Positions 1 to 49,916 of a stretch of DNA of 49,916 bases are shown here, piece after piece. Origin of the DNA: an uncultured Treponemataceae bacterium (GTDB taxonomy: Bacteria; Spirochaetota; Spirochaetia; Treponematales; UBA12059); NCBI GenBank assembly GCA_964576835.1, contig CAZNXK010000006.1, forward strand, positions 1 to 49,916, read 5' to 3'. The position numbers and the translations under genes were made by a program. The notes under the pieces are model-generated. The model saw only the letters and a program-made list of their open reading frames with translations. It searched no databases and was not told where the DNA came from. The number at the start of each line of letters is the position of its first letter. Within the stretch, counting starts at the first letter, position 1.

Positions 1-2
1 GA

Positions 3-1148
3 TCTTCGGACGCGGTGGAAGCGCTCGGGCGGGGACTTGTCGGAATGGCCGCGGGCATCGTGGAAGCGCTCGGGACACTCGGCCTGGTTGTCGTCGGCGA
101 TGACGGTCTGGTTCGCACCACGACTGCGGCGGCAGACGTATTTTCGCTGAAACCACCGGTAACGAAGTCCATCGTCGTCGAGGAATCGCATGAGATACGC
201 ATCCTTCCCGAAGCCTCCCGGGCCGCGAGGGCCTTCGTCGCGTCGATCGCGAGGATGGAAAACGCCGGCCTTGTATGGTCGGCCACCCTCGATAGAAGCT
301 CGGCCAAGACCGCCTACGCCTTCGGTTTCACCGCCGGTGAAATAGAAACCCGTCTTGAGGAACTCTCCGGCATTCCGCTCCCGCAAAGCGTGCGGTTTTC
401 CCTCGAAGCATGGGAATCCGAGTCCATGTCAGCCCGGGTCAGGGTAGGCGTCGTCGTCGTACTCGATGGCCACCTGTCCGGCGTGATAGAGCACTCGCCA
501 AAAGCGGCCGGGCTCGTGGCCGAGCGGCTGGCCGACGGCGTATACATGCTCGCGGCGCGGGACGCGGCAGACGCCGAACGTCTTCTCAAGGCCGCGGGTA
601 TCGACGTGGACATGCGGCCATCACCGACCGATGACGATACCGCCGTCCGGGCGCTGTGGACCCAGGCGAACGCTGCGCTCGCCGATGGCGGAAACGGCCT
701 GCCGCTTGCGTTTCTGCCGGCAAGCGCTACACTCGTACCTGAGGAATCGCCTCTAGTCGTGCGCCTTCTCGCGGCCCTCGACGGCATGAACCCTTCACCC
801 GATGAACGGGCGGATCTCGAGGACAGGATCAGGGCCCGCCTTGTCCTGGACGAAAGCCATCTGAGTACCGCGAGGCCGACCGACGATGGATCGGTCGCAG
901 GCGCGATGGATTATCCGGGCAAGCTGCGGCTGATGGAACGGGCGATGAAGGACGGAGCGGCCGTCGAAATTGCCTGGATCGACGAATCGGGCAAGCCGGC
1001 AAGAGCAACCGGCATTCCTCGGGAAATCCGCAGGACGCCAAGCGGCACCGTCGTCGCGCTTTCCACCGGAGGCGGCGAACAGGTCGTCGTCGCCGTTAGC
1101 GCGATAGGAAAGGCGCACCGGTTGAGAAACATGATGTTTGGAGCATGA
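3..1148 (+). CDS. Helicase-associated (Helicase_C_3/XPB-partner-like) domain protein with C-terminal WYL-like region; 5' end lies outside the window
   Basis: Frame is open from the window start. The segment TLDRSSAKTAYAFGFTAGEIETRLEELSGIPLPQSVRFSLEAWE resembles Helicase_C_3; the C-terminal LRLMERAMKDGAAVEIAWID resembles the start of a WYL domain. Confidence 0.65.
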   Translation, partial: SSDAVEALGRGLVGMAAGIVEALGTLGLVVVGDDGLVRTTTAAADVFSLKPPVTKSIVVEESHEIRILPEASRAARAFVASIARMENAGLVWSATLDRSSAKTAYAFGFTAGEIETRLEELSGIPLPQSVRFSLEAWESESMSARVRVGVVVVLDGHLSGVIEHSPKAAGLVAERLADGVYMLAARDAADAERLLKAAGIDVDMRPSPTDDDTAVRALWTQANAALADGGNGLPLAFLPASATLVPEESPLVVRLLAALDGMNPSPDERADLEDRIRARLVLDESHLSTARPTDDGSVAGAMDYPGKLRLMERAMKDGAAVEIAWIDESGKPARATGIPREIRRTPSGTVVALSTGGGEQVVVAVSAIGKAHRLRNMMFGA

Positions 1149-1149
1149 A

Positions 1150-1923
1150 ATGAGCATGAAGACGAATTATGACGCTGGCCAGCTGAAGCTGGCAGTACTG
1201 ATCGACGCCGACAACACACAGGCGCCGATAACCGAGGGACTACTCGCCGAGGTCGCCAAATACGGCGTCGCGAGCGTCAAGCGCATCTACGGGGACTGGA
1301 CTACGAACAACCTCAAGCACTGGAAGGAACGGCTGCTCGAATATGCCATCCAGCCAATCCAGCAGTTTTCATACACCACCGGCAAGAACGCCACCGACAG
1401 CGCGATGATAATAGACGCAATGGACCTCTTGTACACGGAAAAGCTCGACGGTTTCTGCATCGTATCGAGCGATTCCGATTTCACGAGGCTTGCCGCGCGC
1501 ATGCGCGAGGCCGGCAAGCTGGTCCTCGGTTTCGGCGAACGGAAAACCCCCAAGCCATTCGTGGCTGCCTGCGACAAGTTCATCTACACCGAGATCCTGC
1601 GCGAGCCGGCCGAGGAAGAGACCTTGTCCAAGGACGAGCCGAAACGGAAGCCGGCGGCGACCCAGGACCTGAAGATAGACAAGAAGCTTCGTGCCCTGCT
1701 GATAGCCGCGGTCGAGGATTCGGCAGACGAATCAGGCTGGGCTTACCTCGGGCCGGTCGGGCAGTACGTCGCCAACCGCCAGCCAGACTTCGACCCCCGC
1801 AACTACGGCTTCCGAAAGCTGGCGGACCTCATCAAGTCGTGCGGCTGGTTCGACGTGGAGGAACGCGCGAGCCCGACCGATACCGGCAAGCAGATATACA
1901 TCCGCAAGCGCCAGGGCCGCTAG
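1150..1923 (+). CDS. NYN (LabA/DUF88, PIN-like) domain protein with C-terminal OST-HTH/LOTUS domain
   Basis: Motifs LAVLIDADN, RIYGDW, GKNATDSAMIIDAMD, VSSDSDF and C-terminal PDFDPRNYGFRKL. GGAG precedes the ATG at 1150. Confidence 0.92.
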   Translation: MSMKTNYDAGQLKLAVLIDADNTQAPITEGLLAEVAKYGVASVKRIYGDWTTNNLKHWKERLLEYAIQPIQQFSYTTGKNATDSAMIIDAMDLLYTEKLDGFCIVSSDSDFTRLAARMREAGKLVLGFGERKTPKPFVAACDKFIYTEILREPAEEETLSKDEPKRKPAATQDLKIDKKLRALLIAAVEDSADESGWAYLGPVGQYVANRQPDFDPRNYGFRKLADLIKSCGWFDVEERASPTDTGKQIYIRKRQGR

Positions 1924-2155
1924 GAGCCTGTCGGACTTAGGACAACGAGATGAAGTTAGCAGACAAGAAGTGAAAAAAATGGTCAAGATGTCTAAGAATG
2001 TTAGCTCATTTGACGTTTCTTGGCCCATCTCGGCGCCCCGTGGCGCAAAATCAGCTCGTCAATCGGGCCATACGGGCAGTATGGCCCTCAATCCTCGCTA
2101 ATTTTTCACTCACGGCTCGCCTTCGCTGGGTCAAGATCCTAAGTCCGACAGGCTC
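1924..2155. mobile_element. MITE-like non-autonomous element, 232 bp, perfect 19-bp terminal inverted repeats, flanked by CTAG on both sides
   Basis: GAGCCTGTCGGACTTAGGA (1924-1942) is the exact reverse complement of 2137-2155. CTAG lies at 1920-1923 and 2156-2159. Internal hairpin at 2065-2087, no transposase ORF, and a second copy starts at 49743. Confidence 0.85.
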
Positions 2156-2175
2156 CTAGCCAGAAGTCAGGGCGG

Positions 2176-4140
2176 TCAGTAGAAGACGGGCACCAGGTCG
2201 ACGACGACCAAATCCAGGAAGCCGAGGTCCAGCTCTATTGACTTCCTGGCCTCGATGCCGATGCCGACAGCGTCAGGAAGCCTGTAGGCGCGGCCTTCAA
2301 GATCTCCCCATGCAGGGTCAAGCGGGATGGACAGCCTTCCGGGAGCGTAGCCCTCAGCGGTCTCCAGCGACACGGCTACGGCCACGAGCCGCGACCGTCC
2401 TTTCCCGCTGACCCGCCACCAGGCGTAGCCATCCTCCACCCTGCGGTCGACTATGGCCCCGGCGTCGAGGAATGGCCGCAGGCGGGCATAGAGGCGCTCT
2501 ATCGACGCATAGCCGGCGGCAAATCCTGCATCGTCGGCCCAGTCCAGCCCTCGTATCGAAAACCCCGCCTCGTACAGTCCCGTCGACCCGTCCTGGAATC
2601 CCATGGTCTCGAACATCGGCCGCCGGGCCTTGCCCACCGACAGGAATCGGGCCATGCCGTGCCGCAGGCGCATCCGATCGGAACCCATCACCTTGGACAG
2701 GGCCGACCCCCACAGCCGCGGAGCACCGGACTCGGGCACGTCGACGGCGAAGCATACCGATGCCGGCCGCTTTCCCCGGGCGCGTCCGGCGAGCGCATCG
2801 TGGATGGCGAACGAATCCCTGACGAGCGGTGCGTCGATGCGCCTCAGCACTTCGTTGCCCATCGTCAGGTCGAAGCCAAGGGCCGTGTAGCGTTCGACCT
2901 CGGAACCCTTCCTCGCCGCTATCGCGCCGGTACCGGCCGCGCCTTCCCTCGATGCCAGGATCGCCTCGGTGACCACTTCCGGTGTCGGCCGGTCCGAAGC
3001 CGGGATCAGCCCTTCCTCGTCCATGGCTTCATCGAATACCCGGTCAACCGCGTTGTAGCGCACGAAGTCGAAGCCGAACGAATCGCGCCAGTACGAAAAG
3101 ACGTGGGCGTAATAATCGATAGCGTCGGCATTGCGCGGCACCCTGCCCGCGGGCGAGGCGTTGGGCGGAACGTCGTCGTAGAAGGCGAAAGGCGCGACGA
3201 CACCGTACGCGTCCTCGCCTATGTCGAGTCCGTCGACATCGCGGTACGAGAACACTGGAAAGTCGCCGGAGCCGTCGTATCGGAGGAAGGCCGGTATTCC
3301 GACGCCGTGCCTCGCGTGGGCCGGTACCGGCCACAGTCCATGGTCGACGCAAAGCCTTATGGCCCCATAGTACGCTTTATCCTTGGCGGCGGATACCGCC
3401 GGAGAGTCGTCTTCATGCTTTCTGAAGGTGGAGATTCCGTAGTCCTCCCTGGCGGCGGCCGCCATGGTGGCAACGCGGTCGGAGTCGCGGAGCCTGTCGC
3501 CGGCGCGGTAAGGAAAAGCCGGGTCGGCGTGCTCCAGATCGGACCTTTCGTCGTCGAGCGCCACCCAGCGGAACAGGCCAGGCCGCTCCATGGCGATGCG
3601 GCTGAACTGGGCGGCGTAGGGCAGGAGCTCATAACCGACGCTCTTGTCGAGGAGCCCGCAGGCGGCAACGAAGGCCCGGAGCTGGTTGGCCGCACTGATG
3701 CCCGCCGCCGACAGCGCGGGGTCGGAGAGCGCCGGGTCGACTATCGTCATGGTTTCGGGCGCGTATGTCAGGTCGAATTGTATCGGATGAAACGGCGCCA
3801 GCAGGATGGAGTCCGACGCGATGCCGGGCAGGAGTTTCGATGCGCGGACGAACGAGCCTGGCCGCGCGTCGATCGCGCAGGCTCTGACGTTGATCCAGCA
3901 GATGTCCGAATGGAGCAGCCAGGAAGAATCAGCTCTCCTGGAACGAGGTACGGCGGGGGATCGGGACGATTCGAGGCTCGCGTAGAACGAGGCTATGGCC
4001 CCGTCGCTCGCCCTGAGCAGCGAAGTCTGGGTTCTGGCCAGGGGGCTGCCTTCACGCAACTCCGCCGCGATCCGGGCTGCTAATTCCCTGTCGGCTGCAT
4101 CGGGCGACAGGGCCCGCTCTATTTCGCTCCAGATTGACAT
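2176..4140 (-). CDS. Alpha-amylase (GH13)-fold protein, probably catalytically inactive
   Basis: GH13-like pattern SILLAPFHP...YAP...VDP, VGYELLP, YWRDSFGFDFVRYNAVD. The nucleophile position reads Asn. Confidence 0.65.
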   Translation of the reverse strand: MSIWSEIERALSPDAADRELAARIAAELREGSPLARTQTSLLRASDGAIASFYASLESSRSPAVPRSRRADSSWLLHSDICWINVRACAIDARPGSFVRASKLLPGIASDSILLAPFHPIQFDLTYAPETMTIVDPALSDPALSAAGISAANQLRAFVAACGLLDKSVGYELLPYAAQFSRIAMERPGLFRWVALDDERSDLEHADPAFPYRAGDRLRDSDRVATMAAAAREDYGISTFRKHEDDSPAVSAAKDKAYYGAIRLCVDHGLWPVPAHARHGVGIPAFLRYDGSGDFPVFSYRDVDGLDIGEDAYGVVAPFAFYDDVPPNASPAGRVPRNADAIDYYAHVFSYWRDSFGFDFVRYNAVDRVFDEAMDEEGLIPASDRPTPEVVTEAILASREGAAGTGAIAARKGSEVERYTALGFDLTMGNEVLRRIDAPLVRDSFAIHDALAGRARGKRPASVCFAVDVPESGAPRLWGSALSKVMGSDRMRLRHGMARFLSVGKARRPMFETMGFQDGSTGLYEAGFSIRGLDWADDAGFAAGYASIERLYARLRPFLDAGAIVDRRVEDGYAWWRVSGKGRSRLVAVAVSLETAEGYAPGRLSIPLDPAWGDLEGRAYRLPDAVGIGIEARKSIELDLGFLDLVVVDLVPVFY

Positions 4141-4147
4141 GCGGCTA

Positions 4148-5206
4148 CTATAATGTCCCTGAGCCTGTCCTGTGAAGCGTATCGCCCCGCCGCTTTCCGT
4201 CGCTGTCGCGGTACGGGTTCCTCGAATTCTTCAGATAGGTCTTGTACGCGGCGCATGCATCGTAATAGCCGTCGGGACCGCGGAAAGTCGAAAGCTCGTC
4301 GCAGCGGTACAGCTCCAGGAGGACAGGAAACAGCGGATCATCGAGCACGCGGCCAATGCTCGACGGTGGAACCCGCGGCAGGGCAGCCGGCAGCATGTGG
4401 TAGCGCACAAGGAAGGCTACCGAGTCGATGTCGGCCCGGGAATACCCGAGCCGCCCCAGAAAGGCGCGGGCGGCAAGTTCTCCAAGCTCTGAATGGCCGT
4501 TGAAACGGTTGCCGCCCTGGGAAACCGCCTCGGGCTTGCCGGTATCGTGGAGGAGGAGACCGAGCGACAGGACAAGATCGGGCGACTTCCGGTGGCTGAA
4601 CGTCTCCATCGTATGCTTCCATGCGTCGCCCTCGGGGTGGTAATCCTTGGCATGGGTCACGCCCGACAGATCCGCCAATTCGGGCCAGTATTCGGAGACG
4701 AAACCGGAAGCGGCCAGGAGCTCCAGGCCCTTGTCGGGCCTCGCGCCCGTCACGACGAGTTCCAGCAGGTCCCGCTGATAGAGGGCTGGAAGCCCCGATG
4801 GCGCTCTCGGTATGCGGCGGGGATCGGGATCGTAGGGGTAGCGAGAGGCAAGTACGGCAGCCTCGAAAAGGACCAGATCAGGGGGAGCGTCGCCGGGTAC
4901 TGGATTCGTGTCACGCAGGCTCTCGTAGACGCCACAGCGCGCGTCGAACGCGTTCTTTCCGGCAAGCCGCGCAAGCCTCGTCTGGGGATACGCCGCCTGG
5001 GTACCGCCATCAGCGCAACGGTACCGTACGCGCGCGCCGTCGCTGCGCGCGCTGTCTACTATGGCGTCAGTGTAGGGCAGCCCCGGGAAAGAAAGACCGT
5101 CGATCGCCTTTGCCATCCCGACGAGGTCGCCTTCGAAGCGTTCGAAACGTACCGGTGCTGGACCGACGCCAAAATACCCGTCGAGCGCGGTGAACGAGCA
5201 ATCCAC
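4148..5206 (-). CDS. HD-domain phosphohydrolase related to the C-terminal part of CCA-adding enzymes/poly(A) polymerases
   Basis: YHPEGDAWKHT, LLHDTGKP, GHSELG, LVRYHM. GGAGG lies upstream of the GTG start. Confidence 0.8.
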   Translation of the reverse strand: MDCSFTALDGYFGVGPAPVRFERFEGDLVGMAKAIDGLSFPGLPYTDAIVDSARSDGARVRYRCADGGTQAAYPQTRLARLAGKNAFDARCGVYESLRDTNPVPGDAPPDLVLFEAAVLASRYPYDPDPRRIPRAPSGLPALYQRDLLELVVTGARPDKGLELLAASGFVSEYWPELADLSGVTHAKDYHPEGDAWKHTMETFSHRKSPDLVLSLGLLLHDTGKPEAVSQGGNRFNGHSELGELAARAFLGRLGYSRADIDSVAFLVRYHMLPAALPRVPPSSIGRVLDDPLFPVLLELYRCDELSTFRGPDGYYDACAAYKTYLKNSRNPYRDSDGKRRGDTLHRTGSGTL

Positions 5207-5247
5207 GGAGACCTCCGTCCGGAATACACTGGAAAGGGAGCGGGAAA

Positions 5248-5544
5248 CTAGCGGACGAGCGGATCGGAGGCTTCGTACAGCTCATCCGCCGCAGGGAGGG
5301 ATACGCGCAGGTCGCGCAGGAATTCGGGGCCGTCGCCCATGTCTTCGTAGCTGTCGCAACTGTCGATGCTTCGGCGAGCCACCGTACAGTATTTGTAGAG
5401 CTTCTCTTCGCCGAGCTTCTTCCGCCACATGCCGGCATCGCAGCGGACTCTAAGGTAATAACGGCCGGCGCCCGCGGGAGCGGGCACGAGCTTGCAATGG
5501 ATGCAGTTCGCGCAATGGATTTTTGTCTCGCGTTCGGCTTCCAT
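5248..5544 (-). CDS. Small Cys-rich hypothetical protein (CxxCxHC...C...C...C), likely metal-binding
   Basis: 3' part of the 5248..5880 ORF: HCANCIHCK, RVRC, YKYC, DSC. AAAGGTGG RBS upstream; the start could also be 5550. Confidence 0.7.
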   Translation of the reverse strand: MEAERETKIHCANCIHCKLVPAPAGAGRYYLRVRCDAGMWRKKLGEEKLYKYCTVARRSIDSCDSYEDMGDGPEFLRDLRVSLPAADELYEASDPLVR

Positions 5545-5647
5545 GTACATTGCCACCTTTCGCTGCTCCATAGTATATAATGATGCACACGCGGTCAAGG
5601 CGCGTCTGGCTTGCCCAGGTCCCACATGCTTAGCATCGGAGAAAAAC

Positions 5648-6400
5648 ATGATAGCGACGATCATCAACGCATTGGCGATACTCCTGGGGACCGCCATCGG
5701 CCTGCTCGCCAGGAAGGGCTTTTCCGAACGGGCGACAGAAGCCGTCCACAACGCAACCGGCGTCATTTCCCTCGTCATAGGCTTCAGCATGGCCATCAGG
5801 ACCGAACACGTGCTCGCCTTTGCCCTGAGCATCATCGCCGGGGGACTGCTGGGAACCGCAATCAATATAGAGGGAGCCATCTACCGGCTGGGAGAGTGGC
5901 TTCGGGTGCGCTTCTCCCCTCGTCATACCGCGGCCGTGGCCACTTCCACGCCAGAAGCAGCCGGCGTTCAGTCCGTGGACGAGTCCAGGGGCTTTGCCTA
6001 CGGCTTCCTGAACGCCTCGGTACTGTTCTGCGTCGGGGCCATGGCACTTGTGGGCTCGTTCAAAGCCGGCGCCGAGGGCGATTACGACCTGATACTCACG
6101 AAAAGCGTGATGGACGGCGTCATCGCTATCATCTTCGCGGGGGCGATGGGGGCAGGTGTGGGTTTTTCGGCGATCTCGGTGCTCCTGTACCAGGGAATCC
6201 TTACCTTGGCAGCCACCTGGGTCAAGCCTTTCGTCACCCCGCCGATGATCGCCGAGCTGTCCGCCGTCGGAGGCGCGCTGGTCGTGATGATAGGAATAAA
6301 CCTCATGGGCCTCAAGAAGATCCGCACCGGAGACTTCCTTCCGGCGCTTGCCATAATCGTTGCGCTGTCTGCGTTGTTCAGGTATATTCCTGTTCTATGA
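5648..6400 (+). CDS. DUF554 (YqgA-like) membrane protein
   Basis: MIATIINALAILLG, ASVLFCVGAMALVGS, KSVMDG, YQGILT. GGAGA RBS before ATG 5648. Confidence 0.9.
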   Translation: MIATIINALAILLGTAIGLLARKGFSERATEAVHNATGVISLVIGFSMAIRTEHVLAFALSIIAGGLLGTAINIEGAIYRLGEWLRVRFSPRHTAAVATSTPEAAGVQSVDESRGFAYGFLNASVLFCVGAMALVGSFKAGAEGDYDLILTKSVMDGVIAIIFAGAMGAGVGFSAISVLLYQGILTLAATWVKPFVTPPMIAELSAVGGALVVMIGINLMGLKKIRTGDFLPALAIIVALSALFRYIPVL

Positions 6401-6430
6401 GCAGGCGCTCTTTGCCAGCGGGGAGAATAT

Positions 6431-7159
6431 GTGGCTGATTCCATAATCTTGATCGTCGAGGATGAATCGCTCGTTGGCATGGAACTCAAGGAGACGCTCG
6501 AGCGCTACGGCTATCATGTGCCCCCTTTGATAAAAAAAGGCGAAGATGTACCAGAGGCGATAATCGTCCATAAACCCGACCTCATACTCATGGACATTAA
6601 ACTCAAGGGTTTCCAGGACGGCATCGAGACGGCATATATGGTCGGTGGCGAATTCGAGGTGCCATTCGTCTTCTTGTCCGCATATTCCGACGACGAGACG
6701 CTCGCCCGCGCGCTCGGCACCCGCGCATACGGCTACCTGGTCAAACCATTCGACGAGAAGACGCTCCGCACGACGATAGAGCTGGCCCTCCGCCGCTCCA
6801 GGGAATTCCACGATCGGGATCATGACGACTGGTACCGGGGCATTCTCGAACGCTTCCCGCATCCCGTGTTCCTGACGGATGTCTACGGCCGCATTACCTT
6901 CGAAAACGCCGCCGCCAAATCGAAGTTCAACTCGACCGACTCAGGCAAGGTCGGTACCGCCCTTCACCTGCTGTTCGACGATCCGTCATCGATGACCGAC
7001 CTGCTGGCCGCGGCCGGTTCGCTCGACCTCGCAACCCCCGCCGTGCGTAAAACCATGAAGCGCAAGCATGAGCCGGAACAGTTTTCGCTCGAGGCGGCAC
7101 CCATCCGCGATGACGAAAACCGCGTCTGCGGTTTCGTCATGCTGACAGGATGCACGTGA
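6431..7159 (+). CDS. Response regulator receiver domain fused to a PAS domain
   Basis: ILIVEDE, PDLILMDI, FLSAYSD, YLVKPF, followed by PAS-like PVFLTDVYGRITFENAAA and PIRDDENRVCGFVM. Confidence 0.88.
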   Translation: MADSIILIVEDESLVGMELKETLERYGYHVPPLIKKGEDVPEAIIVHKPDLILMDIKLKGFQDGIETAYMVGGEFEVPFVFLSAYSDDETLARALGTRAYGYLVKPFDEKTLRTTIELALRRSREFHDRDHDDWYRGILERFPHPVFLTDVYGRITFENAAAKSKFNSTDSGKVGTALHLLFDDPSSMTDLLAAAGSLDLATPAVRKTMKRKHEPEQFSLEAAPIRDDENRVCGFVMLTGCT

Positions 7160-7173
7160 AACGGGTCCGCGTC

Positions 7174-10020
7174 TTACTCCGGAATCATCGTATAGACGAA
7201 AAGGCGCTCCTCAACCAGTAATTCGGCCGCCAGGGCTTTGAAGGCCTCCGCGTCGGCGAATGAAAGTGACGCCTTGGCCCGACCGAGTACCTCCAGGTCA
7301 AGCCCGTTCGACAAGGCGTTCCCCAGGTTCTTCACCCAGAAATCGTTGGTGCGGGTCCCGCCGTCATAGTCACGCTGGGCTGCCGTGCGGATCTGGCTGG
7401 CGTATACCGGGTCGAAGGTTCCCGCCGCCAGCGTCGCGACTTCGGAACGCACATGGGCGATCATCTCGTCCACCCTGTCAGGATCGGTATCGAACTGCAC
7501 TATCAGGGAATACTGCTCGATGGGGACCCCGCTGAACGATGCCTTGGTCGAAACGACGTAGGTACCCCCAAGGTCTTCGCGAAGCGCGTCGAGAAGCCTG
7601 TTGTTCAGTGCCGGAGCCATGAGGCCCAGAGTCGCTTCCCGCTGCCACGACCATGCCGCGGGAGCCGACCAGACCATGCGCACGCTGGCCCGTTTCTCCT
7701 TTGACAGGGGGAAGTCGACGCGACCGCCGCCCTCCCTGGGCGTCAGGGGCATAACCCAGCCTGGCTCGTCACTGGAGCCGGACGGGATCGCTCCCAGGTG
7801 GCGGGCGACGAGGGCCTTTGCCGATTCCAGGTCAAAATCGCCTACTATTACGTAGGTGAAATCGGACGCGTCCGCCATGGCGGCCAGGGTCATGTCGCGG
7901 GTTTCATCGAAATCCAAGGCCATGACCGCCGCCGCGTCGAGAGGGGCAGCCCGTGGATTGCCTCCGAAGAGATCAGAGCTCCATGCCACCTCGAAACGGT
8001 ACCCGGGGTCGCGGACATAGGGTCCGATCTGCTCGGCAAGTCGGTCTCGCGCGGCGTAGAACGCCCTGGAGTCACGGCCTGGTTCGGCGGATCTCAGGTA
8101 CACGAGCCGCAGGAAAGACTCGAGATCCCTGGTCGTCGTCGTTCCGACCAGGACCTCGCCGTTCTCGCCTATGGACCACTGGAGACCGGCGTTGAGCGAG
8201 GCGGTGAGCTCGTCGACGCGGGTGGCGCTCATCGTCCCGAGCCCTGCGGCAGCCATCAGTGCGGGCGCGAACGACGCCGTGGTCTGTCGCTCCACGGGCA
8301 AGGCCGAATAGCCGCCCGACGACCAGGCAATGAAGCCGATCGCGTCCTTGTCGTAGGATGTCGGCTTGAGAAGTACCGTAGCGCCGTTGGACAGGACCAG
8401 CCTGACTACATTGTTGGACAATTTTTCCTGGGAAGTGATTGTCCCCGGCTCGGGAAGCGAATCGAACAGGCCGCCCTCGTCTCCCGTGTCCGCGACCGGC
8501 GACAGCACGGCCGTGCGCGCGTCCCTCAGCACGGCTTCGAAAGCGGCCTCGGTCAGGCGGTCGCTGCCGTTGCCGGCCTTTGCGCGCAGAGCCAGGAAGC
8601 CCTCGTCGGCGGCGAGAATCGTCCGGCCCGATTCGTTCAACGCCTCGAGAGTCAGCGCATCGAGCGTATCCTTGATGTAGACACGCTCGTTGACGACGCC
8701 GGGCACCGGTTCGCCGTACATGAAGTTGCGCACGTATTCCTCGGCAAAGCTGAAACTCTTGAGGTCATCGTCCTCCACGTCGAGGGTGCCCAGCCAGCGG
8801 CGGTACAGGTCGACGGTCCTTCTAAACTCGCTGTCGGTGAAGCCGAATCTCCTCAGCCGCTCGACTTCGGACGCCAGGGCCCGGAATGCCTCGAGTTCCC
8901 CGCCGTCGCTCGCCGCAAGCGTGAACGAGTACAGCCGCGTGCGCCCGAAGAAGTAGTCGTCGTCGAAGTACGCGTCACGCCACGCCGCCTGTCCGGACCT
9001 CGACATGTCCGACAGCCTCAGGCGTATCGCCTCGGCGGCCAGCCGTACCCTGAGCAGCGTCGAGTAGTCGCCGATGGCCGTCTCCGGAGTGTACGGCACG
9101 ATCTTGCGGTAGGTAATGATGGCTCGCTCGAAATTCTTGTCGAAGGAAGCCACGAAACCGAGGTCGGTCGTCGGCTTGACCGGGAAGGTCGGCCGGGCCG
9201 CCACCGTACCATCGGCAGCCGGGAACGAGAATTCCCTCTCGATTTTTTCTGAAACAGAACGCACGTCGATATCGCCGACGACTATAACCGCCATGCGGTC
9301 AGGCCGGTAATGCTCGCGGTAGAACGCCTTGAGACCATCGGCTGTAGCACCCCTGATCGAGGCCTCGTTGCCAATCGGCTCGCGGTCGGCATGGCTCGTC
9401 CCCGCAAGAAGGCCATGGATCTCCTTGACGCGGGCCGTCTCGTCAGGGCCCAGACCGAGCCTCAGCTCCTCGATGATGACGCCCTTCTCCTTTTCAACCT
9501 CCACGGGATCGAAGCTAACCTCCGTGGCCCACTCCTTGAGCACCTTGAGTCCCGTATCGAAAAACGACGGGTCGCCCAGCGGCATCTGCAGCGTGTACAG
9601 CGTCTCCTCGCGCGTCGTGTGGGCGTTGATTTCCGCCCCGAAATCCATGCCGATGGATCGTAGATAATTGACGAGTCTGTTCTCCGGAAAGCTGGTCGTA
9701 CCGTTGAAGGCCATGTGCTCGACGAAGTGGGCGTAGCCGGCCTCGTCTCCGCGCTCGTTCGTCGAACCCGAGTTGACGATGAGGAACATGACGGCGCGCC
9801 CTCCCGGGTTGCCGTTCCGGCGCACGTAGTAGGTCAAGCCGTTGGGCAGCACCTTCTTTGTGAGCTCCGGCGCCAGGGGCAACGGATCCGACGGAGAATA
9901 GGCCGATCCTCCGGGGAGCGCGGTCGGCGTGACCCGTGGTTCCGGCGCGCCGACGCAGGACAGCGCCGAGAGGGAAAGTATCAATACTGAGGCAAGTACG
10001 CCTCGCAGGCTACGGTTCAT
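7174..10020 (-). CDS. M16 family zinc protease (PqqL-like), predicted lipoprotein
   Basis: Inverted zinc motif HFVEH, LPNGLTYYV, EKEKGVIIEE, second-half LSNGATV, LREDLGGTY. Lipobox LSALSC. Confidence 0.93.
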   Translation of the reverse strand: MNRSLRGVLASVLILSLSALSCVGAPEPRVTPTALPGGSAYSPSDPLPLAPELTKKVLPNGLTYYVRRNGNPGGRAVMFLIVNSGSTNERGDEAGYAHFVEHMAFNGTTSFPENRLVNYLRSIGMDFGAEINAHTTREETLYTLQMPLGDPSFFDTGLKVLKEWATEVSFDPVEVEKEKGVIIEELRLGLGPDETARVKEIHGLLAGTSHADREPIGNEASIRGATADGLKAFYREHYRPDRMAVIVVGDIDVRSVSEKIEREFSFPAADGTVAARPTFPVKPTTDLGFVASFDKNFERAIITYRKIVPYTPETAIGDYSTLLRVRLAAEAIRLRLSDMSRSGQAAWRDAYFDDDYFFGRTRLYSFTLAASDGGELEAFRALASEVERLRRFGFTDSEFRRTVDLYRRWLGTLDVEDDDLKSFSFAEEYVRNFMYGEPVPGVVNERVYIKDTLDALTLEALNESGRTILAADEGFLALRAKAGNGSDRLTEAAFEAVLRDARTAVLSPVADTGDEGGLFDSLPEPGTITSQEKLSNNVVRLVLSNGATVLLKPTSYDKDAIGFIAWSSGGYSALPVERQTTASFAPALMAAAGLGTMSATRVDELTASLNAGLQWSIGENGEVLVGTTTTRDLESFLRLVYLRSAEPGRDSRAFYAARDRLAEQIGPYVRDPGYRFEVAWSSDLFGGNPRAAPLDAAAVMALDFDETRDMTLAAMADASDFTYVIVGDFDLESAKALVARHLGAIPSGSSDEPGWVMPLTPREGGGRVDFPLSKEKRASVRMVWSAPAAWSWQREATLGLMAPALNNRLLDALREDLGGTYVVSTKASFSGVPIEQYSLIVQFDTDPDRVDEMIAHVRSEVATLAAGTFDPVYASQIRTAAQRDYDGGTRTNDFWVKNLGNALSNGLDLEVLGRAKASLSFADAEAFKALAAELLVEERLFVYTMIPE

Positions 10021-10137
10021 GGAAACTCCTTCTATTGAGGTACCGCACCATGGGTGACGCGGACTCCGCGTTCAATATAACGCAAAGGCGCTTGAGCGAC
10101 CAACGTTACAGCCGAGGTGGATGCGGCCGCGCCGACC

Positions 10138-11994
10138 TCATGATACCAGGCACTTCGGGCCGTGCCCTATCAGGTCAGTCCTGCCCGCGAGCCTGAGCGC
10201 CTCCAGCACGAGCGAGCGGTTCTCCGGCTTGTTGTACTGCAGCAGGGCGCGCTGGTAGGAGCGGTCCTTGGCTCCCCGGGCCACGTAGACGCTCTCCATC
10301 GTCAGCGGGTCGAGGCCGGAACGGTACATCGCGGTGGCCAGCGTTCCTGGCGTCGGATAGAAATCCTGCACCTGGTCCGGGACAAACCCGGAGTCCCGCA
10401 GGTACTCGGCAAGCTCGATAGCGTCGGACAGCTCTGACCCCGGATGCGAGGCGATGAAGTACGGCACGATGTACTGCTTGAGTTCAAGCTCGGCGTTGAC
10501 CTCGGCCCAACGCTTCGTGAAGGCGTCGTAGATCCCGTGCGGTGGCTTGCCCATCAGCGCCAGCACCCGTTCCGATACATGTTCCGGCGCCACCTTGAGC
10601 TGCCCGGAGACGTGATGCTCGGCCAGTTCCCGCAGAAAGGTTCCGTCCTTGTCTGCCATCACGTAGTCGAAACGCACGCCGGAGCGGACGAAGGCCTTCT
10701 TGACGCCTGGCACGGCGCGTACCGCCCGCAGGACCTCGATATAGTCGCTGTGGTCAACTTCAATGGACGGACAGGGCTCTGGCGCCAGGCAGCGCCTGTC
10801 GACGCAGGCAGAGCCGCCCGCCTGCTTCCTGCAGGCGGGGCCGCGGAAGTTGGCGGTGGGGCCGCCGACATCGTGTATGTAGCCCTTGAAATCGGACAGG
10901 CGCGTCAGTTCCCGCGCCTCGGCGACTATCGATGCCTTCGAGCGGCCCGAGACGATGCGACCCTGGTGGAATGCGAGGGCGCAGAACGCGCATGCGCCGT
11001 AGCAGCCGCGGCTGGAAGTTATGCTGAATTTGACCTCAGCCAGCGCCGGCACGCCCTTGTACCCGTCGTAGACAGGGTGCCACGAGCGTTCGAAATGCGG
11101 GTCGTAGACGGCGTCGAGTTCGGCGCGGGACAGGGGCGGCTGCGGCGGCTCCTGCACGGCAAACTGCCCCGCAGCCGCCTCGTACAACGGCCGCGCCGAA
11201 CCGGGGTCGGTATTCCGGTACTGCGCCGCGAACGATTCGGCGAAGGCCCGCTGGTCACCCGCGGCCTGCTCATGGTCCGGCAGCCGTACCGCGCCGGCGG
11301 GGACGTCGGCCTCCTTCGACGTGCGCCATACAGTTCCACGTATGCCGCGCAGCAAGGCGGGATCGAAGATCGCGTCTGACGCCCCGGCCAGCGCTGCTGC
11401 CACCTCGGCCATGGCGCGCTCGGCCATGCCGTAAATCACGAGGTCGGCCTTGGCGTCGATGATGATGGGCTTTCGTACGGTATCGGACAGATAGTCGTAA
11501 TGGGAGAGGCGACGCAACGACGCCTCGAGTCCTCCGGCTATCACCGGTACGCCCTTATACGCCTCGCGGCATTTCCCTGAGTACATGATGACTGCCTTGT
11601 CCGGGCGGGCGTTGGCGGACTTGCCGTTGACCGTGAAGGCGTGAAGCGAGCCGTCCGGTCCGCGGCACAGGCTCGGGTCGCCGCCTGGCGCGTACTCGTC
11701 CTCGGACCGCGGCTTACGGTTGGCGGTGTACTTGCAGACCATCGAGTCGATCGCGCCGCCAGCCACCAGGAACGCGAGATTGGGCCGCCCCAGAGCACGG
11801 AAGGCCTCCACGTCTGACGGGTCGGGCCTGGCTATCACGCCAACGGAGTAACCAAGACCCTCGAGAGCGCGGCCGATGAGGGCGGAGCCGAAGGACGGAT
11901 GATCGACGTACGAGTCGCCCGAGACGATGACGAAATCGACGCTGTCAAGAAAGAGAGATCCGAGCTCGGCGCGGGTTGTTGGTAGGAATGCCAT
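10138..11994 (-). CDS. ygiQ: YgiQ/UPF0313 family radical SAM protein
   Basis: MAFLPTT, VSGDSYVDHPSFG, RGCYGACAFC, DVGGPTAN, SGQLKVAPEH, QVQDFYPTP. Confidence 0.92.
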   Translation of the reverse strand: MAFLPTTRAELGSLFLDSVDFVIVSGDSYVDHPSFGSALIGRALEGLGYSVGVIARPDPSDVEAFRALGRPNLAFLVAGGAIDSMVCKYTANRKPRSEDEYAPGGDPSLCRGPDGSLHAFTVNGKSANARPDKAVIMYSGKCREAYKGVPVIAGGLEASLRRLSHYDYLSDTVRKPIIIDAKADLVIYGMAERAMAEVAAALAGASDAIFDPALLRGIRGTVWRTSKEADVPAGAVRLPDHEQAAGDQRAFAESFAAQYRNTDPGSARPLYEAAAGQFAVQEPPQPPLSRAELDAVYDPHFERSWHPVYDGYKGVPALAEVKFSITSSRGCYGACAFCALAFHQGRIVSGRSKASIVAEARELTRLSDFKGYIHDVGGPTANFRGPACRKQAGGSACVDRRCLAPEPCPSIEVDHSDYIEVLRAVRAVPGVKKAFVRSGVRFDYVMADKDGTFLRELAEHHVSGQLKVAPEHVSERVLALMGKPPHGIYDAFTKRWAEVNAELELKQYIVPYFIASHPGSELSDAIELAEYLRDSGFVPDQVQDFYPTPGTLATAMYRSGLDPLTMESVYVARGAKDRSYQRALLQYNKPENRSLVLEALRLAGRTDLIGHGPKCLVS

Positions 11995-12061
11995 GATACC
12001 AGTATACCCTCCACAGCCATCCGTGACAGCGCCCCCCGCACGCTTGACTCGTCGCCGGTCC

Positions 12062-12100
12062 TTGCATATATTTAGTCAACCTAACTATTAGACAACCTAA
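12062..12100 (+). promoter_or_regulatory. Promoter region with two tandem TTAG-N5-CTAA palindromes (likely MarR operators)
   Basis: TTGCAT at 12062-12067; TTAGTCAACCTAA at 12072-12084; TTAGACAACCTAA at 12088-12100, directly upstream of marR. Confidence 0.7.
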
Positions 12101-12112
12101 CAAGGGAGAGCA

Positions 12113-12613
12113 ATGAGCATCGACGATGAACGGGAAACGACAAGAGGGATTGCCGAGCGGCTCTTCGAAGCCTTCCGGGCCGTGAGGCCGTTCAAGCGGC
12201 GCCCAGGCTTTGACCATACGGCGCGCCCCGGAGAATTCCAGCTGATACACCGGCTAGCGCACGAAGCGCAGGATGAGGGGCTCCGCGTGGGGGACCTCGC
12301 CGCGTGGCTCGGCGTGAAGCCGCCAACCGTCACCCAGCTCGTCGACGCGCTTGCGGCCCGCGGCCTCGTGGAGCGCTTCGCGGACGCGGTCGACAGGCGC
12401 GCCATACGCGTGCGGCTCTCGCCGGCCGGCCGCGCCATGGCTGACTCGTTCCACGCGCACGCAATGGAGGAAACCGAAGCGATCGTCGCGCACCTCGGTA
12501 TCGAGGACGGCGAAAAGCTCGCCGAGTTGCTCTCAAGGACGGCGGAATTCCTGTCATCACGGCATGGCGCCGGATATCGCTGCCCTCACCACAACGATAA
12601 AGGAGAAAACTAG
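12113..12613 (+). CDS. MarR family transcriptional regulator
   Basis: wHTH VGDLAAWLGVKPPTVTQLVDALAARGLVER and DRRAIRVRLSPAG. Confidence 0.93.
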   Translation: MSIDDERETTRGIAERLFEAFRAVRPFKRRPGFDHTARPGEFQLIHRLAHEAQDEGLRVGDLAAWLGVKPPTVTQLVDALAARGLVERFADAVDRRAIRVRLSPAGRAMADSFHAHAMEETEAIVAHLGIEDGEKLAELLSRTAEFLSSRHGAGYRCPHHNDKGEN

Positions 12614-12616
12614 ACA

Positions 12617-14344
12617 ATGCTGAAACTGTTCAGGTATCTGCGCCCCTACGCGCTCCCGGTAGCCCTGACCCTCGTCCTCGTGTTCGCGAGCTCGATCGCG
12701 GAGCTGAGTCTGCCTGCGATGATGTCGACGATAGTCGACGAAGGCGTCGCCAAGGGAGACACGGCGACCATCTGGAGAATCGGCGGCACTATGCTCGTCG
12801 TCGCCTTGGCGGGAATCGTTGCCAGCCTCACCGGCGGTTTCCTGGCGTCGCGCTCCGCCATGGGCTTTGGCCGCGATCTGCGGTCCAGGGTCTTCGCCCG
12901 CGTGTCGTCGTTCTCGCTCCGCGAGCTCGACCGCTTCGGCGCTTCCTCGCTCATCACGCGCACCACGAACGACATCACCCAGATCCAGCAACTGGTCTTC
13001 ATGATACAGCGCATGATGGCGCACGCGCCCATGATGGCGATAGGCGGCATAGTGATGGCGCTGTCCACCGAACCAAGGCTGTCATGGATATTGCTCGTCG
13101 TACTTCCGTTGCTGGCCCTGACCATAGTGCTGCTCGCCTCCAAGGGCATGCCGCTGTTCAAGGCGATCCAGACAAAGCTGGACGCGCTCAACCGGGTCAT
13201 GCGCGAAAACCTCACGGGTATCCGGGTCGTCCGGGCCTTCGACCGGGTCGAGCACGAACACGGGCGCTTCGACGGCGTCAATGCCGACCTGACCTCCACG
13301 ACGCTCAAGGTGAACTACCTGATGGCCTTCCTCTTCCCCTTCATCATGCTGATGATGAACGTGACGACCATCATGATAGTCTGGTTCGGCGGCCTGGCCA
13401 TAGGCTCGGGCGATATCAAGATAGGTTCGCTGATGGCGTTCATCCAGTACGCCTCGCAGATCATGTTCTCAGTGATCATGGTGTCGGTGATATTCATAAT
13501 GGTGCCACGGGCCCAGGCCTCCGCTGTCCGCATCAACGAAGTCCTCGACGTCGACCCGGAGATACGGGATCCCGCGTCTCCGAAGCGCGCTGACCGGCCG
13601 GCCGGCCAGGTGGAGTTCCGCAACGTGAGTTTCGGCTACAGCGGCGCCGTCGAGCCCGCCATCCGCGACATTTCCTTCACGGCCCAGCCAGGCTCGACGA
13701 CGGCGATAATCGGCGGCACCGGCTCGGGCAAGAGCACCATCGTCAACCTTATAGCGCGTTTCTACGACGTCGACTCCGGCGCAGTACTCGTCGACGGGAT
13801 AGACGTGCGGGAGATGACCCAGGACGAGCTTCGCGCAGGACTCGGGCTGGCCACACAGCGGGCGATCCTGTTCTCCGGGACGGTGGCCGACAACCTGCGC
13901 TTTGGCCGCTCCGGTGCCACGGACGGCGACCTGGCCTGGGCCGCCGAGACCGCGCAGGCGGCCGCGTTCATAGCGGAAAAGGATGGCGGCATGGAAACGG
14001 CGATATCGCAGGGCGGCACCAACATCTCCGGCGGCCAGAAACAGCGGCTGGCCATAGCCCGGGCTCTTGCCAAACGGCCGCGAATCTACCTCTTCGACGA
14101 CACTTTTTCAGCGCTCGACTTCAAGACCGACTCGAGGCTCCGCGCGGCCCTCCGCAGGGAGACCGCCGGCGCAACGGTAATAATCATCGCCCAGCGCGTG
14201 GGCACCATCCGCGACGCCGACCAGATAATCGTCCTCGACGAAGGCCGCGTCGTCGGCAAGGGAACGCACGCCGGGCTCCTGGGCTCGTGCCCGGTGTACC
14301 GGGAAATCGTGGCGTCGCAGATGTCTGCGGAGGAAGCGGTATGA
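12617..14344 (+). CDS. ABC exporter permease/ATPase, degenerate-site subunit of a heterodimeric multidrug-type exporter
   Basis: TM domain plus GGTGSGKS and ISGGQKQR. Walker B DDTFSALD (E->D) and AQR in place of AHR. Confidence 0.93.
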   Translation: MLKLFRYLRPYALPVALTLVLVFASSIAELSLPAMMSTIVDEGVAKGDTATIWRIGGTMLVVALAGIVASLTGGFLASRSAMGFGRDLRSRVFARVSSFSLRELDRFGASSLITRTTNDITQIQQLVFMIQRMMAHAPMMAIGGIVMALSTEPRLSWILLVVLPLLALTIVLLASKGMPLFKAIQTKLDALNRVMRENLTGIRVVRAFDRVEHEHGRFDGVNADLTSTTLKVNYLMAFLFPFIMLMMNVTTIMIVWFGGLAIGSGDIKIGSLMAFIQYASQIMFSVIMVSVIFIMVPRAQASAVRINEVLDVDPEIRDPASPKRADRPAGQVEFRNVSFGYSGAVEPAIRDISFTAQPGSTTAIIGGTGSGKSTIVNLIARFYDVDSGAVLVDGIDVREMTQDELRAGLGLATQRAILFSGTVADNLRFGRSGATDGDLAWAAETAQAAAFIAEKDGGMETAISQGGTNISGGQKQRLAIARALAKRPRIYLFDDTFSALDFKTDSRLRAALRRETAGATVIIIAQRVGTIRDADQIIVLDEGRVVGKGTHAGLLGSCPVYREIVASQMSAEEAV

Positions 14345-16266
14345 GCGACAGGGAAAACAACCCGATGGCCAAACCAGGCGCGATCATGGGACGGGGCACC
14401 GGCTTCGGCCGGGGACCCGGCTCCGGTCACGGTCCAGGAGGCTTCGCGATGCCCGTGGAAAAAGCCAGGGACTTCAAGGGCACGATGCGCCGCCTCGTCG
14501 GCTACCTCAAGCCTCACCGAAGCGCCATCCTGTCGGTCTTCGGCATGGCCATCCTGAGCACGGGCTTCTCGGTAGCCGGCCCCAAGATACTCGGCACATC
14601 GATAACAATCCTTTTCGAGGGTATCGTCGCCAAGGCGCGCGGCGTACCGGGGGCCGGCATCGACTACGGCCGCGTCGGCACCATACTGCTCGCGCTCCTC
14701 GGCCTGTACCTTTTGTCGGCCGCCTTCAGCTACGCAACCGGTCTCGTCATGGCCAGGGTCTCGCAGAAGACCGTCTACTCGTTCCGCAAGGCGATAGACG
14801 GAAAACTGGCCCGCCTGCCGCTGACGTACTTCGACGGCCGCACCCACGGCGAGATCCTGTCCCGCGTCACCAACGACGTCGACACGATAGCCAACACCCT
14901 GCAGCAGAGCCTCGTGCAGATGATCACCTCGGTGGTGACGCTTGCAGGAAGCGTAGCGATGATGCTGACGATAAGCTGGCAGCTGTCTCTCGTCGCCGTA
15001 GCCACCCTGCCGTTCTACGTTCTGGCGACGACGGTCATCGCCAAGCGATCCCAGAGCTACTACAAGGCCCAGCAGAAATTCTTAGGCGAGCTCAACGGCC
15101 ACGTCGAGGAGATGTACTCGGGACACCCGGTGGTCAAGGCTTTCGGTTACGAGAAAAAATCAGTCGAACGCTTCGACGAGGTCAACGGCAGGCTCTACGG
15201 CGTCGCGTGGAAGGCCCAGTTCGTTTCCGGCATCATCATGCCGGTGATGAACTTCATCAACAACATCGGATACGTCTTCATAGCGGCGATAGGCGGGGTT
15301 ATGGCGGCCAGGCGCTTGCTTACCCTCGGCGACATCCAGGCCTTCATCCAGTACGCCAGGCAGTTCACCCAGCCCATCATACAGACCGCCAACATCGCCA
15401 ACATCCTGCAGTCGACGATGGCCGCCTCAGAGCGCGTCTTCGAGGTGCTCGACGAGCCAGAGGAAAGCGCCGACGCGCCATCGGAATCGCAGGCCGCGGA
15501 AACGTTCGCCGCGGCCTGCGGCGATGTCGCCTTCGAAGGCATCTCGTTCGGCTACACTGACGGAAAGCTCCTCATGGACGACCTGTCGCTGGTCGCGCCC
15601 TGCGGCGAAACCGTAGCAATCGTCGGACCCACCGGCGCCGGCAAGACGACGCTCGTCAACCTGCTCATGCGCTTCTACGAACTGCGGGGCGGACGCATCA
15701 CCGTCGGAGGCATCGACATACGCGACGTGCCGCGCGGAACGCTCAGGCGCTCCTTCGGAATGGTGCTGCAGGACGCATGGCTGTTCGGCGGCACCCTGCG
15801 CGAGAACATAGCCTACGGCCGCGAAGGCGCGACCGAGGACGAGATTGTCGCGGCGGCGACCGCAGCCCACGCGGACCACTTCATCCGCGTGCTGCCCGAC
15901 GGCTACGACACCGCCCTCAACGAGGACGCGACCAACCTGTCGCAGGGCCAGCGCCAGCTCCTGACGATTGCGCGTGCCTTCCTGGCCGACCCCCGTATCC
16001 TCATCCTCGACGAGGCGACCAGCTCGGTGGACACCAGGACGGAACTCGTCGTCCGCAAGGCGATGGAACGCCTGATGGCAGGCCGCACGAGCTTCGTCAT
16101 AGCCCACCGCCTGTCGACCATCCGCGACGCGCACAGCATCCTCGTGATGAACGAAGGCCGCATCGTCGAAAAAGGCTCGCACGACAGGCTACTTGCCGCC
16201 AACGGCTTCTACGCCGACCTGTACAGGAGCCAGTTCCTGGGAATAGAGGAGGCACAGACGGCATGA
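14341..16266 (+). CDS. ABC exporter permease/ATPase, consensus-site subunit
   Basis: GPTGAGKT, LSQGQRQ, LDEATSSVD, AHRLST. ATGA overlap with the preceding stop. Confidence 0.93.
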   Translation: MSDRENNPMAKPGAIMGRGTGFGRGPGSGHGPGGFAMPVEKARDFKGTMRRLVGYLKPHRSAILSVFGMAILSTGFSVAGPKILGTSITILFEGIVAKARGVPGAGIDYGRVGTILLALLGLYLLSAAFSYATGLVMARVSQKTVYSFRKAIDGKLARLPLTYFDGRTHGEILSRVTNDVDTIANTLQQSLVQMITSVVTLAGSVAMMLTISWQLSLVAVATLPFYVLATTVIAKRSQSYYKAQQKFLGELNGHVEEMYSGHPVVKAFGYEKKSVERFDEVNGRLYGVAWKAQFVSGIIMPVMNFINNIGYVFIAAIGGVMAARRLLTLGDIQAFIQYARQFTQPIIQTANIANILQSTMAASERVFEVLDEPEESADAPSESQAAETFAAACGDVAFEGISFGYTDGKLLMDDLSLVAPCGETVAIVGPTGAGKTTLVNLLMRFYELRGGRITVGGIDIRDVPRGTLRRSFGMVLQDAWLFGGTLRENIAYGREGATEDEIVAAATAAHADHFIRVLPDGYDTALNEDATNLSQGQRQLLTIARAFLADPRILILDEATSSVDTRTELVVRKAMERLMAGRTSFVIAHRLSTIRDAHSILVMNEGRIVEKGSHDRLLAANGFYADLYRSQFLGIEEAQTA

Positions 16267-16379
16267 GGACGAGCGCCGTTTGGCTATAATAATTGACAAT
16301 GAACAGGACTGGCGCATACTTGGACCATCCAGTGAATCTGGATACATCACAAGTTCCGGGATGATTCGAGGAGACAGCG

Positions 16380-17657
16380 ATGAAGAAGAAATGTGCAGTC
16401 CTGTTCGTTGCCGCACTGATCACAACGCTCGTCATCGGATGCGTCACTTCGCCGCAATCGGCCAAGGCGGTACAACCGGTCAGGTTGTCCGTTCTCAACT
16501 GGGACCCGTACAACCGGGTCTCAATCGAGAAGCTCCTGGAGTCCTACGGCAAGGACAGTCAGGGATACAATCCCGACAAACGGCCCTATGCCGTCTTCGA
16601 CTGGGACAACACCATGGTCTTCCTCGACATCGAGGAAGCGACCTTCATTTATCAACTCGAAAACCTCCGCTACGGCGCCACGCCGGAACAGATGAACGCG
16701 GCCCTGCGGATGCAGGTTCCGCTCACCGACTTCTCGAAGGCCTACAACAACGCCGCGGGCCAGAGCCTCAACATCGACCTCGTGGCAGGGGACGCGGCTG
16801 ACAGCTACGCGTGGCTCTACGCCAACTACAAGGGACTCAAGGGCTCGATGCCCATCGAGGAGATCAAGAAGGATCCCCATTACATGAATTTCATCGCCAA
16901 GACCAGGTACCTATACGACGCGATAGGCGACACCTTCGACGTCTCGGTCTCGTATCCCTGGGTGCTGTACCAGTTCGCCGGCATGAACGAGAAACAGGTC
17001 CGGCAGCTGGTCAACGAGACCATCGAGTGGCAGCTGAAGCAGCCGGTCGAGAAGGTGAAGTGGACCAGCCCGGCATCGCTCCCCGGCGCGGCCGGAGTCG
17101 TGTCGGTCAGCTGGAAGAACGGACTCAGGCTGGTGCCCGAGATGCAGGACCTGTTCAGGGCATTCAGGGAGGCCGGGATAGACATCTGGATATGCACCGC
17201 GTCCTTCGTCGACGTGGTCAAGGAGATCTCGTCGAACCCGAAGTATGGCTACTTCGGACTCGAGGACCGTGTCGTCGGCATGGAGCTGGAACGCGACGCC
17301 GCAGGCATGATACAGGTCGAGTTCAGGCAGGGCTACGACCAGACCCAGGGCAAGGGCAAGACGAAGGCGATCGAGCGCTTCATCGTCTCGAAGTACGGCT
17401 ACGGCCCGATCTTCGTAGCCGGGGACAGCGAAGGCGACATGAACATGATGCAAGACTTCCCCGACACCAAGCTTGTCCTGATCATCAACAGGCTCAAGGG
17501 CAAGGACATCGCGACGCTCTCGAAGCAGGCCTTCGAGTCGTACGGCAAGCCTGACCCGAGGGTGCTGCTCCAGGGCCGCAACGACAACACCGGCCTGTTC
17601 GTGCAGTCACAGGCCCACTTCAAGTTCGGCGCCACGGAAGGAAAGATACTGAACTGA
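16380..17657 (+). CDS. HAD-superfamily phosphatase, predicted lipoprotein
   Basis: Motif I VFDWDNT, motif II CTAS, motif III GKTK, motif IV AGDSEGD. Lipobox LVIGC; GAGGAG RBS. Confidence 0.88.
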   Translation: MKKKCAVLFVAALITTLVIGCVTSPQSAKAVQPVRLSVLNWDPYNRVSIEKLLESYGKDSQGYNPDKRPYAVFDWDNTMVFLDIEEATFIYQLENLRYGATPEQMNAALRMQVPLTDFSKAYNNAAGQSLNIDLVAGDAADSYAWLYANYKGLKGSMPIEEIKKDPHYMNFIAKTRYLYDAIGDTFDVSVSYPWVLYQFAGMNEKQVRQLVNETIEWQLKQPVEKVKWTSPASLPGAAGVVSVSWKNGLRLVPEMQDLFRAFREAGIDIWICTASFVDVVKEISSNPKYGYFGLEDRVVGMELERDAAGMIQVEFRQGYDQTQGKGKTKAIERFIVSKYGYGPIFVAGDSEGDMNMMQDFPDTKLVLIINRLKGKDIATLSKQAFESYGKPDPRVLLQGRNDNTGLFVQSQAHFKFGATEGKILN

Positions 17658-17689
17658 ATCCGTGGCCGGCCGTCGCCTGACCGCGCCTG

Positions 17690-19387
17690 CTACGCCTCCA
17701 TCCGCGCGAGCCGCTTCTCGGCGAACTTCGGGTAGGGGACGAGCAGGGCGACGAAGGCGGCGGCCGGCACCGCTCCGAACCACCACGCGAAGGCCCCAGG
17801 CCGCATCCCCGTGATGAAGGCGAGGTAGCCGACACCGGCGGCCAGACCCATCGTGCCCAGGATGGCGATCACCGCGTTGGGGTTCTGCTTCATCGCTGCG
17901 ATGGGGTTGTCCCAGTCGAGCCGGGGGTTGGCGGTATCGAGCCACAGCCCTCCCAGGTTCAACAAGGTCGACAGCGATAGCGACACGGCCAACCCGGCGG
18001 CGAGGCCGGCCGCATCAAGGCCGAGCGCCCTGCCGATCAGGCCCACCCCCACCATGCTGCCGAACGCGCCGAAAATCAGCGCATGGGCCAGCTTGGCCAG
18101 CATGTAGGTGCCGGCCTTGACCGGCAGGCTCTTGATGAATGGCAGCGCCTTGGCGTCGCGGGACACCGCCGTGCACGCGATGCTCGTGCTCGATCCCATG
18201 AAGGTGCCGACCAGGGCGGCGAGCACTGAACCGAATCCGCCGCCTATCAAGGCCTTCACGCCGGCCATGTCAGGATCGTCGAACATGGCATCGCCGTTGA
18301 CCAGCAGCATGACGCCGACGATCACCGGCATCAGTAGTATGATGAAGGGCCCGTTGAGCAGGTACATTGGCTCCCGGTTCATCATGATGACTTCCCGCTT
18401 CACCATGGCGAGGAACACGGACCCGGACCGGATGCGCCGTGCTATGAAGCGGCCGGCTCCGTCACGGGTAAGCTTGCGTATGTACGACTCGTTGAAGCCG
18501 ACGAGGCTCCTCGCGTAGGCACCGGACAGGAACAGCACGACCAGCGCGGGCCCCGCGGAGCAGACGACGATCAACGCAAGCATCGAACCAAACGCGCCCG
18601 CGGACGCCGGGGCGGACATCGCCATCCACGCGAGCAGCGCGGGAGGATAGGAGTTTCCTGCCCTGGTGACGAGAGAGCCCGGACTCGCGATGCTGCCGGC
18701 GAGAGCCGCCGGGTCCTGGAACCTCATCATCATCCCCTGGAAGTATACGTTGAAGAGCAGGCCGCAGGCGATACCGATCACGCCGCCGACGATCATGATG
18801 AGCTTCTTGTTCCGCAAAAAGCGCGCCGCCGAGAGCAGGGGTATCTGCAGCGCGTACGAAGCCGCCAGTACCGGAAGCGGAAGCAGCAGGGCGATGATTG
18901 TTCCCCAGATATAGAACAGCGGGTGAGGCGATTCCTTGATGCCGAACACCACCATCGTGATCGCCATGAAGAACACCGAGAACGCCGCCTCGGAGACGTA
19001 CACCGCGGTGAACTTCGCCCCGAACAGCGCGCGCGGCTGTATTGGCATCGCCAGCAGCTGCAGTTCCATATCGTTCAGGTAGTACGTCGACAGCGCGGTC
19101 ATGAAGCCTACGATGAACGTCAGCATCGTCGCCATCACCACCGCGTTGAGGATGAGGAGGCCCTGCATGCCCAGCACCGCCAGTCCCTTGTACATGCCCA
19201 GGTTGAGCATCACGAACAGGTAGCCAAGGTTGCCGGCGACCAGCACCATGAGCACGACAAAGCCCGCCGTCTTCACTGCCGGCTTCAAATCCCGCTTCAA
19301 GCCCGGTTTCGTGCCGCGCGGCTTGGCGCTTGAAATATTGTAGAAGCCGCGGATATATAGCCGTGCCAGACTTGGATAGACACTCAT
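17690..19387 (-). CDS. ABC-2 type transporter permease (large multi-pass membrane subunit)
   Basis: Many TM segments with LLAMPI..R.LF..KF and SRDAKALPFIKSLPV repeats; overlaps the ATPase stop codon. Confidence 0.88.
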   Translation of the reverse strand: MSVYPSLARLYIRGFYNISSAKPRGTKPGLKRDLKPAVKTAGFVVLMVLVAGNLGYLFVMLNLGMYKGLAVLGMQGLLILNAVVMATMLTFIVGFMTALSTYYLNDMELQLLAMPIQPRALFGAKFTAVYVSEAAFSVFFMAITMVVFGIKESPHPLFYIWGTIIALLLPLPVLAASYALQIPLLSAARFLRNKKLIMIVGGVIGIACGLLFNVYFQGMMMRFQDPAALAGSIASPGSLVTRAGNSYPPALLAWMAMSAPASAGAFGSMLALIVVCSAGPALVVLFLSGAYARSLVGFNESYIRKLTRDGAGRFIARRIRSGSVFLAMVKREVIMMNREPMYLLNGPFIILLMPVIVGVMLLVNGDAMFDDPDMAGVKALIGGGFGSVLAALVGTFMGSSTSIACTAVSRDAKALPFIKSLPVKAGTYMLAKLAHALIFGAFGSMVGVGLIGRALGLDAAGLAAGLAVSLSLSTLLNLGGLWLDTANPRLDWDNPIAAMKQNPNAVIAILGTMGLAAGVGYLAFITGMRPGAFAWWFGAVPAAAFVALLVPYPKFAEKRLARMEA

Positions 19388-20127
19388 GAGGCCGCCTCCG
19401 ACTCGTCATCGACCAGCTCGAGGAACAGGCTCTCGAGCGAACCGTCGGCGCCCTGCCTTGCCTTGAGGTCGGCCAGGGTTCCGATGAACACGATTTTCCC
19501 CCTGTTGATGATAGCCAGCCTGTCGCACAGCTTCTCGGCCACTTCCATCACGTGCGTCGAGAAGAAGACGGTCTTGCCGGCGGCGGCGCGGGAACGCATC
19601 GTTTCCTTGAGGGCGAACGCGGCCTTGGGGTCCAGCCCCACCATCGGCTCGTCGAGCACCCAGTTCTGCGGATCGGGAAGGAGGCTCGCAGTGATCAGCA
19701 GCTTCTGCTTCATGCCGTGCGAGAAGCTGCCTATGCTGCCCCCGAGCGCGTCCTTTATGCCGAAGAGCGACGCGTACCCGGCGACGCGCGCCTGCCTGGT
19801 CGCGGTATCGACGCCGTAGATGTCACCGACGAAGTTGAGGTACTCGGCAGCCTTGAGCCGGGCGAAAAGCTCGGGGTTGTCGGTGACGTAGCCGATGCGG
19901 CGCTTGGCTCCGAGCGGGTCGGTGGCGATGTCTATGCCGTCGACCCTGGCATTGCCGGAGTCGGCGCGCAGGATTCCCGTGAGCACCTTGATCGTCGTCG
20001 TCTTGCCCGCGCCGTTCGGGCCCAGGAATCCGAATATCTCGCCGTCCTTCACGGTGATTGACAGGTTGTCGACTGCCTTGACCGCGCTCCTGGCGTAGGT
20101 CTTGGAAATACCGTTCAGCTCCAGCAT
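19384..20127 (-). CDS. ABC transporter ATP-binding protein
   Basis: GPNGAGKT, FSHGMKQK, VLDEPMVGLDP, FSTH. Confidence 0.95.
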   Translation of the reverse strand: MLELNGISKTYARSAVKAVDNLSITVKDGEIFGFLGPNGAGKTTTIKVLTGILRADSGNARVDGIDIATDPLGAKRRIGYVTDNPELFARLKAAEYLNFVGDIYGVDTATRQARVAGYASLFGIKDALGGSIGSFSHGMKQKLLITASLLPDPQNWVLDEPMVGLDPKAAFALKETMRSRAAAGKTVFFSTHVMEVAEKLCDRLAIINRGKIVFIGTLADLKARQGADGSLESLFLELVDDESEAAS

Positions 20128-20128
20128 C

Positions 20129-20302
20129 TCATTCTCCTTTGGAACCCTTCTTCCGCTGCCTGACGCACTCGGAAAGCAGGTACTCTATCTGGCCGTTGAT
20201 GGACCGGAACTCGTCTTCCGACCAGGCCGCGAGCTCGCGCCACAGCGCGGGAGAGAGCCGCAGAAGCAGCTGCTTCTTGTCCGTTTCCTTGCCTGCGGCC
20301 AT
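20129..20302 (-). CDS. Small Arc/ribbon-helix-helix DNA-binding protein (SPFH-associated)
   Basis: KKQLLLRLSPALW...WSEDEFRSINGQIEYLL, an RHH signature. AGGTGA RBS before ATG 20302. Confidence 0.85.
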   Translation of the reverse strand: MAAGKETDKKQLLLRLSPALWRELAAWSEDEFRSINGQIEYLLSECVRQRKKGSKGE

Positions 20303-20320
20303 CGCTCTCACCTACGCCCG

Positions 20321-21358
20321 TCAGTAGATGGACCCGGAATTCACCACCGGCGATACATCCTTGTTGGAGCACAGGACGACGAGCAGGTTGCTTACCATGG
20401 CGGCCTTCCGCTCTTCGTCCAGTTCGACGATCTTTTTGGCGCTCAGCTTGGCCAGGGCCAGCTCTACCATGCCGACGGCGCCCTCGACGATCATCTGCCT
20501 GGCGGCTATGATGGCGGAAGCCTGCTGGCGCTGGAGCATGGCGGCCGCGATCTCGGGAGCGTACGAAAGGTGGGTGATGCGCGCCTCGCTTATCTCGATG
20601 CCGGCCGCCTCGACCTTCATCTGGATTTCTTCCTTCAGCCTGTCCGCCACCACCTGGCTCGAACCGCGCAGGGAGGTCTCGCCTTCATCGTCGCTGGAAT
20701 CGTAGGGATAGAGGCGCACGATGTTCCGCAACGCCGAGTCGCACTGGGTGGAGAGGTATTCGGCGTAGTTGTCCACGTTGAAGACAGCCTTGGTCGGATT
20801 GACGACTTTCCATATCACTACGATGCCAATGATGATGGGATTTCCCAGGGCGTCGTTTATCTTCTGCCTGTCGTTGTTCAGGGTCATGGCCTTGAGAGAA
20901 ATTGTCCTGCCCGACGATAGCATGCCGAGCGAGCCCGACGACATCCTGATTCCGCCCGCGGGTTTTTCATCGGCCGGGGTCGCAGCGGTATTCCTCGAAC
21001 CGGCGGGACGCCCGGCCGCCACGAAGGGATTGACGAAATAAAATCCCGCCTCCCTGAGGCATCCGGCATATTTTCCGAACAGGGTGAACACAAGCGCCTC
21101 GTTGGGCTTGAGCACCTTGAGTCCTGTGAACAGAAGTGGTCCAACGAGACAGAGCCAGACCAGGCTGAGCACTGCGCCGGCAAGAGCAAGGAGAGTCACC
21201 CCGCCTGCGTCCATCGCCACGGCGCAGACCACGAACAAGCCGGCGGAACCGAGCATTAGCAGCAGGTCGAGGATCAGGACCGCCATGCCGCCGACATGTC
21301 CAAGAGCGCGCTCCCTTTCTTCGGGGACCCTGGTAGAAAAACCGCTATCCGCACCCAT
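20321..21358 (-). CDS. SPFH/band 7 domain membrane protein
   Basis: Two N-terminal TMs, [44 protein letters not shown] before ATG 21358. Confidence 0.93.
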
Positions 21359-21390
21359 GGCACTCTCCTTTTCGCTTGGTCCGTTCACGA

Positions 21391-21414
21391 TATCATTATG
21401 ATATCATAATGATA
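21391..21414. promoter_or_regulatory. Perfect 24-bp palindrome built from TGATATCA-type units; probable operator of the SPFH-RHH-ABC operon
   Basis: TATCATTATGAT|ATCATAATGATA, an AT-rich island about 30 bp upstream of the SPFH start. Confidence 0.7.
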
Positions 21415-21527
21415 ATAGCACGCTTATCATGAAAATACAAGGGACGTTGCGGGATCTCGGGGAAGACGTACATTCGATACTGGAACGTGGCTCGATAGGA
21501 ATGGCAGAACAGGAGGTTCCCGGCACG

Positions 21528-22325
21528 TCAGTGCAGGGTACCTGCCTGACTGATTTCAGCGAACGCGGCGTCGATGAGCCGGCGCGACAGGCTCCCTATC
21601 ATCGGCAGCGGAGGATGGTCGTCCGGGCCGAACCATCCTGCCTCGGCTATCTCCACGCCGTCGGGCTTCAGTTCGCCGGAGCGCCAGGCCGCGGTCATAC
21701 CTATCATCAGCTGGTCGGGGAAGGGCCAGGGCTGGGAACCCAGATAGCCCCGGGGTTCGACCTCGACCGAGACTTCCTCGAGCACCTCGCGCCGTACGCA
21801 AGATTCGAGCGTCTCGCCGGGCTCGACGAAGCCTGCCAGGATGCTCCAGGCGCCGGTCTTGTTAGCGGCGTTCCTCGCCAGGAGTACCCGCTGGCCTCTC
21901 CTGACGACGGCGAGCACCGCGGGGGAAAGGCGCGGAAACGACAGAGCGCCGCAGGCCGGGCAGAGCCTCGCCAGCTCGTCTGCCTTGTCGCCGTTGGGCG
22001 CACCGCAACGGCCGCAGAACCGCGTCGAGGTCCGCCAGTTGACGAAGGACATCGCGCGGGCGGCTCCGAGCCACTCTGGCTCGGGCAGGGCGCCGATGAC
22101 GCCGCGGAACGGCATCCATTCCCAGCCCGCCGGCGCTTCGACGCCCGCGGGATAGAGCTCGGCCGCTGATCCGTCGGCAAACGACATGCGCTCGGACGGT
22201 TCCCCGAAGGCGTCCGGTTCAAGCCGGGCAGAGTCGAGGTCGAGGGCATTCCGGCCAGCCATGCCGCTGCGCCGGACAAGGATTTCACCTCCCCGGAACG
22301 CGTGTCGAACCGATGGCGAAATCAT
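21528..22325 (-). CDS. nudC: NAD(+) diphosphatase
   Basis: Zinc ribbon FCGRCG...CPAC, FPRLSPAV, Nudix box GFVEPGETLESCVRREVLEEV, SQPWPFP. ATGA overlap with the upstream gene. Confidence 0.93.
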   Translation of the reverse strand: MISPSVRHAFRGGEILVRRSGMAGRNALDLDSARLEPDAFGEPSERMSFADGSAAELYPAGVEAPAGWEWMPFRGVIGALPEPEWLGAARAMSFVNWRTSTRFCGRCGAPNGDKADELARLCPACGALSFPRLSPAVLAVVRRGQRVLLARNAANKTGAWSILAGFVEPGETLESCVRREVLEEVSVEVEPRGYLGSQPWPFPDQLMIGMTAAWRSGELKPDGVEIAEAGWFGPDDHPPLPMIGSLSRRLIDAAFAEISQAGTLH

Positions 22326-22633
22326 TCTACCGACTTGGCCTCTCCGTAGAAACGGATGTACTCGTTCCTCTTGCCGGCGTGCTTCCTGCATACGACTATG
22401 AGCCGGTCCAGCTCCTTGCGCTCGGCGGCGACGAGAGTCTGGGCAGAAAGCGACTCGAGCTCGGAAAGGAGTTCCGGACCCTGGAGCGCATTGAACGAGG
22501 CATCGGCCGTCTCTCCCGCGAAACGCAGGCACGAGCCGGGGACCTTGCCGAATTTCCCGTGGATTGACTCGAGTTCGAATACCTCTATCAAGGGGTCGCC
22601 TTCAAGATCCTCTACCGATACGAATACGCTCAT
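22322..22633 (-). CDS. Hypothetical protein (103 aa)
   Basis: AGGAG RBS before ATG 22633; translationally coupled to nudC. No family recognised. Confidence 0.7.
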   Translation of the reverse strand: MSVFVSVEDLEGDPLIEVFELESIHGKFGKVPGSCLRFAGETADASFNALQGPELLSELESLSAQTLVAAERKELDRLIVVCRKHAGKRNEYIRFYGEAKSVE

Positions 22634-22692
22634 GGGGTCTCCTGTTGGCCGCGAGTATACGTCACGCCGCGGCGGAGGTAAAGGATGGGTGC

Positions 22693-23478
22693 CTATTCCG
22701 CGGCAACCGACTGGTCCCAGAGCCGCCTGCAATAGGCCAGGCTGTCGGCACCGGACCCGGGGGGCAGCGAAACGACCCCGTCATAGTCCATCCTGCGGAG
22801 GGCATCCATGAACGGTACGTAGTCATAGCGGTCGGACGACCGGGGCGGCACGGAGCTTCCAGGTATCTCGGGATGCTCCAGATGCACATGGCCGATCCGC
22901 TGACCGCAGTCCGTCATCTCGCTCATGCCCGCATGCAGTTCGACAAGGTCCCGCGGGCTCACCAGCACCGCGAGATTCGGCTTGTCAAGCATGGAGAAGC
23001 ACTCCCGGATGTCTTCAAACGAGTTGATGAAATTGGTCCGCCTCGCTCCAAGCGGCTCGAGGCATACATCGATACCGAAACGCTCGGCGATTCCGCAGAG
23101 CATGAACATGAACTGGTAGAAATGCTCCCTTGCCGTCGAGACATCGCCCTCCACCGGCAGAAGCCTCGAGCGACCGTCGCCCCAGACCAGGGTCCTGCAA
23201 CCAAGTTCGGATATCCTGCGCACAGCGGTGCCGAGGTATTCGGTCCAGTAGTACGTATTGAATCCCTGCTCGGTGACCTGCACTCCCTTTGGAAGCGGCG
23301 CCTCGAAGACCTCGAAGGAGAGTCCCGCGGCCGAGAGCCGCTTCCTCTCGGCCGGAAAGTCCGCATCGTCACGTTCCATCACGACGTCGACCGGCAACTG
23401 GACGCCCTCGAAGCCGTGGGCCCTGGTCTCGTCCAGCCCAGCCATGGTCGCAACCCGTACAGCCCATCGTATGCTCAT
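22693..23478 (-). CDS. Sugar phosphate isomerase/epimerase family TIM barrel (xylose isomerase-like), degenerate metal site
   Basis: LVWGDGRSR, CLEPL, HVHL; paralog of 28698..29519. The Asp and the second Glu positions are substituted. Confidence 0.8.
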   Translation of the reverse strand: MSIRWAVRVATMAGLDETRAHGFEGVQLPVDVVMERDDADFPAERKRLSAAGLSFEVFEAPLPKGVQVTEQGFNTYYWTEYLGTAVRRISELGCRTLVWGDGRSRLLPVEGDVSTAREHFYQFMFMLCGIAERFGIDVCLEPLGARRTNFINSFEDIRECFSMLDKPNLAVLVSPRDLVELHAGMSEMTDCGQRIGHVHLEHPEIPGSSVPPRSSDRYDYVPFMDALRRMDYDGVVSLPPGSGADSLAYCRRLWDQSVAAE

Positions 23479-23491
23479 TGAACAGTTCCCT

Positions 23492-23932
23492 TCATGAAGC
23501 CAGCAGATTGACGAGGGCCTCCAGCGCGAGGATGTAGCTCTTCTTCCCGAATCCGCCTATCACCCCGACGCAGACCGCGGCAATCACCGAGGTGTGCCTG
23601 AATTCCTCGCGGGCGTACACGTTGGAGATGAATACCTCGACGCAGGGGACGAGCATCGCGCCGATCGCGCTCCTGAGGGCGTAGCTGTAGTGCGCCAGGG
23701 CTCCGGGGTTGATGATCACCCCCGCGTATTCCCCGGGCGCCCTCTGCAGGCTGTCGATGATGTCGCCCTCGCTGTTGAACTGGAGGCAATCGACCAGAAC
23801 ATCAAGTTCAGCCGCCCTTTTTTCGAGTCCGGCATGGATGTCCTCCAGGGAGCCATCCTTGTATATCGAGACTTTCCTCGTCCCCAGCAGGTTCAGGTTG
23901 GGACCGGAGATGACCAGGAACTTCTTCTTCAT
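23492..23932 (-). CDS. aroQ: Type II 3-dehydroquinate dehydratase paralog with substituted catalytic residues
   Basis: GPNLNLLGTR, QFNSEG, NPGALAHYS, but VEVFISN (His->Phe) and ALRSA (Asp->Ser). Confidence 0.8.
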   Translation of the reverse strand: MKKKFLVISGPNLNLLGTRKVSIYKDGSLEDIHAGLEKRAAELDVLVDCLQFNSEGDIIDSLQRAPGEYAGVIINPGALAHYSYALRSAIGAMLVPCVEVFISNVYAREEFRHTSVIAAVCVGVIGGFGKKSYILALEALVNLLAS

Positions 23933-23960
23933 GTCAGCAGCCCTCCATCCAGTCCGCGAA

Positions 23961-24416
23961 TCACGCCAACCATGGATCGGTCGTCGTTTCCATCAGGGCC
24001 CGGAGACCCAGGACGTAACTCTGCGAGCCAAAGCCGCAGATCTGTCCGACACAGACCGGCGCTATCAGCGAGACGTGCCTGAACGGCTCCCGCTTGTAGA
24101 TGTTCGAGATGTGCACCTCGATGACCGGTATCTTGATGGCGCCGATCGCATCCCGGATGGCGATCGAGTAATGCGTGTAGGCGCCGGCGTTCAGCACGAT
24201 GCCGTCGACGCGGTCGAGGCAGCCATGGATATGGTCGACCAGCGCGCCTTCGGAGTTGGCCTGGAAGAAGTCCACCTGGACGCCGAGCCTGCCCGCCTCC
24301 GCGGCGATATCTCCGTTTATCTGCTCGAGCGTCTTTCCGCCGTATATTCCGATCTCGCGCTTGCCCAGCATGTTCAGGTTGGGGCCGTGGATGATCGCTA
24401 TGCGTCCATATGCCAT
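23961..24416 (-). CDS. aroQ: Type II 3-dehydroquinate dehydratase (canonical)
   Basis: HGPNLNMLGKRE..IYG, QANSEG, NAGAYTHYSIAIRDA, EVHISNIYKREPFRH. AGGAGG RBS. Confidence 0.95.
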   Translation of the reverse strand: MAYGRIAIIHGPNLNMLGKREIGIYGGKTLEQINGDIAAEAGRLGVQVDFFQANSEGALVDHIHGCLDRVDGIVLNAGAYTHYSIAIRDAIGAIKIPVIEVHISNIYKREPFRHVSLIAPVCVGQICGFGSQSYVLGLRALMETTTDPWLA

Positions 24417-24477
24417 GCGTAGCCCTCCTGTCGCTTGAAACCCGGGTAGAGAAATGACTGGTCCGCCGGATCAGCGC

Positions 24478-24507
24478 ATACTACACATAGAAACATTTCA
24501 ATGTCAA
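24478..24507 (-). promoter_or_regulatory. Sigma70-type promoter for the aroQ-aroQ'-isomerase operon
   Basis: Minus strand TTGACA (24507-24502), 18-nt spacer, TAGTAT (24483-24478). Confidence 0.55.
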
Positions 24508-24566
24508 ACGTCCAGCGTCCCGCCCGAGTATGTAAACAGAATGCCGCTCCGGTGTATAGTGTCATC

Positions 24567-24800
24567 ATGAGAGTCAGGATCCGGATGCGGCTCTTCGCAT
24601 CGTTGCAGAAGTGGAGCGGCGGAAAAACCCTCGAGCTGGACCTCGAAGAGCCGGCAACCCTGGGAGCGGCGCTGCACCGCCTCGGCATCCCCGAATGCGA
24701 GGTGGCTATCGTCATCACCAACGGCAACAGAAGCCCGCAGGACGCCCCGCTGCGTGACGGCGACGATATCCAGCTGTTCCCGGCGATCGGTGGGGGCTGA
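24567..24800 (+). CDS. MoaD/ThiS family sulfur-carrier protein (AOR-associated type)
   Basis: RLFASL, NG...L.DGD.I.LFPAIGGG with C-terminal Gly-Gly. Confidence 0.9.
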   Translation: MRVRIRMRLFASLQKWSGGKTLELDLEEPATLGAALHRLGIPECEVAIVITNGNRSPQDAPLRDGDDIQLFPAIGGG

Positions 24801-24816
24801 GACCGACATGCGACAA

Positions 24817-24849
24817 GGCCGTCTGGCCGCGCGCTGCGGTCAGGCGGCC
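24817..24849. terminator. 14-bp GC-rich hairpin between the convergent moaD and SLH-MBL genes
   Basis: GGCCGTCTGGCCGC-GCGCT-GCGGTCAGGCGGCC (two G-U pairs); no U-tract. Confidence 0.5.
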
Positions 24850-24865
24850 CGTGCGGACGGTTCCG

Positions 24866-26971
24866 CTACATCTTCGCTATCATGAAAGCATAGGTGCTCG
24901 TGGTGACGCCGTCAGGCGCGGTCACGACGATGGTGATGATTGAGCCGGCCGTGGCTTTCACCGCCGTCCCGGACCTCGAGGCGGAAGCCTTGCCGTTGAC
25001 GGTGATCGACTTGATCTTCGTCGACATGGCCGTCGGGATTATGGTGATGCCGTCGGTCGCCTTGGGCACCTCGATCACATAGCTGTATGTCCACGGATCG
25101 AACTTGTTCCGCAACGCGTACGACACTGTCTCCATGCCGCCTGCCCAGGCAAACGGCGCCGGATCGGGCTGCCATGAGACCGTCGTTCCCATCAGCCTGC
25201 CGCCCTCGACCTCGAAATTGGACAGTACCGAGTATTTGAGGTAGCCGTCCTTGCCGTTGTAGTTGACCGGACTCGACGTCAGGTACTCAGTGCCGTCGCC
25301 CATCGTGCCGGCCAGCTTGAGGGCGATCCAGTTCGTGCCGTCCTTCCACATGTCGCCGATCATCGTCGTCCTGCTGTTCGGCGCGTCGTTGTTGCCGCGC
25401 AGGGTCGGGGTGCATCCCGCCTCGCCGTTGTCAACAACCTGTTGCAGAGCCGCCTCGAAGAGCCTCAGGTTGGCATCGGACAGCGGCGTCTCGTCATGGC
25501 CGGTGAAGAGCCTGGTCGTCTTGCCGCCTGCCTTCTTGTAGTTCGAATAGGTCTGCTGGGCCAGCGACAGGAGGAGGTCGACCCTGACTCCGGAGACGTT
25601 GACGTTGTCCGCAGAGCCGGCCCTCGTGCAGCCGTAGATGTCGGAGGCGAATATCAGTCCGTTGGCCTTGTCCTGCAGGATGATGTTTCCGTTGGCGTGT
25701 CCCGGAAGCGTGTAGACGTACAGGTCGCAGCCTCCGAGGCTGAACTTGTCACCCTCCTCGACGTTCCTGATCTTGCCCTGCCCGGCGGCGGTCGGGAACA
25801 CCGCGGGGAAGGGGCCGCTCGTGGCTCCGACCGCGGACCATCCGCGCTTGTTCAGGTATACGTCGACTCCGGCCGCAAGGAAGTTTGGTCCCTGCATGTC
25901 GTGATCACCGTGCTCGTGTCCTATGACCAGGAAATTCGGCTTCGTGGCGATGTTCTTGTCGATGTACGCCTTCAGGTTGGCAACGTTCGACGGTGTCTGC
26001 AGCGCGTCGAATACCAGGCCGCGGTCCTGCCCCTCGATGTACCACGCCATCGCGCGGACCGACTCGGAGTCGTTGCATATCCTGTATACCGCCGGACTGG
26101 TCGCGGTCTTCTCCTGGATCAGCAGGTGCTGGAAATCGGCGACAACCGGCCGGTACAGGCGCCAAGTGAAAGTCTGTACCGGGCTGGCGGCCATGCCGTC
26201 CTTCAGCGCGATGGCCTTGTAGACCACGTTCCGTTCGGGTAGCTGAGCGGTCGACAGCATCTCGTTGATGTGGCCCTTCGTGGCGACGGTGTACACCGCG
26301 CTGGCCGAGGTGGGCGTCGATCCGTCGGTGGTGTAATGGATGACCGCGCCGGGAGTCGGGCAGAACAGCTTGACGTAACGCCTCGGCGCACTCGCGTTCT
26401 GCATCGGCACGGCCTGCACCGGCGAAACCATCGAGGAGGTGAGCCTGTCGAACATGGCGGCGGCCTCGGCCGCCCCGAGAGGCGCCGTGGGCTTGAAGGC
26501 CGTCGGCGTCAGGCCGGACATGAAGCCCGAGGCGACCATCGAGTTGACGCCGTCCCTGATCGACGCGTCGATCTTCGACCTGTCCGAGAAGCCGGCCAGC
26601 GCATCCTTGGATGACACCGGTAGCCTGAAGGCCAGCGCAAGGATAGCGGCAGCCTCCTGCCTCGTGACGGCCGCTCCCGGATTGAAGTTGCCGGACGCAT
26701 CGGGACTGATCAGCCCTTGCTCGTACGCCACCTCTATCTGCTTGCCGAACGGATCGGCTGTCCTGACATCCTTGAACTGCTTGAGCGGAGACTTCCAGAT
26801 GTCGTTGTACTCCGTGGGATGTGGCCATTCGAAGTAATCCGATATCCGGGCGACGAACTCGGCCTTCGTGATGGTACCTTCCCCGGTCGGAACCGAAACG
26901 CAGGCGGCCAGCGACAGCGCCAGCGCACATCCGATAAGCAGGCTTATATACCCTATCTGTCTCTTGAACAT
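24866..26971 (-). CDS. Lipoprotein with SLH repeats + Fn3-associated domain + metallo-beta-lactamase-fold hydrolase + cadherin-like beta-sandwich
   Basis: Lipobox LAAC; SLH motifs ITKAEF, FKDV, FNPGAAVTRQEAA, FSDRSKI; IHYTTDGSTPT; MBL motifs GHEHGDHD, PGH, FASD, TGHD; C-terminal VVTAPDGVTTSTY. AGGAGG RBS before ATG 26971. Confidence 0.85.
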   Translation of the reverse strand: MFKRQIGYISLLIGCALALSLAACVSVPTGEGTITKAEFVARISDYFEWPHPTEYNDIWKSPLKQFKDVRTADPFGKQIEVAYEQGLISPDASGNFNPGAAVTRQEAAAILALAFRLPVSSKDALAGFSDRSKIDASIRDGVNSMVASGFMSGLTPTAFKPTAPLGAAEAAAMFDRLTSSMVSPVQAVPMQNASAPRRYVKLFCPTPGAVIHYTTDGSTPTSASAVYTVATKGHINEMLSTAQLPERNVVYKAIALKDGMAASPVQTFTWRLYRPVVADFQHLLIQEKTATSPAVYRICNDSESVRAMAWYIEGQDRGLVFDALQTPSNVANLKAYIDKNIATKPNFLVIGHEHGDHDMQGPNFLAAGVDVYLNKRGWSAVGATSGPFPAVFPTAAGQGKIRNVEEGDKFSLGGCDLYVYTLPGHANGNIILQDKANGLIFASDIYGCTRAGSADNVNVSGVRVDLLLSLAQQTYSNYKKAGGKTTRLFTGHDETPLSDANLRLFEAALQQVVDNGEAGCTPTLRGNNDAPNSRTTMIGDMWKDGTNWIALKLAGTMGDGTEYLTSSPVNYNGKDGYLKYSVLSNFEVEGGRLMGTTVSWQPDPAPFAWAGGMETVSYALRNKFDPWTYSYVIEVPKATDGITIIPTAMSTKIKSITVNGKASASRSGTAVKATAGSIITIVVTAPDGVTTSTYAFMIAKM

Positions 26972-27244
26972 GACGTTTCCTCCTGAGCGAACCTGAGCCA
27001 TGGATTGTCGAGATTCTTTGCGACTCCCGCGGGGAACGGCACTGCGGCCGATCCTCCGGGCATCATGCCTGGAGCGACATCGCGGCACCTCCTGTCCCGG
27101 GAAGCGGCGCGGACATGGATGCCGGATCGCCGGACCTATCCGATATCACTGCGATATATCTGATCGGTATAAAAAATACTTCTATCAACGCAGGAATCAC
27201 CTCACCCTCCCCCTGGCGTATCAGTCCTGATCCCATTCATCCGC

Positions 27245-27658
27245 TCAGTCTTTCGGCCATTCGAGCAACTCGATGAGCCCTATGAACTTGTGCCGGAGGA
27301 AACAAAGCTGGTTTTTCTGGAACACGCCGCCGGTGATCGGCTCGTGGATCGCGTATTCACCGGTGGCCAAGAGTTCATCGACCTTCCTGTGGATATCCTC
27401 CACGTCGTAGCAGACGTGATGAAACGCGATGGCTTCGGTGCGTGCATCCGGCGTTACGGCGGCAAACGACGGCCTGGAAGGATCCGCGACCTGCAGGAGC
27501 TCGATGATCGATTCGCCGAGCCTGACCCGCTGGATCAGCATGTTCTTGGGGACGTGGTGCCTGACGTCATCATGGGCCTTCTCGAAGCCCATCAGAAGGT
27601 AGGCGTCGACAGCCTGCGCGAGATCCATCGTCACGAAGGCCAAGTGGTTGAGTCTCAC
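27245..27658 (-). CDS. VOC family protein (methylmalonyl-CoA epimerase/glyoxalase-like)
   Basis: Metal-ligand pattern LNHLAF, IELLQ, HHVCYDVEDI, LIELLE. Confidence 0.85.
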   Translation of the reverse strand: MRLNHLAFVTMDLAQAVDAYLLMGFEKAHDDVRHHVPKNMLIQRVRLGESIIELLQVADPSRPSFAAVTPDARTEAIAFHHVCYDVEDIHRKVDELLATGEYAIHEPITGGVFQKNQLCFLRHKFIGLIELLEWPKD

Positions 27659-27669
27659 GCGGGGGTTCC

Positions 27670-28701
27670 TCAGTCGTTCGTCAGTATGACCTTGATCTCG
27701 GTCGAATTTCCCGAGGCCAGGTCTTCGAATATCCTCGGGCCATCGGACATGGGCAGAACCGAGGTGACCATCTGCCTGACGTCGAGCTTGCCGTCGATGA
27801 TCATCTGGAGTCCTTCGCGCATCTCGGTCGTGTACATGTAACTGGTCAGCAGCTTGAGCTCCTTGACCACGGCATGCTTATATTCGATCTCCATCTTCGG
27901 CGAGGCCATGCCTACGAGCATCATCGTGCCGCCGTTACGGACTATCTCGATGCCGGTGTTGACGGTCGCGGGAACCCCGGCGGCGTCGAAGACGATGTCG
28001 ACGCCCAGGCCGCCGGTCAGCTTCCTCACCTCGGCCTGTACCTCGCCCTTCGAGTTGATGCCATCGGTGGCTCCGCACTTCTTCGCCATCGCGAGCCTGT
28101 TATCGAGGACGTCGATCGCGATGATCTTCGCGGCGCCGAAGGCCTTGAGGCACATGATGCCCATCAGTCCGATCGGACCCGAGCCGAAGACGGCGACGGT
28201 CTTGCCCTTGATGTCGCCGAGGTGCTTGGTCGCCCGCAGCGATATCGACAGCGGCTCGACCATGGCGCACGCGTTGAACGATACGTGCGCCGGCAGTGGC
28301 ATGATCTTCTCCGCGGGAGCCAGCACGTAATCGGCCATGGCGCCGTTGTAGCTGCCGGCCTTCATCGTCGTCCCGATGATGTAGCGATTGTCGCAGACAT
28401 TGTCGAGGCCGTCCTTGCAGTCCTGGCATTTCCCGCAATACAGGTTGGTCACGACGCCGACCCGGTCGCCGACCTTCATGCCCGTAACACCCTGCCCCAG
28501 AACCGCAATCTCGCCCGAAAACTCGTGCCCCATGATCAGCGGAGCGACGCGCATCGCCGAGCCGCCCTTGTAGCCCGACAGGTCGGATCCGCAGATCGAC
28601 ACCGCACGGACCTTTACCAGGACTTCGCCATTCTTCGGCGCCGGGGTGGCGACTTCCTCATAGCGCAGGTCGCGCGGTCCATGATATACGAGTGCCTTCA
28701 T
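27670..28701 (-). CDS. Zinc-dependent medium-chain (polyol/cyclitol) dehydrogenase
   Basis: ICGSD, GHEFSG, structural Zn CGKCQDC...C, GSGPIG, IDV (NAD-type). Confidence 0.92.
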   Translation of the reverse strand: MKALVYHGPRDLRYEEVATPAPKNGEVLVKVRAVSICGSDLSGYKGGSAMRVAPLIMGHEFSGEIAVLGQGVTGMKVGDRVGVVTNLYCGKCQDCKDGLDNVCDNRYIIGTTMKAGSYNGAMADYVLAPAEKIMPLPAHVSFNACAMVEPLSISLRATKHLGDIKGKTVAVFGSGPIGLMGIMCLKAFGAAKIIAIDVLDNRLAMAKKCGATDGINSKGEVQAEVRKLTGGLGVDIVFDAAGVPATVNTGIEIVRNGGTMMLVGMASPKMEIEYKHAVVKELKLLTSYMYTTEMREGLQMIIDGKLDVRQMVTSVLPMSDGPRIFEDLASGNSTEIKVILTND

Positions 28702-29519
28702 TTTGTTTCTCCTTGTGCCCTGTAGGGCCTGATTCCGTGCGCCTCGAAGAAGCGCAGTCCTTCCTGTATCTCGGACCTGAAATCCTTGAACACGGACGCC
28801 TCGATCGAAATGATTTCCTTGTAGGCCATATTCTTGAGGGCGTCGAGGAACGGCGAGTAGTCGAATCCGTCGTCGACGCGAGGGAAGACCCTCTCGGGGA
28901 AGATGGTCGTCGGGTTGTCCAGGTGGACGTGCTTTATGAACGGTTCGTATTTCGCGATCTCGTCCAGCGGCCGTCCGAGCTCGACCATGTAGCGGTAGTC
29001 GACGAAGGTCTTCAGGTTGGGCCTGCCGTACTTCCTGATGAACTCGACGGCTTCCGGGAGGTTGTTGACGATGTTCGACAGCTTCTTGCCGAGTGGCTCG
29101 ATCAGGACGGTGATGTTGTGTTCCGCCGTTATATCGAGCAGCATCGTGAAGAATTCGTCGAACTTGGCCGCAGCGCCTTCGATATCGCCTTCGACCGGAA
29201 GGCTGCGGGCCTTTCCGTTGCCGAACACGAAATACCGCGCGCCCATCCCGGCCGTCCTGTCGGCGGCCTTGCGCAGGAAATCCCTGTAATACGCGAGGTC
29301 GAACGACGGATCGGAGATCCTCGAGTCAAGCGGTATGGGGTTGTCGAATACCTCGGCGGGTATGCCGCACGAGCGGAGCCTGGCGAGCGCGGTCCTGTAC
29401 TGCGCGTCGTCGAAGCCCATGATCTCCCTGACATGCAGCTCGGCGCAGTCGTAGCCGGCGGCGGCGATGTCGTCGAGATCCTTCGTGAATCCGAAACAGC
29501 TCAGGCGCATTCGAATCAT
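28698..29519 (-). CDS. Sugar phosphate isomerase/epimerase family TIM barrel (D-psicose/tagatose epimerase, Hyi or IolO-like fold)
   Basis: FVFGNGKAR, IEPL, FVDYRY, HVHL, R, ISIEA: metal/catalytic E-D-H-E set retained. Confidence 0.88.
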   Translation of the reverse strand: MIRMRLSCFGFTKDLDDIAAAGYDCAELHVREIMGFDDAQYRTALARLRSCGIPAEVFDNPIPLDSRISDPSFDLAYYRDFLRKAADRTAGMGARYFVFGNGKARSLPVEGDIEGAAAKFDEFFTMLLDITAEHNITVLIEPLGKKLSNIVNNLPEAVEFIRKYGRPNLKTFVDYRYMVELGRPLDEIAKYEPFIKHVHLDNPTTIFPERVFPRVDDGFDYSPFLDALKNMAYKEIISIEASVFKDFRSEIQEGLRFFEAHGIRPYRAQGETK

Positions 29520-29529
29520 GTCGCCCCCG

Positions 29530-30810
29530 TTACTTGACGTAACCGAACAGACGCGGCAGGAAGAGCGACAGCGGCTCGATGTAGGTGACGAGCAGTAGAG
29601 TAACGATCTCGGCCACAAGGAACGGAAGCACGGCCTTGGACACCTTCTCTATAGACAGCTTCGTGATTCCACAGACGACGTAGAGGCACAGGCCCACGGG
29701 CGGAGTGATGAGGCCTATCATCAGGTTGAGCACAACGATCGCGCCGAGCATGACCGGTTCTACCCCGAACGGCTTGGTGATCGAGAGGAGTATCGGCACC
29801 AGGATGATGAGCGCCGCGGTCCCCTCCATGAAGGTTCCCACTATCAGCAGGACGACATTGATCGCGAGCAGCAGCGTGTATTTGTTGGTGAATACCTCCG
29901 CGACGTACAGGGCCATCCGCATCGGTACTTCCTCGGTCACGAGCGCCCAGTTGAAGACATTGGAGCACGCGATGACCAGGAACACGACGCCGGAGGTCTT
30001 GGCCGTGACCATGAAGGCTTCCTTGATTTTTTTCCAGTTGAGTTTCCGGTATACGAACATGCCGACGACGAGAGCGTAGACCACGGCGACGGCCGAGGCC
30101 TCGGTCGCCGTGAAGATGCCGCCGAGGATGCCGCCGAGGATGATCAGTGGCATCATCATCGGGACGATACCGGCCAGCGATGCTGCCGCCATTTCCCTGA
30201 ACGTCGGCCAGCGGGCCGCACGAGGATAGTTCCTCTTCTTCGAAATGATGGCGTTGACCACCATCAGGCTCAAGCCCAGCAGTATCCCGGGAAACATTCC
30301 CGCGAGGAACAGCGCGGCCACCGAGGTCGAGCCGACGAGGGAATAGACCACGAAGGGGATGCTCGGCGGGATGATCGGGCCTATGACCGATGACGAGCAG
30401 GTTACAGCGGCGCTGAAATCCTCGTCAAAGCCTTCCTCGACCATCGCCGGTATCAGCATCGAACCAAGGGCCGAGGTATCGGCGACCGCGGAGCCGGTAA
30501 TGCCTGCGAAGAACATCGACGCGAGGATGTTTACGTGGCCGAGACCGCCCCTGAGCCTGCCGACGAATACGGAGGCGAGGTTTACCAGCCGGGTGGTGAT
30601 GCCTGTGCTGTTCATCAGCTCGCCAGCGAGCACGAAGAACGGTATGGCCATGAACGGGAACACGTCTATGCCGGTGAACATCCGCTGGGCGATGAGGCCG
30701 AGCGTGATTCCCTTGGAGACCAGGAACAAGAGGCTTGCCGTCCCGAGGCTGAAGGCGATCGGCACGCCGATCAGGAGGAGCACTATGAAAGAAACCATCG
30801 ATATCAGCAT
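29530..30810 (-). CDS. dctM: TRAP transporter large permease
   Basis: AIPFFVLAGELM, GSAVAD, IIPPSIP, FTATEAS, GLITPPVG. Confidence 0.95.
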   Translation of the reverse strand: MLISMVSFIVLLLIGVPIAFSLGTASLLFLVSKGITLGLIAQRMFTGIDVFPFMAIPFFVLAGELMNSTGITTRLVNLASVFVGRLRGGLGHVNILASMFFAGITGSAVADTSALGSMLIPAMVEEGFDEDFSAAVTCSSSVIGPIIPPSIPFVVYSLVGSTSVAALFLAGMFPGILLGLSLMVVNAIISKKRNYPRAARWPTFREMAAASLAGIVPMMMPLIILGGILGGIFTATEASAVAVVYALVVGMFVYRKLNWKKIKEAFMVTAKTSGVVFLVIACSNVFNWALVTEEVPMRMALYVAEVFTNKYTLLLAINVVLLIVGTFMEGTAALIILVPILLSITKPFGVEPVMLGAIVVLNLMIGLITPPVGLCLYVVCGITKLSIEKVSKAVLPFLVAEIVTLLLVTYIEPLSLFLPRLFGYVK

Positions 30811-30819
30811 ATGACTGTC

Positions 30820-31323
30820 CTACTTGCCTTCAACGGGGGCTTCGGGCTCCCAGCGGAACCCGACGAGAAACAGCACGTTTTCTATCGCCATCAGGAAGAG
30901 TCCGATGGTGACGGCGAAGTAAGGTATGACCATCGGGATCTCCATCGCGCTCGATGTCTGTATCGATAGCGAATCCAGGTGGGAGAATGACATCACGAGG
31001 ACGATGACGAGGAACGCGATGACGATGGAACGGCTGATGAATTCCATGACGCGGCGACCGGCGGGAGGCAACAGCGCGATGACGGCGGTGATGCCGACAT
31101 GGGCTTCTTCCCTCGTTGCGAGCACGGCGCCGAGGTAGGCCATCCATATCATCATGTAGCGTCCGAGTTCCTCGGTCCACGATATCGAGTTGTGGAGCAC
31201 ATAGCGGAAGAACACGCCTGTCGCCACGTTCGCCACCATTACCCCGACCAAGAGGGCGATAGTCCATTCTATGCCCGTTTCCATCACGCGTATGATCATG
31301 GGGCGTCGTTTCAGGTTCAGCAT
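30820..31323 (-). CDS. dctQ: TRAP transporter small permease
   Basis: VFFRYV..SISWTEELGRY, four TMs. Confidence 0.93.
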   Translation of the reverse strand: MLNLKRRPMIIRVMETGIEWTIALLVGVMVANVATGVFFRYVLHNSISWTEELGRYMMIWMAYLGAVLATREEAHVGITAVIALLPPAGRRVMEFISRSIVIAFLVIVLVMSFSHLDSLSIQTSSAMEIPMVIPYFAVTIGLFLMAIENVLFLVGFRWEPEAPVEGK

Positions 31324-31354
31324 GTTCGCAGTCCCTCCTTGGATTTCGGCGCGG

Positions 31355-31393
31355 CAGGAAGGAGACGGGGATTGAAGTCCCGCCTCCTTCCTG
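31355..31393 (-). terminator. Intercistronic hairpin after dctP (mRNA stabiliser or partial terminator)
   Basis: Long stem CAGGAAGGAGACGGG...CCCGCCTCCTTCCTG. Confidence 0.6.
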
Positions 31394-31405
31394 TACGGGT
31401 CATTT

Positions 31406-32434
31406 TTACTTGAGAGACGCCTTCTGCTGGGCTACGACTGCCTTGACGGCCGCAAGGGCCTCGTCGATCAGCTTCTGGTCGATCTTGGTCTTGAGCCAGT
31501 CGATGACGGGTTGCTGGGTCGCCTTCTGGAACTGGGCCAGCTCGGCTTCGGTCGGAACGTAGACTTCGTTGCCGGCATCGAGCAGGACCTGGATGCCCTG
31601 CGCGCCAATCAGCTGGGAGACGCCGCGGCCGACGCCCGAAGCGACCTGGGCGGAATCGAGGACGATGTACTGGAGGTCGGCCGGGAGGCTCTGGAAGAAC
31701 TTCTCGTTGATCACGAACCAGTCGACGCCGTAGACGTGGCCGTCAAGGGTGATGTACTTGTTCACCTCGTTCAGCTTGGCCATCAGGATCGTCGGCACGG
31801 GATTCTCCTGCCCGTCAACGACCTTGGTCTGGAGCGCAGTATAGGTCTCGGTCCAGGCTATCGGGGTGGGATTGGCGCCGAGCGCCTTGACCATCGTCAC
31901 GTAGAGAGGAGTCTCCTGGACGCGGATCTTCATGCCCTTCATGTCAGCCGGGCTCTTGATCGGCTTGATGCTGTTGGTGAAATTGCGGAAGCCCACCTCA
32001 GCGAACGCCAGGTTGCGCATGCCGGTTTCCTTGAGGAACCTCTGTGACAGGCTCTGTCCGAAGGGGCCGTCCATAACCGCCCATGCGACCTGCGGTGTCG
32101 GGAAGAGGTACGGGATGTCGGTGACCATCGCCGAGGGGAAGAAGTTGGCGATGACGCCAGATGCGATACCGGACTGGATGGTGCCCATCTTCACGGCCTC
32201 GACATATTCGCGCTCGGCTCCGAGGGCGCCGGCGCCGTAGACCTTCACGTTGATCCGGCCGCCGGAGCGCGAATTGACCATGGCCGCGAAGGCGACGGCC
32301 TGCGCGTGCTTCCTCGACGTGGTCACGTCGGTAGGATCGGCGTGCGCGAGCTTGAGCTCGAATACCTTGGCCTGGCCGAACGTGGCCGTGACCGTGATCG
32401 CCAGTATGCAGAGAAGCGTTACCAGCTTTTTCAT
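31406..32434 (-). CDS. dctP: TRAP transporter periplasmic solute-binding protein
   Basis: Signal peptide, GFRN, DMKGMKIRV (carboxylate-binding Arg region), YTALQTKVVDGQENP. GGAGG RBS. Confidence 0.95.
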   Translation of the reverse strand: MKKLVTLLCILAITVTATFGQAKVFELKLAHADPTDVTTSRKHAQAVAFAAMVNSRSGGRINVKVYGAGALGAEREYVEAVKMGTIQSGIASGVIANFFPSAMVTDIPYLFPTPQVAWAVMDGPFGQSLSQRFLKETGMRNLAFAEVGFRNFTNSIKPIKSPADMKGMKIRVQETPLYVTMVKALGANPTPIAWTETYTALQTKVVDGQENPVPTILMAKLNEVNKYITLDGHVYGVDWFVINEKFFQSLPADLQYIVLDSAQVASGVGRGVSQLIGAQGIQVLLDAGNEVYVPTEAELAQFQKATQQPVIDWLKTKIDQKLIDEALAAVKAVVAQQKASLK

Positions 32435-32504
32435 TCGAATGCCTCCCAAAATAGGACCATCGACGTTTCTCCCCACAAGGGGAGTTCTCCCTCGAGGGGA
32501 GAGA

Positions 32505-33467
32505 TCAGCTTGGCCAAGCTATCGTGTACAAGTGCTTGCCGCCATTCAACGGACCCTTGAGCAGGGCCTCGATCTCGGCCGGATCCCGCTGGCTCATCAG
32601 CCTGCCCTCGGGAAGCTTTCCGACCGGGAAGCGCTCCATGATGTCGCCGTGGAGCTTTACCAGGTAATTGAGGACGTTCTCGATCGCCTTCGTCGCCTTC
32701 GCCGGATCGGCCAGCGTCGCCTTGCCCAGGACGCCCTCGGGGAAGGTGACGCATTCGATGCCCGTGCCTCCGATGATGCAATGGCCGGGGATAGGGTTGC
32801 CGTAGATGTCGCCGCCGCGATCGACGTGTCCTGGCGGCAGGAATCCCTTGATGCTAGTGTCCTCGGCGTGCTCCTGTTGGCACAGCTCAGGGAACAATGC
32901 CAGCGATATCGACTGCTCCGCTTCGTCCGCGTGCTGGAAGGGATTGTCGAACGGGCCGCCGTGGGCCTTGTCCATCAGGTCCTTCGCCATGACGCGGGGA
33001 AGGTCGACGAACATCACCATCGCCGGCACCTGGTACTTCTTGCCCCACTCCTGGATGGCGGACGGCAGCGCGTATTCCTGCCCGTGCATGCTGATGAAGA
33101 TCTGCTTGCGGAATCCGGTGTTCCAGAATCCCGAGATCATCGCGCGCAGGTGATCCATGAACACGTTGTCGGGGAGCGGCACCGTGCCAGGCTGCCCGAT
33201 GTGGTGGAAGGGATGAGAGCCGTACCACATGGGCATGGCGACGGTGCATCCGGTCTTCTTCGCGACCATCTCGGCGATACGGGTGACGATGAAGGTATCC
33301 TCGCCGTAGGGACCGGCTGCGCCGTGGTTCTCGGTCGAGCCGACCGGGATGATGATCACGTCGTTCTTCTTGAGCCTCTCCTCGACGTCGAACTTCGTCA
33401 TCGTCTGGAAGTAGATCTTGGACGGCTTGTCCATCTGCCCTTCCTGCGGGAATTTCCAATCAGACAT
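32505..33467 (-). CDS. iolN: Creatininase-family hydrolase closely resembling 3-dehydro-scyllo-inosose hydrolase (IolN)
   Basis: IYFQTMT, IIIPVGSTENHG..GEDTF, WYGSHPFHHIG.PGT, GFWNTGFRKQI, HGQE, HADE, PEGVLGKATLA. These match my recollection of Thermotoga IolN; the actual substrate may differ. Confidence 0.8.
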   Translation of the reverse strand: MSDWKFPQEGQMDKPSKIYFQTMTKFDVEERLKKNDVIIIPVGSTENHGAAGPYGEDTFIVTRIAEMVAKKTGCTVAMPMWYGSHPFHHIGQPGTVPLPDNVFMDHLRAMISGFWNTGFRKQIFISMHGQEYALPSAIQEWGKKYQVPAMVMFVDLPRVMAKDLMDKAHGGPFDNPFQHADEAEQSISLALFPELCQQEHAEDTSIKGFLPPGHVDRGGDIYGNPIPGHCIIGGTGIECVTFPEGVLGKATLADPAKATKAIENVLNYLVKLHGDIMERFPVGKLPEGRLMSQRDPAEIEALLKGPLNGGKHLYTIAWPS

Positions 33468-33486
33468 GCTGTTCCTCCCTTTCCGG

Positions 33487-33846
33487 TCAGAGCCTGTGGC
33501 TCTTGAGCTGGGGCGCGTACACCCATACGAACTTGAGTTTCGTCGTCCCGGTGTTGACGATCTGGTGCTTGGCTCCCGGCGGGTTGTACACGCAGATTCC
33601 CGGCCTGAGTTCGATCTCCTCGTCGGCCGTGATGAATTTCCCCTGGCCTTCCAGGAAGAGCATCACTTCCTCCTCGGTCTCGTGGATATGCTCCGGGACC
33701 ATTGAACCAGGCTCGGTCTCGTTGACTCCGAGCGCGAGGTTCTGCGAACCGACCGTCTTCTCGGAAATCAATATCCATGAAGCCCGGGGAGGGGTCTTCC
33801 TCTCGGGCTCGACCTTGTTGATATCGATCACTTTCAATCCTGCCAT
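33487..33846 (-). CDS. Cupin domain protein
   Basis: PEHIHETEEE...LEGQG and PGAKHQIVNTG, a metal-binding cupin. Confidence 0.92.
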   Translation of the reverse strand: MAGLKVIDINKVEPERKTPPRASWILISEKTVGSQNLALGVNETEPGSMVPEHIHETEEEVMLFLEGQGKFITADEEIELRPGICVYNPPGAKHQIVNTGTTKLKFVWVYAPQLKSHRL

Positions 33847-33876
33847 GCTCTTCTCCTCCCAGTAGAAAACGTTCTG

Positions 33877-34626
33877 TCAGCCGATGAAAATTCCGCCGTT
33901 CACATCCATGGTGATTCCGGTCACCCAGTCGGATCGGCTCGATGCAAGGAATATGACCGCGTCCGCGACATCCTCGGGCAGGCCGTCCTTGGGGACCGCA
34001 CGTCCGGCGTTCCAGGTCGCGAACACGTCAGGGGCATACTGCCTGGTCTGGTCGGTGAGGATCGGGCCCGGGCAGATCGCGTTGACGTAGATGTTGTCGG
34101 GACCAAGTTCCCTGGCCAGCACCTTGGTAATCCCGAGCAGTCCGGCTTTCGACGCGGCGTAGTTGACGCCGACTCCGGGCCTGCCGGTCCGCGCGCCGAG
34201 CGACGCGATGTTCACGATCTTCCCGTATTTCTGCTTCTTCATGACCGGTGCCACCGACTTGCAGCACAGGAAGGGACCGGTCAGGTTGACGTTGATCACC
34301 TGCTCGAACAGTTCGAGGGTCATGTTCTCAAGCGTCTCGTGGCGGGATATTCCAGCGTTGTTCACGATCGCGTCGATCCGGCCGAACGTGTCGACCGTCC
34401 TCGCTACGGCGGCCTTCACGTCAGCTTCGTCGGTCACGTTGACCTTGAGCGCCAGGACCCTGGCGCCGCTGGGGTCGAGTTCATTCGCGGCCTTCTCGAC
34501 CGACTCCAGGTTCATGTCCCAGAGTACGGTGAACGCGGCTTCTGCATAGGCTTTTTTCGCGATGGCCAGCCCGAGCCCGAGTCCGGCGCCGGTCACGATC
34601 ACGACCTTGTCCTTCAGTTCCATCAT
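33877..34626 (-). CDS. Short-chain dehydrogenase/reductase (NAD-dependent)
   Basis: TGAGLGLG, WDMN, VNNAG, NIAS, YAASK, ICPG. AGGAG RBS. Confidence 0.93.
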   Translation of the reverse strand: MMELKDKVVIVTGAGLGLGLAIAKKAYAEAAFTVLWDMNLESVEKAANELDPSGARVLALKVNVTDEADVKAAVARTVDTFGRIDAIVNNAGISRHETLENMTLELFEQVINVNLTGPFLCCKSVAPVMKKQKYGKIVNIASLGARTGRPGVGVNYAASKAGLLGITKVLARELGPDNIYVNAICPGPILTDQTRQYAPDVFATWNAGRAVPKDGLPEDVADAVIFLASSRSDWVTGITMDVNGGIFIG

Positions 34627-34643
34627 CGGCTCTCTCCTGTGCT

Positions 34644-36374
34644 CTACAGCTGGTCCGCGGGCACGTAGCCGTCCCACATCGACTTCATCGCGTCCATCGG
34701 GACGTCGAACACGGCGTTGTTCGGTGGCAACGGCTCGTCCGCCATGAACTCGGGAATCGGGAAGAACTCTTCCGATCCGCCCGCCCTGGCGTTGACCTCG
34801 CGCTCGGTCCTGATCACGCCCCATGCCAGCGCGCCCACGTCCTTGACCGACATGTCCCAGCCGTACCTTCCCTTGAGCAGGTTGGCGAACATCTCCGGCT
34901 TCTTGAGGAAGGGCGGACGGACGAAGAGGCAGACGCCGAGCGCGTCGAGCAATGCCGCGCGGATCTGCAGTTTCCTGGAACTCTCTACCTGTCCTTCCGC
35001 TTTCAGCGGGTCGATGGTCTTGAGTGTCTCGAAGGCGTTGCCGGCGGTGTGGTCGGCTCCCATCGGCGACGTTATGTACGTCACGCCGTTTCCCTTGACG
35101 CCCCGAGGGTCATAGCCGGGAATCGCCTGCCCCTTGATCACTGGCACGCGCCGGATTCCGAGAAGCCGTCCGGTTATCTTCGCTCCGTTGCCGAGGATCC
35201 GGCCGAGGTAGGTACCCTGCCCGATCTGCCTGATCAGGTCCTTTGCGCCTTCCGCATCTCCGAACTCGACGATACCCGCCTCCATCGCGACGCCTATCGC
35301 CGCGCCCGTCTCTATGGCGTCGACCCCGACCTGGTTGCACAGGTGGTTCATCTCGGCTATGTCGTCGAGGCTGCCGATGCCGCAATTGGATCCGAGCAGC
35401 GAGATGTTTTCGTACTGTATGGATGCGACGAGCTTCTTGCCTGACTTGTCCGGGAATATGTTGCTGCACTTGATGACGCAGCCCGCGACACAGGCCTGAC
35501 CGGACTTGCCGCCGCGGGACAAGATTTCCTCCCTGACGCGTTCCCCGGCGATGTCGTCGGCCTTCTCGAAGCTGCCGGCGCTGAAGTTCCTCGTGGGCAG
35601 CAGGCCCGAGGAGTTGGCCAGCGCCAGTATTGCCGGCGTTCCGAAGAGGTTCCGGTTCTCGGTCTTCGGATCCGCGAGCAACGACTCGGCCATCCATCTG
35701 GAAGTTTCCTGCAGCAGGGTCTTGTCGAAATACCGTGGGACGTACGCCGAGCCCGAGTCGTCTATCACGATGGCCTTGATTCCCTTGGAACCCATCAAGG
35801 CTCCCAGCCCGCCGCGCGCCGCGTACCGGATCTGCACGTCGTCGTTGTCAGGCGACGCGATTCCCGCCCCGTACATCATCATCTCGGCGGCTGGCCCGAT
35901 GCAGAATATTCCCGCGGACTTGCCGTAGGTTTCCCTGAGGACCGCGACGGTATCGTCGACCAGCAGGCCCTTGAGCCCGGGAGCGCTGACGAGGCTGTAT
36001 CCGTCGGCGCGGATCTCGAGGATGTCGGTGGTCGGCGACGCCGGAGTCTCCTCGAGTATCAGGGCGCGGATGCCGAGCCTGGCGAATTTCTTGCCGGCCC
36101 ATCCGCCGATGTTGCTTTCTTTGACGCCGCCGGTCAGCGGGCTCTTCCCTCCGATGGACATCTGTCCCGACGTCGTCACATTGGTGTCGGCGAGGAGCCC
36201 CGACGCGAAGATCAGCTTGTTGCGACGGCCTGTCGGTTCGCAGTTCGGGGGGACTTCGCGCAGGAGGGCATGCGCGATGAACGACCTGCCGCCCCATCGC
36301 CGCTCCTCCTCGGTCGCCGTCTGCGCGAGTATCCGCCGCGTCCTGGTATCGACCCTGACTATTGTATCCATCAA
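34644..36374 (-). CDS. aor: Aldehyde:ferredoxin oxidoreductase family (W/Mo bis-pterin enzyme)
   Basis: KSPLTGGVKESNIGG, CIGPAAE, AARGGLGALMGSKGIKAI, CVAGCVIKC, GVDAIE, YDPR, GADH, LGVC. Confidence 0.92.
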   Translation of the reverse strand: MMDTIVRVDTRTRRILAQTATEEERRWGGRSFIAHALLREVPPNCEPTGRRNKLIFASGLLADTNVTTSGQMSIGGKSPLTGGVKESNIGGWAGKKFARLGIRALILEETPASPTTDILEIRADGYSLVSAPGLKGLLVDDTVAVLRETYGKSAGIFCIGPAAEMMMYGAGIASPDNDDVQIRYAARGGLGALMGSKGIKAIVIDDSGSAYVPRYFDKTLLQETSRWMAESLLADPKTENRNLFGTPAILALANSSGLLPTRNFSAGSFEKADDIAGERVREEILSRGGKSGQACVAGCVIKCSNIFPDKSGKKLVASIQYENISLLGSNCGIGSLDDIAEMNHLCNQVGVDAIETGAAIGVAMEAGIVEFGDAEGAKDLIRQIGQGTYLGRILGNGAKITGRLLGIRRVPVIKGQAIPGYDPRGVKGNGVTYITSPMGADHTAGNAFETLKTIDPLKAEGQVESSRKLQIRAALLDALGVCLFVRPPFLKKPEMFANLLKGRYGWDMSVKDVGALAWGVIRTEREVNARAGGSEEFFPIPEFMADEPLPPNNAVFDVPMDAMKSMWDGYVPADQL

Positions 36375-36389
36375 CGATTCTCCGCGTCC

Positions 36390-37436
36390 TTAGGAATTGC
36401 CCAGACGGACCGGGCTGCCGAGCCTTGCCAGGATCTCGTCGATGCTCTTGACGACGGCGTCGGTAACGTCGATCCCGAGTCGTTCGCCATCCTTCGCCTT
36501 CTTGATTTCAAGTTGCCCCGGCAGCAGGATCTCGTCGAATCCGGGTTGCCTGCGGAGCGCCTTGATCTGGCCGGTGTATTCGGTGATCAACCGGTCGAAG
36601 GTCTCCTTGCCCACGAAACGTCCGATGTCGATGCAGATGAAGGCCGCCCCGACTCCTGTCTTGCCTTCGAGCTCGTGAAAACTCCTGAGCCCGCGTCCGT
36701 ACGCCGCACCGGAGAGCATCCCCGAGATGATGTCGATCATCATCGCAAGCCCCGAGCCCTTCGGGCCTGCAAGCGGGAGCAGGCAACCCTTCATCGCCTT
36801 CTTCGGATCGGTCGTCGGCTCGCCGCCCTCGTCCAGGGCCCAGCCGAGAGGAATGGGCTGGCCGCTCAGCGACGCCAGCCTGATCTTGCCCCGAGCGACA
36901 ATGCTCGACGACATGTCCAGCACCAGCGGATCGCCCTGCCCGCAGGGGATGGCGATGGACAGCGGGTTCGTGCCGAAGAACGGCTCGGCTGCGCCGAATG
37001 GCGCGACCGACGGATTGCCGTTGGTGGTGATGATGGAGATGACGCCGCGGCGCGCGGCGGAGACCGAGAGGCAACCCAGGGCGCCGATGTTGTTGGTGTT
37101 GCGCAGCGTCACCATGCCGATGCCGAATTCGAGGGCCTTGGCGATCGCGGTGTCCAGGGCGCTGTACGCCGCGACCTGCCCGAGCCCGTCGTTTCCGTCG
37201 AGCATCGCGGTCGCCGCGTCATCCGATACGACCGTGACCCTCGTCGGGAACGTAAGCATTTTCGCCTCGGCACGCTGGGCCACCAGGCGGAGGAGATTGA
37301 TGCCGTGCGTGCTTACGCCGCGCAGGTCGGCCTGCACGAGGGCCATGGCGGCGACCTCGACGTTCCCGCCGCTCTCGCCCAGCCTGGTCAGGATCTCGGC
37401 TGCCACTTCCAGCAGGGTCTTCTCGGCGAATCTCAT
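36390..37436 (-). CDS. Ldh_2 family (malate/L-lactate/ComC/AllD-type) 2-hydroxyacid oxidoreductase
   Basis: ADLRGVSTHG, DGNDGLGQ, GTNPLS, LDMSSS, GPKGSGL, LLPG. Confidence 0.93.
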   Translation of the reverse strand: MRFAEKTLLEVAAEILTRLGESGGNVEVAAMALVQADLRGVSTHGINLLRLVAQRAEAKMLTFPTRVTVVSDDAATAMLDGNDGLGQVAAYSALDTAIAKALEFGIGMVTLRNTNNIGALGCLSVSAARRGVISIITTNGNPSVAPFGAAEPFFGTNPLSIAIPCGQGDPLVLDMSSSIVARGKIRLASLSGQPIPLGWALDEGGEPTTDPKKAMKGCLLPLAGPKGSGLAMMIDIISGMLSGAAYGRGLRSFHELEGKTGVGAAFICIDIGRFVGKETFDRLITEYTGQIKALRRQPGFDEILLPGQLEIKKAKDGERLGIDVTDAVVKSIDEILARLGSPVRLGNS

Positions 37437-37443
37437 GTCGTCC

Positions 37444-38115
37444 TCACTCTTCCACGAGGCCCAGGGATTCGAACACCTTCTCGAGGCTGTTGAGTTCCAC
37501 GCTAGAGACGCCGCTCTCGAGCTGGGCTGCCTTGCCCTCCTCGAACTGGACGCGCTTCAGCGATTTCTCCAGCACGTCGGCGCAATCGGCCGCCCTGACC
37601 ACGACCATGCCGTCACCGTCGCCGAGGATCAGGTCTCCGGGAAAAATCGTCGCCTGTCCGAAGTTGACCGGGTAGTTGACGATGCCGAGGGTCGTCTTTA
37701 CGGTGCCCTTGATGGCGAATCCTCGGCAGAACATCGGGAAGCCCATCTTCGCGATCTCCGCCGAGTCGCGGACGCAGCCGTCGATGGCGAGGCCCGCCAG
37801 ACCGCGGGCCTGCGCTGCCGTTGCCATCATGCCGCCCCAGTAGCCGAATTCGTACGCCCCTCCGACGGTCGCGACGAGGACCGAGCCTGCGGGCGCACGT
37901 TGCAGTGCCTTGTGGAGCATGAGGTTGTCTCCGGACGCGCACTGCACCGTATAGGCTACGCCGCAGATCCTGTCGCCGGGCGCGGCCGGCTTGATGCCGC
38001 AGTCCACGTAGCCCTTGCGGCCGGACGCTTCGTACACGGTGGCGACATCGAGGTTCCTGAACGCCTCGAGAACCGACTTTTCGATCTGCTGGACCGCTTT
38101 CAAGACGTGGATCAT
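37444..38115 (-). CDS. RraA-family 4-hydroxy-4-methyl-2-oxoglutarate / 4-carboxy-4-hydroxy-2-oxoadipate (HMG/CHA) aldolase-like protein
   Basis: LigK-like N-terminus (VATVYEASGRKG), GDNLMLH, G-x20-R-D-x2-E motif (WGG...DGCVRDSAE), PGDLILGDGDG. ATGA overlap with the gntR stop. Confidence 0.88.
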   Translation of the reverse strand: MIHVLKAVQQIEKSVLEAFRNLDVATVYEASGRKGYVDCGIKPAAPGDRICGVAYTVQCASGDNLMLHKALQRAPAGSVLVATVGGAYEFGYWGGMMATAAQARGLAGLAIDGCVRDSAEIAKMGFPMFCRGFAIKGTVKTTLGIVNYPVNFGQATIFPGDLILGDGDGMVVVRAADCADVLEKSLKRVQFEEGKAAQLESGVSSVELNSLEKVFESLGLVEE

Positions 38116-38792
38116 ATTGCCTTCCTGTTGCCGACCATCAACTGGTCTATGCTGATCAGTGATCGCCTGAGGTGATCGCGCACTGCCTTCTCCGCGTCGT
38201 CGGGCTTGCCGTCGATGATCGCCTCGAGAATCCGCTTGTGCTCCTCGCAGGTCTCGTGCAGGCGCTTCGACTCGAAGCGGGAGATGAAATAGATACGGAT
38301 CCTGACGATATGGTCGAGGATCGAACCGTAGTATTCCGACAGGAAGCTGTTGCCCGCCGCGCTCACGATCCGTTCGTGTATCTGGTAGCCGGAAAGCAGC
38401 GATTTCCTGACGCCCTGGTCGTCGACTACCTTGAACGACTCGTGGTTCTCGAGTATTTCCTTGAACAGGGATTTGTCCGGCGTCAGGGCGGCCATGCGCG
38501 CGGCGGCGCATTCGAATATTTCCCTGATCTCGAAGACTTCCCTGATGTGGTCGATGCTGATATTCGATACGAAGCATCCCTTGTTCGGGACGATCACCAC
38601 CTGCCGGTCACGCTCGAGGTGCTGCAGGGCTTCGCGGACGGGCGTCTTGCTAACCTTCAGCTCTTCGCACAGGACCTGTTCGTTCAGGTACTCCTGGGGT
38701 TTCAGTACGTTCTGCACTATCCGGTCCTTGAGGATCTTGTAGACGTACAGCTTCTTGCTTATTTCTTCCCCTGCGCCGATGCTCTGCTGCAT
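38112..38792 (-). CDS. GntR family transcriptional regulator (FCD domain)
   Basis: LNEQVLCEELKVSKTPVREAL, FEIREIFE, AAGN, EEHKRILEAI. RBS before ATG 38792. Confidence 0.93.
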   Translation of the reverse strand: MQQSIGAGEEISKKLYVYKILKDRIVQNVLKPQEYLNEQVLCEELKVSKTPVREALQHLERDRQVVIVPNKGCFVSNISIDHIREVFEIREIFECAAARMAALTPDKSLFKEILENHESFKVVDDQGVRKSLLSGYQIHERIVSAAGNSFLSEYYGSILDHIVRIRIYFISRFESKRLHETCEEHKRILEAIIDGKPDDAEKAVRDHLRRSLISIDQLMVGNRKAI

Positions 38793-38835
38793 TTCTTGTA
38801 CTTCTCCAATCCATTTCGATAGCCAGAAAGATTCC

Positions 38836-38855
38836 GCTACCGATATATCGGTAGC
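38836..38855. promoter_or_regulatory. Perfect 20-bp palindrome GCTACCGATATATCGGTAGC; putative GntR operator just downstream of the operon promoter
   Basis: Exact palindrome. A minus-strand TTGACA (38895-38890)-17 nt-AAGAAT lies just upstream. Confidence 0.72.
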
Positions 38856-38968
38856 ATATCGTGCGTATTCTTTATCCATTTCGGTGATCTGTCAACCTTA
38901 TTTTTCCGAATATAGAGAGTATATTTTATCGATATAATTAGCCTGTCGCGGACGGGCAGCAGCCGGGA

Positions 38969-39012
38969 GCCCGAACCGATATATTGACGATATATCGGTT
39001 CGGGCCTACACT
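38969..39012 (+). promoter_or_regulatory. Promoter TTGACG-N17-TACACT overlapped by a perfect 16-bp inverted repeat containing two CGATATAT boxes
   Basis: GCCCGAACCGATATAT-tgacg-ATATATCGGTTCGGGC (38969-39005); -35 at 38984-38989, -10 at 39007-39012. Confidence 0.72.
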
Positions 39013-39084
39013 GCACGCTCCTGAATACCACGCGGTCCACGAGAAAGGCCCTGTGCACCCTGGTATGACGGGGAAGGAATTGCC

Positions 39085-39486
39085 ATGAAAGCGATAACGG
39101 ATTTCCTGGACGCCAACATCGACGGCTTCCTGGCGACGCTCGAGGACGGGCAACCGAGGGTCAGGCCGTACCAGTACATGCTTGCCGACTCAGGCAGGCT
39201 GTGCTTCAGCACCAACAACGCCAAGGAGGTCTGCAAGCAGCTCAGGGCAAACCCGTCCATGGAGTTCGCCGCCTTGAGCCGCGCGGGCGGCTGGATCAGA
39301 CTGAGGGGAAACGTCAAGTTCGCGGACTCGAAGGAGCTCAAGGACAAGATCCTCGCGAAGAGCGATGTCGTCCGAGGCATCTACAAGACGGCCGACCACC
39401 CCAACTTCGAGGTTTTCTACCTGGACCACGGTTCCGCGCAGATCCTGGAAGCCTCCGGACAGCAGCCGCTTAAACTGGAATTCTGA
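39085..39486 (+). CDS. Pyridoxamine 5'-phosphate oxidase family (split-barrel flavin-binding) protein
   Basis: FLATLEDGQPRVRP, FSTNNAKEVCKQLRANP, WIRLRG. Confidence 0.9.
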   Translation: MKAITDFLDANIDGFLATLEDGQPRVRPYQYMLADSGRLCFSTNNAKEVCKQLRANPSMEFAALSRAGGWIRLRGNVKFADSKELKDKILAKSDVVRGIYKTADHPNFEVFYLDHGSAQILEASGQQPLKLEF

Positions 39487-39507
39487 CCCCGCGACTGGAT
39501 TGCGGGG
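39487..39507. terminator. Hairpin between convergent genes
   Basis: CCCCGCGA-CTGGA-TTGCGGGG directly after the PNPOx-family stop. Confidence 0.45.
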
Positions 39508-39517
39508 CCGGCCGGCA

Positions 39518-40660
39518 TCAGCCCGCCCCTGAATCGCCCAGTATCGTCCAGTCCCGCCCGAAGTCGCCGAAGCCCTCGCAACCGGAACCGGTCACGGCCA
39601 CCGCATCCTCGATTTTCACGTGGCCGACCGCGGGGTGCAGGAAATCCGTCTCGATCGAAACGACCATGCCCGCCTGGAGAGGCTGGACGCTGGCCGGGTC
39701 GAAGATCGGCTGCTCGTACGGCACCATCCCGATGCCGTGGACGACGAAGCGTGCGTAGTCTGAGAACTCGTATTGCCTCGAGGCCTCGGACCCCGCCTCG
39801 AGCAGTTCACCGCACCTGACTCCGGGCCTGATCAGGCTCCTGACATGATCCTGAACCTCAATGCATGCGCCGTGCAGATCCCTCGCGAGGCTTGAAGGCT
39901 CGCCGATGCATCCCATCCTGCAGATGTCGGCCACGTAGTCACCGTCCAGTGAACCGGCGTCTATATGCAGGATCTGTCCGACCTTCCATCTTTCGGCCGA
40001 CGGCGCACGCAGGAAGCCGGGACCGGCGCAAATCAGAGCGAAGAGGAAGGACATGTCCCTCAAGGCTATCTCCTTCCTGACCAGCCCCTCGATATCCTTG
40101 GTCGTCATACCGGGAATCGAGGCCAGGAACGAGGCGTGGATGGCATCGGCCAGCCTTGCGTAGGCGCTCCTCATGATGGCCAGCTCGGCTTCGGTCTTGA
40201 TCTCGCGGAGCCCGTCGAATATCGCCGTGGCATCCACGAAGTCGGCGTCGGGCAGGTCATGGCGCAATACGAGGAAGGCGTCCGCCGGGATGAACGGCAT
40301 CTCCAGACCGATCCTGGACCTGTCCAGTCCAATGCTCCGGATCGCCCTGGCGAGGCTCCCGGCGGACGTGACCGTGCCACGGAGCGCGTCGAAGACATTG
40401 GGCATCCACGGCGATTCCGCGGCAAGCTGCCCGGCCTCGTCAGGGCGGCGTATGTAGAACGAGGAGCCCGGCCGGCCTCTCACGATCCCAAGGAACGGCA
40501 GGTACTGGCTTCTTCCCATCCTCGAGGAGTTCTCGTGAAAATGGTAGAAGTATCCTCCGGACAGGTACCGGACGTTGTGGCGGGTACTCGCGACCACCAG
40601 TCCGAGCCCGGATTCCTCCATCAAGCGGTCGAGCTTTCGGGCGTCAAAGGGCATGTCCAT
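39518..40660 (-). CDS. M24 family (Xaa-Pro peptidase/creatinase-like) metallohydrolase
   Basis: NVRYLSG, REIKTEAEL, HIDAG, ADICR, HGIG, SIE, KIEDAV: metal ligands present. GGAGG RBS. Confidence 0.88.
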   Translation of the reverse strand: MDMPFDARKLDRLMEESGLGLVVASTRHNVRYLSGGYFYHFHENSSRMGRSQYLPFLGIVRGRPGSSFYIRRPDEAGQLAAESPWMPNVFDALRGTVTSAGSLARAIRSIGLDRSRIGLEMPFIPADAFLVLRHDLPDADFVDATAIFDGLREIKTEAELAIMRSAYARLADAIHASFLASIPGMTTKDIEGLVRKEIALRDMSFLFALICAGPGFLRAPSAERWKVGQILHIDAGSLDGDYVADICRMGCIGEPSSLARDLHGACIEVQDHVRSLIRPGVRCGELLEAGSEASRQYEFSDYARFVVHGIGMVPYEQPIFDPASVQPLQAGMVVSIETDFLHPAVGHVKIEDAVAVTGSGCEGFGDFGRDWTILGDSGAG

Positions 40661-40794
40661 GGTTCCCTCCATGATTCGTTCGGCATAGGTCCGTCGAAGA
40701 CAGTATCGATTTTCAGCGGCGGGGAATGCAAGCACGATCGAGGAGATCTTCAGTCATTGACACGAACCGCCTATCAAGGTATTGTAACACCACA

Positions 40795-41274
40795 ATGTCA
40801 GTAAACGGAATAGTCCATCTCTCCGACGCCGCGCTCATCGCCGTACACGCGCTAGCCGGACTCGCGGCCGCTCCCGGACGGCTGGTCCAGAGCAGGAGCC
40901 TGGCCTCGATCATCGACGCGAGCGAAAGCCACCTGGCCAAGGTCATGCAGCGCCTCGTGCGCGCCGGCCTGGTGCTGTCGGTAAAGGGACCCAATGGCGG
41001 CTTCAGGCTTGCCAAAGATGCCGGGACAATCAGCTTCCGGGAGACAATAGAGGCCGTCGACGGGCCGCTATCGGGAGACTTCTGCCCCTTCAGGACGGAC
41101 CGCTGCGACCCTGACAACTGCATCTTCGGGAACGAAATCACGAAACATGCCGGCGAGCTGATCAACTACCTCGGAAAGCGGACAATCGCCGACGTAGCCA
41201 GGGAAGCCGCGGCGAAGGATACCACGTCGTACGGTACATCGAAGGCGGCGAGGACAGCGCTCCCGACAGGATGA
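40795..41274 (+). CDS. Rrf2 family transcriptional regulator with three C-terminal Cys (Fe-S type)
   Basis: HLAKVMQRL..AGLV.S.KGPNGGF.L, EAVDG, CPF...C....C. Confidence 0.92.
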   Translation: MSVNGIVHLSDAALIAVHALAGLAAAPGRLVQSRSLASIIDASESHLAKVMQRLVRAGLVLSVKGPNGGFRLAKDAGTISFRETIEAVDGPLSGDFCPFRTDRCDPDNCIFGNEITKHAGELINYLGKRTIADVAREAAAKDTTSYGTSKAARTALPTG

Positions 41275-41364
41275 AGTATCGGCAAAGCCGGATACAAGTT
41301 TTATCAACTTATTTATGCATTGTGGTACCTATTTTCCACATATGACTATCCCAAGGAGAATACG

Positions 41365-42342
41365 ATGGCGACGAGAACGGTAATCGAGATAGACGAGGAC
41401 AAGTGCGACGGCTGCGGGCAATGCGCAAACGGCTGCCATGAAGGCGCCCTGAGGATAATCGACGGCAAGGCGCGGCTCGTCGGCGAGAGCCTCTGCGACG
41501 GCCTCGGCGCCTGCATCGGGGAATGCCCGCGGGGAGCCCTGCAGACGGTCCAGCGCGACGTCGAGGACTACGACGAGCGCCGCGTCATCGAAAACATCCT
41601 GCCCAAGGGCGCGGCCACGGTAGCCGCCCACCTCGACCACCTCTCGAGCCATGGACAGGACACCTGGTACAAAGAGGCGCTTGCCGTGCTCGCCGAGAAA
41701 GGCATCGCTCTCCCATCCCCTGTCGCCCAGAAATCCGCCGCTGACGCCTGCGGCTGCGGCAGTACAGCAACCCGCTCGCCGGGTCCCGCCGCCGGCGCAC
41801 GCTTCGGCGCGCTCAGGCAAGCCACGGCGACGATGCCGACACCACGCATCCTCGACAACGGCATGTCGGGAGGCTGCCCCGGTTCCGCCGCCCGCGCCTT
41901 CGGGCCAAGCGCTGAAAAACCGGCTCCGGTTGCGGCCTCAAGCGCCACGGGCGGCGGCGGCATGGCTTCGAGGCTCGAGCAGTGGCCGATCCAGCTCCAC
42001 CTCGTCAATCCTCGGGCGCAGTATTTCAAAGGAGCGGACATACTCATCGCCGCCGACTGCACGGCCTTCGCCTTCGGCGCCTTCCACCAGACCCTGCTCG
42101 CCGGCCGCAAGCTGGTCATAGCCTGCCCCAAGCTCGATACAGGCAAGGAGATCTACGTCGACAAGATACGGGCACTGATGGACGACTCCGAGGCCGCGTC
42201 GATTACGCTTGCGATCATGGAAGTCCCCTGCTGCGGTGGACTCAAGCGGCTGGTAGACGAGGCGGCCGCAGTCGCGACCCGCTCGGTACCCACCTCGACC
42301 GTCGTCGTCGGAATCGAAGGCGGCAGCCTGACCTGGATGTAA
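41365..42342 (+). CDS. Hcp-associated 4Fe-4S binding protein
   Basis: CDGCGQCANGC, CDGLGACIGECP, GGCPG, QWPIQL, AADC, CPKLD, EVPCC. AAGGAG RBS. Confidence 0.88.
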   Translation: MATRTVIEIDEDKCDGCGQCANGCHEGALRIIDGKARLVGESLCDGLGACIGECPRGALQTVQRDVEDYDERRVIENILPKGAATVAAHLDHLSSHGQDTWYKEALAVLAEKGIALPSPVAQKSAADACGCGSTATRSPGPAAGARFGALRQATATMPTPRILDNGMSGGCPGSAARAFGPSAEKPAPVAASSATGGGGMASRLEQWPIQLHLVNPRAQYFKGADILIAADCTAFAFGAFHQTLLAGRKLVIACPKLDTGKEIYVDKIRALMDDSEAASITLAIMEVPCCGGLKRLVDEAAAVATRSVPTSTVVVGIEGGSLTWM

Positions 42343-42343
42343 C

Positions 42344-42521
42344 TTTTATACAAATTCTAACCACAGAGGCACAGAGGCACAGAGGCACAGAGAAGATTTG
42401 GCAGGAAAAAGATGAAATTGTGGGAATTAGAAAAGGAGAGGGGCCATGACTTCCCTTGTATTTTCCACTTCCCTTGTTTTCTCGTCTTCTCTGTGTCTCT
42501 GTGTTCAAATTTCGTATAAAA
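42344..42521. repeat. AT-rich intergenic element with tandem CACAGAGG octamers and an inverted CTCTGTG arm (REP-like long hairpin)
   Basis: CACAGAG(G/A) x4 at 42362-42393. 42378-42396 pairs with 42485-42503 (19 bp, 1 mismatch). Outer arms TTTTATACAAATT / AATTTCGTATAAAA. Confidence 0.7.
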
Positions 42522-42558
42522 CCGGATTTTCCGGTATGAATTATATTGGAGGGGCTAT

Positions 42559-44250
42559 ATGTTTTGTTATCAGTGCCAGGAAACCATAGGGAACAAGGGC
42601 TGCTCATCGAAGACAGGCGCCTGCGGCAAGGATGCCGCAACGGCCGATCTGCAGGATCTGCTCATCCACACGCTCAAAGGCTTAGGAGCCTGGGCAGTCG
42701 AAGGCAGGGCGCTCGGAATCGACACTGGCAAAGTCGATGACGCGATCATGGACTGCCTCTTCGCGACCATCACAAACGCCAACTTCGATGATGCGTACTT
42801 TGAACGGTCGATCGGAGCTGTGCTCAAGCTGCGCGATTCCCTTCGCGACGCAGTCAACCGCGCGCGAGGCGCAACCGGATCCAAGGCTTGCCCCGCCTGC
42901 GGAACCGACGAAGGTATCGCCGGCGAGAAACCCGCGCTGCGCTCCGACGCCGCGCTGTGGACAGCCGCATCTCAGGACTACGCGTCCAAGGCCAGGACGG
43001 TCGGCGTGCTCACGACCGCCAACGAGGACGTCCGCTCGCTCAGGGAATTGGTCATCTACGGGCTCAAGGGAATGGCTGCTTACGCCCACCACGCGTCAGT
43101 ACTGGGAAAGCGTGATCCTGTGATCCATGCCTTCATGGCCCGGGCGCTCGCGTCGATGCTCGACGATTCCCTGTCCGCGGAACAACTCACCGCCTTGGTG
43201 CTCGAGTGCGGCTCCGTCGGCGTCACCGCTATGGCCCTTCTCGACTCGGCCAACACCGGAGCGTATGGCAAACCCGAGATCACGAAGGTGAATATCGGAG
43301 TACGGAAGAACCCAGGCATCCTCGTTTCGGGGCACGACCTCAAGGACCTTGAAATGCTCCTCGAACAAACCAAGGGCACGGGCGTCGACGTCTACACCCA
43401 CAGCGAGATGCTCCCCGCCCACTATTATCCCGCGTTCAAGAAATACGACAACTTCGTCGGCAACTACGGCAACGCATGGTGGAAGCAGCGCGACGAGTTC
43501 GAGAAGTTCAACGGGGCCATCCTGATGACCACGAACTGCATCGTACCGCCGGCCGAGTCGTACAAGGGCAGGATGTTCACCACCGGCGTCGCGGGCTTCC
43601 CCGGCTGCCCACGCGTCGAAGCCGACGTTGATGGGCGCAAAGATTTTTCCGCGCTCATCACGGCCGCAAAAAACAGGCCGGCGCCCACGGAAATCGAAAC
43701 CGGCATGATCACCGGCGGCTTCGCCCACGACCAGGTCGCCGCGCTCGCCGGGGACATCGTCGCCGCGATCAAATCGGGCGCCATCCGCAAGTTCGTCGTG
43801 ATGGCCGGCTGCGACGGACGCGCCAAGGGACGGAGCTACTACACCGATTTCGCCAAGGCGCTACCCCGCGACGCGGTCATCCTGACAGCCGGCTGTGCCA
43901 AGTACCGATACAACAAGCTGGACCTCGGCGACATCGGCGGCATACCGCGTGTCCTCGACGCCGGTCAATGCAACGACTCGTATTCGCTCGTCGTCACGGC
44001 CCTCCTTCTCAAGGATGCCTTCGGCCTCGCCGACGTGAACGAACTGCCAGTAGCCTTCAACATCGCGTGGTACGAACAGAAGGCTATCATCGTACTCCTT
44101 GCGCTTCTGTCGCTCGGCATCAAGAACATACACGTCGGGCCGACCCTGCCAGCATTCCTGTCGCCGAACATCGCCAAGGTGCTCGGCGACGCCTTCGGCC
44201 TGGCGACCATCGGCTCCGTCGAAGATGATATCAAAGCACTGGCGGGATAA
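42559..44250 (+). CDS. hcp: Hybrid cluster protein (hydroxylamine reductase/prismane)
   Basis: MFCYQCQET...GC....[36 protein letters not shown]. Confidence 0.97.
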
Positions 44251-44375
44251 AGTCTTGGAAAACCAACTCCTGCTCAAATTGAAAACCTTGCGGTTGTCAT
44301 TCAAGTAATGGAATCATGGCGGAACTGCACTAAGGTACAATAGAAAACGACGGCCGCCCCGGTAGACTGTCGATC

Positions 44376-46529
44376 ATGGAGAACCATATGACCATGATGA
44401 AACGTCTATCGGCGGCCGCAATAGCGGCGATCGCGCTGGGCGGCTGCTCCAGCATATCCAAGGGCCTCGAGTCGTCCTGGAGCGTCTCTGCAGGGGAGCC
44501 GGGAACACTGGCGGACGCGCCGCCTGTCATACGCGCCATGCGCTTCGACGACTGGGATCGCGCCGTGTCGCTTATCGCACGCGGCATCGGCTCGGGAGAG
44601 CACATACCGCTGGACGTCGACGCGAGCCCGGTGGAGATAGCCGCGGGCAAGGGCAAGCTGGACCTGGTCAAGGCGCTGGTCGGCGCTGGGTGGATAGGCC
44701 AGGCCGAAGGCGAGATAGCGATGATGCGGGCCGCCCAGGCGGGTGAATCGGCCGTCGTCGACTTCCTCATCGGCTCGGGATACCGCGTCGGTTCATCGCT
44801 CGAGGCATACCGTTACGGCATGGCGACCAAGAGCGCCACAGTTTATGAGCTGTTCCTCAAGGTTCCCCACCCAAAATTCTCGATCAACGGCTATGTCAAC
44901 TCCGTGTTCACCGAGGGCAATCCTACACCGGGTACGCTCTTGTCCAATATCGCAATAATCGGCGAGACGCGCCTCGTGCGGCCAGCGATAGAAAGTGGCG
45001 CAAAGCTGGAGACCAAAGCCTTCGAGTACCTCGGCTACCAGGGCGTAAAGCCGCTGTGGCTGGCCATAGCGGCCGGTAATTCCGATACGGCGCTCGCGCT
45101 CCTGGACGCCGGGGCGGTCGTCGACGCGGCCGACAAGATGCACAAGTACACGCCGCTTATGGTCGCGTGCATCACCGGCGACTTCACGGTGGCGAAACGG
45201 CTCATCGCCGACGGGGCCAATGTCAACGCCGTCTCGGCGACAAAATACCTGGACGACGCCGCATTCAGTTCGTTCAAGCAGGAATTGACGCTGACCATCG
45301 GCGACCTCAAGCAGCGTACTCCGCTGATACTGGCCGCGGAGAACCGCCACGCCGATATCGTCCAGCTGCTTCTCGAGTCCGGAGCCGCTCCGGCGTTCTC
45401 CAACGACGAAGGATGGTCCGCGCTGGACGCCGCGCGGCTCAACCTTGACGCGGAGATAGCGGGCATGCTGCTCGCCGCCGGCGTCAAGGAGAATCCGATG
45501 GTCACCGCCATATGCGCGGGTAACGCCCCGGATGTGCGGTCGCGTCTATCGAACCTCGAGGAGTACGCGGGAACCAAGCGGTATCCGGTATACCCTTTCC
45601 AGCTGGCCGTACGTTGGCACTCGGTAACGAAGTCCATGGCTGTCATCGACGCCATGTTGGAGGTCAAAGACCGCCTGAGCCCGAACGACGTACTGAACGC
45701 GCTCAGGATAGCGCGCCGCGACGACGAGGCACTGTTCCTGTACCTGTACTCCAGGGGCCTGACGCTGCAGACGCAAGGTTACGACTCCGGCTACGAGATA
45801 CTGCGGACGCTGGCCGGGCGAAGCGACGCCGCCGGCTTCAAGGCCGCGTGGGAAAAGGCGAGCGTCGACCTGGACGCCGACGACAAGAACAGGCTGCTCT
45901 CGGCCGCGGTGATAGCGAAGAGCGTCGAGTTGTCGCGCTTCATGCTGGAGCAGGGCGCAGACGCCAACGCGTACTGGTTCCAGCACCGGCTGTCCATGCT
46001 GGGGAAGGCGGCGGCCACCGGCTCGCTTGAATTGACGAAGCTGATCGCGGACGCGGGAGCCGAGATCAATCCCAAGCTGTCCAAGATAGGCTGGGTGGTC
46101 AACCCGTTCATAAGCCCGCTGATGGCGGCAGCCGAGACCGGCAGTGCGCCCATAGCGCGATACCTGGTCGAGAAAGGAGCCATGGTGAACGAGGTCGGCT
46201 TCGAGGGCAGGTCTGCGCTCGCCTACGCGGTCATGTCGGGCGACACCCCGTGCGCCGCGACCTTGCTGGACGCAGGCGCGGATGTCAACCTGCGCATGTA
46301 CCCGCTCCTGGAGCATTCCATAACGACGAAGCTCAATACAGGCGAGACGTCATTGATGCTGGCCGCCCGCGCCGATTCAGCCGCTATGCTGAGATTGCTG
46401 CTGGAGCGAAAGGCCGACCCGTGCTACACCGACTGGATAGGCGACGACGCGCTCCTCATGGCCTACCGGGCCGGCAACAAGGAGGCGGAACGGATACTGA
46501 CGGCCGCGCTGGGAAGCCGCTATCCGTAA
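44376..46529 (+). CDS. Ankyrin-repeat lipoprotein (paralog 1)
   Basis: Lipobox LGGC; many TPL..A...G repeats (YTPLMVAC, RTPLILAA, SPLMAAA). The start may be at one of the following Met codons. Confidence 0.88.
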   Translation: MENHMTMMKRLSAAAIAAIALGGCSSISKGLESSWSVSAGEPGTLADAPPVIRAMRFDDWDRAVSLIARGIGSGEHIPLDVDASPVEIAAGKGKLDLVKALVGAGWIGQAEGEIAMMRAAQAGESAVVDFLIGSGYRVGSSLEAYRYGMATKSATVYELFLKVPHPKFSINGYVNSVFTEGNPTPGTLLSNIAIIGETRLVRPAIESGAKLETKAFEYLGYQGVKPLWLAIAAGNSDTALALLDAGAVVDAADKMHKYTPLMVACITGDFTVAKRLIADGANVNAVSATKYLDDAAFSSFKQELTLTIGDLKQRTPLILAAENRHADIVQLLLESGAAPAFSNDEGWSALDAARLNLDAEIAGMLLAAGVKENPMVTAICAGNAPDVRSRLSNLEEYAGTKRYPVYPFQLAVRWHSVTKSMAVIDAMLEVKDRLSPNDVLNALRIARRDDEALFLYLYSRGLTLQTQGYDSGYEILRTLAGRSDAAGFKAAWEKASVDLDADDKNRLLSAAVIAKSVELSRFMLEQGADANAYWFQHRLSMLGKAAATGSLELTKLIADAGAEINPKLSKIGWVVNPFISPLMAAAETGSAPIARYLVEKGAMVNEVGFEGRSALAYAVMSGDTPCAATLLDAGADVNLRMYPLLEHSITTKLNTGETSLMLAARADSAAMLRLLLERKADPCYTDWIGDDALLMAYRAGNKEAERILTAALGSRYP

Positions 46530-46637
46530 AGGTCTCAGGAACGGTTGGATTTGACAAAAGCCGGCACCGGGGAAATACTCTACGGAGTCCAGCGCCGGCC
46601 GTTTCGCCGGTTCGATACCAACCGCGAGGCGGCGCCG

Positions 46638-47408
46638 ATGCCATACCTGCCCTGGGATCAGATCAATGCGTTTCTGCTCCACGTGGGCGGCGCGACCGAC
46701 CGGGACGACCTGTTCAACCGCATGCTCAAGGGCACGGGCGACATCATCCCCTGGGACGTCGGCATAGGCGTGTTCGATCGCGACATCCATTGTGTCGCGT
46801 GCGGGGGATGGGATCGCCGCACCTTCGAGCATTACAACACGCACTACTACGCCAAGGTACCGTTCATACTCTACGACGATCGCGGCGTCGCCAGGCGAGG
46901 CAAGGACGTCGTCCAGTGGGGGCAGATGCCCGACTCGGAATTCATCAGGGACTTCGCCCGGCCGCTCGGGCTCGACTACGGCCTCAGCCCGTTCCGCCCC
47001 GCATGGCCGCTCAATGTATCGATTCAGCGCTCCAAGGACTCCCCGCCGTTTACACGGCGCGATTGCGAGATCCTGGACGTGCTCAACGGCCACTTCCACA
47101 ATTACATGAAGCTGCTCGCGCGATCGGGGGGCGACCCGGACGGCCCGCGCTGCGACGAATCGCCGTCCGATGGCGCGCCATCCGATGGCGGCGCGGCCGT
47201 CAAGGAAGCGCTGCGCCTAGGCTACCGCCTGACTGAACGGGAGATGCAGCTACTGGAGGGCCTGTGCGACGGCCTCTCCAACAAGTCGCTTGCCGCCAAC
47301 CTGTTCGTCAGCGAGCGGACGGTCAAGGCTCACCTGACGTCGATATTCGAAAAGACCGGCTGCCATAGCCGCATGGAACTCGTGGCGCTGGTGCACCGCG
47401 CGTTTTAG
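46638..47408 (+). CDS. LuxR-type HTH regulator with a non-receiver (GAF/autoinducer-like) N-terminal domain
   Basis: C-terminal LTEREMQLL..LCDGLSNKSLA..LFVSERTVKAHL..IFEK. TTGACA-N17-AATACT at 46551-46579 and GAGG RBS support start 46638. Confidence 0.88.
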   Translation: MPYLPWDQINAFLLHVGGATDRDDLFNRMLKGTGDIIPWDVGIGVFDRDIHCVACGGWDRRTFEHYNTHYYAKVPFILYDDRGVARRGKDVVQWGQMPDSEFIRDFARPLGLDYGLSPFRPAWPLNVSIQRSKDSPPFTRRDCEILDVLNGHFHNYMKLLARSGGDPDGPRCDESPSDGAPSDGGAAVKEALRLGYRLTEREMQLLEGLCDGLSNKSLAANLFVSERTVKAHLTSIFEKTGCHSRMELVALVHRAF

Positions 47409-47480
47409 CCCTTTAGTACAATGTACCCGCCTGAATTACTCCCGCAGAATCCATGTATCCTTCACCCAAGGGAGCGAACC

Positions 47481-49604
47481 ATGGATCATAGCCCGGCGTC
47501 TCGACGCCGCATCATACTCGTCATCTCCGCCGCGTTGGCCGTCATCCTCTCCTCGTGCGCCAGCATGGTCGACGCGATAGGGACAGACAGTCGCGGAACG
47601 CCCGCGACCATAGACTTATCGCCTCCGCTCATACGCGCCATACGCATAGAGGAGTACGAACAGGCGGCGGCCCTTATACGAAAGCGCGTCGGGCTTGGCG
47701 AGAAACTGCCGCTCGATAAAGGCTCGACGCCCATAGAACTGGCCGCGATGCACGGCCGGCTGGATCTCGTGCGGGCGCTCATGGACATGGGCGGCTTTGA
47801 ACCGGAGGCCGCCGAGTACGCGCTGATCCGGGCCGTCCAGAGGGGACACGGCGACATCGCTGATTACCTGAAGTCGAGCGGCGTCCGGGTAGGCTCCACG
47901 AGCGCCGTCTATATGAATATCCTGGAGAGCAAGAGCGAGGCGATATATCGCCTGCTCCTCGACGCGCCCCACCGCAATTTCGGACTGGACAAGAAGAACG
48001 CCAGGATCAAGTTTTACAAGAAAGGGCCGCTTCTACCCAACGCGGTGATACTCGGATCGCTGGCGCTCGTCGAGGCGACCCTGGCCCAGGGAGCCGACGT
48101 CGAAGGCTCGCGGAGCGAAGGCGATTACATCGATACGACACCGCTATGGCTCGCGTCCGCGTACGGCCGGTCCGACATCGCCAGGCTGCTCGTCGAGTCA
48201 GGCGCCGCCATCGACGCCAAGGACAAGAACTACAAGTACACGCCCCTGATGCTCGCCTGCATGACCGGGAACGAGGCATTGGCCCTGCTCCTCATAGCCA
48301 AGCGCGCCGACGTGAACGCCAGGTCCGCGTCGGCCTTCACCTCCGATTTCTCTACCTACGGATCGTTCTTCACGCGGACGATAGCCGATCTCAAGCAACG
48401 GACGCCGCTGATGTTCGCCGCCGAGGGCGGCCACCCGGCGCTGGTTCGGCTCCTCCTCGACTCGGGCGCAGATCCCAAGGCGAGCAACGACGACGGATGG
48501 ACGGCGCTCGACGCCGCGAGGACCAACCTGGACGCGACGATATGCCGCATGCTGCTCGAAGCGGGCACCGAGGAGAATCCGCTCATCACCGCGGTATGCG
48601 CCGGAGACGCCATCAAGGTACGGGATCTCCTGCCCCGACTGACGGATTTTACCGGCACGAAGAAGAAGCCCGTGTACCCGCTGACACTGGCGGTCAAATG
48701 GCAGCCAATTACCGGTTCCAGGGCGACGATAGACGCTCTCCTTGGCGCCAAGGACAGCCTGAGCCCGAACGACGTCAAGGCGGCCCTGCGCGTAGCCAAG
48801 TCAGACGACGAGGAACTCTTCCTGTACCTGTCGTCGAAAGGACTCAGGCTCATAGACGAAGGCTACTACTCGGCCATGGACCTGCTCAGGGTGCATAGCG
48901 CCCGCGACGACGCCAATTCATTCACGGCCGTGTGGGACGCGGAGTACTCCGCCCTCCCGAGCGACGGCGCCGAGAAGCTGCTCAAGGAAGCGGTCAAGGC
49001 GGGGAAGCTGCGCATAGTCGAATTCCTGCTCGATCATGGTGGCGATCCGGGCGCCTACATCAACGGGGAGATGTACGACCTGTTCGGCTATGCGGCGGTA
49101 GCCGGTCACGATGATCTGGCGGCGATGCTGCTGGACCGCGGCGCGCTAGCCAACCCCAAGCTCGCCAACAAGTACTTGATCCACGGACCGATGCTGTCGC
49201 CGCTGATGTCGGCGGCCCGCGGCGGCCACACGGCCCTGGCCAAGCGCCTGCTCGGTATGGGCGCTGACGTGCGCGCCATCGGCTTCGAGGGACGCACGCC
49301 GCTGTACTACGCGTCGGCGGAAGGCCACGCCGACATAGTCGGACTTATCATCGGAGCCGGAGCCGACCCGAACCTGCGCATGGAGGTGCTTATACCCGGC
49401 AGCGGCGGCTACTACCAGGCCAAGGGCGAGACCGCCCTGATGGCCGCCGCCCGCTACGGCAGGACGGAAGCCCTGCGCGCCCTCCTCGACGCCGGCGCAG
49501 ACCCGCGCCTGACCGACTGGATAGGCGACGATGCCCTCGTCATGGCCCTGGACAACGGCCATCGCGGATGCGCCGCCTTGCTCAAGGAAGCGTTGCGGAA
49601 ATAG
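47481..49604 (+). CDS. Ankyrin-repeat lipoprotein (paralog 2)
   Basis: Lipobox LSSC; ankyrin repeats; colinear with paralog 1 (KYTPLM.AC.TG, DLKQRTPL, LSPNDV, TDWIGDDAL). AAGGGAG RBS. Confidence 0.9.
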   Translation: MDHSPASRRRIILVISAALAVILSSCASMVDAIGTDSRGTPATIDLSPPLIRAIRIEEYEQAAALIRKRVGLGEKLPLDKGSTPIELAAMHGRLDLVRALMDMGGFEPEAAEYALIRAVQRGHGDIADYLKSSGVRVGSTSAVYMNILESKSEAIYRLLLDAPHRNFGLDKKNARIKFYKKGPLLPNAVILGSLALVEATLAQGADVEGSRSEGDYIDTTPLWLASAYGRSDIARLLVESGAAIDAKDKNYKYTPLMLACMTGNEALALLLIAKRADVNARSASAFTSDFSTYGSFFTRTIADLKQRTPLMFAAEGGHPALVRLLLDSGADPKASNDDGWTALDAARTNLDATICRMLLEAGTEENPLITAVCAGDAIKVRDLLPRLTDFTGTKKKPVYPLTLAVKWQPITGSRATIDALLGAKDSLSPNDVKAALRVAKSDDEELFLYLSSKGLRLIDEGYYSAMDLLRVHSARDDANSFTAVWDAEYSALPSDGAEKLLKEAVKAGKLRIVEFLLDHGGDPGAYINGEMYDLFGYAAVAGHDDLAAMLLDRGALANPKLANKYLIHGPMLSPLMSAARGGHTALAKRLLGMGADVRAIGFEGRTPLYYASAEGHADIVGLIIGAGADPNLRMEVLIPGSGGYYQAKGETALMAAARYGRTEALRALLDAGADPRLTDWIGDDALVMALDNGHRGCAALLKEALRK

Positions 49605-49640
49605 CGTCAGTATCCAGGAAAATGCCGGCCGGACCGAAGT

Positions 49641-49742
49641 TTATGCTCCCGGTTCGGCACCGGGCATCGCCACCAGCTCGGACAGTATCATCGCAGTCGC
49701 TCCCCACATGCGTTGACCAGCCAAACGGTAGTAAGGCACCAA
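49641..49742 (-). pseudogene. C-terminal 33 codons of a Nudix CoA pyrophosphatase (NudL-like), interrupted by a MITE
   Basis: Minus-strand translation LVPYYRLAGQRMWGATAMILSELVAMPGAEPGA* carries the WGATAMIL motif. The fragment ends exactly at the MITE terminus, and the frame hits a stop inside the element. Confidence 0.75.
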
Positions 49743-49916
49743 GAGCCTGTCGGACTCTGGATCTTGGCCCAGCGAAGGCGAGCCTTGAGTGAATTACTAG
49801 CGAGGATTGAGGCCATACTGCCCGAATGATCCGATTCCGCCGCGCAGCTTCCAGCTGCGCATACAACTTTGTTCCACTCGGAAACAGCCCCGTAAGGGGC
49901 TGATTGACGAGCTGAT
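49743..49916. mobile_element. Second, inverted and diverged copy of the 1924-2155 MITE, truncated by the window end, with a 69-bp nested insertion
   Basis: GAGCCTGTCGGACTCTGGATCTTGGCCCAGCGAAGGCGAGCC...GCGAGGATTGA.GCCATACTGCCCG aligns to the reverse complement of ~2050-2155; alignment resumes with GACGAGCTGAT after the insert. Confidence 0.85.

Follow-up and report, generated by a model that had tools for sequence, protein, structure and literature searches.

A candidate oxygen-independent route for quinate and shikimate catabolism in a spirochaete gene cluster

Which compound is broken down by a gene cluster that joins an importer, several dehydrogenases, an IolN-family hydrolase, and a pyruvate aldolase, and could the breakdown proceed without oxygen? 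We addressed this question in a spirochaete originating from groundwater, whose cluster lies in a 49,916-nucleotide stretch of DNA (the window, meaning the whole stretch analyzed). Thirteen genes annotated with Pfam and NCBIfam run in the same direction on the minus strand, with intergenic gaps of -4 to 82 nt, and every gene of the GntR-led operon named in the first-pass annotation was found at its place. Downstream lie genes for an SLH-MBL lipoprotein, a MoaD-like protein (on the plus strand), two AroQ proteins, and a second TIM barrel that had not been named before.

39518..40735, minus strand: M24 (creatinase/prolidase-fold) protein, upstream of GntR (weak NCBIfam M24 matches only)
38112..38879, minus: GntR/FCD-family regulator (PF00392, 57.2 bits; PF07729, 83.2 bits)
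37444..38115, minus: RraA-fold class II pyruvate aldolase, HMG/CHA-aldolase type (PF03737, 148 bits)
36390..37436, minus: Ldh_2-family 2-hydroxyacid dehydrogenase (PF02615, 351.5 bits)
34644..36374, minus: tungsten-type aldehyde:ferredoxin oxidoreductase, AOR (AFOR_N, 167.5 bits; AFOR_C, 230.9 bits)
33877..34626, minus: SDR dehydrogenase, start at 34626 (PF13561, 208.9 bits)
33487..33846, minus: small cupin, 119 aa (PF07883, 59.7 bits)
32505..33467, minus: creatininase-fold IolN-family hydrolase (PF02633, 159.4 bits; NF041098, 529 bits)
31406..32434, minus: TRAP DctP, with signal peptide (PF03480, 265 bits)
30820..31323, minus: TRAP DctQ (PF04290, 104 bits)
29530..30810, minus: TRAP DctM (PF06808, 404 bits)
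28698..29519, minus: TIM306, xylose-isomerase-like TIM barrel (PF01261, 82.9 bits)
27670..28701, minus: Zn-dependent polyol-type dehydrogenase (PF08240 and PF00107)
27245..27658, minus: small VOC/glyoxalase-fold protein, 137 aa (PF13669, 36.6 bits)
24866..27088, minus: SLH-MBL lipoprotein (SLH, CHB_HEX_C, Fn3_assoc, Lactamase_B, and Cadherin-like domains)
24567 (or 24501)..24800, plus: MoaD/ThiS-like beta-grasp protein, C-terminal GGG (PF02597, 41.6 bits)
23961..24416, minus: aroQ2, canonical type II 3-dehydroquinate dehydratase (TIGR01088, 204 bits; cutoff, 169.85)
23492..23932, minus: aroQ1, type II dehydroquinase-like paralogue (TIGR01088, 175.7 bits)
22693..23478, minus: TIM261, second TIM barrel (PF01261, 75.1 bits)

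The GntR gene is the first of the operon, and its true start is possibly internal. The aldolase open reading frame (ORF) reaches 38577, with the domain and an ATG preceded by a ribosome-binding site (AGGAAGG) beginning at 38115. The MoaD-like gene is present near the cluster as first proposed, but its strand had to be corrected to plus; the minus-strand ORF at that position has no Pfam match. A scan of the window ORFs (leaving out ORFs 3-1148 and 1138-1923 and four short low-GC3 ORFs) agreed with the earlier reading in detecting neither a further family of the shikimate pathway nor any recognized ring dioxygenase, of the LigB type or otherwise. Neither an AroE-type nor a PQQ quinate dehydrogenase is encoded in the window. 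An oxygenase role may formally be possible for the cupin and the VOC protein.

Homologues of the hydrolase form 928 sequence clusters at an E value of ≤1e-20, and we compared 58 loci with close IolN homologues. The lower pathway was as in the window in 41 loci (type A), and a variant was found in 13 (type B), all from gut Lachnospiraceae. Among cultured bacteria, Thermovenabulum gondwanense carries a type A cluster, and Faecalicatena orotica and Hespellia stercorisuis carry type B. The core GntR-RraA-Ldh_2-AOR-(SDR)-cupin-IolN was complete in 32 of the type A loci and the other nine lie on cut contigs, which excludes a chance arrangement. This core spans Spirochaetota, Bacillota, Chloroflexota, Planctomycetota, Atribacterota, and Bacteroidota, and a complete genome drawn at random from another family (G126, locus L075) carries the same cluster together with aroQ2-aroQ1-TIM261. 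GntR homologues stand at the cluster head in most type A loci. The M24 gene is a recurrent neighbor (orthologue in 5/41 type A loci) whose membership in the cluster is doubtful. In type B, an HMGL-like lyase stands in for the whole lower branch. The RraA-type aldolase and HMGL-like lyase families both cleave at tertiary carbinols, which fits C1 of quinate.

Gene content, conservation, family membership, and context associations were observed directly. From these we infer all substrates and the order of the steps, as well as the roles considered below for the TIM barrels and for the VOC, aroQ1, MoaD-like, and SLH-MBL proteins. On balance, the gene complement suggests that the operon probably serves O2-independent catabolism of the plant acids quinate and shikimate through a 3,5-diketone and hydrolytic ring opening to pyruvate and oxaloacetate. 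The TRAP transporter would import the hydroxy-carboxylate substrate, and AroQ, by interconverting dehydroshikimate and dehydroquinate, would provide the entry for shikimate and dehydroshikimate. Two NAD(P)-linked oxidations of the 3- and 5-hydroxyls by the SDR, the Zn-dehydrogenase, or both would yield 3,5-didehydroquinate, a cyclic 1,3-diketone (C7H8O6), which the hydrolase would open with water in a retro-Claisen reaction to HOOC-CH2-C(OH)(COOH)-CH2-CO-CH2OH (C7H10O7). The cupin would convert this hydroxymethyl ketone to a 2-hydroxyaldehyde, AOR would oxidize the aldehyde to the acid (C7H10O8) with electrons passing to ferredoxin, and Ldh_2 would turn the 2-hydroxy acid into 4-carboxy-4-hydroxy-2-oxoadipate (CHA; C7H8O8), to be split by the RraA-type aldolase into pyruvate and oxaloacetate. 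The formulae and carbon mapping first given for the quinate-to-CHA route are arithmetically correct.

The hydrolase scored 529 bits against the NCBI IolN equivalog NF041098 (cutoff, 245) over its full length (1-307/307), so the label "IolN-like" was too weak; the protein nonetheless belongs to a distinct subfamily, sharing only 36 to 38% identity with IolN copies that neighbor IolG and IolO. As a control, a 36%-identical IolN from the same phylum adjoins IolG (474 bits; cutoff, 355), IolO (349 bits; cutoff, 300), and a ribokinase-like gene, with no RraA, AOR, or aroQ at that locus. Because this distant IolN sits with true IolG and IolO, we regard the window hydrolase as a separate IolN subfamily. 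The result bears on whether the substrate could instead be a neutral cyclitol (myo- or scyllo-inositol or a deoxy-inositol, such as quercitol), degraded by Thermotoga-type IolM/IolN reactions and a different lower branch, with the aroQ products being unrelated neighbors or enzymes acting on inosose-like ketones. We consider this unlikely. Two observations do count against the quinate/shikimate reading, namely, that the hydrolase passes the equivalog of an inositol enzyme and that seven type A loci carry Gfo/Idh/MocA (IolG family) dehydrogenase genes; a cyclitol would also suit the IolM-like Zn-dehydrogenase and the TM0416-type epimerase fold of TIM306, and on paper a deoxy-inositol would likewise lead to a 3-deoxy-2-oxo acid. 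However, the IolM and IolO scores are far under their cutoffs (208.5 versus 450 bits for the Zn-dehydrogenase and 39 versus 300 bits for TIM306), IolG is missing from the window, and the true IolG/IolO operon of the same phylum lacks the accompanying genes. Transporters linked to the loci (TRAP, HAAT-type ABC [Peripla_BP_6], GntP, and MFS) are all acid-type importers, and the recurring extra copies of dehydroquinase come from two unrelated families. Quinate would further be favored over inositol on chemical grounds: to end in a 3-deoxy-2-oxo acid, an inositol would need a dehydratase, which the cluster does not contain, and quinate carries CH2 at C2 and C6 from the start.

In the lower branch, the RraA aldolase exceeded the cutoff of NF006731 (192.1 bits; cutoff, 179), remained below that of TIGR02798 (180.7 bits; cutoff, 304.5), and aligned along its entire length with PDB entry 3NOJ (E = 6.8e-43), the V-R-D stretch being conserved. 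Ldh_2 adjoins RraA in all type A loci and scored below the cutoff of every NCBIfam equivalog, the best being sulfolactate dehydrogenase (256 versus 500 bits). AOR matched the solved AORs 9MQX and 1AOR (E of about 1e-57) and retains four cysteines (295, 299, 303, and 482) and DALGVC. An NAD-type aldehyde dehydrogenase (PF00171) takes its position in L033 and L045, and L019, L052, and L067 have it at another place in the locus; the displacement at the AOR position supports an aldehyde oxidation step, as had been proposed. A TIM barrel, the cupin, or the VOC protein had been suggested as the isomerase, and the cupin alone was retained. It is located directly upstream of IolN in every type A locus and is missing from 13/13 type B loci, it covaries with AOR-Ldh_2-RraA as the other two do not, and its weak PDB matches include sugar-phosphate and mannose-6-phosphate isomerases. 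Judged by this pattern, the cupin, not a TIM barrel, is likely the ketol isomerase. The VOC protein, with an orthologue in just 3/41 type A loci, is presumably an accessory protein.

Upstream of the hydrolase step, the SDR with TRAP and the Zn-dehydrogenase with TIM306 behave as two alternative modules that are merged in the window. SDR orthologues, traveling with orthologous TRAP genes (module 1), occur in 23/41 type A and 0/13 type B loci; Zn-dehydrogenase orthologues, traveling with TIM306 (module 2), occur in 17/41 and 11/13, respectively. PDB matches of the Zn-dehydrogenase are ketose reductase and sorbitol and threonine dehydrogenases. In AlphaFold2 models, both TIM306 (pLDDT, 93.2) and TIM261 (pLDDT, 82.3; about 35% identical to TIM306) look like ketose-3-epimerases, the top PDB folds for TIM306 being D-tagatose, psicose, and L-ribulose 3-epimerases, YcjR, UlaE, and the T. 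maritima L-ketose-3-epimerase. We propose that TIM306 may be an epimerase or isomerase acting next to a carbonyl. Dehydroshikimate dehydratase was not supported as a function, since both barrels match epimerases and AsbF matches TIM306 alone (E = 1e-6; 84 residues). Sugar-acid operons often hold Ldh_2, SDR, Zn-polyol dehydrogenase, and ketose-epimerase-like barrels. Catabolism of an acyclic sugar acid (e.g., a keto-aldonate or uronate), with the creatininase-fold enzyme as an amidohydrolase- or lactonase-like protein and not a C-C hydrolase, would account for this set and for the below-cutoff matches of the SDR to gluconate-5-dehydrogenase and KduD models, and would be compatible with the nearest solved relatives of DctP, the binding proteins 4P9K and 4NQ8 (E of about 1e-55). 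We nevertheless find it very improbable, as it leaves unexplained the dehydroquinase/AroE association, the full-length IolN-family match, aldehyde oxidation, and a CHA-type aldolase without a dehydratase.

Co-occurrence of homologous clusters with aroQ or aroE had been put forward as a check on the quinate/shikimate route, and we found both dehydroquinase and AroE-like genes associated with the clusters. Of the loci as retrieved, 13/41 of type A and 12/13 of type B contain a dehydroquinase gene, although, as related loci are not independent, the association amounts to some five to seven separate architectures and not 25. Type II AroQ is found by clusters in spirochaetes and Desulfosporosinus, and the nonhomologous type I AroD is found in Lachnospiraceae and a planctomycete (by locus, type II in spirochaetes, L028, L062, and L064 and type I in Lachnospiraceae and L052). 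L038, L070, and L052 also have AroE-like genes, which in the first two come after AroD. Roughly half of the type A loci lack a nearby dehydroquinase, including 10 with full 10-kb flanks. Two cross-phylum cases are weak: in L064, aroQ adjoins a prephenate-dehydrogenase gene, and in G046 (L028), the dehydroquinase is the single copy of the genome. Cluster-linked dehydroquinases are mostly extra copies, with two AroD genes in 5/5 type I genomes and a separate AroD besides the cluster copy in G049 and G050. In the source genome, the only PF01220 matches are the two window aroQ genes; an AroD-AroE fusion is encoded separately on contig C29, and DAHP and DHQ synthases are encoded side by side on C16. 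These biosynthetic genes speak against running the pathway backward, with dehydroquinate being built from pyruvate and oxaloacetate independently of DAHP. In principle, the aldolase, Ldh_2, and AOR could each catalyze the reverse reaction, and the dehydroquinase link would fit too, but the GntR repressor and importer form a catabolic layout and diketone hydrolysis is strongly downhill, making this reading scarcely credible.

The supposed aroQ pair does consist of two genes, but only aroQ2, which keeps the EVHISN motif, is canonical. aroQ1 has EVFISN in place of the EVHxSN of three solved enzymes; F replaces His in aroQ1-type copies from 10 loci and T does so in one (L021), and the catalytic His is missing in 120/120 of the clusters nearest to aroQ1. 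Going by these residues, aroQ1 is a His-less dehydroquinase-like paralogue. The aroQ2-aroQ1-TIM261 triple recurs in L019, L056, L058, L068, and L075, and TIM261 always follows aroQ1 in spirochaetes. That a conserved triple holds an AroQ subfamily which cannot work as a normal dehydratase could hint at a different true substrate, namely, an acid with an aromatic or near-aromatic ring at the oxidation level of gallate or 3,5-didehydroshikimate. An AroQ-type enzyme would hydrate it to the same diketone, which would then be opened, with quinate as only a side entry. A gene in L062 for an Amidohydro_2 protein, the LigJ hydratase family, points the same way, as does the end product CHA, which is shared by the aerobic gallate and protocatechuate pathways. 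The idea is, however, purely chemical speculation and quite improbable: every variant conserves two or three dehydrogenases ahead of the hydrolase step, which would be needless, and AroQ is missing from many loci.

Two neighbors may assist the pathway. The clusters of L014, L020, and L025 (a Clostridia locus) are flanked by copies of the SLH-MBL protein (65 to 69% identical), a cell-surface lipoprotein that might, speculatively, free the substrate from a conjugate. A lipobox-like LSLAAC is visible in the protein. MoaD-like homologues (31 to 53% identity) are present in six spirochaete loci, and the protein perhaps serves the pterin cofactor of AOR.

How does the proposed quinate/shikimate route compare with known systems? 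In the aerobic qui/qsu/qa pathway, quinate dehydrogenase, dehydroquinase, and dehydroshikimate dehydratase lead to protocatechuate. The presumed substrates and a catabolic dehydroquinase copy are shared with that pathway (see also PMC7442255 and PMC12610400), whereas a supported dehydroshikimate dehydratase, an aromatic intermediate, and an oxygenase are lacking in the route proposed here. The inositol pathway of Thermotoga maritima (TM0411-TM0416), as relayed from Rodionova et al. 2013 in PMC5931981, comprises IolG, IolM, IolN, and IolO. In that account, as proposed here, two dehydrogenations give a cyclic 1,3-diketone that a creatininase-fold hydrolase opens to a linear keto acid, and the Zn-polyol dehydrogenase, the IolN family, and ketose-epimerase-like TIM barrel folds are common to both. 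The window departs from it in hydrolase subfamily, absence of IolG, low IolM and IolO scores, and acid-type import, and its cupin, AOR, Ldh_2, RraA aldolase, and dehydroquinases have no counterpart in the T. maritima pathway as relayed. The anaerobic phloroglucinol pathway of Clostridium scatologenes (PGR, DPGC, TfD, and TAL), as far as PMC10470551 outlines it, likewise opens a carbocycle under strictly anaerobic conditions: a metal-dependent "C-C hydrolase" cleaves a cyclic 1,3-diketone in a retro-Claisen reaction, and dehydrogenase and lyase reactions come next. In that outline, DPGC belongs to the "cyclase" family and not to the creatininase fold, the diketone arises by aromatic-ring reduction and not by the cyclitol-acid oxidation proposed here, and the products differ.

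The route first suggested for this operon keeps its main thrust, supported in part by the dehydroquinase association, with changes to the hydrolase subfamily, the isomerase, aroQ1, and the division into modules. No gene-level description was known to the first-pass annotation, and our literature search likewise found none; as far as that search shows, the route is not yet described gene by gene. With the protocatechuate-4,5-cleavage and gallate pathways (LigK/GalC/ProA; 3NOJ) it shares the family of the last enzyme and, as proposed, the products pyruvate and oxaloacetate, but LigAB/GalA dioxygenase, LigC, LigI, and LigJ are absent from the window. Here, CHA would be reached without O2, through hydrolysis and three dehydrogenations, from hydroaromatic carboxylates whose ring would never be aromatized.

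The window is the entire 49.9-kb contig C6 of its genome (3.9 Mb in 365 contigs, 97% complete). The closest homologues of its genes lie in MAGs of Spirochaetota, and groundwater metagenome runs contain near-identical DNA. Gene order and domain matches confirmed the operon described in the first-pass annotation, with the starts of RraA (38115), SDR (34626), TIM306 (29519) and DctP (32434) corrected. Intergenic gaps within the 13-gene run are -4 to 82 nt. The features are as follows:

38879 down to 27245 (-), 13 genes in order: GntR/FCD regulator, RraA-fold aldolase, Ldh_2, AOR, SDR, cupin, creatininase-fold hydrolase of the IolN family (32505-33467), DctP, DctQ, DctM, TIM306 (28698-29519; xylose-isomerase-like TIM barrel), Zn-dehydrogenase, small VOC protein
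24866-27088 (-): SLH plus metallo-beta-lactamase surface lipoprotein
Between the lipoprotein and the dehydroquinase genes (+): ThiS/MoaD-like gene, product ending GGG
23961-24416 (-): aroQ2, canonical type II dehydroquinase gene
23492-23932 (-): aroQ1, second type II dehydroquinase gene, His-less paralogue
22693-23478 (-): TIM261, TIM barrel paralogous to TIM306, left unnamed in the first-pass annotation

The MoaD call stood as to the gene, not as to its strand: the ThiS/MoaD-like gene is on the plus strand, and the minus-strand ORF 24504-24809 was rejected for this role, since it matched neither Pfam nor NCBIfam and gave no tblastn match in 58 homologous loci. Ldh_2, SDR, cupin and VOC each lack a specific equivalog match. 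A promoter and terminator scan of 22000-40000 was uninformative (5 and 7 sites versus 4.9 and 11.0 expected), and none of the RNA runs listed matched 29000-38900.

The outlying genes look unrelated in function (NUDIX, Band 7, ABC exporters, M24, Rrf2, ferredoxin-like, hybrid-cluster protein and two ankyrin-repeat proteins). The M24 (creatinase/prolidase-fold) protein at 39518-40735 (-) adjoins the GntR gene, reaches no specific family and occurs in 5 of the 41 loci classed below as type A. The genes at 40726-44250 (+) encode, one after another, an Rrf2 regulator, a 4Fe-4S ferredoxin-domain protein of 340 aa and a hybrid-cluster protein (Prismane, 576 bits). Units of this kind are typical of anaerobes coping with nitrosative or oxidative stress, and its presence is consistent with an oxygen-sensitive lifestyle. 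Two large ankyrin-repeat proteins close together, at 44376-46529 (+; 717 aa, Ank_2 172 bits) and 47421-49604 (+; 727 aa, 213 bits), are unusual in a free-living bacterium. Two long minus-strand ORFs had no Pfam match: 2176-4140 (654 aa, high GC3 of 0.79) at E≤0.01, and 17690-19387 (565 aa, high GC3 of 0.87) at E≤0.001.

Quinate and shikimate, together with their esters (chlorogenic acids), belong to the most abundant soluble acids of plants. Since the 1990s, bacteria such as Ilyobacter insuetus and Propionivibrio limicola have been known to ferment quinate or shikimate without aromatic intermediates. From gene content, conservation and context, we consider it fairly probable that the operon encodes an oxygen-free quinate route in which hydrolytic ring opening would lead to pyruvate and oxaloacetate. 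After import, quinate (C7H12O6) would undergo two oxidations to 3,5-didehydroquinate (C7H8O6), which would be opened hydrolytically to HOOC-CH2-C(OH)(COOH)-CH2-CO-CH2OH (C7H10O7). The cupin would convert this ketone to a 2-hydroxyaldehyde, AOR would turn the aldehyde into the acid (C7H10O8), Ldh_2 would form 4-carboxy-4-hydroxy-2-oxoadipate (CHA; C7H8O8), and the aldolase would release pyruvate and oxaloacetate. AroQ2 would be the entry point for dehydroshikimate or shikimate. Recomputing the formulae agreed with the balance claimed earlier (by arithmetic, C7H12O6 + 2 H2O = C7H8O8 + 8 [H]). In line with the earlier claim of novelty, no gene-level account of anaerobic quinate/shikimate degradation was found in the full-text literature, in which subscription journals are thinly covered, and neither "didehydroquinate" nor "didehydroshikimate" was found in the full-text literature searched. 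The predicted route would be a new combination of known enzyme kinds: IolM/IolN-type ring opening and a LigK-type aldolase, joined via a tungsten AOR.

The hydrolase matched the NCBIfam equivalog model for IolN (3-dehydro-scyllo-inosose hydrolase, which forms 5-keto-L-gluconate; NF041098) at 529 bits against a cut-off of 245, over profile positions 1-307 of 307. The rest of the inositol-route context fell short: the Zn-dehydrogenase scored 208.5 bits versus 450 for IolM and TIM306 scored 39 versus 300 for IolO, and the window holds no Gfo/Idh/MocA gene. When an even phylum sample of 401 genomes was searched with the IolN family model at its cut-off, four genomes had a match, two of which scored only about 300 bits and were 36 to 38% identical to the window hydrolase. 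As an inositol-type control, standing in for Thermotoga maritima IolN, we used locus L076 (392-4441 in genome G135). Its IolN copy (303 bits, 36% identical to the window hydrolase) adjoins a true IolG (474 versus 355), a true IolO (349 versus 300) and a ribokinase-like gene, and RraA, AOR, Ldh_2, cupin and aroQ are all absent. This layout matches the T. maritima inositol operon TM0411-TM0416, as described in PMC5931981. A neutral cyclitol route for the window operon is therefore unlikely, as true IolG and IolO sit with the 36%-identical IolN and not with the window subfamily, which was never found beside IolG or IolO equivalogs in the loci examined. Members of the window-type subfamily score about 480 to 530 bits with NF041098, higher than the 303 bits of the copy beside true IolG and IolO. 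Comparing the two contexts, NF041098 spans two deep subfamilies that keep different company, and it seems to span two functions. The hydrolase is matched by 928 protein clusters at E≤1e-20; among the matches listed, the NCBI function names other than "creatininase family protein" are always 3-dehydro-scyllo-inosose hydrolase. Homology to a phloroglucinol-type hydrolase was rejected because DPGC, the phloroglucinol hydrolase, belongs to the "cyclase" family according to PMC10470551.

Next to the control, we compared loci carrying closer IolN homologues. A neighborhood scan with one genome per species gave 58 loci with homologues 64 to 96% identical, which were compared by tblastn with the window proteins and then by clustering of the remaining ORFs; counts rest on the tblastn matches, as ORF calls are antisense in several high-GC loci (e.g., "unk694"). 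Type A loci (41 of 58), with at least one of RraA, Ldh_2, AOR and cupin, occur in Spirochaetota, Bacillota (Clostridia, Halanaerobiales, Desulfosporosinus and Thermovenabulum), Chloroflexota, Planctomycetota, Atribacterota and Bacteroidota. The complete core (RraA, Ldh_2, cupin, and AOR or aldehyde dehydrogenase) is present in 32 of the 41, and the other nine lie on contigs of 2 to 15 kb that are cut short. Type B loci (13 of 58) are all Lachnospiraceae-like (Faecalicatena, Blautia, Hespellia and Robinsoniella; cultured strains) and include the gut-bacterial loci L029, L030, L037-L039, L041-L044, L054, L066 and L070. Their operon starts with GntR, an HMGL-like lyase, IolN, two Zn-dehydrogenases and an epimerase-like TIM306 homologue and continues with an OYE plus Pyr_redox_2 flavoprotein, an extra type I dehydroquinase, an MFS transporter and a distant TRAP; the operon appears to encode another hydroaromatic route, shorter than that of type A. 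The context of the remaining four loci is other or unclear. Individual loci hold further genes: an Asp_Glu_race-family gene is paired with a 209- to 220-aa gene of no Pfam family in L020, L021 and L028, and in Desulfosporosinus an Amidohydro_2 protein, from the family of LigJ/LigI, adjoins the cluster (L062:14557-15438).

Upstream of the hydrolase, all variants encode two or three dehydrogenases, as expected for converting a 1,3-diol to a 1,3-diketone. In the IolN tree, one clade is accompanied by SDR and orthologous TRAP and the other by the Zn-dehydrogenase pair and TIM306; elements of both modules occur in the window and its closest relatives. Many complete type A loci (L025, L053, L056 and L064) lack TIM306, which is present in type B, a distribution that places it in the predicted upper pathway. 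Both barrels have confidently predicted folds (pLDDT 93 for TIM306 and 82 for TIM261), and the fold matches listed for them are ketose 3-epimerases, YcjR, UlaE and the T. maritima L-ketose-3-epimerase. All of these enzymes act via an enediolate adjacent to a carbonyl. No PDB sequence matched TIM261, and TIM306 aligned with AsbF over 84 residues only (E = 1.1e-6); with no specific similarity and with these fold matches, a 3-dehydroshikimate dehydratase role (AsbF/QuiC) is not supported for either barrel. The window TRAP genes are adjacent (DctP, PF03480; DctQ, PF04290; DctM, PF06808), and DctP has moderate identity to solved relatives. Across the variants, the transporters (TRAP, HAAT-type ABC [Peripla_BP_6, BPD_transp_2 and BCA_ABC_TP_C], GntP and MFS) point to a carboxylate substrate. 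There is a slim chance that this substrate is an acyclic sugar acid.

The SLH-metallo-beta-lactamase lipoprotein recurs beside the cluster in L014, L020 and L025, with copies in Spirochaetota and a Clostridia MAG that share 65 to 69% identity, and large alpha/beta-hydrolase esterases lie nearby in L016, L020, L025 and L046 (Esterase_PHB, 37.9 bits in L020). These proteins might free quinate from chlorogenic acids or other esters.

In the lower branch, the aldolase matched PF03737 (148.4 bits), passed NF006731 (192.1 versus 179) and missed the stricter TIGR02798 (180.7 versus 304.5). Its full length could be aligned with the Pseudomonas HMG/CHA aldolase 3NOJ (E = 6.8e-43), whose catalytic Arg123 and metal-binding Asp124 are conserved (CVRDS opposite GVRDT in 3NOJ). 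None of the window ORFs scanned provides an aromatic meta-cleavage context (LigAB/GalA, LigI or LigJ). A gallate-level substrate appears quite improbable. AOR (AFOR_N, 167.5 bits; AFOR_C, 230.9 bits) most resembles solved tungsten AORs (E of about 1e-57) and has Cys295/299/303/482 and DALGVC (DxxGxC); its cysteine spacing is Cx3Cx3C, versus the Cx2Cx3C of the family. A PF00171 aldehyde dehydrogenase takes the operon position of AOR in L033 and L045 and lies elsewhere in L019, L052 and L067, and L022 has both enzymes. This exchange indirectly points to aldehyde-to-acid oxidation as the very probable AOR step. The first-pass annotation had left the isomerase step to a TIM barrel, cupin or VOC protein. 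Co-occurrence favors the cupin, which is fixed beside IolN in type A and absent from 13 of 13 type B loci, and TIM306, with its different pattern, is reassigned to the upper pathway; the cupin is thus the better candidate for a ketol isomerase feeding AOR. HMG/CHA-type aldolases and HMGL-like lyases both cleave next to a tertiary carbinol, so these alternative end enzymes fit the tertiary carbinol derived from quinate C1.

The first-pass annotation had proposed to check whether homologous clusters associate with dehydroquinase genes. Within the fetched DNA, 13 of the 41 type A loci and 12 of the 13 type B loci carry a dehydroquinase, as does the truncated L057. Type II enzymes (AroQ) occur in two spirochaete clades, L028, L062 and L064, and the nonhomologous type I (AroD) occurs in Lachnospiraceae and the planctomycete L052. 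The suggested co-occurrence with aroE was found in places: AroD is followed by an AroE-like gene in L038 and L070, and the AroD ORF runs into an AroE-like N terminus in L052. By simple arithmetic (1 to 2 genes in 3 to 5 Mb), about 1% of genomes should have a dehydroquinase no more than 20 kb away from a given gene; owing to kinship among loci, the independent associations number about five to seven, not 25. In G126, a complete genome from another family and one of the four matched in the even phylum sample, the same operon is accompanied by a divergently placed aroQ2-aroQ1-TIM261. Two cases are weak: in L064, aroQ adjoins a prephenate-dehydrogenase gene, and the genome of L028 (G046) has no other dehydroquinase. 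Cluster-linked dehydroquinases are mostly additional copies: two AroD were counted in five of five type I genomes, a separate AroD occurs in G049 and G050, and G047 encodes a second AroQ. The only PF01220 matches in the window's genome are the two window genes, and elsewhere it has an AroD-AroE fusion (contig C29) and DAHP synthase and DHQ synthase side by side (contig C16). Because these enzymes are encoded elsewhere, we set aside a reversed, biosynthetic route, which has a very small probability; what probability remains belongs to explanations that we have not thought of. The quinate/shikimate reading survived the locus comparison and was sharpened by it.

The two dehydroquinase paralogues differ at a key residue. 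In type II dehydroquinases, the His of EVHxSN is catalytic and protonates the leaving hydroxyl. AroQ2 passed TIGR01088 (204 versus 169.85) and keeps this His (IEVHISN). AroQ1 also passed (175.7 versus 169.85), yet its motif is VEVFISN, without the His (EVFISN versus EVHxSN in three solved enzymes), and it has LGTRK versus the canonical LGxRE, with Lys for the lid-loop Glu. Besides window 23492-23932 (-), such copies are found in L016, L019, L021, L022, L056-L058, L063, L068 and L075; Phe occupies the His position in 10 loci and Thr in one (L021). The His is absent from all of the nearest 120 protein clusters (at least 77% identity; 110 F, 5 Y, 3 M, 1 L and 1 S), and the Lys is present in 117. 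AroQ1 always lies between canonical aroQ2 and TIM261. Databases call these proteins 3-dehydroquinate dehydratase; judged by its motifs, aroQ1 does not encode a normal dehydroquinase, and its product could be a candidate for enolizing a 3-keto acid without dehydration.

A wider reading is tentative and, with all its parts taken jointly, rather unlikely: a modular, phylum-spanning anaerobic "hydroaromatic" pathway that databases now label inositol catabolism. Interchangeable upper modules (TRAP plus SDR, or a Zn-dehydrogenase pair plus an epimerase-like barrel) would feed one hydrolase subfamily, followed by a cupin-AOR/ALDH-Ldh_2-RraA aldolase branch in environmental anaerobes or by an HMGL-like lyase, OYE-type reductase and AroD in gut Lachnospiraceae. 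Together with TIM261, the His-less AroQ1 would supply a new enolizing or hydrating activity, extending the range to dehydroshikimate- or gallate-level compounds. According to the tungsten-enzyme classification (PMC13328260), only 5 of 92 tungsten AOR clades have a physiological role, and the main text there makes no mention of inositol, aldolase, TRAP, shikimate or Spirochaet. If the main quinate/shikimate reading holds, it would give one clade of tungsten AORs a physiological role, put right the naming of the 928 clusters, a large group of proteins, and bring to light a conserved dehydroquinase-like subfamily whose catalytic histidine has been lost. It would also provide marker genes for the flow of quinate and shikimate carbon in groundwater, sediments, digesters and the gut.
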